From IMG/VR virus record IMGVR_UViG_2548876794_000003, positions 114,961-178,960 of that record: a stretch of DNA of 64,000 bases. One strand, 5' to 3'. A program made the position numbers and the translations under genes. The notes below the pieces were generated by a model that made no database searches, was not told where the DNA came from, and was given only the letters and a program-made list of their open reading frames with translations. The stretch is from a virus. Its lineage: Duplodnaviria > Caudoviricetes. The first letter of the stretch is position 1. Each line of letters opens with the position of its first letter. Below are positions 1 through 64,000 of this stretch, piece by piece.

Positions 1-9
1 TTACCAATC

Positions 10-2655
10 ATGTTCAACGGTAGAATCGCTGAGGTGTCAGCTGGCGAAACAGTTGAAATTGTAGGGCAAGGTGATGGTGTTGAGCTATTAAATACGATTT
101 CCGTTCAAGAGTCTAAGTCCCTTAACCAAGGGAACGGTAAGCTATGGCTGTACTCAAAAGTAGATGGCCAACAAACGCCAAAAGAAATATTCGACAAAGT
201 ACTATGTAATAAAGGTACGATGACGTCGCGCGCCTTAGATACTGTATCGAATGGTTACTATCGTTCATACAATGAATACGGAATTGTTCACTTTGGCGAT
301 CCACGTTACAACGTTATATTCGAAAATGGTGAGCCATCACAAAATATCTATGAAGCGACTACTCAACCTAAATGGTATAAGGAGCAATCTAAATCAGCAG
401 AATATGGTTTAGAGGAGCCACCACAGATCAGCATCATGACGCGTGGACGCACTGTATGGGATGTTTTCAACATCGCAGCAAGTATGTCACCAGATTTCAT
501 TTTGGGTATCGCACCGTTCGGTATGCGCTCTACACTGTTCCATGGGCATCCGCGTTTCTATTATGCTTACGATTACATAAAAGATAAAGATGGAAACTAT
601 TTAGAGAAGCGTAAACCATACCAACAGTTCCACTTGGTTTCCTCTATGAGCGACATTATTCAAAACAATATTACTGCGACATCTCAAAGCATTGCGACAA
701 ACGCAGTGGGACTGTACAAAACAAAATTCACAATTGGTGAAAAAGAATATACGACTGGACGACTATACGTTGACTGGGACATCTACCCAGAGAACCAGCG
801 ATCTATCGTACACGATACAGGGATTGTTTACAAAGGTAACAATGAAGTCGTATCAAAAGTTCCGTTAATAGGGGACGCAACAAAAGTAATTACTGACCGA
901 GCGTTCGAGTTGCCAAGTGGCGGTAAAGAGAAGGCATGGCGTTCAACAGCGAAAGCATTGAAACATTCTATTCACGATATGTATACAGGGAACATTATGC
1001 TTGTCGGGAATCCTTCTATTAAGCCGCATGACCGTTTAGAAATTTATGATACATATGAAAACATTAGTGGACCAGTGTTGGTTGAATCAGTAACGCACAT
1101 TATGAGCCCGGATACAGGGTTTGTTACAGACGTTGTTCCGGATTGTATTGCGGTAGTGGATGACCGCTTCGAAACAACAACTCAATCTTTCGTGAACAAC
1201 TATATTAAACCAGCAATGATTTATAGCGCTGTAACAACAGCAATCGCGGCTTCAACAAAATCCTTGTCACCGACGCTATCTCTGTTAAAATCATTTTCGA
1301 ATTCCAAAGGTAAGCAAGTAAACTACGTTGCAAACACTGTGAAGAAACTGGTTGGTGATACAGATAAGGCAAAGGATGCGAGTAAAGTTTCAAGGAAAGG
1401 ACTGCGCCTATTATATAAAGCATTAAATGCTTCTAAAGGTCAGCTCGGTTCCCTCGGTGCGAAACTTGGGTTAGCCGGCGCTGTTGGTGGACCCGCTGGT
1501 GTTGCTGCATTAACAATTGGTTTCTTTGTCGAATCACTTGTTTCAATGAGTATCGGTTATGCAGTCAACAATAAGATTAAACACTCGCTACGAAACAAGC
1601 AGGTGCTAGAGATTTATCCTATTAAGAAGAATACAAAAGTACTGACTGCAGGGCTTACAGGTCAAATGGGCTTAGTCGTTGGTTCACCGACTGGTGGTAT
1701 GAACGGTGTTGTCGATAGCGTTGTAGACTGGTTCGTTAATAAGAGCGATGATAACCGCGTATTCGGTTTTGTTCGTGACACATTATTAGCAGACGATACA
1801 GTGGATTATATGCGTACTGTTGGGCGACGCAATGAAAACCTACTTCAAGATGGTACAGAATATGCGCGACAAAGCGTATTGAACAATGTACTTGCATCTG
1901 TATCGAAAGAAGAAGCGGTTCAGATTGGTGGCCTTTCCGAGTTACTGCTAACGCCACGCGTCACACCTCCTCCAAGTAGTGAGTCAACGGAGAGAAAAGC
2001 TAATTACGCAACGAAGATGAATGCAAAATATACAGAGCTAAAAGTAGACACTATTACCAACATGGGCGGCAATGCGAAGATTGTTGAGAATATGGTAGCA
2101 ATCGAAGGTAGTGAGAAAATCGCTGACTACTTAGATCGTGGTATCTTGCGTTTAATTTGGAAAGAAAAATTTAACGATGAAAAAGATTACGAATACGTGA
2201 CGTTTGAAACCAAAGGTGAGAACCTTAAAGCTCGTTGTATCAAGACAGTTGTTTCTAAAAAGAACAGCGATACTTGCTACGATATTCCATTCCTGCATCC
2301 AGATGCATTAGCACTTCTCGAAGAAATTTGTCGAGTGGCCAGTAACTATTTGGTATCAGATGAAGAGGAAAAGAACGAGAACGAATCAAACTTCATTGCA
2401 GTAACATCTGCAGCGCGTATCGGTGATACGGAGTCACTGGCGTCAACAGGGCTATCATTCAAGTTGGAATCAAGCGGAAAAGATTCTAAAACAATTCTAA
2501 AAAATGTGCTACATGACATTAATGAAGCGATGGATGAAATGCGAAGCGTTGGCTTACCAGACGACTACATTATCTTTGAACGTACAAAAATTAAAGAAGG
2601 CGGGATTTCTGAGGACGGTAAGAGTGTCCGTATAACAGTTTACCCACCAGCATAG
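10..2655 (+). CDS. Baseplate hub / tail protein (late control D / gp27-like) with a C-terminal extension; probably 5'-truncated by the window edge
   Basis: Hub C-terminal signature GNPSIKPHDRLEIYD...VESVTHIMSPDTGFVTDV; lies directly upstream of the spike and wedge genes; frame is open to the window start. Confidence 0.65.
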   Translation: MFNGRIAEVSAGETVEIVGQGDGVELLNTISVQESKSLNQGNGKLWLYSKVDGQQTPKEIFDKVLCNKGTMTSRALDTVSNGYYRSYNEYGIVHFGDPRYNVIFENGEPSQNIYEATTQPKWYKEQSKSAEYGLEEPPQISIMTRGRTVWDVFNIAASMSPDFILGIAPFGMRSTLFHGHPRFYYAYDYIKDKDGNYLEKRKPYQQFHLVSSMSDIIQNNITATSQSIATNAVGLYKTKFTIGEKEYTTGRLYVDWDIYPENQRSIVHDTGIVYKGNNEVVSKVPLIGDATKVITDRAFELPSGGKEKAWRSTAKALKHSIHDMYTGNIMLVGNPSIKPHDRLEIYDTYENISGPVLVESVTHIMSPDTGFVTDVVPDCIAVVDDRFETTTQSFVNNYIKPAMIYSAVTTAIAASTKSLSPTLSLLKSFSNSKGKQVNYVANTVKKLVGDTDKAKDASKVSRKGLRLLYKALNASKGQLGSLGAKLGLAGAVGGPAGVAALTIGFFVESLVSMSIGYAVNNKIKHSLRNKQVLEIYPIKKNTKVLTAGLTGQMGLVVGSPTGGMNGVVDSVVDWFVNKSDDNRVFGFVRDTLLADDTVDYMRTVGRRNENLLQDGTEYARQSVLNNVLASVSKEEAVQIGGLSELLLTPRVTPPPSSESTERKANYATKMNAKYTELKVDTITNMGGNAKIVENMVAIEGSEKIADYLDRGILRLIWKEKFNDEKDYEYVTFETKGENLKARCIKTVVSKKNSDTCYDIPFLHPDALALLEEICRVASNYLVSDEEEKNENESNFIAVTSAARIGDTESLASTGLSFKLESSGKDSKTILKNVLHDINEAMDEMRSVGLPDDYIIFERTKIKEGGISEDGKSVRITVYPPA

Positions 2656-2666
2656 GGGGAGAGAGA

Positions 2667-3041
2667 ATGGCTGGATTAAAAGATGTTATCGCCGAAAAGG
2701 TTGTATCTCCGTCGGTAAATAACGATGGCGACCATTTTGATGTAGAAGCAATTGTCCGCACGATTGATGCAGACAATAGCACATGTACAATTACATATCG
2801 AAGCGGTGAAGGCCGCGTCACACGAGAAAACGTATTAGTTCGTACAGGTAGTGTTTCGTTCGTTGATTGGTTCCCAGAGAAAGGAGACCATGTTCTCGTC
2901 AACATTATCAATGGGCGACATTATGTAACTGGCCCTTCTGATGCAGAGTTACGAGGGATGCGAAAACGGAATTCGCGACTGGTCAGTGACATTTATAGCG
3001 ACATGACAGCGACAGATACACAAGGGGGTTGGATTTTCTAA
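2667..3041 (+). CDS. Baseplate spike OB-fold protein (gpV / gp5 N-terminal-like)
   Basis: WFPEKGDHVLVNIINGRHYVTG matches the P-x-x-G-D-x-V-x-V gpV OB motif; RBS GGGGGAG; follows the hub gene. Confidence 0.6.
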   Translation: MAGLKDVIAEKVVSPSVNNDGDHFDVEAIVRTIDADNSTCTITYRSGEGRVTRENVLVRTGSVSFVDWFPEKGDHVLVNIINGRHYVTGPSDAELRGMRKRNSRLVSDIYSDMTATDTQGGWIF

Positions 3042-3742
3042 TGAGCGAAAAAGCAGCAGCCGTCACGTTTGTACAGGATGAACCAGCAGACAATATTATT
3101 GCTCGAATCAAAAAAGATGTAGCAAACACGAAAGCGGGAATCGAGAAGGCACTCGTCAACAAGCATTCGAAATCGAGCTTGACTATGCGTAAGGATGGTG
3201 ACATTACGCTAGCTTCAAATACGAAAACGCAAATGAAGCTAGATAACAATGGTAAATCCTTAGATATGACACAAGATAGCATCACGATTGCAAATAGACG
3301 AACGCTTGAAGTTGAGGATATTGTTATCAACAATCATAAAATGAATCCTCAATTGCTTTACTATACGGATGGCGTGTCAGTATTAAACGATACAGATAGC
3401 TACGTATCGTCGTTTCAGATGCAGGGGAGTGTCATGGTGAAAGCGTGGGATGCTTCGAGCAAAAAGTATAAGATGATTCGCAGACCTGCGAACCTATCTA
3501 TGTTTAGCCCACGTTTAAATACAGCACAGATTCCAAAAGACCTTGGTGTTCCAGACACAGTGAAAGAGCAGATCGAGGAAATTGCTTCTACAAATCAAAG
3601 CGTATCGAACGCAAGTGAAGTAGAGAAAGCAACAGATGGCACAGCTGCAGTGGAAACAGTTGCGGATAAAAAATCCAAAGTAGCTGATTCAATCGTAGCT
3701 AAAGGTGGCACACCCATTACAAAAACAGCTAAGAAACAATAA
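3041..3742 (+). CDS. Spike beta-helix-like baseplate protein
   Basis: TAATG stop/start overlap with the previous gene; SSLTMRKDGDITLAS-type beta-strand repeats typical of gpV/gp5 needles. Confidence 0.45.
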   Translation: MSEKAAAVTFVQDEPADNIIARIKKDVANTKAGIEKALVNKHSKSSLTMRKDGDITLASNTKTQMKLDNNGKSLDMTQDSITIANRRTLEVEDIVINNHKMNPQLLYYTDGVSVLNDTDSYVSSFQMQGSVMVKAWDASSKKYKMIRRPANLSMFSPRLNTAQIPKDLGVPDTVKEQIEEIASTNQSVSNASEVEKATDGTAAVETVADKKSKVADSIVAKGGTPITKTAKKQ

Positions 3743-3751
3743 AATTGTAAC

Positions 3752-3779
3752 AAAAACACCTCAAAATGGGTGTTTTTTG
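3752..3779. terminator. Bidirectional intrinsic terminator between convergent genes
   Basis: AAAAAACACCtcaaaatgGGTGTTTTTT hairpin with A- and T-tracts on either side. Confidence 0.7.
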
Positions 3780-3786
3780 TTACCTA

Positions 3787-4515
3787 CTATTCAATTGCAC
3801 AGCCGACAGCGAATGCCGTTGCACATGCAAAGTCACACGCACCACCAACAGCTAGTCCCACGCCAGGAATGAAATGCAATCCACCACACATAGAACCACA
3901 AGCAATTAATCCAGACATACTACAAGCAAAAGCTACACCATTGAATTTAAACTTATAAGTAGCAATGCCTGAATCGTTAGCTTCTTCAACTTCTCCAATA
4001 TTGAAAGAATTTAGAACATCATAACTTTCATCAGAGAAATCTAATAAAACTGTGTTAGACATTAAAACTTTTTTCTCTTTTAAATCAATCCACATAATCT
4101 CGCGTAAGATTTTCTTATTGTCTTTATTATTGTTATCATAGTAATAAGCAGCATAACTTACGACATTTTCATAGTTTACGCCTTGGTCTTCTAGGTTTTT
4201 AAATTGTGTATAAGTTTGCGCATCTTTAGCTAGAAGGTATCCTTTTTTCTTATAAGACTTTAGAATTTTTTTAGCTTCTGAATTACGATCTTTCTTAGCA
4301 ACTTTGTTTACAGACTTTTTCACTTTTTTACTAAGCTCTTGATTGACTTCTGTACCAGACGCTTCTAATTGTTCAATAGCTTTTTGTACATCGCTATTCG
4401 GATTATCACATTGGCAATCTTCCTTTGCAATATTGCTAACAGCTGTGGATTGTTGAGGCGTTAATGAGAACACCAGAATAAAGGCCATTGAGATAACACT
4501 TAAAATTTTCTTCAA
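3787..4515 (-). CDS. Secreted precursor with a C-terminal Cys-rich halocin C8-like bacteriocin domain (immunity/bacteriocin-fusion type)
   Basis: Sec signal peptide MKKILSVISMAFILVFSLTPQQSTA; charged pro-region; hydrophobic C-terminal ~55 aa with 6 Cys (FNGVAFACSMSGLIACGSMCGG...GACDFACATAFAVGC); RBS AAGGGAG. Confidence 0.7.
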   Translation of the reverse strand: MKKILSVISMAFILVFSLTPQQSTAVSNIAKEDCQCDNPNSDVQKAIEQLEASGTEVNQELSKKVKKSVNKVAKKDRNSEAKKILKSYKKKGYLLAKDAQTYTQFKNLEDQGVNYENVVSYAAYYYDNNNKDNKKILREIMWIDLKEKKVLMSNTVLLDFSDESYDVLNSFNIGEVEEANDSGIATYKFKFNGVAFACSMSGLIACGSMCGGLHFIPGVGLAVGGACDFACATAFAVGCAIE

Positions 4516-4537
4516 AACAAAGCAACTCCCTTAAATA

Positions 4538-4711
4538 TTATGTAGTTTTTCTCTCTCTAACTCTGATTACTAAATAAACTAAAAGTGCCACAATAAAAGC
4601 TAGCAATTGATCTAGTAACATATCACCAGTGTTAAACCATCTTATTAAAAAAACTAACCCAAAAATCAACATACCTAAAATACTTATTATTTTAATAACT
4701 TTTTCACCCAA
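4538..4711 (-). CDS. 57-aa two-TM membrane protein, candidate bacteriocin immunity protein (absent from the ORF track)
   Basis: GGAGG RBS + TTG; MGEKVIKIISILGMLIFGLVFLIRWFNTGDMLLDQLLAFIVALLVYLVIRVRERKTT; co-oriented directly upstream of the bacteriocin gene. Confidence 0.75.
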   Translation of the reverse strand: MGEKVIKIISILGMLIFGLVFLIRWFNTGDMLLDQLLAFIVALLVYLVIRVRERKTT

Positions 4712-4757
4712 CTTATTACACCTCCAAACTCGACATTTTAAAGACAGTTTACTTTTA

Positions 4758-4787
4758 AATGTTTACATATTGGTTATTAATTGTCAA
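4758..4787 (-). promoter_or_regulatory. Putative sigmaA promoter of the bacteriocin moron
   Basis: Minus strand TTGACA (4787-4782) followed by an imperfect -10 region (TGTAAACAT). Confidence 0.4.
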
Positions 4788-5048
4788 ATTTGTATTTTAT
4801 TAACCAATTACAATTACTCTTCAAAATGGCGTAACAGCGGCGTTTGTGAGGGGTGATTTTTTATTTTATAAAGTGGCTTGAGTGATGAAAATTTATTTAA
4901 AAATTGACTTTTAAATCAAGCAAGGGGATTTACTTTTAGACGTATTACAAAAAGACTACTTGTTCATCTTTAAAAAACTTCTTTCTTCATGTAAACTTGC
5001 ACGCGCAAGCAGTAAAATACTGCATGAAAGAAAGGGGTTTTTTATTTT

Positions 5049-5546
5049 ATGGTCGATTTTCAAACGACAAAAAACGGTGACATCGTGTTCAAAGACTACA
5101 ATAAAAAAGCTGGAATTGTATTGAATATGCAGACAGCAGATGCATGTATTGTTCTATCTCATTCTACAAGTAATCAACCGCAAAGCCGCGCCACAGATGG
5201 TATTCGGTTAACATTCAGAACCGTCACTGATGACGCAGGACTAGACGTTGATATTGTTTCCGACAACGATGCAATATCTCAACAAATCGAATGGGAATGC
5301 AAAACAGAAATCGGTGAATTACCGATAAGTACGTTCGGGAGTACAGTGTACAAGAGTATGCACAAAGAGATTGGACTAGAAGAAACGGCAGAAGCTATCC
5401 GTTTGTCCATCCAATCTATCGTCGATCAATACATTACTGATGCGACAGTGACGATTGAGCGTCATAAAGATGCTTCCGTTTTTAACTATCAAACATACCA
5501 TGCAATGATTGAAGCAACAGGATTCCATCATTCATTTACTATTTAG
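5049..5546 (+). CDS. Baseplate wedge protein, gp25/GPW-like
   Basis: DAISQQIEWECKTEIGELPISTFGSTVY resembles the gp25 motif (Q..l.T..GE....fGS.l); lies before a baseplate J-like gene. Confidence 0.6.
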   Translation: MVDFQTTKNGDIVFKDYNKKAGIVLNMQTADACIVLSHSTSNQPQSRATDGIRLTFRTVTDDAGLDVDIVSDNDAISQQIEWECKTEIGELPISTFGSTVYKSMHKEIGLEETAEAIRLSIQSIVDQYITDATVTIERHKDASVFNYQTYHAMIEATGFHHSFTI

Positions 5547-5555
5547 GAGGACATT

Positions 5556-6335
5556 ATGAAAACAGCAAGTACGATTAAACAAGATATAAAAAATAACATG
5601 AACGTTGATTTCTACGAAGGTAGCTTTATCGACAACGTTCTTAATGCTATTGCCGACTCTGAGGAGAAGGTATACGAAGAAGTAGATAAGGCCCGTAGCC
5701 CTTACTTGTACAGTCAAGTTTTAAACTTCGCAGACAATTTAGATGACCTTGGCCAGATGTACAACCTCGTTCGCGAGGAAGGGGAAAGCGACCAAAACTA
5801 TCTGTACCGCATTATTAATTGGAAGCTAATTTCAGAAGCAGGGAATAAAACAGCAATTCAAGCATCAATCATCAATCCTGTGAACGCTTCGTATATGGAG
5901 TATCTTCCGTTAACAAACGGCGCCAATACTGGTTCTATCTATATCGTACCTAATGATTATGAGGTTGAAACGAAGTTAGCCGCCATCGAAGAAGCGAAGA
6001 AGAAAATCGAAGCCGTTGTTTCACCAGGGATGTACATGGAGTATGTTATTCCAGACATGGTTGCGATTGATTTAGACATTAAAATCGAAACTAGCAATTC
6101 AAATCAAACACTGCTAAAATCAGCGGTGAATTCGGCAATACGAGAGTATGTCAATAACATTGCACCAAATGATTACTTAACAATCGGTGCGCTAAATCGT
6201 ATTGGCATTAACTTAGCTGGTGTGGATTATTTCAATGTAACGCAAGTGTACATTGGCGGCAGCGCAACAAAGTCGAATAAAAACTTACAAGAGATTGACA
6301 AGAAATTCGTACTGAATCTCGTCTCTTGGGATTAG
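5556..6335 (+). CDS. Baseplate J-like wedge protein (short form)
   Basis: NLDDLGQMYNLVREEGESDQNYLYRI and SAIREYVNNIAPNDYL motifs typical of baseplate J. Confidence 0.7.
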   Translation: MKTASTIKQDIKNNMNVDFYEGSFIDNVLNAIADSEEKVYEEVDKARSPYLYSQVLNFADNLDDLGQMYNLVREEGESDQNYLYRIINWKLISEAGNKTAIQASIINPVNASYMEYLPLTNGANTGSIYIVPNDYEVETKLAAIEEAKKKIEAVVSPGMYMEYVIPDMVAIDLDIKIETSNSNQTLLKSAVNSAIREYVNNIAPNDYLTIGALNRIGINLAGVDYFNVTQVYIGGSATKSNKNLQEIDKKFVLNLVSWD

Positions 6336-6346
6336 GAGAACCATAT

Positions 6347-9300
6347 ATGTTAGACAAGAAACAATTGTATGAAAATGCGATAATGCATTTCCCTCGACGC
6401 TCTGACATTCGTAAACGAAAAACCAGTAACGGTGCCAAGCTACTTCGCAGCATCTTAGAAGAAGCAGACGACTTCAATCAAGCCATCGAAGAGCTACGTG
6501 CTTCATTCTTTGCTATTAACTACAAGGGGAAAGCAGACGAACTTCTATTGAACTTATCAATGTTTCCGGTTGGATCCGTTGCAGACGACATTCAGATGGA
6601 CGGTTTCACACAGGCTCTTGATGAAAACCACTTCATGAATGATGCGCAGACATTCATCGTTGAAGATGGCTTTTGCTACCTACATCGTCAAAACACGCTC
6701 TTTGTTTCATATCGAGCAAACGGTGATACATATACGGCTCAGTTAAAAGATATGACGTACTGGAACATCATTGATGAGTTTGCGATGATTTCTTCTATTG
6801 ATCGCTTTGATAATGAGTCGAACGAAGAATTACTTAATCGCGTTTTCCTAAGTTATCGTAACGTGACAAATAGCTCTGCAATAGGATTGAAGAATGCCAT
6901 TATAAACGCTGTCAGTAATCACGTAGAAATCATTCCAGATGATATTGTCATTGAGCCAATGAACGAACAAAACTTACATACATACTTCGATGAAATCGAA
7001 TTGATTGAAAACCTTAGCTTTATTAATAAAGATGTGCTGCGTCAAAAAGTATGGGGGCGCTCAAAGTGGGAGCATCCTTTTGCTGGTATTGAAAACGTAC
7101 CGAGTGAATGGGATGTAGTCATGCCAGCCGTACAGGATGGGGTAGGCGACATTCGTGCCACTTACGCAAAAGACATTTCAGATTCTTTATTCAAAAGAGC
7201 TGTCGTCAATACATATAACAAATCAGAAGCTATGATTTCAAACTACATGCTTTCGAACAATATTGACGTTGATATTAACTTAGGCCTAACGAAACTTTCA
7301 AACCGGTTAAATTCTAAAAAGGTAAGTTACAAAGTGTCCGCAGAAAAAGTGACGGACGTTTCTAACGATGTTATTCGACTGAACAATGAATATAGCGGCA
7401 GAAGCGTCGGTCACTTGCAAGACATCGTTGCAAACTTAACGGACTACCGAGCGAACATTACATCAAATAATCTACTTGAAGCTGGTCATGATTATCGTGT
7501 CACTGTAGAAGCGGAAGGTGACTATGACGCATTAAAAGTAGAACAACTTGAACTACTAAACAGCGATGGCTCTAAACGTTCATATCTACAGCCGAATGCT
7601 GGCTTTAAAAAGGACAGTGACGGTAATTACATTCCTGACAACATTTTGAAGCGAATCAACTCTACAGAAGATATGTACAATGTACAGAACTTCGTGACAA
7701 CATTAGATGGCATTGAGTTAGAGGACACAGCAAACAAAGGCCATGCTGAAATTTCTATTGAAGGAGCAAGTAACAAATACCTTATCATCAAAGAAAGCTG
7801 CCAAATGGTTTCGTTCACAGGTAACAATGCGTTGCTTAAGGCAGAAGGTTTCACGTTAACGAATGGCATGTTAACATCTCGAAACGAAAGTGACCGCATT
7901 ACGATTGAAATGACTTGTCGTAATATGCAATTCGCTGTATCAAGTGGGCGCATTAATTATGATTTGTACGTGAATGGTGAAAATGTAGCTTCCGAATCAA
8001 ACATAACTACCGACGATGTAAAATATTCGTTTGATAAGCCAACTAAAATTAAGATGGTTATTCGCCCAGTCGGTACGCAAAGCACAATACTTTCAAACTT
8101 TATGTACAACAATTATGAATTGAGCATGAGCGTTGATGGGGCGAGCCTTTATCACAACAATACATTCGGTCACATTATTTACGAAGCGGATCCGGGCGCC
8201 AAGTTGATTTTAGACATGTCGTGCAAAACCGGATTCTCACCAGTTATTGAATACATACATATTGGCGGTATCGTCAAAGGCAAAAAATACGTTGTTAGTA
8301 ACATTATTCCGAAAGAGGATAGTCTACTTCTGTTAAAAGCAGATGGCGCAATTACCGTAGAAGATTTAACGGATGGTCGCGTTATTGGTCACGAATCAGA
8401 TATGGTACTTGCACTTAGAAACAATGGTGCAACGCCGATGAATGTAAAGCTAAATATCGCGAACTATACAGACTTCTCAATTGAAAATTACACTATCAAT
8501 CGCATCTTTACAGCAGGTGTTGAAAACTATTACTTATCGCTTCAACCAGGGGCGAGCATTTCATCGTTTATTACGAATGGTACATATAAAAAATCCGTCT
8601 ATGAAAAAACTATTAAGGACGTATTGAACACTCAAAACGTTTACGTATCAAGTTACCAGAATGGATTCTTTGATGGCATCTCTGGTCACGAAGTTAAGCT
8701 GGTGCGCGATATGTTTTCAGATGCACCAACGTTTAACAGTTGTGAAATCATTTCAAAAAGCAACGTTCGTTATAACTTTATGGCAACGGCTAACAGTAGC
8801 ATTTCAGTTGAGACAACTTACTTCAAACAAGATTTTGTTCAAATTGGTTGTGTAGCAATTGCTGGAGAACAGCATATTTGCTATAACACGCAACGTGTAC
8901 TTAGCTCTATCACAGAGAATATACAGGTAGCGCGCTTATTCTATCCAGAACTAGAAGCGAGCCAACTGTACTGTTTCTATATCGAAACGTCGACAAGTGG
9001 CGCTAAAGTAACGTTCATGGACACAAATATTGGCACAAGTTATATCGGTGAATATGTAAAAATTGAATTGGATAATTTTGCATCGGACGAATCAAACTAC
9101 ATAAAAGAATCAGTCGTGGTGAGACGGAATGCCGTACTATCAAATGTAATGTACCTAGATCGTACTTTCGTTAAGGAAGGCAAAGAAATTGATTTAGCGG
9201 AATATATGATTTCTCCACCACAAGGATTAGAGGTCGTTTATGCAAACGGCACAGAACAAGCTTCTGAATCATTTTATGCGGAGCAAGATGGCTTCAACAA

Positions 9301-11188
9301 ACTTAAAAAATCCAACATTGAAAGTATTGACTATATTATGGTCAACGGTTCAAAAGTAAGCAGCGCCTTATACACATTACTTAACAAAGAAGGCATTATC
9401 TGCTGGAATGATGAATCACTATATGGTAAGACAATCGACATTCGCTACCGCTTCAAAGTCCCAATGTCGTTGCGTGTACTGAGCCTTGACTACCTGTACG
9501 AAAAAGTAGGGTACAAGGTTGACACACTTGAACACACAGGGACGTTTGTATTCGATAACGTAGGAACATACGTCGAGCTGTCAGATAGCGAGTACAGTTC
9601 AATAAGTGAAGCGGACAGCTACACAATCGAAGTGAACAATGAGAACTATCGTGCAACAATCATCGGGAAGATGTTGATATTCCAACTAATCAATGATGAC
9701 GATGCGATCCTTGTTAATAGTGGCTATTACTATCGAGGAGGAAACGAGTATTATCATTTTGCGCAACCATTCGAAGCTGACACTACTGGAGCGAACGGCA
9801 TCAAAATTGAAAACGGCATGAAGTACGCAGGGCAATTAAAGCTATCACAGGAATCAGAGAATTTTATGCCAAACTCTAGCATGTTCCTAAATAAAATAGA
9901 AACGGTTTCTCATATTGATTTTGTAAATGAATACAATGTGAATGAAACAAGCGGAGCGAAGACGTACACAGCTTGCGACCACGCAGCATTTTGGAATACT
10001 TACAACATGAGCACAGGACTTGTAGATAGCTACAACGGCTATGGCTTAAACTTTACGAGCAATGATGAAGCAGGATATGCGATGCTACAGCTGAATAAAT
10101 TGTTCCTAGAAAAACGTGGTGTCGTTAGCTTGTATGCGTCACAACAGCCTTTCATTGCAGTTGGGTACCAAAACGCAAACGGCGATAACCTAAATGACAG
10201 CTTTGCGCCAGTCAAGAAAGTTCCAATGATTGAGCATACGAAGAACTTATGGGAGCTTGATGTTACAACTTACTTAGTAAAAGGGCAAAGCATTTTCCTT
10301 TATATCAATCAAGCAATGACAGTAGACGATATTGTTACTGGCGTGAACATCACAGAGGATATGCATACAACAAATGTTGAGCGCTATGGCATAGGTTTTT
10401 CATTCCGTCGCTCAAAAGATGAAGTCATTACGATTCCATTGGCACAGGAAGATCTGTTGTACAAAGGATGCGAATTCTATAAAGGAGCTATCCGACAGGA
10501 GTCATCGCTTAATTGGGGCTATACAAACATTAAGAAGTTTGCAGAGAACTGGAACGATGTGAGCTATACAGGAATGGAGTTATACAAACAAAATGCCATT
10601 GTTAATAGAACAAACAGCGGTACGTTTGAAACGAAAGCTGCAACCATCCCTCGATTAAAATACGTCAGCGAGTTGTTGATCTACGTCGAAGAGTTGAAAA
10701 ATAATCCAGACATTGAGATCAGCGTACTTACTTCGAAAACATCGAATGGCACTTACCGCACAGTGAATGTTTCAAAAATCGGCAACGGTGTCATCGTGCT
10801 AGAAGCTGGCGCACTAGATGCCTATGTGAAAATTGCAGCCACTATTGTAGGCGAAGCACACATTAAAGCAATCGACATTTACGTGGCTTACAATTCATAC
10901 GATGGCAATATGAGTTTGACGTATAACACAAATAGTAACTTCACGACGAAGATATATGACTTAGGAAGCGTTGTAGACTTCAAGGTGAAGAATGAATTAA
11001 CAGCGGAAGATGCTCGTCTATACGTTCGTGGTATTCGGATGGACGGTCGAAATTTCGTTCCGACAAAATGGTATGACATCGCAGAAGAACATGAATTTGT
11101 GCAATATAAATTCTTGCAATTTAAACTAATGCTCGAAACAGAAGATGCCTACGCAAAAATTAATAACTTTACAGTGGAGGTGCAGTGA
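6347..11188 (+). CDS. Very large baseplate wedge / tail-fibre attachment protein (~1610 aa)
   Basis: IDEFAMISSIDRFDNESNEELLNRV wedge motif near the N-terminus; beta-rich remainder; start moved to the ATG after AGGAG. Confidence 0.55.
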   Translation: MLDKKQLYENAIMHFPRRSDIRKRKTSNGAKLLRSILEEADDFNQAIEELRASFFAINYKGKADELLLNLSMFPVGSVADDIQMDGFTQALDENHFMNDAQTFIVEDGFCYLHRQNTLFVSYRANGDTYTAQLKDMTYWNIIDEFAMISSIDRFDNESNEELLNRVFLSYRNVTNSSAIGLKNAIINAVSNHVEIIPDDIVIEPMNEQNLHTYFDEIELIENLSFINKDVLRQKVWGRSKWEHPFAGIENVPSEWDVVMPAVQDGVGDIRATYAKDISDSLFKRAVVNTYNKSEAMISNYMLSNNIDVDINLGLTKLSNRLNSKKVSYKVSAEKVTDVSNDVIRLNNEYSGRSVGHLQDIVANLTDYRANITSNNLLEAGHDYRVTVEAEGDYDALKVEQLELLNSDGSKRSYLQPNAGFKKDSDGNYIPDNILKRINSTEDMYNVQNFVTTLDGIELEDTANKGHAEISIEGASNKYLIIKESCQMVSFTGNNALLKAEGFTLTNGMLTSRNESDRITIEMTCRNMQFAVSSGRINYDLYVNGENVASESNITTDDVKYSFDKPTKIKMVIRPVGTQSTILSNFMYNNYELSMSVDGASLYHNNTFGHIIYEADPGAKLILDMSCKTGFSPVIEYIHIGGIVKGKKYVVSNIIPKEDSLLLLKADGAITVEDLTDGRVIGHESDMVLALRNNGATPMNVKLNIANYTDFSIENYTINRIFTAGVENYYLSLQPGASISSFITNGTYKKSVYEKTIKDVLNTQNVYVSSYQNGFFDGISGHEVKLVRDMFSDAPTFNSCEIISKSNVRYNFMATANSSISVETTYFKQDFVQIGCVAIAGEQHICYNTQRVLSSITENIQVARLFYPELEASQLYCFYIETSTSGAKVTFMDTNIGTSYIGEYVKIELDNFASDESNYIKESVVVRRNAVLSNVMYLDRTFVKEGKEIDLAEYMISPPQGLEVVYANGTEQASESFYAEQDGFNKLKKSNIESIDYIMVNGSKVSSALYTLLNKEGIICWNDESLYGKTIDIRYRFKVPMSLRVLSLDYLYEKVGYKVDTLEHTGTFVFDNVGTYVELSDSEYSSISEADSYTIEVNNENYRATIIGKMLIFQLINDDDAILVNSGYYYRGGNEYYHFAQPFEADTTGANGIKIENGMKYAGQLKLSQESENFMPNSSMFLNKIETVSHIDFVNEYNVNETSGAKTYTACDHAAFWNTYNMSTGLVDSYNGYGLNFTSNDEAGYAMLQLNKLFLEKRGVVSLYASQQPFIAVGYQNANGDNLNDSFAPVKKVPMIEHTKNLWELDVTTYLVKGQSIFLYINQAMTVDDIVTGVNITEDMHTTNVERYGIGFSFRRSKDEVITIPLAQEDLLYKGCEFYKGAIRQESSLNWGYTNIKKFAENWNDVSYTGMELYKQNAIVNRTNSGTFETKAATIPRLKYVSELLIYVEELKNNPDIEISVLTSKTSNGTYRTVNVSKIGNGVIVLEAGALDAYVKIAATIVGEAHIKAIDIYVAYNSYDGNMSLTYNTNSNFTTKIYDLGSVVDFKVKNELTAEDARLYVRGIRMDGRNFVPTKWYDIAEEHEFVQYKFLQFKLMLETEDAYAKINNFTVEVQ

Positions 11189-11189
11189 G

Positions 11190-12983
11190 ATGCTAATGGA
11201 TTATAACCGAACAATCAATGACAACGGCGCATATTTTTATGAGCCAGATTTCCTCGTGAACAATGCAGTATTTTACAATGCTACGAAGGTGACGATTAAA
11301 TTAGATTATTTAAATCAAGGATTTGGAGTATTGGTTTCAAAAGGTGGATTCCAACATGCGTCGCTTATGGAGGACAGTTATGGCATATTCCTTGTAGAAG
11401 ATGCTATCGAATTGGTTCGTTACATTGAAGGCACCCGTACAGTTATCAACAAATATGCGTACCGCTTAACAATGCCTGTTAAAGCGATGACATTAGAAGT
11501 CTACAAGAATGGCGATTATCTGTACGTGATGAATAGCGGGAAAACGATTCTCTATACGAAGCTCGATGAATCTTATACAGCATATGGATTCGGTTTCTAC
11601 TCTAATAGATGGAATACAATTCATTCTATTAACTATCAATCAAATACGCCGCAAGAGTGGGATTTGAATGTACTTAGCTCAAAAGGTGGCAAGATTCAAT
11701 TCTATCAAGATGGCTTCTCTATTGTAGACGCACGAAGCGACGTACAAGTAGAACAAAGCCGCATTCATCTGCCAGCAGGGAAGTATTACTTAACGTATTC
11801 AGAGGTGCCGGTAGAAGGGCAATTTGACATCAAATGTTACGCATATTATAGCGATGATGAAAAGATAAATGCCATAGATAAAAACATACTAAAGGGGAAC
11901 CGATTAGAGCTCTCAGAGGATGCTTATATCAACGTTCATTTTTGTGGCCAATATGGAGCAATTGAACAAATTGCTATCAAAAAATTCCTTGCGTTACCGT
12001 ACGTTGGAACGACTGGAACAAATGAAGCTAAAAGTGGAAGCCTTCTTCAAATCGACTTAGATCAAATCGTTGAATTTGAATTAGAGGGGCGCATTGTTTC
12101 TACGCCAATCACTGATTCAACTGCCGATGATAAATCGTATTACTACGTTAAATACGAAGGCGTTGAATATCGTGAAGCGGAAACACGACTAGGGGAAGAC
12201 TGTCTATTCTCAATGCTACTTAAGCAGGACGAGTTACTATCGAAGAACTTAACAACTGGTAAGCAAGCAACATTGGCCATTGACTACTCTGAACCGCTTC
12301 TGTACTTACTGCATAATCTAGATGCAATCATTAGTCGGTTTGTCGTTCGTTACAAAGATGGAAGAGAGATTGACTACTTGAATGAGGTGACTGACAAGTA
12401 CTATGTACCAAACACCATAACATCTCCTGTGCTTGCAGTGGATGAATACTACGAGCCATTAGACTTATCTAGCTCATATCGAATCATTGAGCATGAAAAT
12501 GGCGCTGAGTATGCGTATACGAATCGAGAGCGTGAATGGTTCACAAATGAAAAAGCCGCGCTTTCGCTTGAAAAATCATTGCGCACTAATAATCCAGATG
12601 TCGTTGTATACGGAATCCCTAATGGAATCAACGTCCATAAAGAAAATATTTATCGAATCAGTGAAGGGGTAGATACGATTGAAAATTTCGCCGCGGAATA
12701 TGACATGATTTCACCGTCTGATTACCAAGTCGACACGAATGGTAGCTTCGTCATCTTAAAAAACGCTGTATCTAAAGCCTATGCTTACTTCGTAGTTGAC
12801 TATTTAAAAGAGCGTTCATACGCAATCAATTACAACAAAGAGCTGCAGTCTTATGAGGTTGATATTTCAAGCTCCACATCGACAAAAATTTTATACGATT
12901 TTGGTGACGACGGTTCAGTGCGCCAGTATATTTCAACTGGTTTTAAGCCGGACGACAATAAATACATCGTGCTATCAATTTAA
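11190..12983 (+). CDS. Putative virion structural protein (beta-sandwich rich)
   Basis: Long ORF in the structural operon; GGAGG RBS before ATG 11190. Confidence 0.5.
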   Translation: MLMDYNRTINDNGAYFYEPDFLVNNAVFYNATKVTIKLDYLNQGFGVLVSKGGFQHASLMEDSYGIFLVEDAIELVRYIEGTRTVINKYAYRLTMPVKAMTLEVYKNGDYLYVMNSGKTILYTKLDESYTAYGFGFYSNRWNTIHSINYQSNTPQEWDLNVLSSKGGKIQFYQDGFSIVDARSDVQVEQSRIHLPAGKYYLTYSEVPVEGQFDIKCYAYYSDDEKINAIDKNILKGNRLELSEDAYINVHFCGQYGAIEQIAIKKFLALPYVGTTGTNEAKSGSLLQIDLDQIVEFELEGRIVSTPITDSTADDKSYYYVKYEGVEYREAETRLGEDCLFSMLLKQDELLSKNLTTGKQATLAIDYSEPLLYLLHNLDAIISRFVVRYKDGREIDYLNEVTDKYYVPNTITSPVLAVDEYYEPLDLSSSYRIIEHENGAEYAYTNREREWFTNEKAALSLEKSLRTNNPDVVVYGIPNGINVHKENIYRISEGVDTIENFAAEYDMISPSDYQVDTNGSFVILKNAVSKAYAYFVVDYLKERSYAINYNKELQSYEVDISSSTSTKILYDFGDDGSVRQYISTGFKPDDNKYIVLSI

Positions 12984-12995
12984 GGAGAGGACACA

Positions 12996-14786
12996 ATGAA
13001 GATCTATCCATCATTTAGCAAAATAGAAGAACGCCAATCCCTTGTGGATGGCGACATCCCAATCGCCTATGTGTCTGTAGAGAATCGTGAAATCAATATG
13101 AACGTTGAGAAAATCACGCAAATCACTGACCAAGGTGACATTACAGAGCCGGTATATCCATATACACCTGTACAAGATACAAACGAATACTTGTTTGATG
13201 AAGCGGGAACGGTTGCTGACAACACGACATTCATTGAAAAAGTGAATGGTGTCAACGTAATAAAAGCAGGTATCGTAAAAGAATTTACACCAGAGCGTTT
13301 TAAAGCTTCTGTCACTGTAAAGAAAAACATGGACTTTGATATTACAAAAGCCGTCAATCTTCGGATTGGCGTAATTGAATCTAGCATGAGTAGCATCGCC
13401 AAAAACCTTGTATCAATAACAGGCGATGGCGGTCGTAGAGGAATGATTCCTGCGAATATGCGAATCAACAACGAAGATACGTCGATTGATTCGTTTTATG
13501 ATTTCAACGAATCCGAACTAGACCTTCTAATTATCGAATCCCACGATGGGGTCCATTATGCAGAAACGAACGAAGTGATCGATTTTGAGCACTTCCTTCA
13601 CCAGCATATTAACGTACTGATTGCTACGAATGAGATGCAGGATATTTTTGAAAAAGTAAGCGCTCAAGAAATATTTGACGACGAAGGGTTTGCACTAGAT
13701 ATGCAAGAGCCATTCAATTACGTGATACAGGAACCATTCTGTTATAAAGAAGAATTCATTACGCTAGATAAAATAACAGGCTATTGGTATATGAATGAAT
13801 TGCTGGCAAAGCTACGCGGCACAAGTAACGACATCTACCAACCACGTTATTTATTCGTAGATAATCAGCCAGTGGGCGCCATTGAAAACGTTGGAAATGC
13901 CTTCCTATTATTCTCTGAAAAAGGCATCTTTGAAGCTGCGCTTGCGAATCGCCAATTCATATCTGAAATGCTTCTATATATTTATTATCGAGGATATAAA
14001 AACATCCAGACAGAAACCAATTGGATTGCAGACGAAACGATTTCGATGCTGTATTCTCCGAAAAATTATTATATGGATAACCAAAGCGTTATCAACATCG
14101 TGAAGCTATTGACGAAAGTGGACCCGTATATTACTGCCTTCACGATCCATGGTGTCGAAACAGATAATAGCAACGTGAAATATCTATCAAGAACGCTTGA
14201 AGGAAACTTGCGTTTTGCTAAGTTATCTCCGACTGATCCAACTAGACAAAAAGGAACCACATCCATTTATACACGCAATGGTAGCATCGTTCACTATAAA
14301 GAAAAGTTGTACCGTCGTGAAACGAGCTACAACTATCGCGTACAAGAAATGGCGTCAACTTATGAAGTAACAGTAGATGCGATTAAATCGAGCAAATACT
14401 CATTAGATACGATGGCACAAGTAGCAAACGTACCTAAGCAAAACGGAACATACCTCATTTGTGCGAAACCAATGATAAAAGAGTTATTTATTTTAAGACA
14501 GGCAGATTTTTCTGATGACTATATTCCATTGCTGCGATTGGACGTCGTGGAAAAGAACACAAGAAAACTGTTCGATGCTTTTGTTCCCGGCGGTGGTTTA
14601 CCTGTGCAATATGATGATGATTACAACTATCTTGATATTGCGAGTATCGAAGGACGACCGTATCGCATTAGCTCAGGCGTTGTGATAAAATTGCCCCGTC
14701 AATTGGAAGAGTACGACAAAGAGATTCGTTCGGAGATTGAAAAGCATCAATCATCGGGCGAAATCATCAAAATAAAATACGAGTAG
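12996..14786 (+). CDS. Putative baseplate/structural protein
   Basis: 596-aa ORF with AAGGAGAGG RBS; C-terminal GGGLP...DI..GRPY motif; operon context. Confidence 0.5.
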   Translation: MKIYPSFSKIEERQSLVDGDIPIAYVSVENREINMNVEKITQITDQGDITEPVYPYTPVQDTNEYLFDEAGTVADNTTFIEKVNGVNVIKAGIVKEFTPERFKASVTVKKNMDFDITKAVNLRIGVIESSMSSIAKNLVSITGDGGRRGMIPANMRINNEDTSIDSFYDFNESELDLLIIESHDGVHYAETNEVIDFEHFLHQHINVLIATNEMQDIFEKVSAQEIFDDEGFALDMQEPFNYVIQEPFCYKEEFITLDKITGYWYMNELLAKLRGTSNDIYQPRYLFVDNQPVGAIENVGNAFLLFSEKGIFEAALANRQFISEMLLYIYYRGYKNIQTETNWIADETISMLYSPKNYYMDNQSVINIVKLLTKVDPYITAFTIHGVETDNSNVKYLSRTLEGNLRFAKLSPTDPTRQKGTTSIYTRNGSIVHYKEKLYRRETSYNYRVQEMASTYEVTVDAIKSSKYSLDTMAQVANVPKQNGTYLICAKPMIKELFILRQADFSDDYIPLLRLDVVEKNTRKLFDAFVPGGGLPVQYDDDYNYLDIASIEGRPYRISSGVVIKLPRQLEEYDKEIRSEIEKHQSSGEIIKIKYE

Positions 14787-14796
14787 GTGAAGAAAG

Positions 14797-16773
14797 ATGA
14801 CAAAAATGACTCTTGTTGATTTTGCGAAAAGTATTCGCTCAAACGACATTATGTCCAACTTCTATGAATTAGAAGGGCAACTACAACAAGAACGTGTTCG
14901 CGTTGGCGGATTCGGCATCATTGACGGTTTTAAGGTAACTGTTAATGACTATACACTACATATTCCAGCAGGGAAAATTGTCACACGAGAAGGTGACGTA
15001 CAGGAAGTCAAAGGCACGACATTACAAATACCTTTCATTCTTCCAAAGGAAATTACATATAAAGACTCCATTGACAGTGACACATATATTGTAGGTGAAG
15101 ATGGTACCATCACACTTGCTTACGCACCGTATTCATTAAAGAATCGTGGTTACTTAACAGGCAGCTATTATAGCAGTGCCTATCCTAATTCTGAGGAAGA
15201 ACTTCTAATCACGATTAGTGATACAAGAAATACACGAATCCAAGCAACAAATATTGATAAGAACATCTTAACGTTGGACAAACGATATGCTGGCAAAAAG
15301 GTAAATGTACAATACTTAAGAGCGAACAATCGTACTGACATTGTGACCGTTACAAAAGATGGCCAGTTTAAAATTGTTGAATCTGTTAACTCAACGTCAA
15401 GCTCTATCGCTGCGCGTGATGACTACGCTGACCAGTTTGTCGTGTGCTATGTGAAAACAATCGTTGATGATCCAGACCGGTTGGAGGTTTATGCGACGCC
15501 GCCTTATCAAGAGGTTCGTCCCGTATACGTTGATGAAAACAACAAGCTGTATCTAAACGGAATTCCATACGAAGGTACTTTCATTTATTTTGAAGAGCCA
15601 GCTGTACCGCAGCTTCGCACGTTTTGGTACGACGTAGAAAATAATAAACTATATGTATGGTTAAGTATCGAAGGCGTTGAGCAATGGGTGCTGGTAAACG
15701 CTCGTAATGAATCGTTGATTGCTCGCCTTGCTTTTTATAAACCCGAGGACAACCCAGAAGATTTACAAACATTCAATTTTGAGCATCGTGAAGATATGCG
15801 CTTCTTACCAGGCAATTATGAAGTACAAGTGAATGTTAACAATAATGTTCTTATGCAAGATGAATTCACAGAGATTGTTGAGGGTGATGAAACTAACGGT
15901 ACAGGTATTGGAATTAAATTGAACTACGCTTTGGACGAACCTTCTTTCGTTGAAATTATCGTAACGCATACCGTACAAACAAACCCAATTAACACTGTAT
16001 TTGAACGTGTTGGCTCATATGTAGAAGATAACAGTATTACCTATTCCGAAGCCGCACCAGATCTTGATGGAATGAACTTCACGACACGTAAAGAATATCG
16101 AATGGGAGAGAACCAATTGGAAGTATACTTAGACGGTCGTCGCTTAGTACGCAATATTGATTGGTACGAATGCAGAGAAGTAGGCATCGCTGCAGGTACT
16201 TCTGATAAGACCCAACTTAGTACATATTTTAAGCTGCGCAACAAAGCCGAAGATGGCCAGACGATTAGTTACCGCGTACAGCAGAATGTATTTAGCTACT
16301 CTCACTTAGATAAACTGTTAATAGAAATGAAGGAGACAGTCAACGAAGCGTTAGTGAGCGCTAATGCTGCAGTGGAGAAAGCGAATACGATTGCAAAAAA
16401 TGCGAACAACAAAATGTCTGAAATGAATGACAAGATGGAAACGCTCGAAGCAGCGGTTAAACGATTCGATAGTTTCCTTACGGCTGATTCGATTTTAAGC
16501 ATCCGTAATTTAGAAGCGGCTGCTCGCAAAGGATTGAAGAGCAATACATATTTAACATTGGTTGATGTGAAGCCATTGATTAGCATTAAAGACTTGGTGG
16601 CTGGAGATTTCTACATTCTTTCACAAGAAATGAACGGTCAATCGAAAGTGTTAAAACGAGGTGTCGATTATGAAGCTGAGGAAACGAAGGACAGCATCCA
16701 ATTTGCACTATCACAAGAATCAATTCTAATGGGCGGCGTTGTACAAATTACAGGCGTCCACTTTGGATTATAG
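14797..16773 (+). CDS. Putative tail fibre/baseplate protein with a coiled coil
   Basis: GFGIIDGFKV N-terminal fibre-attachment-like motif, YRMGENQLEVYLDGRRL domain, coiled coil around aa 510-560. Confidence 0.5.
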   Translation: MTKMTLVDFAKSIRSNDIMSNFYELEGQLQQERVRVGGFGIIDGFKVTVNDYTLHIPAGKIVTREGDVQEVKGTTLQIPFILPKEITYKDSIDSDTYIVGEDGTITLAYAPYSLKNRGYLTGSYYSSAYPNSEEELLITISDTRNTRIQATNIDKNILTLDKRYAGKKVNVQYLRANNRTDIVTVTKDGQFKIVESVNSTSSSIAARDDYADQFVVCYVKTIVDDPDRLEVYATPPYQEVRPVYVDENNKLYLNGIPYEGTFIYFEEPAVPQLRTFWYDVENNKLYVWLSIEGVEQWVLVNARNESLIARLAFYKPEDNPEDLQTFNFEHREDMRFLPGNYEVQVNVNNNVLMQDEFTEIVEGDETNGTGIGIKLNYALDEPSFVEIIVTHTVQTNPINTVFERVGSYVEDNSITYSEAAPDLDGMNFTTRKEYRMGENQLEVYLDGRRLVRNIDWYECREVGIAAGTSDKTQLSTYFKLRNKAEDGQTISYRVQQNVFSYSHLDKLLIEMKETVNEALVSANAAVEKANTIAKNANNKMSEMNDKMETLEAAVKRFDSFLTADSILSIRNLEAAARKGLKSNTYLTLVDVKPLISIKDLVAGDFYILSQEMNGQSKVLKRGVDYEAEETKDSIQFALSQESILMGGVVQITGVHFGL

Positions 16774-16782
16774 GAGGTACAT

Positions 16783-17202
16783 ATGTCTAAATTAAAATTC
16801 TTCGTATTAGAAGATGATACATACAAAGCAAAATATGAACATAACATGGGGAACTATAGTGGTGATGAACAGCTTGTTACAAAGTTACAACTGTGGAACA
16901 ACCGATATGGCACAGAAGATACGGACATGGTTACTAAGCCGACCATGTACTTCTATTACAAAAATGTAGAAGATAACAACCTGCTTAATTACTACACGTT
17001 AAAGGTAGATGGCCGCGTAGTAGATTTCGTTATTCAGAATAACAAAGCGATCGTCGTCCTCCCACGATTAATCGTAGGCGATGCAAACAACGGCACTGAA
17101 GAAAATACAGGCAATTACGTTTCAATCGAGCTAGTATTCGACGCAGCAAATGAAACATTAAAAAATAACGACTTGAAAGAATTGTATGTTGAAATCCGTT
17201 AA
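16783..17202 (+). CDS. Putative structural protein (WNNR-G motif, distant paralog of 49141..49887)
   Basis: LQLWNNRYG vs MFIWNNRAG; AGGAGG RBS. Confidence 0.5.
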   Translation: MSKLKFFVLEDDTYKAKYEHNMGNYSGDEQLVTKLQLWNNRYGTEDTDMVTKPTMYFYYKNVEDNNLLNYYTLKVDGRVVDFVIQNNKAIVVLPRLIVGDANNGTEENTGNYVSIELVFDAANETLKNNDLKELYVEIR

Positions 17203-17267
17203 ATGAGCCGTCTGTAGCGGTACTGATACTATGTATCACAATACAGACGAAAAGGAGTTGATTATCC

Positions 17268-17567
17268 ATGGTTGTTGTGAAATTCGATGACAATAAAAAG
17301 GATGATAACAAAGGGCTTCCAGCAGTGAACGGTTCTGGAGAAGGTAGTACACCTATCCCACCAGAGCCAACGGAATCGCAAAATACATTGAATGGCTTAT
17401 TACTTCGAGTAAACGGTGAAAACGTTGTAACCACTAAGAAAAAAGAAGTCAACTTCCAAAGTGGCAGCTTAAAACTTGCACAAGATGGAGAAGGCAATAT
17501 CAGCATTGAAGCGGATGTTAATGCATCAGATTTATCATTCGATGTAATTGACGGCGGTACTTGGTAG
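17268..17567 (+). CDS. Hypothetical protein, fibre-like C-terminus (IDGGTW)
   Basis: AAAGGAG RBS; GGTACT motif upstream. Confidence 0.5.
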   Translation: MVVVKFDDNKKDDNKGLPAVNGSGEGSTPIPPEPTESQNTLNGLLLRVNGENVVTTKKKEVNFQSGSLKLAQDGEGNISIEADVNASDLSFDVIDGGTW

Positions 17568-17657
17568 AACTTCTAAAGCACACTGGCCTAAGAAACCAGT
17601 GTGTCTTTGTTCTTGGGTAGAATGCTAAAAATGTTCTACAAAAAAACAAAACGGTAG

Positions 17658-18116
17658 GTGATTAACGTGAGTAACACTGAGAAAACTGGCGCACATTATC
17701 ACTGCGAGATTATGCTGAAAGATCACGAAGGTCGTCTACGAACATTAGAGGAAGACGGTCGTGTAATGAAGCAAGAAATCGAGGACACGAATGTTCGCGT
17801 CGACAAAACAAATGAACGTTTCGACGAAATGAGCCAACGATTCATGCGCTTAGAAAACACAATTATGTCAGAAAATCGCGATACCCGTACGACGATTAAT
17901 AACGTCCTTGATAAACAATGGGAAATTATCAATCAACGTGAAGTCGAGAAAACAAAACAGCGTGAACGAGAAAATACAGCTCGTGACGAAACACGACACT
18001 ATTGGTTCGAAACGCTAACACAAGTGTTTTCAAAAGGCGGTATCGTATTCATTGTTATTATTGTGCTATTAAAAGTGCTGTTTAACGTTGACCTAACAAG
18101 TCTGCTCGGAATGTAA
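17658..18116 (+). CDS. Coiled-coil protein with a C-terminal TM helix (XhlA-like / holin-associated)
   Basis: Heptad coiled coil followed by GGIVFIVIIVLLKVLF; adjacent to a holin-like gene. Confidence 0.5.
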   Translation: MINVSNTEKTGAHYHCEIMLKDHEGRLRTLEEDGRVMKQEIEDTNVRVDKTNERFDEMSQRFMRLENTIMSENRDTRTTINNVLDKQWEIINQREVEKTKQRERENTARDETRHYWFETLTQVFSKGGIVFIVIIVLLKVLFNVDLTSLLGM

Positions 18117-18131
18117 GGAGGCATACATAAT

Positions 18132-18404
18132 ATGAACACTGCAAAAATTCTCTCAACCATCTTAAAACTAGAAGCATATAAGTATGCAGGTCGATTAAAA
18201 AATATTGGCAAAACGAAAGCTATTGCACTGATTGCTTCTATCGTATTGTTAGTAGAAGGCCTAGCTTATGAAAATGGCTTTGATGGACAAATGGTGGGTG
18301 AGCAAGTAAGACATGTACTTGAATTGCTACTAGGTCTGCTTATTGTATTCGGTATTCTAAAGGATGACGATAACGACCATCACACAGGCGCACACGAAGC
18401 ATAA
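18132..18404 (+). CDS. Putative holin
   Basis: 90 aa, two hydrophobic helices, LLGLLIVFGILKD motif and a charged tail. Confidence 0.55.
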   Translation: MNTAKILSTILKLEAYKYAGRLKNIGKTKAIALIASIVLLVEGLAYENGFDGQMVGEQVRHVLELLLGLLIVFGILKDDDNDHHTGAHEA

Positions 18405-18407
18405 CTT

Positions 18408-18433
18408 AAAGCACCCGTTTTTGGGTGCTTTTT
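18408..18433 (+). terminator. Intrinsic terminator
   Basis: AAAGCACCC...GGGTGCTTTTT. Confidence 0.75.
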
Positions 18434-18498
18434 GTGTATAGGTTTACAAATTGAAGGTACTAATCTATTGAAAGTCAAATTACAAGGAGGAATCATAT

Positions 18499-19722
18499 AT
18501 GAATATTCGTGGTGTAAAAAAAGTGAACGAAACAATTATTGAAAATGGACGCTCACTTGTTATCAATGAGGATGAACGCTCATTGGATATGAAACGAATT
18601 CCCGACGGTTCGCTACGTTCTGATCCGCAAACTGGCCAACTTTACTCAAAGCTTGGTGGAAATGATTTCTTCACACCATTAGCATTGCGCATGGACGGCT
18701 CTGTTATGCCGCCAGCAGAAATCACACGCTATGAAGAAACATACACAATCAAACAAAATGATGTAACGACACGCCGCTTCTGGTACGAATTTGAAGGCGA
18801 TACATACGAGGGTGAAATTACAAATCAAGGTTATGAATTCCACTTAAAAAAAGGTTTCTATCGTCGTGGTCGCGGCTATATCCACGCCATCATTAATGGT
18901 GTAAAATACGTGGATGCAGAAGCTAGTGGCGGTTTAATCGAAGCGGATGCAGACTATTTTATTATCAAAAGTGACTTGATGTTAGGTCAATTCCTTGAGG
19001 TAGGTACAACAATCTCCGTTAAGTATTTCCATGCGATTGCTCGTGGCCGTCAGAAATATGGACCAGCACAATTATGGCTAGACCTGTCTGGCGACAAAGA
19101 TAGCGATGAAAATTACTTCAATCTACAAGAAATGTTAGAAGTAGAGAACCATCCAACATTCTTTGTTGATCCAGGTACGAAAGGTGAAGAGATTGCATTA
19201 AATACTGCGCATAGCTTAGGTCATCGTTTAGTCATCGTTGGCGACGAAGGTGAATCATCATCTACAGAGACAATGACATCTCGCTTCAAAGTGACAGAGG
19301 ATGAAACACCTGTATTCGAAGATAATTGTAAAATTGCCATTGTATTAGATGAAGGTCAATTGACACTTCTTGGCGAGGACTATGATGATGAAGTTTCATA
19401 TCCAGCGATTACAGTCGATTACAACGTCACTGTTGTACATGACAATATGCATGTCAACAATGATTACGGCTACATCTATCGCTTACAATCACTTGTTGGT
19501 TACAACGGCAGCGTTAAAATCGACATCTGGGATGTATTCCGTTACGGCAAAGATGCGATGAATTTAAGCGTCGAGGTACGTGTGAAAGATACTGCAGCTG
19601 GTATTACGAAAGGCCGCTTCATTGATGGCGACGCTGTATCTGTTATCGCGCGTGACAGCCGCTTCATTGAAATCTTCAACACATTCGATGTTGATTTAGA
19701 ATTCGATATTTTAATTCGATAG
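18499..19722 (+). CDS. Putative virion structural protein
   Basis: AAGGAGG RBS; GGTACTAAT motif upstream; acidic and beta-rich. Confidence 0.5.
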   Translation: MNIRGVKKVNETIIENGRSLVINEDERSLDMKRIPDGSLRSDPQTGQLYSKLGGNDFFTPLALRMDGSVMPPAEITRYEETYTIKQNDVTTRRFWYEFEGDTYEGEITNQGYEFHLKKGFYRRGRGYIHAIINGVKYVDAEASGGLIEADADYFIIKSDLMLGQFLEVGTTISVKYFHAIARGRQKYGPAQLWLDLSGDKDSDENYFNLQEMLEVENHPTFFVDPGTKGEEIALNTAHSLGHRLVIVGDEGESSSTETMTSRFKVTEDETPVFEDNCKIAIVLDEGQLTLLGEDYDDEVSYPAITVDYNVTVVHDNMHVNNDYGYIYRLQSLVGYNGSVKIDIWDVFRYGKDAMNLSVEVRVKDTAAGITKGRFIDGDAVSVIARDSRFIEIFNTFDVDLEFDILIR

Positions 19723-19733
19723 GAGGGAATTCC

Positions 19734-22574
19734 ATGCGAGGGAAAACAATTCGCGAGCGCTCATACAAAGAAGGGCGCTCAAATGGGGCGGTACTCGATA
19801 ACGAAACGTTACGTGTTTTACAAACCGTCTCTACTTTAAACGTTGACCGCACTGATCGAGAAGATGGTCCCGAACCAGTAATTGACCGCGGGCTGTACTT
19901 AGATGATGACGGTGGCGAGCTTCGCTACTACGACATCGCGAAAGATAAGTGGCTCAACGTATTCGGTGAGAAGTTCCAAATCACTGACCAGATGCTAACA
20001 GATTATCCAAGCGATAGCCCAGTGTTCGGTCAGCTTTGGTTAAATCAAGATGTGCTGTTTTACTACGACGGCAATGGATGGCGACCGGTTAAAACAATCT
20101 TAGAAGATAAGAGTGAATTAAACGTTAGTATCTTTGAGGATTTCTTGATTCTGGACCCGATTAATCAAATCGGCAGCACAATTGAAGAAGATGAACAGTA
20201 TGCTCAATTCCTTGTGCCGCGTGTAGACACTGGACGCTTTTATAGTTATGGCCATCTAAAAGAAGGCTATGACCGAGTGAACGCTGTGACAGTGCAATAT
20301 GATAAGCGCCTTATCTCTGAAAACAATTCAACATGGGTGCATGTCAACCCAGCGAAGCTACGCAATGTCGAAAAGAAATTATTCTTATTAGACAAGACTT
20401 CGCAGTTCATCAATCACACATCAAGTAATACAGAGTTCTATGGGTTCCGTCGTGAAAGTTACGGCGGTTCACTATTGCGACCAACTGTAGATTACAAAGC
20501 GCAGCATCAAGGCATCCTGTTAAGTGATGTCGTTGCGTTGAAGTATGACTTCATCCTTGCTGTGCATTATTCATTCGGATGGATTCGTTCATCTGGTGAG
20601 CTTGAAGTACTAGATGAAAAGCTACGACATACCTTTGCAACAACAGGGCTCACTGGTGGCGTCAACGTATTTGTTGAAGGCTACCAATTGGACCCAAAGC
20701 AATATACATATGATCCAGTGGACGACTACGTGGAAATTACAGATCCAGAGATGGACGATGATTTAGAAGTAATGGTCATGTCGAATGTTGAACACATGGA
20801 ATCCGGTGTCATTAAGGCACAGTACACACATAACCGCGCAACAATCCGATTGCGCAAAAAATACACCAACCCATTAGTCTTTGTAAATGGTGAAGCACTT
20901 CACGCTGGTAGTGATTCTGCAGACCTTCAATACGATAGCTCAATTGACCGTATGTACATTACTGGTGCTCATGCGAACATGGAATACACTGTAATGGACC
21001 TTTATGTGCCATCAGAGATTAACGGTGTACCCGATGCAGATTCATTTGTTAGCAGTGGTCATGTAAGTTTGTATTCAGATACACAACAAACATGGTACAT
21101 TCCAATCCCAGACGTTCCAGAAGATGAACATGTCATGCTGTTCGTGGAAGGCAATGCCGTTACAAAAGAAGCGATTTATACATTCCATGACGAGAACGGT
21201 CAACGTTGTGTAGCTATTGATGGAGATGAAGGAGAATGCCTAGAGCAGATGCAACGTTACATCGTGCTGCTTGATACATTCCATGCGCTCTATAGCGAAG
21301 GCGATAACCGAGATGTCATCCGTACAAATAGCGCAGATGAAGCGTTAGTGTACGTAAATGGATTCCTTCAATTAGATCACCGCTTCATTACTAAATTGAA
21401 CTTAGCAGAAGCAGAGAGAGAAGATAATCGCATTGTTAGCGCATTTGACGAGAATCTTAATACATATAATTACTATTCATATAGCACGTACTACAATGAG
21501 TGGCAGCTAATTAGCGATGAAGATGCCGCATACATCGAACAACTGACGAATACATACACACAAGCCCCTCGTTCAATTCTGTTTAGAGAACGCATTGGGA
21601 ATGATGCAGATGTACGTGTGTACGCATATAAATTAGCCAGTCGCATCAGTAACCCTTTAATCGTTGGTCGAATGGAAGGTAACGTTATTCCAGATGAAAG
21701 CGAGAATAAGACGTATGATGAACTGCTAGATTGGTATGGGCAAGATACGTTTTACTTAAAAAATGTAACGTACGTACCGGGGCGTAATTCATTACAGGTG
21801 TTCGTTGATGGTGTACGCCAATACGACGTCGAAGAAATGAAACTAGGTAATGGCTTCAAATTGCCTTATCCAGTAATCGGCATTGTTTCATACATTATTG
21901 AGAAGCCCGACGAAGGAGAAGTACGCAGCTGCGAACGTGAAGTATTAGATGCAAGTGATGCTATCGACAATGGGCGCAATATCTACCGCACGAAAGAGTC
22001 CCTCTATCCTGGTTCTTTAACAGTATATGTTTCTGGTATTCGCCAGCCAAAAGAGAGTTACACAATTCTCGATGCGCATACCATTATGTTTAAAGATGCC
22101 ACGCGTAAATTAATCGGCTCTACCGATACGTTCCCAACGCTATCAACGATTGATTACAACGACGAAGCGGTGGATGTGCCGATGATGAATGATGACCGTA
22201 TCTTAATCGAGCGTCGTAATTTACTTTCACGCAATGAAGATAGTTTCGTTTTCACATCATTTGCAGATGGCGTATCAATTGACCTTGACGAGCGCGGAAT
22301 CAATCACGACATAGTAGATACCAAGGACCATATGTTGTTCTTCCTAGATGGCAGGTTCCTCGGCTTACGCTGGAACAATGAGGAGTATGAGCTTGTACCG
22401 ACGCAACGTAAGATTCTGATTCACGACAAATTGTATGAAGCGCATTTAGAAACCAATCCATTATATACATTGGTAGCAAGTGATCCTGTATTAGCTGAAC
22501 AATACGAACGTTTATTTAACAAGTCCATTGAGGACATTACAAAAGACCATCTATTAACAATCGAGTGGAGGTAA
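19734..22574 (+). CDS. Putative tail/baseplate protein with repeated V-F-V-x-G beta-sandwich domains
   Basis: Repeated VFVEG/VFVNG/LFVEG/VYVNG/VFVDG/VYVSG/FFLDG motifs; PVFGQLWL...YYDGNGW module. Confidence 0.55.
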   Translation: MRGKTIRERSYKEGRSNGAVLDNETLRVLQTVSTLNVDRTDREDGPEPVIDRGLYLDDDGGELRYYDIAKDKWLNVFGEKFQITDQMLTDYPSDSPVFGQLWLNQDVLFYYDGNGWRPVKTILEDKSELNVSIFEDFLILDPINQIGSTIEEDEQYAQFLVPRVDTGRFYSYGHLKEGYDRVNAVTVQYDKRLISENNSTWVHVNPAKLRNVEKKLFLLDKTSQFINHTSSNTEFYGFRRESYGGSLLRPTVDYKAQHQGILLSDVVALKYDFILAVHYSFGWIRSSGELEVLDEKLRHTFATTGLTGGVNVFVEGYQLDPKQYTYDPVDDYVEITDPEMDDDLEVMVMSNVEHMESGVIKAQYTHNRATIRLRKKYTNPLVFVNGEALHAGSDSADLQYDSSIDRMYITGAHANMEYTVMDLYVPSEINGVPDADSFVSSGHVSLYSDTQQTWYIPIPDVPEDEHVMLFVEGNAVTKEAIYTFHDENGQRCVAIDGDEGECLEQMQRYIVLLDTFHALYSEGDNRDVIRTNSADEALVYVNGFLQLDHRFITKLNLAEAEREDNRIVSAFDENLNTYNYYSYSTYYNEWQLISDEDAAYIEQLTNTYTQAPRSILFRERIGNDADVRVYAYKLASRISNPLIVGRMEGNVIPDESENKTYDELLDWYGQDTFYLKNVTYVPGRNSLQVFVDGVRQYDVEEMKLGNGFKLPYPVIGIVSYIIEKPDEGEVRSCEREVLDASDAIDNGRNIYRTKESLYPGSLTVYVSGIRQPKESYTILDAHTIMFKDATRKLIGSTDTFPTLSTIDYNDEAVDVPMMNDDRILIERRNLLSRNEDSFVFTSFADGVSIDLDERGINHDIVDTKDHMLFFLDGRFLGLRWNNEEYELVPTQRKILIHDKLYEAHLETNPLYTLVASDPVLAEQYERLFNKSIEDITKDHLLTIEWR

Positions 22575-22579
22575 CACAC

Positions 22580-24631
22580 ATGACAAAAACAGCACATGAT
22601 TTAACACAGCTATCTTTAAGCCTTCTTCCATTAGAGGACTTACAAGCGTATCTGCAATTAAAGCAAGGCTTTGTAGCAGGGGACGAATCAGCCTATGACA
22701 CATTACACGTTGCAGGCATTCCCTCTGGCAACATCGCCATTTCAATCGAAGGCGACCGTCACACTGTCAGTAATAGTTTGAAATTGGGCGACCGAGAAGC
22801 AAGCGAATACCTAACAGTAGATGATGGCGGTAAGATTATCACTTCATTTGAAAAGATTCGCTCAACGTACACAAAAGAAATGACGGACATCCGAGACGAG
22901 TTCTATCAATTAAAATCTGACCTAACTCGCCAGGGCATTGTTGCTAACGTCGATAGCTACAAAGGCTTCCACGACACATTCAACAAGCATGATGTTATTT
23001 ACAATCAAGATCCTGTGTGCGAAATTGAAGCGTTCCTGTCAACTAGCAAAATTCGTACGACTCAAGATTTATCAAATGACGTATTCATCGGAGATTATTT
23101 AGTCATTAAAAATGTAGCGGAGAATATTGATGGTGGACACGTATGCCGCGTAACCGATGTGGAAAATGAAACATTCACCTTCATGCCTTCATACCCTGGC
23201 GATACAGACATTTCAAATGTTGAAGTAGTGAAGTCGTTAGGTACTTATTACAAAGGTTCATTTGCTTTCGCATCTAAAGATGAAAACGTTCCAAGCAATG
23301 AGGTAAACCACTCAACAGTCGATGACGACCAGTACGTGAAGAACATGAATATCGTAGGTAACGGAACGGGCGTAGCGTATTCGTTTAAATTAGGCATGCA
23401 AGCGTTCAGCGGTGTCGAAGATAAAACTGCCGGTTACTTATGCGATTTAAAATTGCGTGGAACAGTAGTGAATGAAGCGAAGCTAGATGAATCGCAAACC
23501 TTAACAGCTTATGTGATTCATGAGCGTGATCGTGCGAACTTTAAAAACGTAGAACAAGCACAAGAAGATAACTTAATCGTTGCGCAATCTCAGCCACTTG
23601 TTGTCAGCTCTCGACGCAATAGTCACGTATTCCCATTCACTTTCCGCGATGGCGACCAATATCCTGTTGTTCGTTCACACGATGATAACTTGATTCCTGT
23701 CCGTTACTGCTTAGTCGTAGTAACAGAGAATCCAAACGGTAAAGATTTCCCAACAGAATGCGCCATTGCATTCAATACATTGTATCGTCAAGAGGGCGCT
23801 GTTGAAGCAGACCTACAAACGAACAATTCAATGTACCGCTTCCATGAGGTTGCATACAACTCGAATGACAGCTCAACGACAATCGACATCGACTTCCAAG
23901 GTAAAGAGCTTTACTATTCATTTGGTACACGAGAGATTGTAGAAAACACAATCGTTCCATTCCAAAATGGATTGTACACTGTTAGTCGTAAGCTACCGGA
24001 TTGCATGAAAGCTTCATATGCTCGTGTAACATTACGTGTTCACCGAGAAGGTATGTTTGAAGTGTCTGCTGCAGAAGCCGACACGCACATTAAAGCTGGC
24101 GACTTATTCGCTATTGCAAAAGAGCAAGGTGCTGGCGGAAGTTACGACCTGTACTCAACAAACGGCATTGGATTGAACGCCGTCAATAGTGGCCATGTTA
24201 TTGTTGGCGGTAAATTGATTAAAGGCGTAGCGAACGGTATTGACCAAGTAGTTGCAGAAAGTGCTGTTGAAATTGAATCACGAGCAGATGTATTGAACAT
24301 CGACAACTACGTGGTGCGATTAGTGGCAATTAAGCATACATTCAATGAAGATACCGCTACGTACGAAACTGAAAAACGTGTAGCTGCAGAGTTGGCGCCT
24401 AGCTGTGTTGTGCGTGACCGTATTCGTAAAGATGATACAGTATCGGACCGCATTATCTTTGAGGGTGTATTTGAAGATGAAGATGGTGAACCAATTTTAT
24501 TCGATGAATATGAATTGCAAATTGCATGGAAATCTCCGTATTCATCGAACGTCCTATTGGATGAAGAATCTAAAGAGCATTTATACGGTGCGATTTCTCA
24601 CATCAACCTAACACTGGATGCAACAATTTAA
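22580..24631 (+). CDS. Putative virion structural protein
   Basis: Long ORF; GGAGG RBS before ATG 22580. Confidence 0.5.
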   Translation: MTKTAHDLTQLSLSLLPLEDLQAYLQLKQGFVAGDESAYDTLHVAGIPSGNIAISIEGDRHTVSNSLKLGDREASEYLTVDDGGKIITSFEKIRSTYTKEMTDIRDEFYQLKSDLTRQGIVANVDSYKGFHDTFNKHDVIYNQDPVCEIEAFLSTSKIRTTQDLSNDVFIGDYLVIKNVAENIDGGHVCRVTDVENETFTFMPSYPGDTDISNVEVVKSLGTYYKGSFAFASKDENVPSNEVNHSTVDDDQYVKNMNIVGNGTGVAYSFKLGMQAFSGVEDKTAGYLCDLKLRGTVVNEAKLDESQTLTAYVIHERDRANFKNVEQAQEDNLIVAQSQPLVVSSRRNSHVFPFTFRDGDQYPVVRSHDDNLIPVRYCLVVVTENPNGKDFPTECAIAFNTLYRQEGAVEADLQTNNSMYRFHEVAYNSNDSSTTIDIDFQGKELYYSFGTREIVENTIVPFQNGLYTVSRKLPDCMKASYARVTLRVHREGMFEVSAAEADTHIKAGDLFAIAKEQGAGGSYDLYSTNGIGLNAVNSGHVIVGGKLIKGVANGIDQVVAESAVEIESRADVLNIDNYVVRLVAIKHTFNEDTATYETEKRVAAELAPSCVVRDRIRKDDTVSDRIIFEGVFEDEDGEPILFDEYELQIAWKSPYSSNVLLDEESKEHLYGAISHINLTLDATI

Positions 24632-24650
24632 AACATACATACACTGAACG

Positions 24651-24679
24651 AGGGGGCCTCTACTATGGGGTCCCCTTTT
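24651..24679 (+). terminator. Intrinsic terminator
   Basis: AGGGGGCCTC...GGGGTCCCCTTTT hairpin. Confidence 0.6.
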
Positions 24680-24723
24680 ATGTTAAAATGTCCTCAGTCT
24701 TTTGAGACAAGGGAGGAATACAC

Positions 24724-25470
24724 ATGCTGAATACAGCAAAAAACTACGCATCGGCTATTGCCATGCTTCGAGAAAGGAGCCAGCCAACGCTTACTGAGCA
24801 AACAAATTTATTGGACGCTAAAGCATTTAACGACACGTTTGCGTCATTCGAAAGCTCACTGAATAGCATTTACCAAAAGACACGCATTGCATTTGAACTG
24901 AATGAATATATTGAGACATTTGCCAATGAAAAGATTAAAGGATATAGCAATCGAATGGACAATGTAGAACGTTCAATTAACAATGTTTTAGATGTTATGC
25001 GACAAACTCCTTCTATTTATATTGAAGATACTTTTCTTCAAAAAGATACGACAGTTGTTTATCGTGATCGTGATGGTTCAATCATGAGCAATTGTACAGT
25101 AGAAAAAAGTGGGCTAGTCCCTTATACATCTACTGCGACAGGCGGGCAATACGGCATTGTTTATAGTAATCGTGGAGAAATTCTGATTGATGTGACAGAA
25201 TACAAAAAAGGCAAAGGAATTCAATTGATTATCGAAGAGTCTTCTCGACTAAATGGTCGTGTGGCTTCTACCTTTATATTTGAACCAGATGCGCCATTTA
25301 AAGCGAACCGCATTTCATTTAAAGAGATGAATGGTGAAGTTATCGCCATCTCCGTATTCAACGACTACAATGTTGAAACAGAAGTGGCAGATGTTAATAG
25401 CGGGCTGTTCCTTGAACAAGAAATACATAAAATTAAATTCACAGTCGCAACAACGGAAGAGGTGGTATAG
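24724..25470 (+). CDS. Hypothetical (structural region), N-terminal coiled coil
   Basis: GGGAGG RBS; first of a coupled gene run. Confidence 0.55.
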   Translation: MLNTAKNYASAIAMLRERSQPTLTEQTNLLDAKAFNDTFASFESSLNSIYQKTRIAFELNEYIETFANEKIKGYSNRMDNVERSINNVLDVMRQTPSIYIEDTFLQKDTTVVYRDRDGSIMSNCTVEKSGLVPYTSTATGGQYGIVYSNRGEILIDVTEYKKGKGIQLIIEESSRLNGRVASTFIFEPDAPFKANRISFKEMNGEVIAISVFNDYNVETEVADVNSGLFLEQEIHKIKFTVATTEEVV

Positions 25471-26345
25471 TGCCAATCATTTATTCAAATGCGAAAGCAA
25501 TTTTATCCGATGTGTTTACCATCAACGTTGATTACCTGGAGGACGCAAGCATCATTGATGAAGTCTATAACGTACGGCTCCAGAATGACAACGTATTGAT
25601 TACGGAGTTCAAAGGCGGCATCACAAGGAAAATCCTAAAAGTCGATGATGAATTTGAAGAGGGATACATGCTATTTAGAATCGGTACTCTAGGCGATCCA
25701 GTAAAAGCGTTAGGTACAGAAGTTCAAATTGGCGAGATTGAAATTCGCTCAAATACAATGTATGTGTTCGTTGCGAACTATGCAGAGCCCGAAAACGAAG
25801 AAATGATTGCACTAGCAGAGCAAGATTATTTTCACTTTGGTATAAGCGACATTACGCTATCGAAGGAAGTAGCCGAACATAGTGCTTGTTTCATTTCACG
25901 ACAAATGAAAATCAATGGTGATTATCTATCACTAGACCTTACATATTACGGTGGCAGCTCGACATCCGTTGAAGCCAGCATACTTATCGGTGGGAAAGAG
26001 TTTCCTATCATGCCAAAAGGCGATACATATATTAGAAATGAAAAGATATTTTATGGGATGCCAACACGATTCCCAGTAGATGAAACAAAAGGCATGACTG
26101 TTTACTACAAAGGTGAAATGGTGTCGAAAACATTTGAAGAAGCACAGGCTGATTCACTAGAAGGCTACTCGGTCAGTTATTATCCAGTTGATATTGATGA
26201 CGCTAAAACACTTTATGTGCGAGATCAATCGTACGTTGTTCCAAAGTATGTACTACGCAACCTGTCTGATACAAAACACGACATGGCTAGAATCAATCGC
26301 GCGATGCTGGTTGTCGATGGAGAGAGGAGCAATCTAAATGGATAA
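25470..26345 (+). CDS. Hypothetical structural-region protein
   Basis: Translationally coupled GTG start with GAGG RBS. Confidence 0.55.
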   Translation: MPIIYSNAKAILSDVFTINVDYLEDASIIDEVYNVRLQNDNVLITEFKGGITRKILKVDDEFEEGYMLFRIGTLGDPVKALGTEVQIGEIEIRSNTMYVFVANYAEPENEEMIALAEQDYFHFGISDITLSKEVAEHSACFISRQMKINGDYLSLDLTYYGGSSTSVEASILIGGKEFPIMPKGDTYIRNEKIFYGMPTRFPVDETKGMTVYYKGEMVSKTFEEAQADSLEGYSVSYYPVDIDDAKTLYVRDQSYVVPKYVLRNLSDTKHDMARINRAMLVVDGERSNLNG

Positions 26346-27279
26346 AGCTACGATTATCAAAGAGCACAACAAATCTGTCAGAAGCGTTCCAGACGCAGAT
26401 TTGATTTTTGAAATTAATGACGACAAACTAACCGCCCCTGCATTGCGTGTAATGCCGCATCCAGAATGGGTCCCTGAAATTAATACAATCAACTCTATAC
26501 ATAACACTCTAGGAAAATCTATTGATTATGCTGATGAAACGTTTGTAGCGATTGCTACAGACTTCGAAGAAATCGTTGGCACAGTAAATACATACGGTAA
26601 TTTAATCGAAACAAACATACGCACAGAGGAAACCATCGCTGCTGATTTGAACTACATCAACGGAAACTTCACTGGCGCAATCGTTGAAAATCTAACAGTA
26701 GACGATTTCGAAGGGGAATTCACTGAGCTAAACGGCGTATTTTATCCACCAGTTTCAGATAACGAAGAAGTAGCGCTCGCTATTGAGAGCATCACAGGCA
26801 ATGGGTACGAAGGTAATCAATATGCACTGGCAAATGAAACGACATTCTTACAGGACCTAGTTTCAACCGACCGAGAAAACATGATTGATAACGACATCAC
26901 ATCGTACTTTGAATACTCACGCATCCACTCGCCAAACGACGGAAAGACTCGTCCGATTGAATTTAAGAATTTCTATGAGGATTTATCTTGCACCGTTGTG
27001 CTATCATCACGAAAAATATTCGACCAGTTAATCATTGATTCTGATACGAAAACGTTGCAAATTGCGTTCGTCGAAACAAGCACTGACGGTACAAACTGGA
27101 TTACTGAGCTAGTGACAGAAGAAGAATTTAATAACGTACGAGCATCATATCGAGATGCAGCAGTCGCATACGGTACAGGGATTATAGATATTACACCTTC
27201 TACTTATGTGCGCATTGGATTTAAAAACAATACATATGATTCACATATCTTAGGCTATGAAGAAGAGGTGGCAGGATGA
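26338..27279 (+). CDS. Hypothetical structural-region protein (possible galactose-binding-like domain)
   Basis: GAGGAG RBS; ENMIDNDITSYFEY...VETSTDGTNW resembles a discoidin/CBM-type fold. Confidence 0.5.
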   Translation: MDKATIIKEHNKSVRSVPDADLIFEINDDKLTAPALRVMPHPEWVPEINTINSIHNTLGKSIDYADETFVAIATDFEEIVGTVNTYGNLIETNIRTEETIAADLNYINGNFTGAIVENLTVDDFEGEFTELNGVFYPPVSDNEEVALAIESITGNGYEGNQYALANETTFLQDLVSTDRENMIDNDITSYFEYSRIHSPNDGKTRPIEFKNFYEDLSCTVVLSSRKIFDQLIIDSDTKTLQIAFVETSTDGTNWITELVTEEEFNNVRASYRDAAVAYGTGIIDITPSTYVRIGFKNNTYDSHILGYEEEVAG

Positions 27280-27752
27280 CAACGATGAAAGAAAAATCGT
27301 ATGCAAGTGCATTCATAAAGAATGGCAGCCGCTTCCGACGCGATTATCAATCGAAACGACACAGTGTAAAACTTAATAACATTGTTGCTTCAAAACATAC
27401 ATATGAAAAAAGCATGTCGATGCAAAGCCGCGAGCTAATCGACAAAGGTGCAAAAATTAAAATGATTGCGGTCTACGCAAATAAAATTAATGATGCGCAA
27501 AACGAAAAAGCCTCACTTACATACACGCTAATTATTAACGGAAGCATTACACAAAAAATTGTACCAATCAATGTAGCTGCGACAAATGATGAAATTAAGT
27601 TCATTCGCAGAAAAGATGGTACAGAACAGATTGATAATACGTTGTTGATTGATGATTATATCTCTAGCGCTGTACTTGTAATCGAGGGACGATACGACGA
27701 AACCGTTGCAATAGCAAATATCAAAGTAATCAAAGAAGGAGTGGATGCGTAA
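27276..27752 (+). CDS. Hypothetical structural-region protein
   Basis: ATGA overlap; GAGG RBS. Confidence 0.55.
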   Translation: MTTMKEKSYASAFIKNGSRFRRDYQSKRHSVKLNNIVASKHTYEKSMSMQSRELIDKGAKIKMIAVYANKINDAQNEKASLTYTLIINGSITQKIVPINVAATNDEIKFIRRKDGTEQIDNTLLIDDYISSAVLVIEGRYDETVAIANIKVIKEGVDA

Positions 27753-28927
27753 TGTTTAGCGACTATATTAAAAAGCTCTACTTCTACCGACAACAAGTTA
27801 TCGAGCAATTGGTCTACTACGGTATTCCATTGAACACAGGGAATATTGAGAAGCGGTTGGCGAACATTGATGCATCTATCGCTATTTACACACACACAAA
27901 CATCCAGAACGATATGACATTCGATGCGGAGGATTACGCAAAGCGATTGCGAGAAATCATGAAAGACTTAGAAATCATCTATGAAATTATCTACGATGAA
28001 ATCCTGAGCAACTTAGACCAAACGAAACGTCGCGTAAAAGCAAGCATGCGAGATATTCTGATTCGTTCAGAAAGAACACTATTAAAGGCAAAAATAGAAG
28101 CAGGGACAGCATTAGATGGGAAGAACGTTGTCAGCATAACGAAGGACTTCGATCTATACCAAACGAATGAATACTTGAATGTAGACATCGGAGCCTTTGA
28201 TGTGCCAGGAGGAACCCGACTAGCATTGTTTGTTGAGAGTGACGAAACGAATAATGAGGACATTCAGCTCACACTGGTACATGATGGCATCACTACGATT
28301 ATGTCACCATATGAATCCAACAATCACAACCTTCTACAAGTAGGAGCTAGTACGTCGACTTCCTATACTTGCTTAGTTGATGAAGGTCTGCAAGTAGAGA
28401 ACGTTGCTTATTTGCGATACGAGTCAAATCTAGACGATGCGCATAAGTACGAAGTGTTCTCACAACAAAACAAATTTCGTATGATGCATCAAGACGGTAC
28501 TGTTAGTTATGTAGATATTACGAAGGACTTCGATGAAGTCGTGGGATCGCATGTGAAAATATATGTGAAGGATGCGACATTTATTCGCGCATACTTCGCC
28601 AATGAGCCATCAAATAAAAACTTCATCGGAAACTCGATAGATAATCCAAAGGCTTTAGAGGTACTAGAGTTTTCTTATGCAGAGGATGCGGTCAACGTAT
28701 CAAAGTCTTTCCATATTGAAACAGATGGCAAATTGTTCGGTCAACAGCAAGAGGGGCTCGTAGATGAAACAGGCTTATATGTTGCAGATGCCCAAGGAGA
28801 ATATGAGTATTATGTTGTTGAGACATCTTCTGGTGCATCCAGCGCTTGTGAAGGGCTTCTAAAAATCAAAGACGGTAACGCTTCAAAACTAAAAGGCGTA
28901 TTTATTCGTGCGATAGGGGTGAATTAA
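27752..28927 (+). CDS. Hypothetical structural-region protein
   Basis: TAATG overlap; AAGGAG RBS. Confidence 0.55.
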   Translation: MFSDYIKKLYFYRQQVIEQLVYYGIPLNTGNIEKRLANIDASIAIYTHTNIQNDMTFDAEDYAKRLREIMKDLEIIYEIIYDEILSNLDQTKRRVKASMRDILIRSERTLLKAKIEAGTALDGKNVVSITKDFDLYQTNEYLNVDIGAFDVPGGTRLALFVESDETNNEDIQLTLVHDGITTIMSPYESNNHNLLQVGASTSTSYTCLVDEGLQVENVAYLRYESNLDDAHKYEVFSQQNKFRMMHQDGTVSYVDITKDFDEVVGSHVKIYVKDATFIRAYFANEPSNKNFIGNSIDNPKALEVLEFSYAEDAVNVSKSFHIETDGKLFGQQQEGLVDETGLYVADAQGEYEYYVVETSSGASSACEGLLKIKDGNASKLKGVFIRAIGVN

Positions 28928-29155
28928 ATGCGACGACATCATTTCCCGTATCGACGTAATTTTGAATACGACCGACATACAATCTTCCTATTAGAGCTAG
29001 TGAACAGCTTAACTCGTTCATTAGATAATGACGACACAGACAATATTAAACAAGTGATGAAAGAATGCGACGAAGTTATCGCAAGTACGAAAGCGCTTAT
29101 GTGTTCAGACTTACAAACAAACGTTATTCGAAAAAAAATGAAAGGAGCTTATTAA
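28928..29155 (+). CDS. Small hypothetical protein
   Basis: Abuts both neighbours; AGGGG RBS. Confidence 0.5.
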   Translation: MRRHHFPYRRNFEYDRHTIFLLELVNSLTRSLDNDDTDNIKQVMKECDEVIASTKALMCSDLQTNVIRKKMKGAY

Positions 29156-29156
29156 A

Positions 29157-30185
29157 ATGATTGAAAAAGCAAGTTCGATTGATTTAAATAATTTCGCAAA
29201 AGAAGCTACGAATAAAATGAATGCTATGCACGACATGGCTATTAAGAAGATAAAGCAAGCAGAGAAGTACCGACGAATCGGCAATGCAATACAGGAGGCA
29301 ATGAGCTTTAACTTAAACAGCGCCAGCTTAGGTAATTACAATAAGTCAATGGTGCTCGATGATGCAGTTGATGGCACATACGATACATACGGAAACTATA
29401 TTCATCCAGTGAGTGCGACAGGTCAGCCGCGTAACTTATTGAATGTACTATCTAGCGGTCGCAAAGAAGTTATCTTTAGAGATAATGTTATCTGTACATT
29501 AAATGGCGTAACGAATCGTGATGTACAGGCTGCACTTTACCACGAAGATCATGCAGAGAAAGATTACTACTTTGATTTCTTCGATGAAGATACAGTCGAG
29601 TTAAAAGTAAAAGTCAATGACGAGAACTACGTGGCATTAATGGATATTGATATGATTGAGATTGCCCCGACAATTGGCAGCACATTCCGTTTAGAGAAGA
29701 TGGTGTTAAAAGATTACTACACAAACGAAGTTGTAGAGATTGATTCCGCATTAATCAATGCTGGGCCAACCCGCTACTTATTGGATAAGAAGGTGAGCCT
29801 TAGTGAAGTGACATTTACTTTTAAACTCCATTACAAGGACAGCAATGGTAAATACCCGTTCGGTTTGAATCACATTTACTTCCTTGACTTCAATGCAGAC
29901 ACTCGATCAAATGCAGTAATCGCGTTTAAGCACACAGACTTCATTGATTCGATTAGTGAAAAGGTTTATCTGCAAACCCCAACAGAAGTTGTAGAGACTA
30001 CATTGACTGACATTGGCGCGAAGCTGTACTTGAATTATAGCAACGGTATATTTGACTATGAGATTGAAACGAGCATCAACGACGACCGTCATTATCTGTC
30101 CGTTAATACACGTACAATTTATATTAGCCTACCAATTAAAAATGCTTACGCAAGTTTGCAGTTCGATGAAATCCTAACAAAATAA
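29157..30185 (+). CDS. Hypothetical structural-region protein
   Basis: AAAGGAG RBS; last gene before the large inverted repeat. Confidence 0.55.
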   Translation: MIEKASSIDLNNFAKEATNKMNAMHDMAIKKIKQAEKYRRIGNAIQEAMSFNLNSASLGNYNKSMVLDDAVDGTYDTYGNYIHPVSATGQPRNLLNVLSSGRKEVIFRDNVICTLNGVTNRDVQAALYHEDHAEKDYYFDFFDEDTVELKVKVNDENYVALMDIDMIEIAPTIGSTFRLEKMVLKDYYTNEVVEIDSALINAGPTRYLLDKKVSLSEVTFTFKLHYKDSNGKYPFGLNHIYFLDFNADTRSNAVIAFKHTDFIDSISEKVYLQTPTEVVETTLTDIGAKLYLNYSNGIFDYEIETSINDDRHYLSVNTRTIYISLPIKNAYASLQFDEILTK

Positions 30186-30188
30186 CTC

Positions 30189-30262
30189 AAATAAAAAAGT
30201 CGAGAAGTTCTGAAAAAAGTTGTGAACTGTTCTTGACTTTTTATTTATTATAGTAATATAAT
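30189..30262 (+). promoter_or_regulatory. Terminator-like inverted repeat overlapping a sigmaA promoter of the replication operon
   Basis: AAATAAAAAAGTCGAGAA...TTCTTGACTTTTTATTT; TTGACT (30233) -18 bp- TATAAT (30257). Confidence 0.65.
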
Positions 30263-30294
30263 AATAGTACAAAAGACGCAGGAGGTTATACCTA

Positions 30295-30897
30295 ATGAAA
30301 ATAGTAGACGATTACGTTTCGTATTATTTAGGCTGTGAAGTGGCTGATGATACCTATAAAATGATGTGTGCGGTATGTGCGCATATGTTAGAAGGCGGCA
30401 TTACAGAGCAAGAAGTGACAAGCTTCTTAGAAAGCAAGGAAAGCGCGGAGGACGTTCGCTTTGATACAATTCCTCAATCCATGTGGGAAGATTCATTTAT
30501 CGACAAAGATGCGTTCTACGTTCATCCAGAGCTTCGCTTGATGGCACCAGCTCCACGATTCAACTCGTCAACTGGCGCAGTCGAAAGAACACCATTCTTT
30601 TTAGAAATGAAAATCCGCTACACCGTAAAAGACTTAATTGCTTACTATAAAAAAACTGTACAACCAATTGAATCGCTTTACGACGAAAAGCGTACGATAG
30701 GATCCTTTGAGTTCTTATTCAATAAGTATCGAAGTATCGACATAGGGACAACGATTGATTTCCTATTAAAGCTAATTGACGTAGCGCGTAACAAACACAT
30801 TGAAGCGATTCAGCTTTCTAACTATGAGCAAGAAGCTTATGAGCTGCATCGTGTCGGCACAATGAATGGAAAAGGAGAGATTGTATGGAGAGTGTAG
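30295..30897 (+). CDS. Hypothetical protein, first gene of the replication operon
   Basis: AGGAGG RBS; overlaps the primase start. Confidence 0.6.
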   Translation: MKIVDDYVSYYLGCEVADDTYKMMCAVCAHMLEGGITEQEVTSFLESKESAEDVRFDTIPQSMWEDSFIDKDAFYVHPELRLMAPAPRFNSSTGAVERTPFFLEMKIRYTVKDLIAYYKKTVQPIESLYDEKRTIGSFEFLFNKYRSIDIGTTIDFLLKLIDVARNKHIEAIQLSNYEQEAYELHRVGTMNGKGEIVWRV

Positions 30898-31913
30898 CTT
30901 ATCAAGAACTGGGTGGAGCGAAGGACGGTTATTTCGCTCGAAAGATTTACATTCCAGTTGACGATACCTATTACGAGAACGTTAATAAGCACGTAAAGAA
31001 ATACAGAACAACAGATTGCTATACGTCAGTCTACATATATGACACGACCGAAATTGATAAAGCGATGATGTACGGTCCGGTTTACTTAGACTTGGATGGC
31101 AAGCTCGATACAGACGAGGACTTCAACGCCTTAAAACGTGACGTACTAATGTCCGTTGGCGCACTTGAATTACTGTTCGGTATTCCCGAAGATCAAGTTG
31201 AGCTATATTTCTCTGGTTCAAAAGGGTTTCACATCCTAGTGCAACCAGAATCATTTGGCCTTGTGCCTGTGAAAAACCTTGAAGTTTACTACAAAGCGAT
31301 TGCGGTAAAAATCAATAGCCTAACAATTGGTGGCTTCATTGATACATCCATCTTCGATAAGAAGCGATTGTTCAGAATGCCAAACACCATCAACAGCAAA
31401 ACCGGTCTGTACAAGGTACCTATTACGATTGATGAATTGCGCAAAACAGATTTAACAGAAATGAAGCAGTACGCTTCTCAACAGCATCAAGTTGACTGGC
31501 CACAAAAGAAAATGGTGCAAGGAGCCTTACAAAAAATCGTAAGCAATGCTGAAAACCTAGTGACTGCCACACATAGGAAAAGCAATCCGAAAAGCATCGT
31601 CTCATTTAAGAAGCGTCCACCACTGCCATGTGTACAGCTATTAATTGAGCAAGGTTCTAAAGAAGGGCATCGTAATAATGACTGTGTTGCTATCGCATCT
31701 AGCCTAGCACAAGCGGGCTATTCGCTAGACGAAGCAACAGAAATTATGGCGTCATGGAATGACAATACGGAACCACCGTTACCATTCAGTGAAGTAATGC
31801 GTACGGTAAGAAGTGCATATGATATTGCAAAAGCAGGGCGAGGTTACGGTTGTAACTACTTCAAACGAAGCGGCTATTGCGTAGGAGAAACATGTAAGCT
31901 ATTCAAAAAATAA
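30885..31913 (+). CDS. Archaeo-eukaryotic primase (AEP) with PriCT-1-like and Cys-rich C-terminus
   Basis: Motif I YLDLD, motif II YFSGSKGFH, motif III D...RLFRMPNT; EGHRNN PriCT signature. Confidence 0.85.
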   Translation: MESVAYQELGGAKDGYFARKIYIPVDDTYYENVNKHVKKYRTTDCYTSVYIYDTTEIDKAMMYGPVYLDLDGKLDTDEDFNALKRDVLMSVGALELLFGIPEDQVELYFSGSKGFHILVQPESFGLVPVKNLEVYYKAIAVKINSLTIGGFIDTSIFDKKRLFRMPNTINSKTGLYKVPITIDELRKTDLTEMKQYASQQHQVDWPQKKMVQGALQKIVSNAENLVTATHRKSNPKSIVSFKKRPPLPCVQLLIEQGSKEGHRNNDCVAIASSLAQAGYSLDEATEIMASWNDNTEPPLPFSEVMRTVRSAYDIAKAGRGYGCNYFKRSGYCVGETCKLFKK

Positions 31914-31939
31914 TACTTTTAAGGGAGAACGACTAAACT

Positions 31940-33102
31940 ATGAATCCATTTACAGCATACAAACAATTAAACGATATTGAAGCAACAACAGAGGAAACAG
32001 TAAACGAAAATCTATTCGCAACAAAACCGCAATTAAACTTTGAAATCCAAGAGGGCGCAATCATTGAAGATGCAGAAGATGGTGACGAGCTTATCGGTAA
32101 CATTGACTTCTTCAAGGAATCAGATGATGACTTAGATAGCTTTGAGGAACGAGCTTGGAAAAAAGGTGCTGGCTACAAACTGCCAAACTTCCCCGAAGTA
32201 GAAGAGCGACTAGAAGGCCTTGAATCTGGTCTGTATATTTTCGCCGGTGAATCCAATATGGGTAAAACGGCAGCAATGATGGCGATGTTATACGATGTCG
32301 GCATGTGCGAAGAAAATAACGTGCTTGCGCTACTAATCACAATTGATGACACGAAAGATGAAGTGCTACCTCGTGTCATTGCCGCAGAACAACGCATTCC
32401 AATTTCAGCCGTTGGCAAACCAAGCCGATACGTTGAAGAAATCAATAATGGTTCTCCCGACACACTAAAATTTGAAGAGTACTTAGAAAAACGAAAAAAG
32501 GAATTCAACTCTTGAAAGATAAGAAGAATATGTTTAAAGTAGTAGATGCTTTAAAGGATGAGACTAAAAACCTACGTTATGCCGAAGGAATTGAAGAGTA
32601 TATTAGGAAGCTAGTCCTATATTTGAAAGCAGTTGATCCAGAGAGAAAACTGGTTGTGGGTATTGATTCCCTTAACGATGTACAGCACATGGGCAAGAGC
32701 TTAGAAGCGAAAGAGCGTAATGAAAAAACAGCTAAGTGGTCGAAGGGGCTTGCGAAGCGTTTCGACATTCCTGTATTCGGTACAACGCATTTAAGAAAAC
32801 TAAATGGCAACCGTCGTCCAACGACAGAAGATTTGAAAGATACAGTTGAGTATCAATACGAATCATCAGTGCTGTTCCTAGTTTATAACGATGTTTCTAA
32901 GAATAAAGAAGCTGCTGGCGTATTCTACACTGACACTGAAATCGAAGGACGTCGTCCGATTATCGAATTGGACTGGGCTAAAAATAAGAAATCTTCATAC
33001 AAAGGCCGTACGTACTCATTCTTTGTTCCAGACCAGTCTCGCTTACAAGAAGTGGACGCTGAAACAAAACGAAGCTACGACACAATTATTTTAGAAGGAT
33101 AA
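31940..33102 (+). CDS. dnaB: DnaB-like SF4 replicative helicase, split into two ORFs (31940-32515, 32512-33102) by a -1 frame change
   Basis: Walker A AGESNMGKT in ORF1; Walker B VVGIDSL, HLRKLNGNRRP, DLKDTVEYQYES and AKNK in ORF2; a -1 shift at A_AAA_AAG (32494-32500) joins them. Confidence 0.8.
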
Positions 33103-33116
33103 GGAGAATCATTCAC

Positions 33117-33407
33117 ATGTTATATTTTCAACCAATTTACCAAGGCGAGCCTACAATTACATTAGGCAACCGTCAAGATGTATGTGTCATTAGTTCCGCT
33201 AAATACACATCATCAAAAAACGCTACGTTAAGTGGCGCTGAAATTGAGCTACGTAAAACAATGCCACTAGAAGGAAAGCCTGTTTTTAAATTCCGCCAAT
33301 ACGGTCGTGACGTTTGTTTATCAATTGAAGCAATGCGTGAAGTCGTTGAGCAGTACGACAGCGAGCAAGCTATTAAAGTAGAAGCAGCTAACGTAGATGC
33401 TGAATAA
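33117..33407 (+). CDS. Hypothetical protein
   Basis: AAGGAG RBS. Confidence 0.55.
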   Translation: MLYFQPIYQGEPTITLGNRQDVCVISSAKYTSSKNATLSGAEIELRKTMPLEGKPVFKFRQYGRDVCLSIEAMREVVEQYDSEQAIKVEAANVDAE

Positions 33408-33618
33408 AAAGCAATGGAGTGCAAAGGGAGCAAGAGATAACTGCCCACGCTTCGCTCTATGCCCTATGTGCTATGGTTGCAGAAACTTTGATTCTAGCTT
33501 GGAGGATTGCAGAGCTTGCCAAGAGGATAATGCAAAAGACAATATCTGTGCTACGGAACGTCACACACCAGATCGTTTAGCGATGATGATTCGGAGGGAA
33601 ACGATTGTTGCGAAATAA
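33397..33618 (+). CDS. Small Cys-rich (Zn/Fe-binding) protein
   Basis: CPRFALCPMCYGC...CRAC...C...H. Confidence 0.55.
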   Translation: MLNKKQWSAKGARDNCPRFALCPMCYGCRNFDSSLEDCRACQEDNAKDNICATERHTPDRLAMMIRRETIVAK

Positions 33619-33994
33619 AACAACTTGTTATAGTGGCTATATTTCATCCGCTTCATTCGACTTGGCAGATGAATTAGCTATTAAACATAACTTAACTGCA
33701 GACGAAGCATTCTTCGCCAGTGCATTAATTGAACTACATAAATTACATAAGAGTAACGAAATCAAACGTTCTAGTTTTAGAGGAATAACGGATGATAGCG
33801 TAATGAAAGCAACGAGTGCTGTTGCGACACATATCGGTACGAAGATTATCGTATCAAAACATAACAAAGCAATTCATGATTCCGCAGATACTTACATCTA
33901 TAAAGATGCAGGGGAAAGCGGCCATACATATTTTACATTCGGAGTCGAATGTTACAAGAACCGCAAAAACTTCAATATTATTTGTATTTTATAG
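33605..33994 (+). CDS. Hypothetical protein
   Basis: GGAGGG RBS + TTG; coupled to neighbours. Confidence 0.5.
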   Translation: MLRNKTTCYSGYISSASFDLADELAIKHNLTADEAFFASALIELHKLHKSNEIKRSSFRGITDDSVMKATSAVATHIGTKIIVSKHNKAIHDSADTYIYKDAGESGHTYFTFGVECYKNRKNFNIICIL

Positions 33995-34005
33995 GAGGAC
34001 TAAAA

Positions 34006-34476
34006 ATGAACGATATTAAATCAACTGCATTAGAAAGCATTGCTTATGAGGATATTAAAAGTATTGTTACAGCTATGCTGAAAGAACATGCAAGCAAAGA
34101 AACACTTCAAGCGAGCGATGAATTGCATTCCCTTTTACATGGGCTACTAATTCATCGTGGCGTTATTCACGAAGATCAACCACAACAAGGTTTTGAAGAT
34201 GTATTAGCGGCAGCATGCCTGTTGCACAATATCCACTCAGTTGAAAAACCTAGCGACTTATTCTTCGTACGTGACTTATTTGAACAATACAATGCAGAGT
34301 TCACACTGCCACAACAAATCATTGATGCAATTTGTGCTTCAATTGAAGGCAAGTTTGGTGTAAACTCTCCAGTGAAATCGTGCATTCCGCAACAAGGAAC
34401 CCCAACAGCAATGTTTGCTGACGCTTGTTGGATGCAAACATACATGAAAAACCTAGCGACGATTGAGCACATCTAA
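34006..34476 (+). CDS. HD-fold-like protein with a degenerate motif
   Basis: DVLAAACLLHNI and a later FAD resemble the HD superfamily, but HD is HN; AGGAGG RBS before 34006. Confidence 0.45.
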   Translation: MNDIKSTALESIAYEDIKSIVTAMLKEHASKETLQASDELHSLLHGLLIHRGVIHEDQPQQGFEDVLAAACLLHNIHSVEKPSDLFFVRDLFEQYNAEFTLPQQIIDAICASIEGKFGVNSPVKSCIPQQGTPTAMFADACWMQTYMKNLATIEHI

Positions 34477-35186
34477 TGGATGTGACTGAACAACAACTGT
34501 TCGACTATCTGCAGTGTCCTGTTTACTATGACATCACAGTAAATAAGAAGCTACCGTCTGAACAACCCGTACAGCTTTCGGACTTGTTGATGAAAGTTAC
34601 GCGATTTTTCTACTTGCAGTTGAGCCTTGGGGAAGTACCAACACTTGCAACATTGAAACGAAAATGGGATATGGTATTCCAACCGTATCAAGAAATCCTC
34701 GGTGAGAAAAAAGCCATCGAAGGATTACAGCTATTAATGAAACTATACGATTGGGCGAAGGAGACGAAGTTGGTTGTTATCGACATCGACTCTCCTTATG
34801 CAATTACTTCTGGTAAGAATAAACTAGAAGGCGTTATGGGTGTTATCGCTGCTGGCAAAAATGGCAGAGACGAGCTGCTCGTAACAAGCTTTTCTCCACG
34901 AATGTCACACGAAGATCTAGACGCATTAAAATTAAAATACACGATTGACTCGTACGCATACCGTTTGAAATACGGTAAAGATTTAAGTGGTATTCGCATA
35001 CATCATGTGAAGCATGGGAAGGACAGCCTTACGTTCAGAAAAAACTCAGACTACGAACGACTATTCGGAACGATAAATGGTGTGTGTAAAAGCTTAGAAA
35101 ACAACATCTATTACGTTCGCGATCATTATGGCTGCGCTATATGTCCTGTTAATAATCTGTGCAAGTACTGGTTCAATAACTATTAA
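34476..35186 (+). CDS. PD-(D/E)XK / RecB-Cas4-like nuclease-fold protein with Fe-S staple cysteines
   Basis: YLQCPVYY at the N-terminus, CAICPVNNLC at the C-terminus, Y-x-Y-A motif; catalytic residues look degenerate. Confidence 0.6.
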   Translation: MDVTEQQLFDYLQCPVYYDITVNKKLPSEQPVQLSDLLMKVTRFFYLQLSLGEVPTLATLKRKWDMVFQPYQEILGEKKAIEGLQLLMKLYDWAKETKLVVIDIDSPYAITSGKNKLEGVMGVIAAGKNGRDELLVTSFSPRMSHEDLDALKLKYTIDSYAYRLKYGKDLSGIRIHHVKHGKDSLTFRKNSDYERLFGTINGVCKSLENNIYYVRDHYGCAICPVNNLCKYWFNNY

Positions 35187-35199
35187 GGGGGTGAAGCAC

Positions 35200-35334
35200 A
35201 TGGACGTTAAAGAACACCAAGACTATTTCGAAGCGGAAGATCCCGCTACAAAGGTGCCGATGCCAGAGAAAGAAGCGTTAATGCCTAATTCAAAAAACGG
35301 CAAACAAGTAAGTCAACCAAAGAAAAAGAATTAG
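35200..35334 (+). CDS. Small hypothetical protein (44 aa)
   Basis: AAGGGGGTG RBS before ATG 35200. Confidence 0.45.
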   Translation: MDVKEHQDYFEAEDPATKVPMPEKEALMPNSKNGKQVSQPKKKN

Positions 35335-35356
35335 GGGATAAGGGTAGGCGAGAAAC

Positions 35357-36031
35357 ATGGTAAAAGCATTAGTGAAAGGTAAAGCGAAGGTAAACGTCAA
35401 GAAGAGCTCAAAGCCAGAGCACAATTCGGGACCGGTAAAACTTCAACCAAAGTTTGAATCGGATGGCTGTGTGTTTAAAACAAAATTGATGCTCTTATAC
35501 TACCTACGTTTGAAAGAGCTAATGGCCAATGGCTTCATTCAATCATTTGATGTACCACACCAAACTATTGAAACCGATGAACAAGGAAACGAACGATATA
35601 CGACTAAAGAGCTTAATGGAAAGAAGCTCAATAGCAGTAAATGCTATATCAATGGAATCGAGTTCGACTCCGTACAAGAATCAAAATTCTACTTGTTCCT
35701 AATGGAGAAAAAAGCTACGGGTAAAATCATAGACTTTTTACTACAACCTACCTATGTATTAATGAATAGTTATCGCCGCAAAGAAGATAACAAGATGGTT
35801 CGCAAGATGACGTATAGTGCCGATTTCCTTGTTATGCGCAATGATGAAAGCATTGTTGCGATTGATACAAAGGGATTCGAAACAGATACGTTTAAAATCA
35901 AACGCAAGCTATATGATTTTTTACATGAACACTTACCAGAAATGTATCCTAAACTGGTGCTGATTAAAATTCGTGAACGGATTAAAGGAGATGCTTGGTT
36001 CAACATGGATTCGGACGAGGAGATTCGTTAG
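35357..36031 (+). CDS. DUF1064-like PD-(D/E)XK endonuclease
   Basis: INGIEFDSVQES, LQPTYVL, TYSADF, IDTKG, FKIKRKL motifs. Confidence 0.75.
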   Translation: MVKALVKGKAKVNVKKSSKPEHNSGPVKLQPKFESDGCVFKTKLMLLYYLRLKELMANGFIQSFDVPHQTIETDEQGNERYTTKELNGKKLNSSKCYINGIEFDSVQESKFYLFLMEKKATGKIIDFLLQPTYVLMNSYRRKEDNKMVRKMTYSADFLVMRNDESIVAIDTKGFETDTFKIKRKLYDFLHEHLPEMYPKLVLIKIRERIKGDAWFNMDSDEEIR

Positions 36032-36041
36032 GAGACAATTA

Positions 36042-36989
36042 GTGAACGAAGAACTAGACTTTATCACTTCTGAGGTTGATGACAATGAAGAATTGTCGCA
36101 ACGTGAAGTGTATGAGCAAAAGCAAATCGCATGGCAAGAAATCGAAGATCTAGTCATGATTTATAAAAAACGTTTCGACGATGAAAAAGTAGACGACGAA
36201 GTTATCGCAGCTTCGGAACGCGCAGGGGAAGAACTGATTGCACGATTTGAAAACTTATTCCATAAGTATTCATCACTCGTACGCACAGGTAACTTCAATT
36301 GGAGAGATCGTACTTCCAAAAAATTCGTTCGTCTATTCATCGACGACCAACAGTTGAAATCAGCACTTTCGAGAACAAAAAGTAACAACCAGTTTCGCCG
36401 CAAGATTCACGACAAATTCAATTTCGTCGTGGACACATACGGTGCGCTAGACGAGGAATATATTTTAAGCGACCTTCACACAGTCTTTTGTGACTTGATG
36501 AAGCGCTACGAGCCGATGGGCAGAACATTCTGCGGATACATTAATAATGCATTCCGATTCTATTTATACCGTCACATCACTTCATACATAAAAGAACCAA
36601 TGTCTGTTAAAAGCAACGTGATTGAATTTAAAAGCGAGATTGTAGATGATGAAACATTGCATGAATACAATCGAGAAGGCGTCATCACAAAAGAAGAAGA
36701 TGACACATTCGAACACAACCTGGGGATTCCAGATGAGCGTTGGATTACTGGTGAGGAATGCGGTGAAGCCTTCCAAGGTCTTACGCCAATTCAACGCAAG
36801 ATTATCGTGAAGTACTATCTTGAAAACTGGAACGACCGACAAATCAGTGATGCTTATTGCATGCACATCAACGCTGTAAACCAATTACGCAGACGAGCAA
36901 TACGAACAATTGCAGAATCGCAAGGCATTAATTTAGAGTGGATCCGACGAGTTCGAAACTCTGGCGCAAAAGCGCGTTTGCCGAAGTAA
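36042..36989 (+). CDS. Phage RNA polymerase sigma-70 family factor
   Basis: Region-2-like LIARFENL...RYEPMGRTFCGY and region-4 HTH LTPIQRKIIVKYYLENWNDRQISDAYCMHINAVNQLRRRAIRTI. Confidence 0.8.
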   Translation: MNEELDFITSEVDDNEELSQREVYEQKQIAWQEIEDLVMIYKKRFDDEKVDDEVIAASERAGEELIARFENLFHKYSSLVRTGNFNWRDRTSKKFVRLFIDDQQLKSALSRTKSNNQFRRKIHDKFNFVVDTYGALDEEYILSDLHTVFCDLMKRYEPMGRTFCGYINNAFRFYLYRHITSYIKEPMSVKSNVIEFKSEIVDDETLHEYNREGVITKEEDDTFEHNLGIPDERWITGEECGEAFQGLTPIQRKIIVKYYLENWNDRQISDAYCMHINAVNQLRRRAIRTIAESQGINLEWIRRVRNSGAKARLPK

Positions 36990-36991
36990 CA

Positions 36992-37020
36992 AAAAAGTAG
37001 CCCTTTATGGCTACTTTTTT
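36992..37020 (+). terminator. Intrinsic terminator
   Basis: AAAAAGTAGCC...GGCTACTTTTTT. Confidence 0.75.
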
Positions 37021-37031
37021 GTCGTTTACAC

Positions 37032-37092
37032 TTGTAATTATAGGTATAAGGTGCTATTATTATCACATAAAGGTTCACAACTGTTGTGAACT
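37032..37092 (+). promoter_or_regulatory. sigmaA promoter with a downstream palindromic operator
   Basis: TTGTAA-17-TATTAT with extended TG; perfect palindrome GTTCACAAC-T-GTTGTGAAC at 37073-37091. Confidence 0.7.
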
Positions 37093-37113
37093 ATCAAGGA
37101 GCTGAAATTAAAT

Positions 37114-37290
37114 ATGGCAATTAAAGAGGGCAACTGTTATTTAAACTTAGTTGTTTCACAAGAAGTAAAAGACGCTATTAAGGCGATTGCAGAAGAGGAA
37201 GGCAGCACAGTATCGAAGATTGGTGCTCGTATCATCTCTAGGTCAGAGGAGGTGAAGAAAATTGTGGAAGCTAAGAGACAAGCAGACTAA
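37114..37290 (+). CDS. 58-aa ribbon-helix-helix (CopG/Arc-like) regulator (absent from the ORF track)
   Basis: AAGGAG RBS; MAIKEGNCYLNLVVSQEVKDAIKAIAEEEGSTVSKIGARIISRSEEVKKIVEAKRQAD shows the beta-strand + helix + G-x-T-V-S helix pattern. Confidence 0.7.
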   Translation: MAIKEGNCYLNLVVSQEVKDAIKAIAEEEGSTVSKIGARIISRSEEVKKIVEAKRQAD

Positions 37291-38959
37291 CGTTGACGGT
37301 GGCGACAATAAGCTATTGAAAATAGTGCTGGAGAATCGTGGGATAGAGAGTAACTCGATTGACCGTATCTTCAACAACCCACTCGATGTACTTATTCCAG
37401 CGGAGAAAATCGTCAACGGAATGAAGGCCGCAGAAGTAATCGTTCAAGCGATTGAAGCGAATGCAGAGATTTGGACTTTTAATGACTATGATTGCGATGG
37501 CATGACGAGTGGATTTATTATGACAGATTTCTTACGCAGGATTTCAGACAACACAGTCTATCCTTATTATCCGAACAGAACAGAAGGTTATGGGTTGAGC
37601 ATGAGCTTCTGCAGACGAATCGTTAAACGAATGCAGGAAGTCAATAAGCCTGTACTCGTTATCACGAATGATAATGGCGTGACGAAGGTGGAAGAGGTTG
37701 CTTACTTGAAAGCGAATGGCGTTGAGGTTGTCGTGACCGACCACCACGAGCCTAAAGAAGTGCTGCCCGACTGTGTAGTCGTTAATCCTCACATTGAAAC
37801 AGACACGACGTTCCACCATCTTTGCGGTGCGGGTGTAAGTTACAAAGTCATTCAGTGCATTGAAAAATATGCAGACTTAAACGAGTACAGTCAAGACTAT
37901 CTGTACGCTGTAGCATTAGGTACTGTCGCAGATATGATGCCACCGCATGAAGAGAACCAAGTCATGATTCGATTAGGGATTATGCAAATGAATTCTCGAA
38001 AATATTGTCCTTCAAATATTGCGCAGTTCAAAAAGCATCTAGGTATGGAAAGCGTTACACCAGTCAGCATCGCATGGGAATTTGGACCACGACTAAATGC
38101 GACTGGTCGAATGGGTGAAGTCGATGTAGGTGCGGGATTCTTCTATGAGCAAGATGTTGATACGGTACTTGAATACGTTGAACGAATTGAAAAGTTGAAT
38201 AACGAACGTAAAAGCAGAACAAACGAAGCGAAGAAAATCATCGGTAGCATGGACTTCCCACCGGAGAACGCCGCTATCTTATTTGATGCGACAGGGTTCC
38301 CGAAAGGAATTACAGGCATTGTAGCAAGTAAGGTTCTCGATAAAACGATGAAACCTGCATTAGCTTATTCGGTCAGTGGAAACGGAACGCTCACTGGATC
38401 AGCACGAGTGCCAGAAGGTATCGACTTAATTCCAGCACTTGAAACAGCTGTTGAGCAGGGCGTCATTGAATCGTATGGCGGTCACGCACAAGCTGCAGGG
38501 TTTAACCTAAAGCCCGAAAACATCGAAGCCTTCCAAGCTGTTCTAAACAAAGAGCTTAAAGAAAGCGTGGATAACTTAGAAATAGATGACACTGTATTGG
38601 TTGATAGTGAAATCCATATTGCAGACCTAAATAAAAATAACTTCTATGCGTTGAATACACTGTATTATGACCGAGAAAAATTCATGCGTCCGTTATTCGT
38701 ATTAAAAGGTGTGACAGTGAAGGCACATAAAGTATCTAAAAAGAATAAAGATAATATCGAATTTGAAATAGACGATGGTCAACGTACCTTGAAGATATGG
38801 GCATGGGGACAAGGCATACGCTACTCGCAACTAGGAGAGCCCAAAACAATTGATATTGTTGGCTCAATCGACATCAACTTTTTAAATAAACGATATGCTA
38901 CGTTGAATGTATCGAACATATTCGTTGCAGAGAAAAGTACAGCAACCATTGCATCGTAA
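37262..38959 (+). CDS. recJ: RecJ-like ssDNA 5'-3' exonuclease (DHH/DHHA1)
   Basis: DYDCDG, TNDNG, TDHH, LGTVAD, PRLNATGR, GGHAQAAG motifs. Confidence 0.92.
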   Translation: MWKLRDKQTNVDGGDNKLLKIVLENRGIESNSIDRIFNNPLDVLIPAEKIVNGMKAAEVIVQAIEANAEIWTFNDYDCDGMTSGFIMTDFLRRISDNTVYPYYPNRTEGYGLSMSFCRRIVKRMQEVNKPVLVITNDNGVTKVEEVAYLKANGVEVVVTDHHEPKEVLPDCVVVNPHIETDTTFHHLCGAGVSYKVIQCIEKYADLNEYSQDYLYAVALGTVADMMPPHEENQVMIRLGIMQMNSRKYCPSNIAQFKKHLGMESVTPVSIAWEFGPRLNATGRMGEVDVGAGFFYEQDVDTVLEYVERIEKLNNERKSRTNEAKKIIGSMDFPPENAAILFDATGFPKGITGIVASKVLDKTMKPALAYSVSGNGTLTGSARVPEGIDLIPALETAVEQGVIESYGGHAQAAGFNLKPENIEAFQAVLNKELKESVDNLEIDDTVLVDSEIHIADLNKNNFYALNTLYYDREKFMRPLFVLKGVTVKAHKVSKKNKDNIEFEIDDGQRTLKIWAWGQGIRYSQLGEPKTIDIVGSIDINFLNKRYATLNVSNIFVAEKSTATIAS

Positions 38960-38990
38960 TGATGTAGTGTAATTGAAGGGAGGTGAAAGT

Positions 38991-39359
38991 ATGAAGCTAC
39001 CAGTTAAAACATTTTACTTTAATCAGCATTCGCACACAGCTCGTCTAAATGTAGGAACAATGAAAACGTATCTTGAAGTGAAGTTCAGCGTAAGCATTAA
39101 ATTGGAGAGCCGCGTGAAGCAAGCACTTTTAAACGGTGATGATGTTGAGTTGATTGCAGATGGCATCAAGGACAAACGAGTGTCTGTTGTTATTCCTAGT
39201 TCAACTGCTCAATTGCGTATAGCTAGTATCGAAAAGCGAACGAAAGATTATTACCGAGACTTACCAATCAACGAATCGAAGATCGTCGAGAAATCCGTAT
39301 TCACTATTTATGTTAATCAGCCGAACTTTTTAGAAGTGACTGAATCAGAAAAGGAATGA
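38991..39359 (+). CDS. Hypothetical protein
   Basis: GGGAGG RBS before ATG 38991. Confidence 0.55.
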   Translation: MKLPVKTFYFNQHSHTARLNVGTMKTYLEVKFSVSIKLESRVKQALLNGDDVELIADGIKDKRVSVVIPSSTAQLRIASIEKRTKDYYRDLPINESKIVEKSVFTIYVNQPNFLEVTESEKE

Positions 39360-39363
39360 TTAA

Positions 39364-39738
39364 ATGAACTTGCTAGACATGTTAGTTAAGAAGATGGTTC
39401 ATGCTCCGTATGGCATTGTAAAATGTTCATCCGTAGCGTTAGATGCAAAAGCCAACGGGAGAATAACAATGGCCTTTCAGTGCAAAGGTAGACAAACTTT
39501 TATTGAATCGCATCAAGCGATTATAAATTCATTGATGAAGCCATATACTTTATTCGATGTTGAGTGCGAAGGCGAAATTATCATCGTTAAAAATAGAGAT
39601 GTGCTAGATCGTTGCTTTGGAAAAGCGCGTAGGGAAGATGGCGTACTGTTTGTTGAGCTTATCGTAGAATGCACTAGCGCTCGTAAAATCACCTCATTGG
39701 AATCTGCAATTCAATTGGTATACAAAGGGGTGGCGTAG
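39364..39738 (+). CDS. Hypothetical protein (MNLLDM N-terminus)
   Basis: AAAGGA RBS. Confidence 0.55.
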   Translation: MNLLDMLVKKMVHAPYGIVKCSSVALDAKANGRITMAFQCKGRQTFIESHQAIINSLMKPYTLFDVECEGEIIIVKNRDVLDRCFGKARREDGVLFVELIVECTSARKITSLESAIQLVYKGVA

Positions 39739-40166
39739 TGAATCTACTTGATATGATGATGGATAAAAATGAGACATCTATCTGTGTCGTGTGGGCTTAT
39801 GATGCAAGGCTCGATTCTATAAAAGAGCATAGGATTTCTTTATATAGACGCTCCCGAGAAGAACGCTTTATATCTGAGCCGCGATACGACTTGCGTTATC
39901 GAACAGAAGCACCACAGTTATCTGCAGAAGAATACAAAAAACAAGATGTGTTCATTATTCGATTCAAGGATAGGAAAGACCTATGCCTTCTAATAAACAA
40001 AAGCGATATTTGCTATCGTACCAATCACGAAAATAAAAAGCTAAACGAACGAAGCGCACACTTAAAGCTATTCAATGTACTTGCATTTAATTTCTTTGAT
40101 GATGCGTTGAATGCAGCACAGCGAGTAAGAGATGTCGTAAAGGATCCTGCTGCCACATGGATTTAA
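39738..40166 (+). CDS. Hypothetical protein (MNLLDM N-terminus)
   Basis: Coupled GTG start; AAGGGG RBS. Confidence 0.55.
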   Translation: MNLLDMMMDKNETSICVVWAYDARLDSIKEHRISLYRRSREERFISEPRYDLRYRTEAPQLSAEEYKKQDVFIIRFKDRKDLCLLINKSDICYRTNHENKKLNERSAHLKLFNVLAFNFFDDALNAAQRVRDVVKDPAATWI

Positions 40167-40507
40167 TTTATTGCTTACATCGCCTAGAAGGACTACGCAT
40201 GCTGAGGACCGTTCGAAGAATGATAGGTGTAGATGTGGAAAATACGTTCATTATCTTCGCATCACTGAACCGAGTGAATGAAAGTATCGAGATAATAGAG
40301 AAATACTTTTCATACGTAACACGAACACCTATTAGTAAGCTGTCCTTTTCATATAACCAGAAGCGTACTACTATTCGTGGACGCACTATATACGAAACAC
40401 ATATTTCCGTTGATGGATGGTTTAACGAAATCATCCCCATGGAAGAAATGAATACCCGACTAACAAATGCTTATTTAAAACTAGAGCAAAATAATAAAAA
40501 CGAATAG
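40157..40507 (+). CDS. Hypothetical protein
   Basis: Overlapping start; AAGGA RBS. Confidence 0.5.
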   Translation: MDLIYCLHRLEGLRMLRTVRRMIGVDVENTFIIFASLNRVNESIEIIEKYFSYVTRTPISKLSFSYNQKRTTIRGRTIYETHISVDGWFNEIIPMEEMNTRLTNAYLKLEQNNKNE

Positions 40508-40519
40508 AGGAAATATCTT

Positions 40520-43500
40520 ATGGATTTATCAACAATTGAACTGCCGCAAACAGAAAGTGAAGTTATTTTAAAAGCGATTGAGAATGCCGCCACTGCCATT
40601 GGCGTAAGAAACTTCATTCACTTACACTTACATACTACATATAGCTTCTTGGATGGATTTAACCGCCCAGAGGATTCAGCAAGGAAAGCAAAAGAGCTTG
40701 GTATGCCAGCAATGGCCATCACCGACCACAATCATTTATGTGGGGTACTCGACTTTAAAGAAGCTTGCGACAAGAAGGCATTAAGCCGATTCTTGGCTTC
40801 GAAGGTTACTGGACGCAAGATACAAACATTTTGAGCCTAACTGCCGATGAACGTACCGAGTATGCAATCAAGCAAGCTCGTGCAGATGGCGTCGATGTTC
40901 CAGAAAAAATCAATAACAAAAAGCCTACGAAGAGACAGCTCGAACCATTCATTAGAAATTATGAATACGACACAAGCCAATATCATATTATCTTCCTTGC
41001 GAAGAATCAAACAGGGTGGCACAACCTAGTGAAGCTTCAATCCGAAGCGGCTGACCACTGTACATATAATGGTCGTTTCCTATGCGACACAGAGATGATG
41101 CGCAAGTATTCAGAAGGCGTCATTTGCACAACAGCATGCGTACATAATATTGTCTGCGAATTATTCGCAAGCGGTAAAGACAATGAAGCAATCGCTATCT
41201 TAGAAGAGTGGGATAGCATTTATGGTGAAAACCTATACATAGAATTACAACCTAACAACTTTAAAAAACAGTGGGTAGCAAATATTAAATTAATCAACTG
41301 GGCTCGTGCAAACAATAAGCAATTCATCGTAACGAACGATGTTCATTACACAGAGCAATCAGATCACGATGACCACGATACATTACTTTGTATCGGTACT
41401 GGTAAGAAGAAAGCGGAAGATGCTCGTATGCATTACGACAATTCCTTCTGGGTCCGTTCATTCGATGAAATGCTTTACTATTTCTCTGAACAGATTTCTA
41501 TGATTGAAGCGACTGATTTTGCTGAAAAAGATTTATACGACCGAGATACATACATTCAAGCAATCGTTGAAGGCTTGAACAACACGAACGCTATTGCCGC
41601 TTCTGTAGAAGATGTGAAGCTGAATTCAGACAAACCGCTGTTTCCTAAGCTAGACATTCCGCATGGTTTAGATAGCGCAACTGTTCTAACATCACGTTGC
41701 TTCCAAAACCTATACAAGTACAAAGCGAAAAATCCTGAAATCAATCTGCGTATCTACGAGAAACGTTTAAGTGACGAACTAAGTATCATCAATCCAAAAG
41801 GCTATGCGCCCTATATGTTAGCTGTAGAAGAGTACATCACATGGGCAAACGAAAATGGCGTACCAACTGGACCAGGGCGTGGTTCTGCAGCGGGTAGCTT
41901 AACATTGTTCCTACTAGGTGTAACACGCGTAATTGATCCGATTAAAAATGGATTGCTGTTCTTCCGATTCCTTACTGCGGATCGTACATCGCCGCCCGAT
42001 GTAGATACCGATTTTGATTACGAAGGACGACCAAGAGTTATCGAACATTTAGAAGAAAAGTACGGTATTGACCACGTAGCGCATATCGGCACTTACTCAA
42101 CACTTGGCGTAAAGTCTGGTATTAAAGATGTTGCGCGTGTGCTTGATATTCCATTCGATGTTGTAAATGGCATCACGAAAGAGATTGGTGACATTCTCGA
42201 TATTCCAGATTTAGCATTTGAAAACCTCGACGAATTGAAAGAAAGCGATCCTAACGAATGGCAACGTTTCGATGCACTTGAAAAAGCGAATCCAGAAATC
42301 TTCCGACTTGCTCGCCGTTTCGAAGGCGTTGCTCGTGGGGTAGGGGTACATGCTTCTGGCGTATTAGTAACGCCCGAACCCGTCACTGATTTATTCCCAA
42401 CGCGTAAAGCAAAAGATGGTACGACTGTTACACTGTATACAGGCGTACAGCTTGAAGCACTGAACGCTATTAAGTTCGATATTCTAGGATTAAAAACAGT
42501 AACAGTTATTAAGAAGGCATTGAAAGCGATTGATGAAAACCTTACATTCGAAGATTTATATGAATGCATTGATATGAAGGATGAAAAAGCATTCAAGCTG
42601 CTCCGAGATAAAAAGACAAGCGGCACCTTCCAAATGGGTTCTAATCTGTTCAAAGGTTTGATTGACGATATTAAACCGTCTGAATTCAATGACCTTGTAG
42701 TCATTACATCTGTGGCTCGCCCAGGTCCTCTTAAAGCAGGAATGCATACGATGTATGCGAATGTTAAGAATGGCATCCAAAAAGCGAAAGAGCCGTTGCC
42801 TAATACATGGGACATCGTAGAGGATTCGCAAGGCGTCATTGCATACCAAGAACAGGTAATGCGTATTTCCCAACGTGTCGCTGACTTCAACGATAACCAA
42901 GCAGATAGTTACTTACGTAAAGCCATGGCAAAGAAGAAAATTGAAAAAATGAATATGTGTCGCCAATGGTTTATCTACGGTAAGCGTAATGAGCCAGCGC
43001 CAGCAGGTTATGACGAAAACAATCTGGACCAACCAATGTACGATCCAACTGGAAAGCATGGCACTGCGATTACTGGAGGTATTGCAAATGGGTATTCCGA
43101 AGCGGAGCTAAAACAATTCTGGAAGGACATTGAGGGGTACGCAACATATCTGTTCAATTTAAGCCACGCAGCTTGTTATTCATACATCACGATTTTAACA
43201 ATGTATTTGAAAGCATATTATCCAACAGAGTTCATGGCTGCGCTATTAACAATGGAAGATGATGAAGCGAAGAAATCTCGATATGTAGAAGAAGCGCAAG
43301 ACCTCGGATTAAAAGTTGTTGTGCCTAGCATTAATGAATCAGATTTCGATTTCAAAGCGATTGCTACGAAGAAAGAAATTATTTACGGCCTATGCTCTAT
43401 TAAAGGTGTCAGCAAAGCAAGTGCTGCGCCAATAATTGAAAACAGACCATACACTTCTATTGAAGATGCAGTGGAACGTGTTCCTAAGAAATCATTCAAC

Positions 43501-44001
43501 AAACGTGTAGGCATGGCGTTGATTAAATCGGGTGGCTTTGACAAGTTAGGTAAGAACCGAATTGACACAGTGAACCGTTTCCATATTATTCGCAAAGACA
43601 AAGATGACTTAGAGGAAGTTGATTCATACGATCGTTTAATTGCAATGGGCTACGAACGTGAAACACTGGGTATGTGCTTATCAGCTAAATCATATTTCTC
43701 TCGTCTAAAAGATAATGCAACTGTTAATAACACATTCGTAGTTGAAGCGTTAAACGTGCGCAACGATCGTAACGGTCGTGCGATGGCGCATATGACACTA
43801 TCTTGCGAAGGTGAAAAAATCAAAGCATTGATGTTCTCTTCAAGCTATAAAAAGCATAAGTTTTTAGAGAAAGGTCAAACATATATCATGAAGGGCAAGA
43901 AGAGCGAGAATTCGTTCATTGTTAATAATGCAGATATGCTAGACGGCTCGAAAGGCATTGATGTCGTGACTGCGTTCATGAATCAGCCCGTCAGCATCTA
44001 A
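40520..44001 (+). CDS. dnaE: DNA polymerase III alpha subunit (DnaE), interrupted by a -1 frame change at ~40772-40775
   Basis: PHP HLHLHTTYSFLDG and AITDH in the first ORF; GIKPILGFEGY, GRGSAAGS, PDVDTDF, HASG, KFDILGL, YQEQVM, FNLSHA and an OB fold in the second. Confidence 0.92.
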
Positions 44002-44011
44002 TATTTTTACT

Positions 44012-44040
44012 AAAGGGGTCGCACAAGTGGCTCCTTTTTT
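44012..44040 (+). terminator. Intrinsic terminator
   Basis: AAAGGGGTCGC...GTGGCTCCTTTTTT. Confidence 0.65.
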
Positions 44041-44193
44041 CATAGTAAGAATCACATAACAATAGTAAATACTATAGAGTTTACATATTTAACATAAAAG
44101 GAATTCTATTCATAAAAGTAAAAATGAAGTGTTCCCTAATTTACTAGAGTGGACAACGCGAAATAGGTCGCTATTTTTACAAACAAAAGGAGG

Positions 44194-44751
44194 ATGGGTA
44201 TGTTTCTTGTATGGTGTATTATCGTGATAATTGCTTGCTATGTCATCATGGCGATATGGGATTCTGGCGAGAAAAAAAGCATGGAGAATAAAGGCTATTC
44301 TGCGCAACTGTTAGATGTTTTACATGTTGGTGGCATACCAAATTTAGCGCCTGGTGAATTTACAAAGTTACGTGTATCAGATAGGCGCTTAGAAATTGGT
44401 GAGAAGAATAGTTTTCCTTTAAGACAGATAAAAAGAGCAGAGCACATGAAGAACAATGAGCTGCGAGAAAAACAAAAATCTGTAATCGGGCGAGCAGTTG
44501 CGGGTGGTTTACTCTTAGGTCCTGTAGCTGCAATTATCGGCGGACTTTCTGGAGTTGGAACGAAGAAAGTAGAAGCAGACGAACAGATCATTTCAATAGA
44601 TTTTATAGGTCATGACGGTGAAGAAAGAACAGCCGTATTTATCGACCGAAACAAATCGGGAATCGGAATGTCATATAAAGAATTTGTTTCAGAGCTTAAC
44701 AAAAAAATCAGTCATACAGCAGTAGCGACGAATGACTCTCAAAAAATCTAG
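44194..44751 (+). CDS. Membrane protein with an N-terminal TM and Gly-zipper (prophage moron type)
   Basis: FLVWCIIVIIACYVIMAIW; RAVAGGLLLGPVAAIIGGLSG. Confidence 0.65.
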   Translation: MGMFLVWCIIVIIACYVIMAIWDSGEKKSMENKGYSAQLLDVLHVGGIPNLAPGEFTKLRVSDRRLEIGEKNSFPLRQIKRAEHMKNNELREKQKSVIGRAVAGGLLLGPVAAIIGGLSGVGTKKVEADEQIISIDFIGHDGEERTAVFIDRNKSGIGMSYKEFVSELNKKISHTAVATNDSQKI

Positions 44752-44760
44752 TCCGACAAG

Positions 44761-44784
44761 AGACCGCATAAGCGGTCTTTTTTT
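44761..44784 (+). terminator. Intrinsic terminator directly followed by the CGTACTAAT motif
   Basis: AGACCGCataaGCGGTCTTTTTTT. Confidence 0.75.
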
Positions 44785-44812
44785 GCGTACTAATATTCTG
44801 GAGGTGCATGCG

Positions 44813-45421
44813 ATGAAGATGGATTATGTAGACATCACACCTGTTTCTGTTCAAAGGCCCAACGGTGCATACGATTCGTTCGGGCATGGTGTAATCATAG
44901 GTCGTAATACATACATGAATAATAATATATACGGTGCGCTATTCGACACGCTTATGACGACACGAGCTGTTTCTCCAGACATCGGTTCAATGGCTGGCGG
45001 TTACGCACAGCTTGGTATTGTTTTTCCTTCTGCAAAGCGGATAAATAAACTACGCTACCACACAACAGGGTATGGCTACCCCAAAAACTTCGTCATCGAA
45101 GCTTATGCTTCTGGTGGCGGATGGATAACACTGTACAGTGGGTATAACACTGTGAATTATAAGAGTTCATTCGACGTCGTGTTTGAGAACACATCCAAAT
45201 ACACACACTATCGTCTACGAGCAACAACAGCTTGGAACAACGCCAATCGAATTGAATCGTATGAGATGCGATGGTTTGAAGGTATTCCAGCTAAGTTTGT
45301 TTGCTATGGCGAGTTGGGCAGCTTAAAGCAGACAGATTCGAAGTTTGCTTCTATAAAGAAAACAGTGGTATCACATGAGAAGACACAACGCAAAATGAAT
45401 ACACGAAACATAATTATATAA
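44813..45421 (+). CDS. Discoidin (F5/8 type C)-like domain protein, putative virion adhesin module
   Basis: YPKNFVIEAY...WITL...YTHYRLRAT...IESYEMRW pattern; start after GGAGG. Confidence 0.6.
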   Translation: MKMDYVDITPVSVQRPNGAYDSFGHGVIIGRNTYMNNNIYGALFDTLMTTRAVSPDIGSMAGGYAQLGIVFPSAKRINKLRYHTTGYGYPKNFVIEAYASGGGWITLYSGYNTVNYKSSFDVVFENTSKYTHYRLRATTAWNNANRIESYEMRWFEGIPAKFVCYGELGSLKQTDSKFASIKKTVVSHEKTQRKMNTRNIII

Positions 45422-45431
45422 GAGGTGATAC

Positions 45432-45725
45432 GTGATGGCAGAGCTATCGAGAGTAAACTATCGAAAAATCAATAAGGATTATTTTGATAAAGAAAGTGTG
45501 CATGGAAAATTACGAATGGTTGCACTAGATGCGGATGGTGCTGTAAAGGGCATACACGATGCGGTAGATTACAATAAGTGGGTTGATGGTACACATGTGG
45601 ATTGGGCTGCCTATGAAGCAAACGGATGGAACTGCATGGTACAGATTCCTAAGTTCTATTACAAAGTAGAGGAAGGTTCTTATAAGGATTTTAATGAAGT
45701 TACAAGACTATCTATTTCCGAATGA
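45432..45725 (+). pseudogene. Truncated paralog of the N-terminal ~97 aa of 46866..48044
   Basis: Collinear similarity (RVNY, RMVALD/KRVALD, NKWxDGTxVxW, NGWNCMVQIPKFYY, VTRxxISE), then a stop. Confidence 0.7.
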
Positions 45726-45865
45726 CAGCAGTCGGATTAGAGCGTGTTGTCATAGAGAACGGAACTTATAAAAAAGGCACGAGCGTTATAGCAGCTAATG
45801 GAACTACTTCACACAATGCGGCCGGCATCGAATTAAAAAAAGGTGTTATACGTATCAATATCTAA
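45722..45865 (+). pseudogene. 47-codon remnant resembling the C-terminal tail of the adhesin-module family
   Basis: MTAVGLERVVIENGTYKKG...ELKKGVIRINI; ATGA overlap with the truncated gene. Confidence 0.4.
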
Positions 45866-45952
45866 AGAATTTTTTTACAACGAGTAGATGCGCAAAAGCT
45901 ATAGGTACTATATATAGTGAACACAATAATGTTAAAAGGAGGTCATGTTTAC

Positions 45953-46180
45953 ATGGCAGAATTAAAACAAGGTGTCGTCGATTGGTTTAATCCAAAGCAA
46001 GGTTTCGGTTTTATCAAAACGAACATCGCAAATGCAGATGGTTTAGAAGAAGAAACAAAAATTTTTGTAGCGAAGAAAAACGTAACAAATGGATTAGAGC
46101 TTAAAGAAGGTACAGCTGTACAATTTGCTTTACTCGACTCTAGTCGTGGATTCCAAGCAACAGAAGTTGCAGGCATCTAA
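45953..46180 (+). CDS. csp: Cold-shock domain protein
   Basis: GVVDWFNPKQGFGFI (RNP-1), IFVA (altered RNP-2), LKEGTAVQF, GFQATEV; AAAGGAGG RBS. Confidence 0.88.
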   Translation: MAELKQGVVDWFNPKQGFGFIKTNIANADGLEEETKIFVAKKNVTNGLELKEGTAVQFALLDSSRGFQATEVAGI

Positions 46181-46187
46181 AACAAGT

Positions 46188-46206
46188 AGGCCCTTCGGGG
46201 CTTTTT
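46188..46206 (+). terminator. Intrinsic terminator (cUUCGg loop)
   Basis: GCCCTTCGGGGCTTTTT. Confidence 0.75.
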
Positions 46207-46264
46207 ATTTTGAATTAATATTCCTTCAAAAATGCGTACTGTATATATGAGAGGAGGTATGCTC

Positions 46265-46855
46265 ATGGTTTATTTAAGAGCCACCGCTTTAAAAAATGGC
46301 GGAGTTGGCTTTTTTCTGGAGATGCACTTTTATACAAAACAAGGCGCTGAAATACGAATGGACCGTTCATGCGTAGTTAGTACGAATTTGAATGCCAGGG
46401 ATAGTGACACATCTTATGATGCCATGTTCGGATATGTTCATAACGGTGGCCTTGCTCCATATTATAGTGGATCTAGTAAGGGCTACATTACGATGAAAAT
46501 TCCGAAAGACATTTGGCGAATGACCTTTGTAGTATGGAGTAACACCACGTATGGTAAAGATTTCTTGCTAGAAATATCGCAGAACGGAACAACGTACCAA
46601 ACCTTATCTAGTGTGGTGAAAAACGGCTACAGACAAAGTTACAGTTTTGATATTGGACGCTTGTTTAAAAGAGCCTTAATCATCCATTCAGATGATAGAA
46701 ATTATTTTTTAAATAGCGGAGAAATGATTCCGCTGACAACGGGTAACTTCAAAGAAACCTCGCATGACGACGAAATTTTAGAGCGAATTGTTTTACACTC
46801 TGCAACAATGAAGGACGTTAAGAACCGCCTACGCAGAATTAAAATTAAAAAATAG
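46265..46855 (+). CDS. Discoidin/galactose-binding-like adhesin module
   Basis: YGKDFLLEISQNGTTYQTL motif; CGTACT motif and GAGGAGG RBS upstream. Confidence 0.5.
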   Translation: MVYLRATALKNGGVGFFLEMHFYTKQGAEIRMDRSCVVSTNLNARDSDTSYDAMFGYVHNGGLAPYYSGSSKGYITMKIPKDIWRMTFVVWSNTTYGKDFLLEISQNGTTYQTLSSVVKNGYRQSYSFDIGRLFKRALIIHSDDRNYFLNSGEMIPLTTGNFKETSHDDEILERIVLHSATMKDVKNRLRRIKIKK

Positions 46856-46865
46856 GAGGGCGCTT

Positions 46866-48044
46866 ATGCCACAATTACCACGAGTAAATTACACAACAAA
46901 AACAAAGGAATTCTTCGATGAAGAAATGCCACAAGGCAAGATGAAGAGGGTTGCACTCGACATGAATGGGCAAGTACAAGGTGTTCACGATAAAGATGAT
47001 ACAAATAAATGGGCAGATGGTACGCCTGTGAATTGGTCCAATTACTTAAACAACGGTTGGAACTGCATGGTTCAAATTCCGAAATTCTATTATCGAGCTG
47101 CAGAAGGAGAATATGGCGTGTCTGAAAATGTGACGCGTATTGAAATCTCGGAAACACCAGTGGACGGTTTCTCTATTCACCCCGCTTTTGTTCGTAACGA
47201 TAAAGAGCAGGCCTATCAATATGTCGGCGCATTCGCTTCTAGCCTAATCGGTGGAAAGTATCGTAGCTTGCCAAGTAAAGCTGTCGCTTATCATAATACG
47301 TTGTACACAATTAAAGATGATGGGTGGAAATCAATCAATACTATGTGTAGCGCGAATGGCTACGGCTACCGCATGATGGATGTCTTTCACGTAGGAATGC
47401 TTCAATGCTTAATGTCTGTTGAATTCGGTGATGTGAATGCATTTAAAAAATTTGGCGGTGTTTCGACAGGGGGGTTGCGCACTTCAAGTGGGCTAGGTAG
47501 CAATGGCCATGATAATTATTCAAAGGCAACGGATTCTTCCTATATCGACTATAGAGGCATCGAATCTGTAATCGGTCGATCGGGTACAACGATTGGTGGA
47601 ATGCATGTAAGCGGAACATACTACGTTTACATAACAGGAAACAAAGATACGCCAAACTTAGAACTTGGCTATTCATCTCCTATGGCTAATAACAAACTGG
47701 CCATTCCTGCGCAGGGAGTGAGTAATTATTACTGTTACTATGACCAAAATAAATCTTATAGATTGACGCAGGTTGGTAGAACAGGCGTTTTCGTTCCTAC
47801 GACGACGAGTAACTCAACTATAACTAGATCAGATTTATATACGAGTAGTGTTGCTGCAGATGACGTCATCACAATGGGAAGAATCGGCCCGGGATGTATA
47901 CAACCAAATTTAACGGAGAATAAAAACTGCTATTGGGGTGGTAGCGTAACTTCGAACGTAAGTATGTTTAAGTTTTCTTCTGGCAATACTTATACCGGAA
48001 GTTATTTACATTCTTGCGTGAGACTGTGCCATATCTATGAATAA
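46866..48044 (+). CDS. Tail fibre / receptor-binding protein, Mtd / C-type-lectin (FGE-like) fold
   Basis: MVQIPKFYY, GFSIHPAF, YVGAF, YRGIE and C-terminal WGGS...SCVRLC motifs typical of phage CLec-fold fibre proteins. Confidence 0.6.
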   Translation: MPQLPRVNYTTKTKEFFDEEMPQGKMKRVALDMNGQVQGVHDKDDTNKWADGTPVNWSNYLNNGWNCMVQIPKFYYRAAEGEYGVSENVTRIEISETPVDGFSIHPAFVRNDKEQAYQYVGAFASSLIGGKYRSLPSKAVAYHNTLYTIKDDGWKSINTMCSANGYGYRMMDVFHVGMLQCLMSVEFGDVNAFKKFGGVSTGGLRTSSGLGSNGHDNYSKATDSSYIDYRGIESVIGRSGTTIGGMHVSGTYYVYITGNKDTPNLELGYSSPMANNKLAIPAQGVSNYYCYYDQNKSYRLTQVGRTGVFVPTTTSNSTITRSDLYTSSVAADDVITMGRIGPGCIQPNLTENKNCYWGGSVTSNVSMFKFSSGNTYTGSYLHSCVRLCHIYE

Positions 48045-48058
48045 AACGAGGTGATTAA

Positions 48059-48493
48059 ATGATCTGTGGAATCGACTTTCATACCCTCATTGATTTATCA
48101 GTACGAGTTGAAAGTTTAGCGTTAGCAAGTAACGAAGTGCATTTAGCAACAAAAGGCAAGGCTGGTATGCAGTATGAAGCATCGAACGATGACTCTTATC
48201 TTGTCACAGAAGCTACAGTGTTTCAAAACGAACTATCGCCTACGAGAGAAGGCGTGTCTGGGACAGAATATGATGAAGACCGCGATGTATGCTCCTACAT
48301 TTCACCTCGTCAACCTTTGTTTTTGAAACTAGAAAATAGCTATGTAAAGCTGACTACTTCTGGTTACGTAAAGATTACAGAGGAAAACTACAAGTCTGTC
48401 GCTGGATTTTCTTCTGTTCCGCTGGCCATAAATTTAGAAACGCATGAAAAGACAAATAAAACGAACGGCACGATTTCTGTAAAAGCCAATTAA
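48059..48493 (+). CDS. Hypothetical adhesin-module family protein
   Basis: GAGGTG RBS; C-terminal LFLKLENSYVK...ISVK tail like its neighbours. Confidence 0.45.
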   Translation: MICGIDFHTLIDLSVRVESLALASNEVHLATKGKAGMQYEASNDDSYLVTEATVFQNELSPTREGVSGTEYDEDRDVCSYISPRQPLFLKLENSYVKLTTSGYVKITEENYKSVAGFSSVPLAINLETHEKTNKTNGTISVKAN

Positions 48494-48545
48494 TCATGTT
48501 ATAGGTCTAGCCTATCTAGGTACTAATATTGTCGGAGGTGATTGT

Positions 48546-49115
48546 ATGGCAATCTATAATGTTCGTGGTGAAGAAACGAAATTAAATAACTATGCTTTAG
48601 GCGATGCCGAAATTGGTTTAACGACTGATACGGATAAACTTTATGTAGGTACTGGAACAAACGGTACTCCAGTAGAAGGCATGGCTACTCCTCGTTTACG
48701 CATCGTTGATGAACGTGACTTAAAAGAAGTAGAAAAGAAAATTGCTGCAGAAGCATCAAATAGCCATGATCGACGGGTACTATTTATTTGCCCAGGTAAC
48801 GTAGAGGTTGGTGTGCAAGATGCGATGGTGAAATTTCCTTTCGAAGGCACTTACCAGTCCATCGAAGGCTTCTTATCTGAGAAGCCAAATGCTGACGTTC
48901 AACTCGTTATTGAACGTTCGAGTGATTTAGAATCATGGACAAGCATTACGGAAAGTCCAATCGCTATTAAAGCTAACGCCCATGTCACTGGCGACGCTAT
49001 TGTCTTTGCACAGGACGGCACTATCGAAATCGGCACATACTTACGTGTACGGTATTTGAGCAAAACGACTGTTGGTAAAAACTTATCTATCAGTCTAGCA
49101 ATTAAAACAAAATAA
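48546..49115 (+). CDS. Tail fibre protein with an Mtd-N / hyaluronidase-N-like attachment motif
   Basis: LGDAEIGLTTDTDKLYVGTG. Confidence 0.55.
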   Translation: MAIYNVRGEETKLNNYALGDAEIGLTTDTDKLYVGTGTNGTPVEGMATPRLRIVDERDLKEVEKKIAAEASNSHDRRVLFICPGNVEVGVQDAMVKFPFEGTYQSIEGFLSEKPNADVQLVIERSSDLESWTSITESPIAIKANAHVTGDAIVFAQDGTIEIGTYLRVRYLSKTTVGKNLSISLAIKTK

Positions 49116-49140
49116 TACATAAGAAAGCAGGGATTTTATT

Positions 49141-49887
49141 ATGGCAGAACCAATCGTATCGTGGTACTTAGAAGAAAATAAAGCGGCTAACGAAATCACA
49201 GGTACAGTAAACTACGGAACAGTGGATGCTGATACTCAATCAGCTACAAAAACAATGTTCATCTGGAACAACCGCGCTGGTGCAACAGACGTTGCAAAAA
49301 TGCAAAACGTTCAGTATACAACTCGTGACCGTAAAGGTGGCTTAGGTGATACTGTAGGTTCAGTAGTTGAAGCAGTTAAGAATAACTGGTTTAACGTACG
49401 TGTGGACACATTAGATGAAGTAGACTTTAAACCGGTCGGCAAAGGTGGCGCTGGTACTGCTAACGTAAGCGGTGTCGCTGTGCTGGGCACAAAAGGTGTC
49501 ACAAAAAACCCTAAAGCTGCAAAAGCTGTAGCTTGGGCTGCTTCAACAGAACTATCTGTTGGCGCAATTATTGCACCAAAAACAGAGAACGGCTTCGTTT
49601 ACGAAGTTAAAACAGCTGGTACTACTGGTACTGACGCTCCTACGTTCGTTACAGTTGAAGATCAAGAAGTAGCTGACGGTACTGTAGTGTTTGTTGCATT
49701 AGCAAAAGAACACAAACCAGGTGAAGGTGAAATCCTTGGCGCTGCGAACGCTGCTGCTGCAGACGGTTCAAACGTTGCAGATGCAGCTGGTAACTTCGCA
49801 AAAGTTTCAGTATATGTTGACGTTCCAGTCGACGCATCGGCAGGTAAAAACTTACTTATCCAACGCGTGTTCTATCAATACGTGTAG
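49141..49887 (+). CDS. Probably abundant virion protein with an inserted CBM5/12-like module
   Basis: Strong high-expression codon bias (GGT/GCT/CGT/AAC); AWAASTELSVGAII...YEVKTAGTTGTDAPTF; IWNNRAG motif. Confidence 0.55.
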   Translation: MAEPIVSWYLEENKAANEITGTVNYGTVDADTQSATKTMFIWNNRAGATDVAKMQNVQYTTRDRKGGLGDTVGSVVEAVKNNWFNVRVDTLDEVDFKPVGKGGAGTANVSGVAVLGTKGVTKNPKAAKAVAWAASTELSVGAIIAPKTENGFVYEVKTAGTTGTDAPTFVTVEDQEVADGTVVFVALAKEHKPGEGEILGAANAAAADGSNVADAAGNFAKVSVYVDVPVDASAGKNLLIQRVFYQYV

Positions 49888-49908
49888 TAGGTACGCTACT
49901 ATTAAAGA

Positions 49909-49936
49909 GGGCATGCGCACAGCGCATGTCTTTTTT
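49909..49936 (+). terminator. Intrinsic terminator
   Basis: GGGCATGCGCacaGCGCATGTCTTTTTT. Confidence 0.75.
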
Positions 49937-49943
49937 GTTTAAA

Positions 49944-50008
49944 GTATGCAAGCATACATGTATAATCATATGCGAATATACTATGTTATATGTATGCAAG
50001 CATACATG
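49944..50008. repeat. Palindromic sites GTATGC-AA-GCATAC with a 24-bp period
   Basis: GTATGCAAGCATACATG at 49944 and 49992, degenerate copy ATATGCGAATATAC at 49968. Confidence 0.75.
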
Positions 50009-50023
50009 AAAAGAGGTGTTAGA

Positions 50024-50593
50024 ATGCCCATATATAGATACTTAGGAAGCGCACAAGCTTCTGCAAGCACAAGGCGAGAGAATTTCGACAAGGACACCGC
50101 TGCTTACTCCATAGGTGGACCTGTAGATATTTCCGTTTACAAAACCTCACTTAATGGCAGTAAATACGCTAGTGGATATACGTCCATTGAATACTTGGAT
50201 GATACTGGTGTGTTAAAAAGCGAACGTGTAAGCTGGGGAACAACGTTTCGAGAAATCAAGAACGTACTGTCCTTAACGGCTTTTGCTTCTATAAGCGGTA
50301 GCTTCAGTAGTTCTACGGCTAGTATATCTGCGTACAGTACTCGGTCATTAAAAAAACTAGTACTGACCAATCGCGCACAAACGAAGTATTTAATTACAGC
50401 TAATGAAGGAAAATGCATTTTCGTAGATAGATTACCTATAGAAGATATGAAAGTAGATCCCTACAAAGAAGGTCTATTCGAAACTGCTTACAATACATAT
50501 GCATACGATAGTATGCAACTAACATCCATTCAGACCGTTAAAGGCAAAATAGCTAAAAAGAACGGACTATTAAAAATACAGATAGGAGCATAA
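50024..50593 (+). CDS. Hypothetical adhesin-module family protein
   Basis: AAGAGG RBS before ATG 50024; Ser-rich N-domain and KKNGLLKIQI tail. Confidence 0.55.
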   Translation: MPIYRYLGSAQASASTRRENFDKDTAAYSIGGPVDISVYKTSLNGSKYASGYTSIEYLDDTGVLKSERVSWGTTFREIKNVLSLTAFASISGSFSSSTASISAYSTRSLKKLVLTNRAQTKYLITANEGKCIFVDRLPIEDMKVDPYKEGLFETAYNTYAYDSMQLTSIQTVKGKIAKKNGLLKIQIGA

Positions 50594-50596
50594 CAT

Positions 50597-51181
50597 ATGT
50601 CTTTTACTACTAATGAAACAGCGCAAGCTTTATCAATCCCTCTGAACTGGAGAGTTGAATACAAAGACGGTTCAGCAATGAATGAGTACGAGGACTGCGA
50701 CAACAAAAATGATTTTTATTCAATCAAACAAGACGAGGTTGCCCGCTTCGGCCTATTTAATTCACAAACGAAAATGTTCTACGAGAACAATACAGGTACC
50801 TTCATCTTAGATGGTAAACGCTTAGAGGTGCTGTATGAATTTGAAGATGGCCGCCGTATATTGTTGACTGCTGCAGATGATAGCCGACGCATCATCACAT
50901 ACAAAGATGCGTATGTAAATGTTTCAGACAGACACGAAGGTACTGCTATTGGCAGCGTAAGTGCTGTTACATTCGGCTACAACTCAAAAGTCGATGACAT
51001 GTATTTAAAGTTCATCATAAAACAAGGCATCGAATACGATGAACGCTCACTACTGATCCGTATTGTATCTGACGAAAAAATGAACGGTAAGTTAATTGTC
51101 CGAAAAGGGTGCAATGTTATCTATGAGGAACCAGCGCCAATTGAGCCGGACTGCGCTGGAATCATCGAATTGGATCTATAA
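50597..51181 (+). CDS. Hypothetical phage protein
   Basis: AGGAG RBS; W-x-x-EY-x-DG...EY...NDFYSI pattern. Confidence 0.55.
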   Translation: MSFTTNETAQALSIPLNWRVEYKDGSAMNEYEDCDNKNDFYSIKQDEVARFGLFNSQTKMFYENNTGTFILDGKRLEVLYEFEDGRRILLTAADDSRRIITYKDAYVNVSDRHEGTAIGSVSAVTFGYNSKVDDMYLKFIIKQGIEYDERSLLIRIVSDEKMNGKLIVRKGCNVIYEEPAPIEPDCAGIIELDL

Positions 51182-51233
51182 GGGTTTTCTTTTTCGGTAC
51201 TATATACACGAAATCATAACAAGGAGTGAGACG

Positions 51234-51812
51234 ATGGCAAAAATAGAAAGCAAAGTTGTAGGGCTGTTCGTTAATCTAAATGGCGTTTTCGTCAAAACAG
51301 AATACAGCAACAATCAATTGAAGTTGGCATTGGACAAGGAAGCGACCGAACTAAATGGCGTGAACGTTTATCACCAAGAGGGCTATTTCATTTCACAGTC
51401 GGTAAAAGTAGCAGGCTCATTCAAAGGCTATGAAAAAGTAATTACGACATTGGCGAATAAATATGGCACTGTCAATGTGTACACAGCAACCTCAAGAAAT
51501 GGTTTAACGTGGTCACGATGGAAACAGGTTGGCGCTGATAATGTCATCATCGAGCCGAACGAATTATACATACGAATCAAGATTGAATTAGCTGCAGCTA
51601 ATTCTGAAACGCCTGGCACATTAGCGAACTTTACAAGTGTAAAGGATGTAAAAGATGATCAGTACGTAACAATCAATAGTGGGCTGACGAGCAAGAGTAA
51701 TATTACGTTCATCCCTGACATTGTAGATACAAAGTCAATTCCCGAAGGAAAAATCTTTTTAAAAAAAATTAATCGCGAAGATTTTAAAGTGCTTACAAAT
51801 ATTTCACTGTAA
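51234..51812 (+). CDS. Putative structural protein
   Basis: AAGGAG RBS; GGTACTATA upstream; TATSRNGLTWSRW...YIRIKIEL; EGKIFLKKI tail. Confidence 0.55.
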   Translation: MAKIESKVVGLFVNLNGVFVKTEYSNNQLKLALDKEATELNGVNVYHQEGYFISQSVKVAGSFKGYEKVITTLANKYGTVNVYTATSRNGLTWSRWKQVGADNVIIEPNELYIRIKIELAAANSETPGTLANFTSVKDVKDDQYVTINSGLTSKSNITFIPDIVDTKSIPEGKIFLKKINREDFKVLTNISL

Positions 51813-51819
51813 GGAGTGA

Positions 51820-53853
51820 TTGAATATGTTATTAGAAGATTACAAAGAAAAGCACTATCTGTCTGAACCAGAATTCATTTCGCTATATGGCAGCATGATC
51901 GACTACTATTCTAGTAGTAAGGTTTCGTTTACAAACGTTTCACGAAACACGTCGGCTAAACTTGTCACAATCCCTTCTGGTGAGTACGGCATGTTCGATG
52001 GACCAATTCTAAAAAGAATCAAAGAGCCATTCAATTTATCTTTTAAAGGCTTTATTGGCAATAACGGCTATGTCATGGGAACTGCTAAAGTAGATGGCTC
52101 AACGAATGGTCTCGCTATTTATACAGAAGATGGCATGTTAAAAGTAGCCCTCCATAACGGCTACCCAATCGCTGTTGTCGAAACACCTGTAACATTAGAT
52201 AAGTCGACTCGTCTTTACACAATTGAATTTGATGGACACTTCTTAAAACTGTTCATCAACGGCACACTTGTAAAAAGTGCTGTAGCGGAAGTAGGAGAAG
52301 GTATTGAAGTAACCTCTCCATTCTATCTTGCAATGGAAGATGGTGTGAGCTTACCTACAAACATGAGTATTTCTGATTTCGTTATTACAGATAATACACC
52401 GTATGAGCCCGACCGCTTCGCTGTAATGGATGAAGCAGGGGTGTTTTATACATACAAAGACAACACATGGAGCACTATTAAGGAAACACAAGTTGCTAAT
52501 GATGGCATCTTAATCGAAGAGTTAGGGAAGCTTACTGACGCTATTATGCTGAAAGCACCTGGAGAAAAACTTCTGTGGAGCAGCAAAGATAATCGAGCTA
52601 ACCGATATGTCATTCAGAAGATGGACACTCCAGTCATCATTGGGGATATGCTAGACGAAGAATTCCATATCGAATTGGACGGAGCAGAAGAAGCCACTGT
52701 CACGAAGCAAGCTAGTGTGCTTGATGAATTCGAAGGCGATGTTTATGTGGGCTACTGGTCTGCAGATGGCACAAACTTAGATCCGATTTCAGTAACCGGT
52801 GTTCCGAAGAAAGCCTATGTAGAGATTTCTAAAGCCGCGAAAATCTTAAACAGAGCAAGTTACTTCCGAGTAACAGATGTATCAACAGGCTACATCAAAC
52901 GTTCTCGCTATGTATTTTCGTCAACAGAAGATTCAACTCGATACACATTTGAAGATGGACTTTTCATTGAATATGACTGGACTGCAGATAATGTAGATAA
53001 GCATGCATTGAAGAACGAGGATTTAAAAAACGTTGATTTGAATTTATGGCCATACGACAATATTGTACTCGGCGTATTTGTGGATGATGATGAATATGGA
53101 CTGACGAAAACAAGACTGACGAAAGTTGAATTTGTGAATTCCATTCCTTTAAATTCACCAGCCGTTACGAATGCGACAGTTTATGTATTGAATACACAGT
53201 CTGAAATCACAACAAAAATGGAAGGACGCCACTTAACAGCAACAATCTCCGATGAAGATAAAACGAAGGTACAATACAAAGTAAAATTAAACGGTCAAAA
53301 TTACTACCCAGCAGATGGTGTGTTCACAGGACTAGCAGATCCTAATGTAGGTATCGACCTCGTATTTGATAGTACACGCATCAACGTTAATGCGTGGAAC
53401 ATTGTAGACGTCGTATTCCAGGATTCTTTTGGGACTGAATCAAGTGCTTCTATGCGGTTCTGGGGCGAGTATAATGGCTTACTGTTTATGGACGACGAGG
53501 ATCGTTACCTAACAACAGATACGAAACAATTACTACATTACTTAGATTTCGGTGAAGTGATTACAGGCCAAACGACACCGGAGCAGCGTGTTCGATTGAA
53601 AAACACATATGGATATGATGTTAAAAACGTCCATATCGCCGTTCAGAACCTTCATGACGACTTTGAAGTACAAATCAGTAGGAACGGAATGGAGTTCGTC
53701 TCAGAGCCTTATTTGGATTTTGACGGCGTATTGAAAGACGGAGAACAACTCGAATTCCTCGTTCGTTTAAAAACAACACTGTTTGTAACAAAACCTACAC
53801 AAGATATTTTCACAATAAAAGCTCGTGCTGAACGAGTAGAGGAGGATGCATAA
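51820..53853 (+). CDS. LamG / concanavalin-like domain virion protein
   Basis: YTIEFDGHFLKLFINGTLV...ISDFVI; C-terminal YLDFGEVITGQTT...RLKNTYG. Confidence 0.6.
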   Translation: MNMLLEDYKEKHYLSEPEFISLYGSMIDYYSSSKVSFTNVSRNTSAKLVTIPSGEYGMFDGPILKRIKEPFNLSFKGFIGNNGYVMGTAKVDGSTNGLAIYTEDGMLKVALHNGYPIAVVETPVTLDKSTRLYTIEFDGHFLKLFINGTLVKSAVAEVGEGIEVTSPFYLAMEDGVSLPTNMSISDFVITDNTPYEPDRFAVMDEAGVFYTYKDNTWSTIKETQVANDGILIEELGKLTDAIMLKAPGEKLLWSSKDNRANRYVIQKMDTPVIIGDMLDEEFHIELDGAEEATVTKQASVLDEFEGDVYVGYWSADGTNLDPISVTGVPKKAYVEISKAAKILNRASYFRVTDVSTGYIKRSRYVFSSTEDSTRYTFEDGLFIEYDWTADNVDKHALKNEDLKNVDLNLWPYDNIVLGVFVDDDEYGLTKTRLTKVEFVNSIPLNSPAVTNATVYVLNTQSEITTKMEGRHLTATISDEDKTKVQYKVKLNGQNYYPADGVFTGLADPNVGIDLVFDSTRINVNAWNIVDVVFQDSFGTESSASMRFWGEYNGLLFMDDEDRYLTTDTKQLLHYLDFGEVITGQTTPEQRVRLKNTYGYDVKNVHIAVQNLHDDFEVQISRNGMEFVSEPYLDFDGVLKDGEQLEFLVRLKTTLFVTKPTQDIFTIKARAERVEEDA

Positions 53854-54608
53854 TGGTTACAATGAAATCACCATTTTCAACAGCTGTAGTATCTAGTGAT
53901 GAACTTACGGTGACTGGCTCTGGTGGCACTACATCTGCTTTTGCTAATAAGCGTTTTACAAATGGACGCCGATACTTCGAAGTAAAAGTTATCACAAATA
54001 ACGGCACGATCCACGTTGGATTAGCACAAGAGTCTACTTACTTAGATACAACGTCATCTAGCTCGCTTAATCGTACATACCTTACAAACAGTGGAGTTGC
54101 GTATTCAACAACTGGTAATGTTTCTAATGGTTATACAAGCTCATTTTCTACAGATACAGTAATCGGTGTTTACATGGATTATGAAAATGGAAAAATCGGT
54201 TTCACCTATAATGGTGTAGATAAAGGGCAGTTATCCACAGGCAACATTGCAGATGGAATCGCTCGAGTCCCTTATGTTTCGATTTTATCCACAAGCACTG
54301 GGAAGGTTGTATTTGCTTTTAAAGAAGCAGATTTCGTATATGAGCCACCTATGGGCTACAAGGCATACGAAGATACTAGTGAGCCAAAGAGCGTTTATTT
54401 AGAAAGTACTCGCAATGAAGATACTTACTATACTTCTAAGTGGGGATCGCTATATGCTATTCCTAAGCAAGAAATGCTCGAAGCAAAAGTAGGTACACAA
54501 GAAATTGTGTTTTCTGAATTACTTCAAACGTCTGCAAGTAAGTTTAAAAAACTGAAAGAAAATCTATTCATAGCATCTATTGATAAAAAAAGTTTGTCGA
54601 TTAGATAG
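53853..54608 (+). CDS. SPRY-domain protein
   Basis: GRRYFEVKV...HVGL...DTVIGVYMDYENGKIGFTYNGVDKG...PYVS...FVYEPPMGYKAY. Confidence 0.8.
   Translation: MVTMKSPFSTAVVSSDELTVTGSGGTTSAFANKRFTNGRRYFEVKVITNNGTIHVGLAQESTYLDTTSSSSLNRTYLTNSGVAYSTTGNVSNGYTSSFSTDTVIGVYMDYENGKIGFTYNGVDKGQLSTGNIADGIARVPYVSILSTSTGKVVFAFKEADFVYEPPMGYKAYEDTSEPKSVYLESTRNEDTYYTSKWGSLYAIPKQEMLEAKVGTQEIVFSELLQTSASKFKKLKENLFIASIDKKSLSIR
54231..54293 (+). promoter_or_regulatory. Two perfect DnaA boxes inside the SPRY CDS
   Basis: TTATCCACA at 54231-54239 and 54285-54293. Confidence 0.6.
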
Positions 54609-54611
54609 TTA

Positions 54612-54640
54612 AGGCGGGGGAAACCTCGCTTTTTTATTTT
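54612..54640 (+). terminator. Intrinsic terminator
   Basis: AGGCGGGGgaaaCCTCGCTTTTTT. Confidence 0.65.
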
Positions 54641-54646
54641 GCAAAG

Positions 54647-54681
54647 TTATCCACAGCTATTTCAAAAAAAACTGTGGATAA
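54647..54681. promoter_or_regulatory. Inverted pair of DnaA boxes at the origin
   Basis: TTATCCACA (54647-54655) and TGTGGATAA (54673-54681). Confidence 0.85.
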
Positions 54682-54780
54682 CTTTTTAAAGATTGATATA
54701 AAAATTACAGGTTATAGATTATATATATATTATTTATATAAAGATTAATAGACTTAATAGATTTAATAACCTTTAACAAA
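54682..54780. other. AT-rich DNA unwinding element of the plasmid-type origin
   Basis: Very AT-rich tract with (AT)n and GAT(T)TAATA/GACTTAATA repeats between the DnaA boxes and the iterons. Confidence 0.7.
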
Positions 54781-54814
54781 CTTCTAAACCACTGGTATGA
54801 CTACGTTCGCGAAG

Positions 54815-54950
54815 GTTGAGAGCGCAAAATATATTCAGTTTGAGCGCTTTATATATTCAACTTAAGCGCAAAATATATTCGGTTTGAGCGCAAAATATAT
54901 TCAGTTTGGGCGCAAAATATATTCACAGAGAGCGCAAAATATATTCACAA
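54815..54950 (+). repeat. Six iterons, core AGCGCAAAATATATTC, with an exact 22-bp period
   Basis: Cores start at 54821, 54843, 54865, 54887, 54909 and 54931. Confidence 0.92.
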
Positions 54951-55069
54951 AAAACCTCAGTTATTATATGAATATCCCAACCTTCCCCCTATATACGTAG
55001 GCATTTCAGTATATATAAGAGAGGAGAATCAACCTATTACCTATAAGCAACATTATCTAATAACAATTA

Positions 55070-55615
55070 GAAGCGCAAAATGTATTCACAGAGAGCGCAT
55101 TGCATTACACATAAAGCGCTCAAGTCTTGTTAGAGCGCAAAATATATTCAGAGAGGGCGTAAAATATATTCAATATGAGCGCATTGTGTTTTAGATAATG
55201 CGCTCATTCGATTTATAGTGTAAAATATATTTAATTAGCATTTTCGCGTCGTTTTGGCATACTATTATCCTTGAATCATAGCGGTATAGATGCGTCTAAA
55301 AGATTGATATATAGGCATTTTAAGCATCTATCTACGTGAATGAAGAACTTAAAGCGCAAAATGTATTCACAGAGAGCGCTTTTGCTTCACCGTAATGCGC
55401 TCAACTTCTGTTAGAGCACATTATATATTCAGCTACAAGTGATTTTACTATTAAGTAAAACAAATACTGTAATGAAATTGAATATATTTTGCGCTCTAGA
55501 ACAAGATAAGCGGGGATTTCAGTATGAAAAAGGCTACATATTGTGTTTTATGGAAATTCCATCCTATTAAGAAAATGACGTAAGCGTAAAATTTGAATAC
55601 ATTTTGCGCTCTAAA
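55070..55615. repeat. Auxiliary iterons, GAGCGC...GCGCTC inverted repeats and inverted iterons over the rep promoter
   Basis: Iteron cores at ~55072, 55134, 55156, 55353; reverse copies GAATATATTTTGCGCTC (~55480) and GAATACATTTTGCGCTC (~55595) next to TATAAT at ~55618. Confidence 0.8.
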
Positions 55616-55667
55616 CATATAATCAACATTAGAAAAGACATCATATTAAAGGGGAGAGTGATTATTT

Positions 55668-56867
55668 TTGAGAAGTAATAAAAAGAACGAGCTTATGATT
55701 AGCAATGATAATGCAGTTAAAAAAAGTAATGAATTTTCTATGGCGAAGATGAGCGAAAGCCTTACTTTAAATCAGATGCAATTACTTATCTATACAATAT
55801 TCCGTACGCAGCAAGATTCAAAAGTCACTGAGTTTGCACGAGTAGATTTTGAAAATAAGTTTGAATTAAGTAGGTACCAGTCCGCACAGGCGAAAAAAGA
55901 TGCTAGAAAATTATTGAAGTTAGATTTTTCAACGGAAGATTTAGAGAAGGACAGTTTCGAATACCTAAATGTATTTCAAAAAATCAGTTACGACAATGGG
56001 AAGTTTTCTTTCAAATGGACAGAAGATATGCTTCCTCATATAACAGGCCTAAAAGAAAAATATGTAATGAACGATTTAGCTATCACAGCACAGTTCAATA
56101 GTAGCTTTTCATGGAAACTGTACGACTATTTAAAAGCTAATTATGGCAACTGGTATAAGCAATTATCTAAAGAAGCTACTCTTCGATTGTTTGGTGTAGA
56201 AGATCGCAAAACATATCAAAACAAAACATTCTCATTTAAGCGTGGTGTGCTAGATGTAGCAGTAGAGGAAATCAACAAGTATACAGAACTCGATGTTAGT
56301 TATGAAGATGTAGTTACGAAAAGAGCAATCACTGGTTTTATCTTTAAGTGGTCAGTAGGCAACGTGAAAAATTCCGCTTCGAGAAAACAGCGTGATGAAA
56401 TCAAGATATATGTTGATACGATGGAAGCAGACGCAATAAAATATCTTAATGAAATTACGCCAGAAGATTTACCGGAGCTTCAAGAGGTCATCCGCAACAT
56501 TGCCGAATATAGAGGGTATGCAGATGAATCTTTTACTATGACTAAAGAGCAAGCTAGTCGTGCGTTACTTCGCATTAAACAATTATTTAAGCAACTGCAA
56601 AAACTTATAAAAGGCGATAGAAAATCACCAGTTTTCTACAATTGGCTAGAATATGATTCACCAGAAGAACAAGAAGCTGTAGAAGCTGCTGAGGAAGCAC
56701 GTATGGCTCGTTTAGAAGCTGAGAAAGCTTTAATTGATGCAGAAAATAAAGAAGGTAATTTTAAAGTCATTGCAATGGGCAAAGCGAAAGCGTTGGATGA
56801 AATGGCTACAAAGTTAGAAGCAATCGCAGAAAACAAAGCTCGAATTGCTGTTAGCGCTTACCAGTAA
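55668..56867 (+). CDS. rep: Plasmid replication initiator, Rep_3 (RepB-type) family
   Basis: VKKSNEFSMAK...LTLNQMQLL, SSFSWKLYDYLK, FKRGVLDVAVEEINKYTEL, PVFYNWLE; iteron array directly upstream. Confidence 0.9.
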   Translation: MRSNKKNELMISNDNAVKKSNEFSMAKMSESLTLNQMQLLIYTIFRTQQDSKVTEFARVDFENKFELSRYQSAQAKKDARKLLKLDFSTEDLEKDSFEYLNVFQKISYDNGKFSFKWTEDMLPHITGLKEKYVMNDLAITAQFNSSFSWKLYDYLKANYGNWYKQLSKEATLRLFGVEDRKTYQNKTFSFKRGVLDVAVEEINKYTELDVSYEDVVTKRAITGFIFKWSVGNVKNSASRKQRDEIKIYVDTMEADAIKYLNEITPEDLPELQEVIRNIAEYRGYADESFTMTKEQASRALLRIKQLFKQLQKLIKGDRKSPVFYNWLEYDSPEEQEAVEAAEEARMARLEAEKALIDAENKEGNFKVIAMGKAKALDEMATKLEAIAENKARIAVSAYQ

Positions 56868-56909
56868 AAGAACTTCGAATAAAATGCAAATGAATAGGTA
56901 CTATATTAA

Positions 56910-56942
56910 GCGGAGACGATATTGTCTCCGCATTTTTTATTT
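56910..56942 (+). terminator. Intrinsic terminator after rep, preceded by the GGTACTATA motif
   Basis: GCGGAGACgatattGTCTCCGCATTTTTTATTT. Confidence 0.65.
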
Positions 56943-56955
56943 GGAGGGATTATAG

Positions 56956-58071
56956 ATGGTGAACTATACATTGAATACAGTTGGCAATCCTAATATATCA
57001 AGAGATTACGAATCAGAAGTGATGGTCAATGACATACTTAAAGTACAGTATAGCTACAACAATGTGATGTCGTGGATTGTACCAAGCGACGGTATCTACA
57101 GATTCGATTTAACGGGTTCTGTAGATGAAACTCTCAGCGCTAGTGGTTACGCCGGGAATGTTATTTTCGAACGAGAGTTAAAGGCAGGGATGATTGCTTA
57201 CATAACGCTATATGGAATGGGCGGAGGTGGATCAGGCGGCTACGCTGGTGATGGAAGTGGATCCGCGTACGCTTCTTATCGTAATGGCGCTGCAGGGAAA
57301 GCTGGCGGAAAGGCTAGTTACCTTTACTTTTCTGATAATGTAAATGACAAAATTATCGCTGGAGGAGCTGGCGGTCGTGGCGGCGGAGGTGGGCATGGAT
57401 GGGGGGCCGCAGCTGATGTAAGATACGGAGGTACTGGTGGCATTGGTGGCAACGGCGGAGAGAGCCGTTGCGCTGGAGCTTCTGGAGAAAGCGGATATTC
57501 GAAAGGTTCCTACTCTAGTGGTGCATCAGGAGTTTCAGCGCCGATAAGCAATAACGGCGGAACTGGAGGCGGCGCCGCTATCTATCTGAATAGCAGTGGA
57601 ACCGCTTATGACGGTACTAGAGGGGGATCTGGCTTTTACTCTAATCAGTACGATGGTTCTGGTGGTGGCGGTGGTGGTGGTGGCGGTTATTATAGTTCAA
57701 ACCACATGGGTTCTGGCGGTGGCGGTGGCGGTGGGGCAGGTGGTAAGAATGCTGTTAGCTCGACCTACAAACTTATTAAGAATGGCACCGCAACAACCAA
57801 AGAAGCAGCTCGCTTAATCATCACAGTAAGGGAACTGCAAAAAGAAAAGATTCTTGTACTTTTTAAAGGAGGTACGATACTAGCGCCTTCTATTAATAAA
57901 GATGCTTGGAATATCGTCGAACCAGAAAAGATTAATAAAGTGTATGCGAACAAATTTAACAATGCTTATTCTGTCAATAGTAAAACTATGTCGAGTAATT
58001 TGACTGCTTTAAAACAAGGCATCACGAATATTCGCATCAACAAGGGAGCTGAGCGTGATGAAGGACAGTAG
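56956..58071 (+). CDS. Glycine-rich domain virion/fibre protein
   Basis: WIVPSDGIYRFDLTG, IIAGGAGGRGG and multiple GGGGG runs (polyglycine-II type domain). Confidence 0.7.
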   Translation: MVNYTLNTVGNPNISRDYESEVMVNDILKVQYSYNNVMSWIVPSDGIYRFDLTGSVDETLSASGYAGNVIFERELKAGMIAYITLYGMGGGGSGGYAGDGSGSAYASYRNGAAGKAGGKASYLYFSDNVNDKIIAGGAGGRGGGGGHGWGAAADVRYGGTGGIGGNGGESRCAGASGESGYSKGSYSSGASGVSAPISNNGGTGGGAAIYLNSSGTAYDGTRGGSGFYSNQYDGSGGGGGGGGGYYSSNHMGSGGGGGGGAGGKNAVSSTYKLIKNGTATTKEAARLIITVRELQKEKILVLFKGGTILAPSINKDAWNIVEPEKINKVYANKFNNAYSVNSKTMSSNLTALKQGITNIRINKGAERDEGQ

Positions 58072-58756
58072 GAAATTAAACACGAGTGGCTATGCGGAGG
58101 GGAGAAAGACGCATAGGATGTACAACGGAATTGTTGCGACAGTAGACCGCATTTATAGCGGAGGAAGTTACTCTGTCACAGGACTGTTCAACGGTTCGCC
58201 TTCATCGAATTCCTCTGCTGGCTACTGGCTTACGAGCAGTAGAACGGGCGAGAATCAAATAGAAATAGATTTCTCCGCATACAGTGGCGACTTTAAATTG
58301 GATGGATTAAAGATTGCTAGTTTTTGTGCGAATGATCGTAAGGCATCTAGCTACGCCATCTATGTTTACACGAAGGATGGAAAGAGCTCTTACGCAGCTC
58401 ATAACATAACTTCCACAGAAAATAGCTTAGGTTACTTCGTGCCATTCACGATTTCAGCAAGACGGGTTTCTAAAATCGTTATTTTAATCTGGAGTGATTC
58501 ATCTACGAGGTGGGGCGCAGCGCTAAACGAGATTGAAATCTATGGCGGTGAAGATACGTCACGTTGTCTTACACTAAAAGCAAATGGAAAGGTTTATTAC
58601 TTTTCTAAAGCAGGTACGTTAAAAGATTTTAACCAAAGCGTTGTAGAGACAGATGGTTCGAGGGCATATACCATATCCTCGAAAACAGATTCTACGAAGA
58701 AAATAAGTTCACTGGATGTGTGCAAAAAACAAGGAGCTAAAAAAGTAAAAATATAA
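58058..58756 (+). CDS. Discoidin/galactose-binding-like adhesin module
   Basis: LFNGS...YW...IEIDF...LNEIEIYG. Confidence 0.6.
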   Translation: MKDSRKLNTSGYAEGRKTHRMYNGIVATVDRIYSGGSYSVTGLFNGSPSSNSSAGYWLTSSRTGENQIEIDFSAYSGDFKLDGLKIASFCANDRKASSYAIYVYTKDGKSSYAAHNITSTENSLGYFVPFTISARRVSKIVILIWSDSSTRWGAALNEIEIYGGEDTSRCLTLKANGKVYYFSKAGTLKDFNQSVVETDGSRAYTISSKTDSTKKISSLDVCKKQGAKKVKI

Positions 58757-58832
58757 CCGGTCTACTTATCGGTACTATACATATTGAATGGCAATTAGAT
58801 TCACTTACAATACAATGTGAGGTGCATAATGC

Positions 58833-61307
58833 ATGGAGGAAAATAAAGATTTACTTAGCGAAGTTGAAGCTCGCCAGGAAAGCGAAGCAGAAGTCGTAAC
58901 AGAAATAACACCGCAACTTAACGGTGAAGATAAAACAGCTGCAGAGGTGACGCCACGTTTTTCGGATACTAATGTAACAGCTGTTGAAGCAGTTGTGCGT
59001 CGTTCTTCTATTAACGAAATACATACAGAAGTGACAATCGCAGCGGTGCCAACTTCTATCGAAGAAAGTACAGATGCGTTGGTAGAAGTTCGAAAAAGCA
59101 ATTCGATTGCAGTTGATATAGAACTTGATGTAACCGAGAAGCCAATCGTTTTATCGAATGGCCAGAATGATGTGCTGACAGAAATTACAATTGCGCCACG
59201 TACTCAAGATGAAGCAAACGATGTTCCAAGTGAAGTGGTTGTGCAACGTCATGCAATTGACGAAACAGAAGTAGAACTTGAAGTACTTGAACCGCAACTC
59301 AATGATATGCATAACGACATTAATGTCGAAGTGACGCCGCGTATTCGTGTAAGCACCACAGCAGACATCGAGACAGAAATGGAAGTCCATGCTTACGTGA
59401 TGAAAGATGCACCAATAGAGTTCATCGTACAGCGTTCTAGCCAAGAAGATGCCGCAGCAGAAATCACCATTCAAGGTTATGGATCCGCCGCATTAACTAC
59501 GGAACTACTTGTGCAACGACATAGCCAAAGTGAAACAGAAATGGAGTTAGTTGTTTCAACGCCGAATACACGTAGCGATAAAGAAACAGCCGTAACAATT
59601 CCAGCGCATAACTGGGCTTATGGTGCCTACAATTTAATGATGCCGCCAAGTGTGAATGTACGCTTAGAAGCTGTACGCGATGCATTTGCTCGTAAAGAAG
59701 AAGGCTACACACGACTGAATTACGGTGAAGCGTCAACAATCCAATTGAAAAAAGTAGGAGACCTCGAAAGTGAAACCTTTGTCGGGTTCGACATTTCTTC
59801 ATTAGATCCAGCGATGGCTTACACCGAAGCATTTATCGAGCTGTCGTACAGCGGAATTATTCCAGAAGGTACAGAGCTTGCGTTAAATGCAGTGCGTGAA
59901 GCATGGGGCGAGCTTTCATTAACATGGGAGAACCGTCCATCGAATGAGCCACTTGTATATGACAATTTCGTTATTGATGAAGCTAACAACAAGATTCGCT
60001 ATTACATCACAAACTACTTGAAAAAGTGGGTGGTCGGTGCCGTTGAGAATGAAGGTTTCCGTATTTACTATGGCGCAAATAGTTCAGAAGGCGCGGTGTT
60101 CATGCGTTCTCGTGAAAACAAAGAGAAAGCATTCCGTCCGGTACTGTCAGTTACCTACGTGGACCCGAATATCAAAAATGTTGGACGGAAGAATGTAGAT
60201 GTTGAATTGAATGTCCTTCAAAAATCAACAAGCCGTATCTATACAGTTGTCGAACCTTCTGCCGTATTCTCTAGCAAGCTATTGCCAACAGAATTATATG
60301 TCCACCAAGTTGACGTACCGCTTGAAAGCGACATCTTAACAGAAGTGACAATTTCAAAACCATTCGTCGAAACGAAAATGGTTGTACGTCGTAGTGCTAC
60401 GGTGGTAGGGGACGTTGAAGTAACACCTCGATTAAAAACAATACGTGAGCGTTCTGCAGAATTCACTGTTAGCCGTAAACAAACAGATGCAGAAATTTAT
60501 GTATTCCATCGTGCGGGCACAGATGCAGAGATCGAAGTACGTCAACGTACAACAAATACTATGCCTATTGAATTTGCAGTAAGCAGACTAGCCACAGATG
60601 TTGTATTAACAGCTCGTCAAACTGTTAAGAATGTACCGGTAGAAGATTTAGTATTCCATGGTGGGGTGGACGCAGAAGGAAAACCGCTGCCAAGACCGGC
60701 TGGTGCTGGCGGTGCAACGCTTGTCGAAGTGACAGCGAGCCGTAAACAAATGCTTGCTTCTATTGAAGTCCTTAGCCCAACTTTAATGAGCGACCGCATG
60801 GTTGTATTAAATGTTGATCCAATGGCTAAATCTAGTTTAGATGCAGAGATCAGTGTAGTTCGACCATCGACAGATGTTGAAGTAGAACCTCGACTAGCTC
60901 GCCATTCAAACGTTGATGCAGAAGTCGTTGTATCAAAAAGTTTTGTTGGCGCAGAAGTATTTGTAACACGACCAACTACATACGTTGAATTTATCAGCAA
61001 AGCATTGCGACAATCTGACGTAGAGACAGAAGTAACAGCTATTCGTAAAGAAAACTACGTTGAAGTAACGGTTCCGTACGATGGCTTTTCTGATATTGAA
61101 ACAGAGATTTTACCGCGAGTACTGCGAGCAAGTGATGTTGAAACGTACATCGAAGTCATGTCATCTGACGAAGCTACACTAGAAACAGAGGTAGCTGCTA
61201 CGCGTACTGGTATTCTGACAGAGTTCTATCCGCGTGTTCCAGCAATTTCTGTGACAGAAGCAGAGATTACAGTAGCAAGCAAAGGTGCTTACGCATTTAT
61301 CATGTAG
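58833..61307 (+). CDS. DNRLRE (CBM96-like) domain protein flanked by beta-strand repeats
   Basis: RDAFAR...NYG...FVGFDISSL...WGELSLTWENRP...SREN...RPVLSVTY; ~15-aa repeats of (S/D)-V-E-T-E-V-x-V on both sides. Confidence 0.7.
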   Translation: MEENKDLLSEVEARQESEAEVVTEITPQLNGEDKTAAEVTPRFSDTNVTAVEAVVRRSSINEIHTEVTIAAVPTSIEESTDALVEVRKSNSIAVDIELDVTEKPIVLSNGQNDVLTEITIAPRTQDEANDVPSEVVVQRHAIDETEVELEVLEPQLNDMHNDINVEVTPRIRVSTTADIETEMEVHAYVMKDAPIEFIVQRSSQEDAAAEITIQGYGSAALTTELLVQRHSQSETEMELVVSTPNTRSDKETAVTIPAHNWAYGAYNLMMPPSVNVRLEAVRDAFARKEEGYTRLNYGEASTIQLKKVGDLESETFVGFDISSLDPAMAYTEAFIELSYSGIIPEGTELALNAVREAWGELSLTWENRPSNEPLVYDNFVIDEANNKIRYYITNYLKKWVVGAVENEGFRIYYGANSSEGAVFMRSRENKEKAFRPVLSVTYVDPNIKNVGRKNVDVELNVLQKSTSRIYTVVEPSAVFSSKLLPTELYVHQVDVPLESDILTEVTISKPFVETKMVVRRSATVVGDVEVTPRLKTIRERSAEFTVSRKQTDAEIYVFHRAGTDAEIEVRQRTTNTMPIEFAVSRLATDVVLTARQTVKNVPVEDLVFHGGVDAEGKPLPRPAGAGGATLVEVTASRKQMLASIEVLSPTLMSDRMVVLNVDPMAKSSLDAEISVVRPSTDVEVEPRLARHSNVDAEVVVSKSFVGAEVFVTRPTTYVEFISKALRQSDVETEVTAIRKENYVEVTVPYDGFSDIETEILPRVLRASDVETYIEVMSSDEATLETEVAATRTGILTEFYPRVPAISVTEAEITVASKGAYAFIM

Positions 61308-61320
61308 CATATTGTATTCA

Positions 61321-61350
61321 AAGGTCTACACTTTATTGTGTAGGCCTTTT
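61321..61350 (+). terminator. Intrinsic terminator (copy 1 of a duplicated hairpin)
   Basis: AAGGTCTACACtttattGTGTAGGCCTTTT. Confidence 0.75.
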
Positions 61351-61459
61351 ATGAGTCTAAAACTTTGAGCAAATGTAAATACCTGTATACAAAACATCCC
61401 CAGTAAATTACAATAAAATAGAAAAAAATACAACTATTTTATTAAATAAGGAGATTAAG

Positions 61460-62746
61460 ATGCCTAGATGTATTCACTGTAATCATTTTAATGAAAATAA
61501 TAATAAGGTTTGTTCAAAGTGTGGACAAAGATTGAAAGGAATAAATTTAGATTATTTTTCACAAAATAAAAAAGTGCAACCTAGTAGACCGATAATTAAA
61601 GCACCGCCGCTTCCAGAGCAATATCGTTCAAACACGCAATACCAAAGTAACTATAATGGCAGTAACAATGGTCGTAATAATAAGAAAAGAAAAATTCGTA
61701 GTGGCAGACTAGGAGCAATAATTATTGGAGTGGCTATACTTTTTATAGCGTTCGTTTTTGGCCCAGCAATTTATGGGAGTCTCACTAAAACAGATGCGGA
61801 GAAAAAAATTGAAAAGTCGCTTACAGATAAAGAGAAAAAGGAATTCGAAATTTATGTTGAGCGAGCAGACGATAGCTATGATGACGATGATTATCAAAGC
61901 TCAAAAAAATATTTAAACAAAGCTCTTAAAATAAATAAAGAGTCTACGCTTGCTCGCAAAAGATATGAAAAAACTATTGCGAAATTAGATAAACAAAAAA
62001 TCAAAGAAGCTACGAAATTATCTAACGATTACTATTTTGAAAAAGCTATCAAATCTTTAAAAACCGTCAAACCTAAAACTAAATATACAAAAGAAGAAAA
62101 TAAGTTTTACGATGACGCTAAGAATGAAATTAACTATGTATTATTAAAAAAAGGTGACTACCTTAAAGAGCAGGGCAAGCTTTCAGATGCTAAGGCTACT
62201 TACAATCGAATGTATGCGGATAGCTACAAATACGACGACGGTCAGGACAGAATAGAAGAAATTAATAATCCAGAGCCTTCTAGCAATTCGAATTCTACTG
62301 AGACGGTTGTAAGCTCTAAACCCGACGAAAAAGTTGAGGATCCACAGATCGCACTAAACAGACGTATAGACAGTACTACAACAGTAGAATACTGGAAACT
62401 GCAAAAATCTCCAGGTAAATACAAGGGGCAAGATGTTTATATGAGTGGGGAAGTATATGATATTCAAGAAATAAATAATAAGACGTTAATGCTTTTAAAC
62501 GTGGGTGAGGATGACGATGGCAAGGTTCAAACTGTGTTGGCTGTATATCCAAAAGGCACTGACATAAAAGAACATGACTATGCAGAAGTTTACGGAAAAG
62601 TCATAGGAGGATATGCACAAGATTCAAGGTACATTTATGACTACTTAGGAAGCCAATATTATATATACTACAATAACAATAGTAATTTTTCACAGTCGCC
62701 AATACTAGAAGGATTCTATATATATGCGAATGATAAGGTTCAATAA
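61460..62746 (+). CDS. Membrane-anchored protein: Zn ribbon, TM, helical/TPR-like region, C-terminal OB-like domain
   Basis: CIHC...CSKCG; LGAIIIGVAILFIAFVFGPAIY; PGKYKGQDVYMSGEVYDIQE...AEVYGKV; AT-rich. Confidence 0.7.
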   Translation: MPRCIHCNHFNENNNKVCSKCGQRLKGINLDYFSQNKKVQPSRPIIKAPPLPEQYRSNTQYQSNYNGSNNGRNNKKRKIRSGRLGAIIIGVAILFIAFVFGPAIYGSLTKTDAEKKIEKSLTDKEKKEFEIYVERADDSYDDDDYQSSKKYLNKALKINKESTLARKRYEKTIAKLDKQKIKEATKLSNDYYFEKAIKSLKTVKPKTKYTKEENKFYDDAKNEINYVLLKKGDYLKEQGKLSDAKATYNRMYADSYKYDDGQDRIEEINNPEPSSNSNSTETVVSSKPDEKVEDPQIALNRRIDSTTTVEYWKLQKSPGKYKGQDVYMSGEVYDIQEINNKTLMLLNVGEDDDGKVQTVLAVYPKGTDIKEHDYAEVYGKVIGGYAQDSRYIYDYLGSQYYIYYNNNSNFSQSPILEGFYIYANDKVQ

Positions 62747-62748
62747 TG

Positions 62749-62786
62749 AAAAGACCTACACTTTATTGTGTAGGCTTTTATTTTTC
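62749..62786 (+). terminator. Intrinsic terminator (copy 2 of a duplicated hairpin)
   Basis: AAGACCTACACtttattGTGTAGGCTTTT. Confidence 0.75.
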
Positions 62787-62896
62787 CATGAAATTTTTAT
62801 TTTTACGATAGCTATTACATTACAATTAAATATATTTATGTGTATAATACGTTAAACCTATCAATTAGATAGGTTTATTTAATTTGATATGGAGGG

Positions 62897-63466
62897 ATGA
62901 TTTTGACACAAGAGAAAAGAAACAAAAGAAAAACTTATTTAAAAGAATTAGACGAAGTAAGAGCTTCAAAAAGCGAAGACTTTGAAGCTAATTTTAACAC
63001 CTTCTTTGACAGCTTAGCTGTAGATGATGTTAAGCTAGAAACCATGATAGACATTTCAGAAGCGAAAAGTCTGGAGTGGAATGGAAGTAGAGATGTATCT
63101 TTAACAATGAGCGGCATAGGTATATCAATGCTTATTTCGTTTGTTCTTGCGAGTGGTGATAGCTTGTATAGTTTCCATGTACTTATTAGCGGTTTACTCA
63201 CAGGAGTATTTGCATTTCTTTTCTTTTATTCTGCAAACGAGAGAGATAGCTATGCCAATTTAGCAATAGAACTTAAAGATAGATATAAAGAAAAATGCCT
63301 TTCGGATAGCAAAGGAACATTATCTTTTGCGGAGATTAAGCAAGCTATTGACGCCAAAGAAACAGCGCTCGCCAAAGCACTTGCAGAAGCAGAAGCCAAA
63401 GTAGCAGAAGCAGAAGCCAAAGTAGCAGAAGCAGAAGCCAAAGCAGAGCTTAATAACTCAAACTGA
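62897..63466 (+). CDS. Two-TM membrane protein with a C-terminal coiled coil
   Basis: Two hydrophobic helices at about aa 68-110; AEAEAKV repeats; own TATAAT promoter and GGAGGG RBS. Confidence 0.65.
   Translation: MILTQEKRNKRKTYLKELDEVRASKSEDFEANFNTFFDSLAVDDVKLETMIDISEAKSLEWNGSRDVSLTMSGIGISMLISFVLASGDSLYSFHVLISGLLTGVFAFLFFYSANERDSYANLAIELKDRYKEKCLSDSKGTLSFAEIKQAIDAKETALAKALAEAEAKVAEAEAKVAEAEAKAELNNSN
63383..63443 (+). repeat. 21-bp tandem repeat, about 3 copies (AEAEAKV heptad)
   Basis: GCAGAAGCAGAAGCCAAAGTA x2 plus a partial copy. Confidence 0.85.
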
Positions 63467-63498
63467 TTTTTCCTTTATGGTACAATGTGAAAAAGGTG

Positions 63499-63686
63499 GT
63501 ATGTACATGACACATTCAGCTAACAAAAACGATAGGACACCAGACGTATTACCAGATTGGTTCGTTGACAACCAAGTGTCTGAGGAGCCTGTTGAACGCG
63601 ATTTAACGGATGAAGAGTGGAAAGCAGAAAGAGCAAAAGTATTGGACCTGTTAGGTTTGATAGATGAAAAAGAAGAGCTGAAATAG
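63499..63686 (+). CDS. Small acidic hypothetical protein (start uncertain)
   Basis: AAAGGTGG RBS; LPDWF...DEEWKAERAK; followed by a terminator. Confidence 0.5.
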
Positions 63687-63770
63687 GCTCTTTTTTCATG
63701 CGTATAAATACCTATTTTTGCTAGTTCTCATAATAAATCTTTACGCGAATTAGCAAAGCAAAAAAACAAA

Positions 63771-63796
63771 AAAGACAGCTCGTCGGCTGTCTTTTT
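63771..63796. terminator. Bidirectional terminator
   Basis: AAAGACAGCtcgtcgGCTGTCTTTTT. Confidence 0.7.
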
Positions 63797-63810
63797 ACTT
63801 TCAAATGTAT

Positions 63811-63999
63811 CTATTTGTTAAAGCTTTTTCTAATCCAGTTTTCAAGATCAGGTAGCGTAGTCTTTAGTGTGATACTAAGAAGTGTTTCTGTGCCCATATC
63901 AGATGTAATGAATCCCAAATCTACTGACACTGTAAAAAAGTATATCGTTTTGTCATGGGGATATTGTTCATAACTAAATTCTATTCCTGGAGAGTCTAC
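63811..63999 (-). CDS. 3' end of a minus-strand gene running off the window
   Basis: Open frame ...VDSPGIEFSYEQYPHDKTIYFFTVSVDLGF...NWIRKSFNK* converging on the terminator. Confidence 0.55.
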   Translation of the reverse strand, partial: VDSPGIEFSYEQYPHDKTIYFFTVSVDLGFITSDMGTETLLSITLKTTLPDLENWIRKSFNK

Positions 64000-64000
64000 A

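Follow-up and report, generated by a model that had tools for sequence, protein, structure and literature searches.

A Jumbo Bacillales Myophage Carrying a Plasmid-Type Rep_3 Replicon, Probably Maintained as a Low-Copy Plasmid Prophage

What does a jumbo phage with its own replication enzymes do with a plasmid-type origin set among its fibre genes? We addressed this question in a window of 64,000 nt (positions 114,961 to 178,960) of the virus record IMGVR_UViG_2548876794_000003, which is linear, 178,960 bp long, 78% complete (CheckV) and without a terminal repeat. This window covers the right-hand portion of a contractile-tailed Bacillales phage of roughly 250 kb, with a genome GC content of 39.5%. 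Judging from its gene and origin content, the element is probably a jumbo myovirus of temperate type, belonging to the 0305phi8-36/pBtic235 supergroup and maintained in the host cell as a plasmid prophage at low copy number. The plasmid state is one we infer, from a linear and incomplete record. This reading is not new, as a plasmid lifestyle has already been shown for the relative pBtic235.

Judged by its genes, the element is a complete phage. A preliminary description of the window had proposed looking beyond it for capsid, terminase, sheath and partition genes, and the same record does encode, outside the window, a terminase, portal, protease-like protein, major capsid protein and sheath, as well as a PrgP-like ParA; with the baseplate J protein inside the window, this is a full set of virion and packaging genes. 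That description had also suspected a poorly described lineage, but the portal points to a known group. It is 37-42% identical to the portals of 0305phi8-36, Edson, WH1 and KLEB27-3 and to those of 200-260-kb Bacillus/Cytobacillus plasmids, including circular plasmids of the pBtic235 type (about 40%). The gene order AEP primase-DnaB-DnaE on the structural arm agrees with the published description (PMC2147016). By these sequence features the phage is a member of the 0305phi8-36/pBtic235 supergroup of jumbo myoviruses. Positions 66-159 kb of the record are colinear with a related, terminally redundant phage of 238 kb (G005). The portal is broken in this record by a one-base deletion particular to it, and the helicase and DnaE genes are broken likewise.

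The structural genes could be recognised unevenly along the window (features are on the plus strand unless stated otherwise). About 45 kb had been assigned to baseplate and fibre genes; Baseplate_J/wedge, tail PHROG and Mtd_N matches bear this out in part, and the assignment of the first 29 kb is supported by colinearity with G005. The window opens with the C-terminal 884 aa (1-2655) of a 2,724-aa tail-module protein (record 109441-117615), which matches phrog_20474, annotated 'endolysin' (E 3e-81), and is colinear with G005 62369-66385. A baseplate J/wedge protein lies at 5556-6335 (PF04865, E 2.4e-5, above the cut-off; phrog_6, baseplate wedge). Next come large ORFs in structural position (6326-28927), presumed to encode baseplate and fibre proteins, mostly without recognisable domains and with no Pfam matches; they are colinear with G005 70.6-107 kb at 22-33% identity, and the large ORFs at 6326-11188 and 19734-22574 have no match among cultured phages. 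A variable block of tail-fibre-like and adhesin-like genes occupies 44194-54608, with matches to the phrog_5302 tail protein, a minor-tail PHROG, Mtd_N and SPRY (tail-protein PHROGs at 45432-48044 and 51096-51812; Mtd_N at 48546-49115); homologues of this block were sought in G005 and none were found. The last genes of the plus-strand arm (56956-63686) include a CBM96 protein at 58833-61307 (PF24517, E 4.5e-14; phrog_11333, E 1e-32). After a convergent hairpin, a minus-strand ORF (63811-63999) runs off the end, so the record is cut inside a gene on the right and strand orientation switches here.

Domain matches confirmed the phage replisome that had been proposed. An AEP-type primase with a PriCT_1 domain (30885-31913; PF08708, E 3.5e-13, and a weak PF01896 match), a DnaB-type replicative helicase (31940-33102), a RecJ exonuclease (37262-38959; DHH, DHHA1 and RecJ_OB domains, all above cut-off) and DnaE, the Pol III alpha subunit (40520-44001; PHP, DNA_pol3_alpha, finger and HHH_6 domains), are encoded in this order, the helicase and DnaE in two frames each. 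Each half of the helicase matches DnaB_C, and its frame is broken in this record because the A-run at 32494-32499 lacks one nucleotide; an intact form of 387 aa, its junction identical to the fused product, is present on about 30 other contigs. The DnaE split is a 1-nt deletion near 40772-40778 in this record, and intact DnaE (1,160 aa, 99% identity) was found elsewhere. The sigma factor ascribed to the phage fared less well: the ORF at 35973-36989 encodes a sigma-like/ArpU-like transcription factor, 43% identical to a G005 protein, whose Sigma70_r4, sigma70-ECF and phage_arpU matches are all sub-threshold.

The other replication system is a Rep_3 initiator, as first described, encoded at 55668-56867. 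The protein has 399 aa and two winged-helix domains, WH1 and WH2, and its matches to Rep3_N (E 3.4e-18) and Rep3_C (E 1.8e-9) each exceed the Pfam cut-off (PF01051, 66.8 bits, cut-off 22.4; PF21205, 38.1 bits, cut-off 21.1). It also weakly matches the RepM and RepE models, the latter (E 7e-8) far below the cut-off. An alternative ATG start is present at 55695. Terminators bracket the cassette, one at 54611-54632 after the SPRY gene and a terminator-like hairpin at 56910-56931 that closes it.

The 22-bp iteron origin and DnaA boxes reported upstream of rep were borne out, with 14 iterons, four exact boxes and an AT-rich stretch alongside. The exact DnaA box TTATCCACA occurs at 54231, 54285, 54647 and 54673 (the last on the minus strand), which accounts for 4/4 in the window and 4/5 in the whole record. 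The four boxes fall within 450 bp (54231-54681): two are inside the 3' end of the SPRY gene, and two form an inverted pair after its terminator. An AT-rich stretch at 54650-54799 (GC 18-19%, against 39.5% for the genome) is a candidate DNA-unwinding element. Six tandem 22-bp iterons follow at 54816-54947. Six dispersed direct iterons lie in a duplicated 281-bp unit (55067-55434; copies 55072-55431), interleaved with palindromes at 55093-55121, 55176-55205 and 55374-55402 whose arms repeat the iteron's GAGCGC end. Two inverted iterons on the minus strand (55479-55495 and 55594-55610), 189 and 74 bp upstream of rep, are candidate autorepression sites; a consensus scan called no promoter near them. 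All 14 iterons and four of the record's five exact DnaA boxes are thus confined to 1.4 kb (54231-55610). When the 17-nt iteron core was searched with up to three mismatches, one weak three-mismatch match (17375) was found outside the origin in the 178,960-bp record. At the level of its sequence elements, the replicon is complete.

Where did the cassette come from? Over residues 2-328, Rep is 44-52% identical to the Reps of small Sporosarcina, Psychrobacillus, Planococcus, Lysinibacillus, Carnobacterium and Desemzia plasmids, and 16/18 homologue loci have at least three tandem 22-bp repeats beside rep. Its close homologues are plasmid Reps throughout, with none among cultured phages or IMG/VR. 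A C-terminal extension of about 70 aa is absent from the plasmid homologues. The best explanation is that the rep-ori unit was acquired in this particular lineage, its source being small theta plasmids of Planococcaceae-type Bacillales, and was enlarged after capture. We considered whether the join could instead be an assembly chimera, a plasmid fragment misjoined to a phage contig near its end, as 7 kb separate the cassette from the end of this metagenome-type record and the flanking 20 kb have no homologue in G005. This is very improbable. Phage-family proteins are encoded on either side of the cassette, and tetranucleotide composition is uniform. Four copies of the 9-mer GGTACTATA are present in the record (0.31 expected by chance), all of them on the plus strand, at 45904, 51196, 56897 and 58771, and so flank rep on both sides. 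Rep also recurs at 99-100% identity on no fewer than 33 other contigs from public runs, with lengths up to 160 kb, which argues against a chimera; many of these are long, and the lengths of the longest agree with those listed for the portal and RecJ clusters. It is likewise found on a 248,626-bp NCBI contig that carries portal, capsid, ParA and RecJ proteins. By this distribution, Rep is a stable part of the phage.

A stable cassette could still be passive or accessory cargo, a recently captured small-plasmid fragment with no maintenance role or acting only through iteron incompatibility against resident plasmids. The rep-ori unit alone is common to the plasmids, no other plasmid gene is shared, the cassette sits in a variable region missing from G005, and the GC content of rep is 35.5% against 39.5% for the genome. 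We nevertheless consider this quite unlikely. Rep is intact and conserved at 99-100% on those 33 or more independent contigs and carries its C-terminal extension, a separate ParA cassette exists, and the origin, far from decayed, is more elaborate than those of its plasmid relatives, with 14 versus 2-5 iterons and four versus zero exact DnaA boxes.

A further possibility is that Rep_3 and the iterons serve the phage itself as initiator and origin when early theta replication takes place in lytic growth, rather than serving prophage maintenance. Lambda O with ori-lambda offers a likeness for such a pair. The conserved replisome block, in which several ORFs have no matches, yielded no other recognisable origin-binding initiator; the cassette is transcribed the same way as the flanking phage genes; and Rep_3-like proteins make up PHROG families whose annotation is phage replication initiator, so such a protein could serve a phage in its own replication. 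Several observations make this fairly unlikely here. Rep_3 is absent from all five related jumbo phages (238-265 kb) with the same primase-helicase-DnaE block, so Rep is accessory to the replisome, and its nearest homologues are all plasmid Reps. Having four consensus DnaA boxes and a surplus of control iterons marks a replicon, as in F, P1 and pPS10, as host-dependent and copy-controlled. Finally, lytic replication persists in a pBtic235 mutant without repA (PMC9700832). Since published work also portrays 0305phi8-36 as two replicative systems fused together (PMC2147016, PMC6199540), a phage with two systems has precedent in the supergroup.

Plasmid maintenance is also suggested by the partition and integration genes. 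A PrgP-like, plasmid-type ParA is encoded at record 37508-38485 (E 7e-60) with GCATAC/GTATGC repeats upstream, 130 kb from rep in the other arm; no ParB-type partner was identified. Plasmid replication and partition genes on the same replicon, which mark a phage-plasmid in the sense of PMC7969092, are thus present as Rep_3 and ParA. No tyrosine or serine recombinase (integrase or resolvase) was found in the 179 kb of record, about 78% of the genome. Together with the virion genes and the origin, these findings support the proposal of a plasmid-persisting phage with two replication systems. Counting against it, a search for a CI/LexA-type S24 repressor found none, virion-type terminal repeats are present in two relatives, there are PHROG families of Rep_3-like initiators (phrog_4402), and ParA has homologues in the BigBertha group as well, whose phages are considered virulent (PMC7969092). 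Plasmid persistence is nonetheless probable because the element combines its own replication enzymes with a complete plasmid-type origin and a partition ATPase.

We envisage the following mechanism. Rep monomers would bind the six tandem iterons and host DnaA the four DnaA boxes; acting together, these proteins would melt the AT-rich stretch next to their sites, and the host replisome would be loaded there for theta replication once per cycle. Copy number would be set, through handcuffing and rep autorepression, by the sequences that separate the array from rep, namely eight more iterons and three half-iteron palindromes, and the PrgP-like ParA cassette would segregate the copies. Lytic growth would use the conserved AEP primase, DnaB-type helicase, DnaE and RecJ, with no need for Rep.

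Phage-plasmids, jumbo ones included, and dual replication systems have already been published, so the element defines no new category; it is a well-resolved and apparently widespread, if uncultured, addition to the few known jumbo phage-plasmids. P1 (oriR/RepA) and F (RepE) combine an iteron-binding initiator with DnaA boxes and an AT-rich region, extra control iterons, ParA partition and separate lytic replication. The same replicon logic is seen here, but without close sequence relation, in a Gram-positive host, in a genome 2.5 times larger and with a full phage lytic replisome rather than RepL. Bacillus phage 0305phi8-36 (218,948 bp) shares the AEP primase beside DnaB helicase and DnaE on the structural arm (PMC2147016), a DnaG-type zinc-finger protein on the other arm and a 37% identical portal. 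Unlike the present phage as we read it, 0305phi8-36 is a lytic phage and has a terminal repeat of 6.5 kb (PMC3357382), which counts against the phage-plasmid reading; tblastn of Rep against the phage collection gave no match to it.

The closest experimental parallel is pBtic235 of Bacillus thuringiensis sv. israelensis (235,425 bp; also deposited as pAM65-52-3-235K and pBTHD789-2), a circular, low-copy, inducible jumbo plasmid prophage (PMC9700832, PMC8026635). Like the phage studied here, for which the plasmid state is predicted, it is contractile-tailed with its own replication genes and sigma factor, has phage and plasmid modules on opposite strands, and, as we predict for the present phage, can dispense with its plasmid initiator in lytic replication (PMC9700832, PMC6199540, PMC8026635). 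It is only distantly related, however, with no nucleotide similarity to the record, and has a RepA_N initiator and no Rep_3. Cytobacillus oceanisediminis pN497-ZHONG (240,207 bp, circular) belongs to the same supergroup (portal 39.5% identical) and also encodes a Rep_3 protein, accompanied by a single DnaA box and about 11 22-bp iterons. The two Reps share only 25% identity across 163 residues, the plasmid's iteron sequence is unrelated, and its cassette lies among recA/thyA nucleotide-metabolism genes rather than fibre genes, so it looks like an independent capture. The small Planococcaceae-type Rep_3 theta plasmids (e.g., Sporosarcina pA38H4, Psychrobacillus pPB01 and Planococcus plasmids) share tandem 22-bp iterons upstream of rep and sometimes inverted copies at the promoter. 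They are 3-26 kb in size, with 2-5 iterons at -120 to -220, no exact DnaA box and a Rep of about 330 aa, whereas in the phage a 399-aa Rep is accompanied by four exact boxes and by 13-14 iterons spread across 800 bp. One supergroup thus conserves its phage core while plasmid replicons are swapped between unrelated families, and the compact and enlarged, DnaA-box-rich origins form a test pair for adaptation from small multicopy to 250-kb low-copy replicons. We tentatively suggest, at somewhat less than even chances, that members of the supergroup independently captured unrelated replicons (RepA_N in pBtic235, one Rep_3 in Cytobacillus and a different Rep_3 here), and that here a minimal small-plasmid replicon, by gaining dispersed control iterons, half-iteron palindromes (three), DnaA boxes (four) and extra length in Rep, was rebuilt as a stringent origin of the low-copy type that suits a genome of 250 kb.

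The window covers positions 114,961-178,960, the final 64 kb of a 178,960-bp IMG/VR virus record that is classed as linear and 78% complete, has a GC content of 39.5% and lacks a terminal repeat. Genes lie mostly on the minus strand over 1-65 kb of the record and on the plus strand from 65 kb onwards. The right end carries a convergent hairpin and, beyond it, an ORF on the minus strand that is truncated by the record's edge; hence the record is cut, and orientation switches again just past the rep cassette. At window 61322-61350 and 62753-62780, consecutive right-end genes are each followed by a terminator hairpin, and the two hairpins are near-identical (stem AGGTCTACAC ... GTGTAGGCC). Nucleotide searches against phages and plasmids returned no matches, an Rfam search of the window found no RNA families, and ARAGORN reported no tRNA.

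The element is a real phage. The preliminary description had proposed a jumbo myophage-like phage-plasmid, and the capsid, terminase and sheath genes that should then lie beyond the window are present: large terminase, portal, a protease-like protein, the major head protein and the tail sheath are all encoded elsewhere in the record. Over 66-159 kb the record keeps the gene-by-gene order of 16-124 kb in G005, a related 238-kb phage with direct terminal repeats: head genes, then tail and baseplate, then primase, helicase, RecJ and DnaE. The proposed block of contractile-baseplate and fibre genes held in part. Only two items are recognisable in the first 29 kb: a tail protein of 2,724 aa, represented by its C-terminus (window start), and a baseplate J/wedge protein (window 5556-6335). 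The other big ORFs there have neither Pfam domains nor cultured-phage homologues. From 44.2 kb to the end of the window there are no G005 homologues; many ORFs there match phage families (tail and minor-tail PHROGs, Mtd_N, SPRY, CBM96), and the right-end proteins have no close relatives in IMG/VR. A CBM96-like segment of the 824-aa protein right of rep (58833-61307) recurs (25% over 130 aa) in an RHS-repeat protein of 1,987 aa that is encoded outside the window, on the plus strand within the minus-strand arm (G000:C1:26708-32671, coordinates of the whole record). Near the window start, a low-GC patch (4001-6000, 34.5%) holds the only sizeable minus-strand gene of the window (3787-4515), which matches no family and may be an inserted moron.

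The replisome recognised earlier (AEP primase, helicase, DnaE and RecJ) is encoded in the window, comprising an AEP primase with PriCT_1, a DnaB_C helicase, DUF1064, RecJ and DnaE. The accompanying sigma factor fared less well, as its matches to sigma70_r4, ECF and ArpU were all sub-threshold. A CHC2 zinc finger of the DnaG type occurs in a protein of the other genome arm, which also encodes NrdEF. This pairing of a primase/helicase/DnaE arm with a DnaG-type arm is the layout published for the lytic Bacillus phage 0305phi8-36, where it was called a "fusion of two replicative systems" (PMC2147016).

The helicase gene (window 32494-32499) and the DnaE gene (window 40772-40778) are each interrupted by a single-base deletion. 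In near-identical phages both genes are intact: the helicase has 387 aa, with the same junction as our fused reading, and DnaE has 1,160 aa. These intact forms are 99-100% identical, and the two deletions occur only in this record and in its 248.6-kb twin at NCBI. The portal, 723 aa elsewhere, is split here into 545 and 177 aa by an A missing from an A-run outside the window (G000:C1:76740-76830). The breaks thus extend beyond the replication genes, and the three one-base deletions, two of them within A-runs, point to base-calling errors, probably homopolymer miscalls. We rejected a deliberately disabled lytic replisome, or domestication, given the intact helicase and DnaE elsewhere and the broken portal. 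The intact forms also led us to reject programmed -1 frameshifting, at an in-phase A_AAA_AAG in the helicase gene, as a general mechanism.

The replicon itself was found as first described, with Rep_3, 22-bp iterons and DnaA boxes together. The ORF at 55668-56867 matches both Rep_3 winged-helix domains above Pfam cut-offs. Four exact DnaA boxes (54231-54681), out of five in the whole record, are separated by a stretch of 18-19% GC from six tandem 22-bp iterons (54816-54947). Six further direct iterons (55072-55431) lie inside a duplicated 281-bp unit, and two inverted iterons are placed 189 and 74 bp ahead of rep. Interleaved with the dispersed direct iterons are three palindromes that carry the GAGCGC end of the iteron in their arms, and terminator-like hairpins stand on both sides of the cassette.

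An assembly chimera would place such a cassette in a phage record artificially, and we rejected this explanation as very improbable. For Rep, portal, capsid, ParA and RecJ alike, the longest contig recorded for the identical protein measures 248,626 bp (NCBI), and Rep at 99-100% identity is also present on other Logan/ENA contigs, at least 33 in number and up to 160 kb long. The 9-mer GGTACTATA has four copies in the 179-kb record (0.31 expected), all on the plus strand and on both sides of rep. Sequence composition is uniform. The 9-mer copies (window 45904, 51196, 56897 and 58771) fall within 13 kb, each followed by T/C and then A, and three of the four are intergenic; GGTACTATA may be a promoter element specific to the variable block.

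A partition gene also lies beyond the window, where the preliminary description had suggested looking: it encodes a ParA of 325 aa (G000:C1:37508-38485), with matches to AAA_31 and to PrgP, a plasmid segregation protein (E 7e-60). The 141-aa ORF downstream of it has no assignable family. Just upstream of parA, GCATAC/GTATGC hexamers are packed in both orientations (G000:C1:38486-38700; L007:19486-19700 in locus coordinates), forming a candidate operator or centromere. Searches of the 179-kb record for tyrosine recombinases, serine recombinases and S24 repressors found none, and only one small HTH_3 protein scored above cut-off. A plasmid-prophage lifestyle is probably the best explanation: Rep_3, DnaA and ParA would provide plasmid maintenance, and the phage replisome would serve lytic growth. 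That Rep is instead the phage's own early initiator seems unlikely to us.

Rep is most closely related to the initiators of small plasmids, 3-26 kb in size apart from one of 81 kb, from Sporosarcina, Desemzia, Psychrobacillus, Carnobacterium, Planococcus and Lysinibacillus; identity is 44-52% over residues 2-328. Similar Reps also occur on short metagenome contigs, and we found no close relatives in cultured phages or IMG/VR contigs. At least three tandem 22-bp repeats adjoin rep in 16 of 18 homologue loci, and the rest of this phage's proteins had no match at these 18 loci. The cassette could be passive or incompatibility cargo, a reading that we consider slightly less likely again than an early initiator. 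The compact plasmid origins carry 2-5 iterons, located at -120 to -220, and none of 17 loci has an exact DnaA box, whereas the phage has four such boxes, 13-14 iterons spread across 800 bp and a Rep with ~70 additional C-terminal residues. The phage version is thus enlarged. A tree of 17 sequences did not place the phage Rep within the clade of these relatives but left it in an unresolved basal polytomy, so donor and transfer direction are not established. On the 13-kb Desemzia incerta plasmid NZ_CP126129.1 (locus L055, 1-1368 and 1992-3008), Rep (52% identity) adjoins phage head-tail connector, head-closure and tail genes; this plasmid could be a small phage-plasmid or satellite.

Portal homologues place the phage among known jumbo elements. 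IMG/VR phages of 238-265 kb carry portals at 45-50% identity; Rep_3 was absent from all five of these searched, and further searches of four of them revealed ParA in three and a tyrosine recombinase in two. A portal-profile search of genome contigs yielded three MAG contigs only, and no isolate. Portals at 37-42% identity occur in 0305phi8-36, Edson, vB_BceM_WH1, KLEB27-3 and Moorella MTATph1, and, at similar identity, on circular 200-260-kb plasmids of Bacillus licheniformis, B. paralicheniformis, B. thuringiensis (pBtic235 type) and Cytobacillus oceanisediminis. DnaE defines several hundred relatives; homologues P0040 and P0041, with 57% identity, are encoded on contigs of 235-237 kb that bear the names Bacillus spizizenii and B. 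atrophaeus, which are likely further jumbo phage-plasmids in B. subtilis-group isolates. The B. licheniformis plasmids were previously classed as phage-plasmids (PMC7969092), and pBtic235 has been shown to be a jumbo prophage that is kept as a circular, low-copy plasmid and can be induced (PMC9700832; also PMC8026635, PMC6199540); its clear-plaque mutant without repA still replicates (PMC9700832). The pBtic235 initiator is RepA_N, in contrast to Rep_3 in the present phage, and the Rep_3 of the Cytobacillus plasmid is only 25% identical to ours, with its own 22-bp iterons and a different neighbourhood. Jumbo phage-plasmids are a kind already known, to which the present phage would add a member with a different, enlarged replicon.
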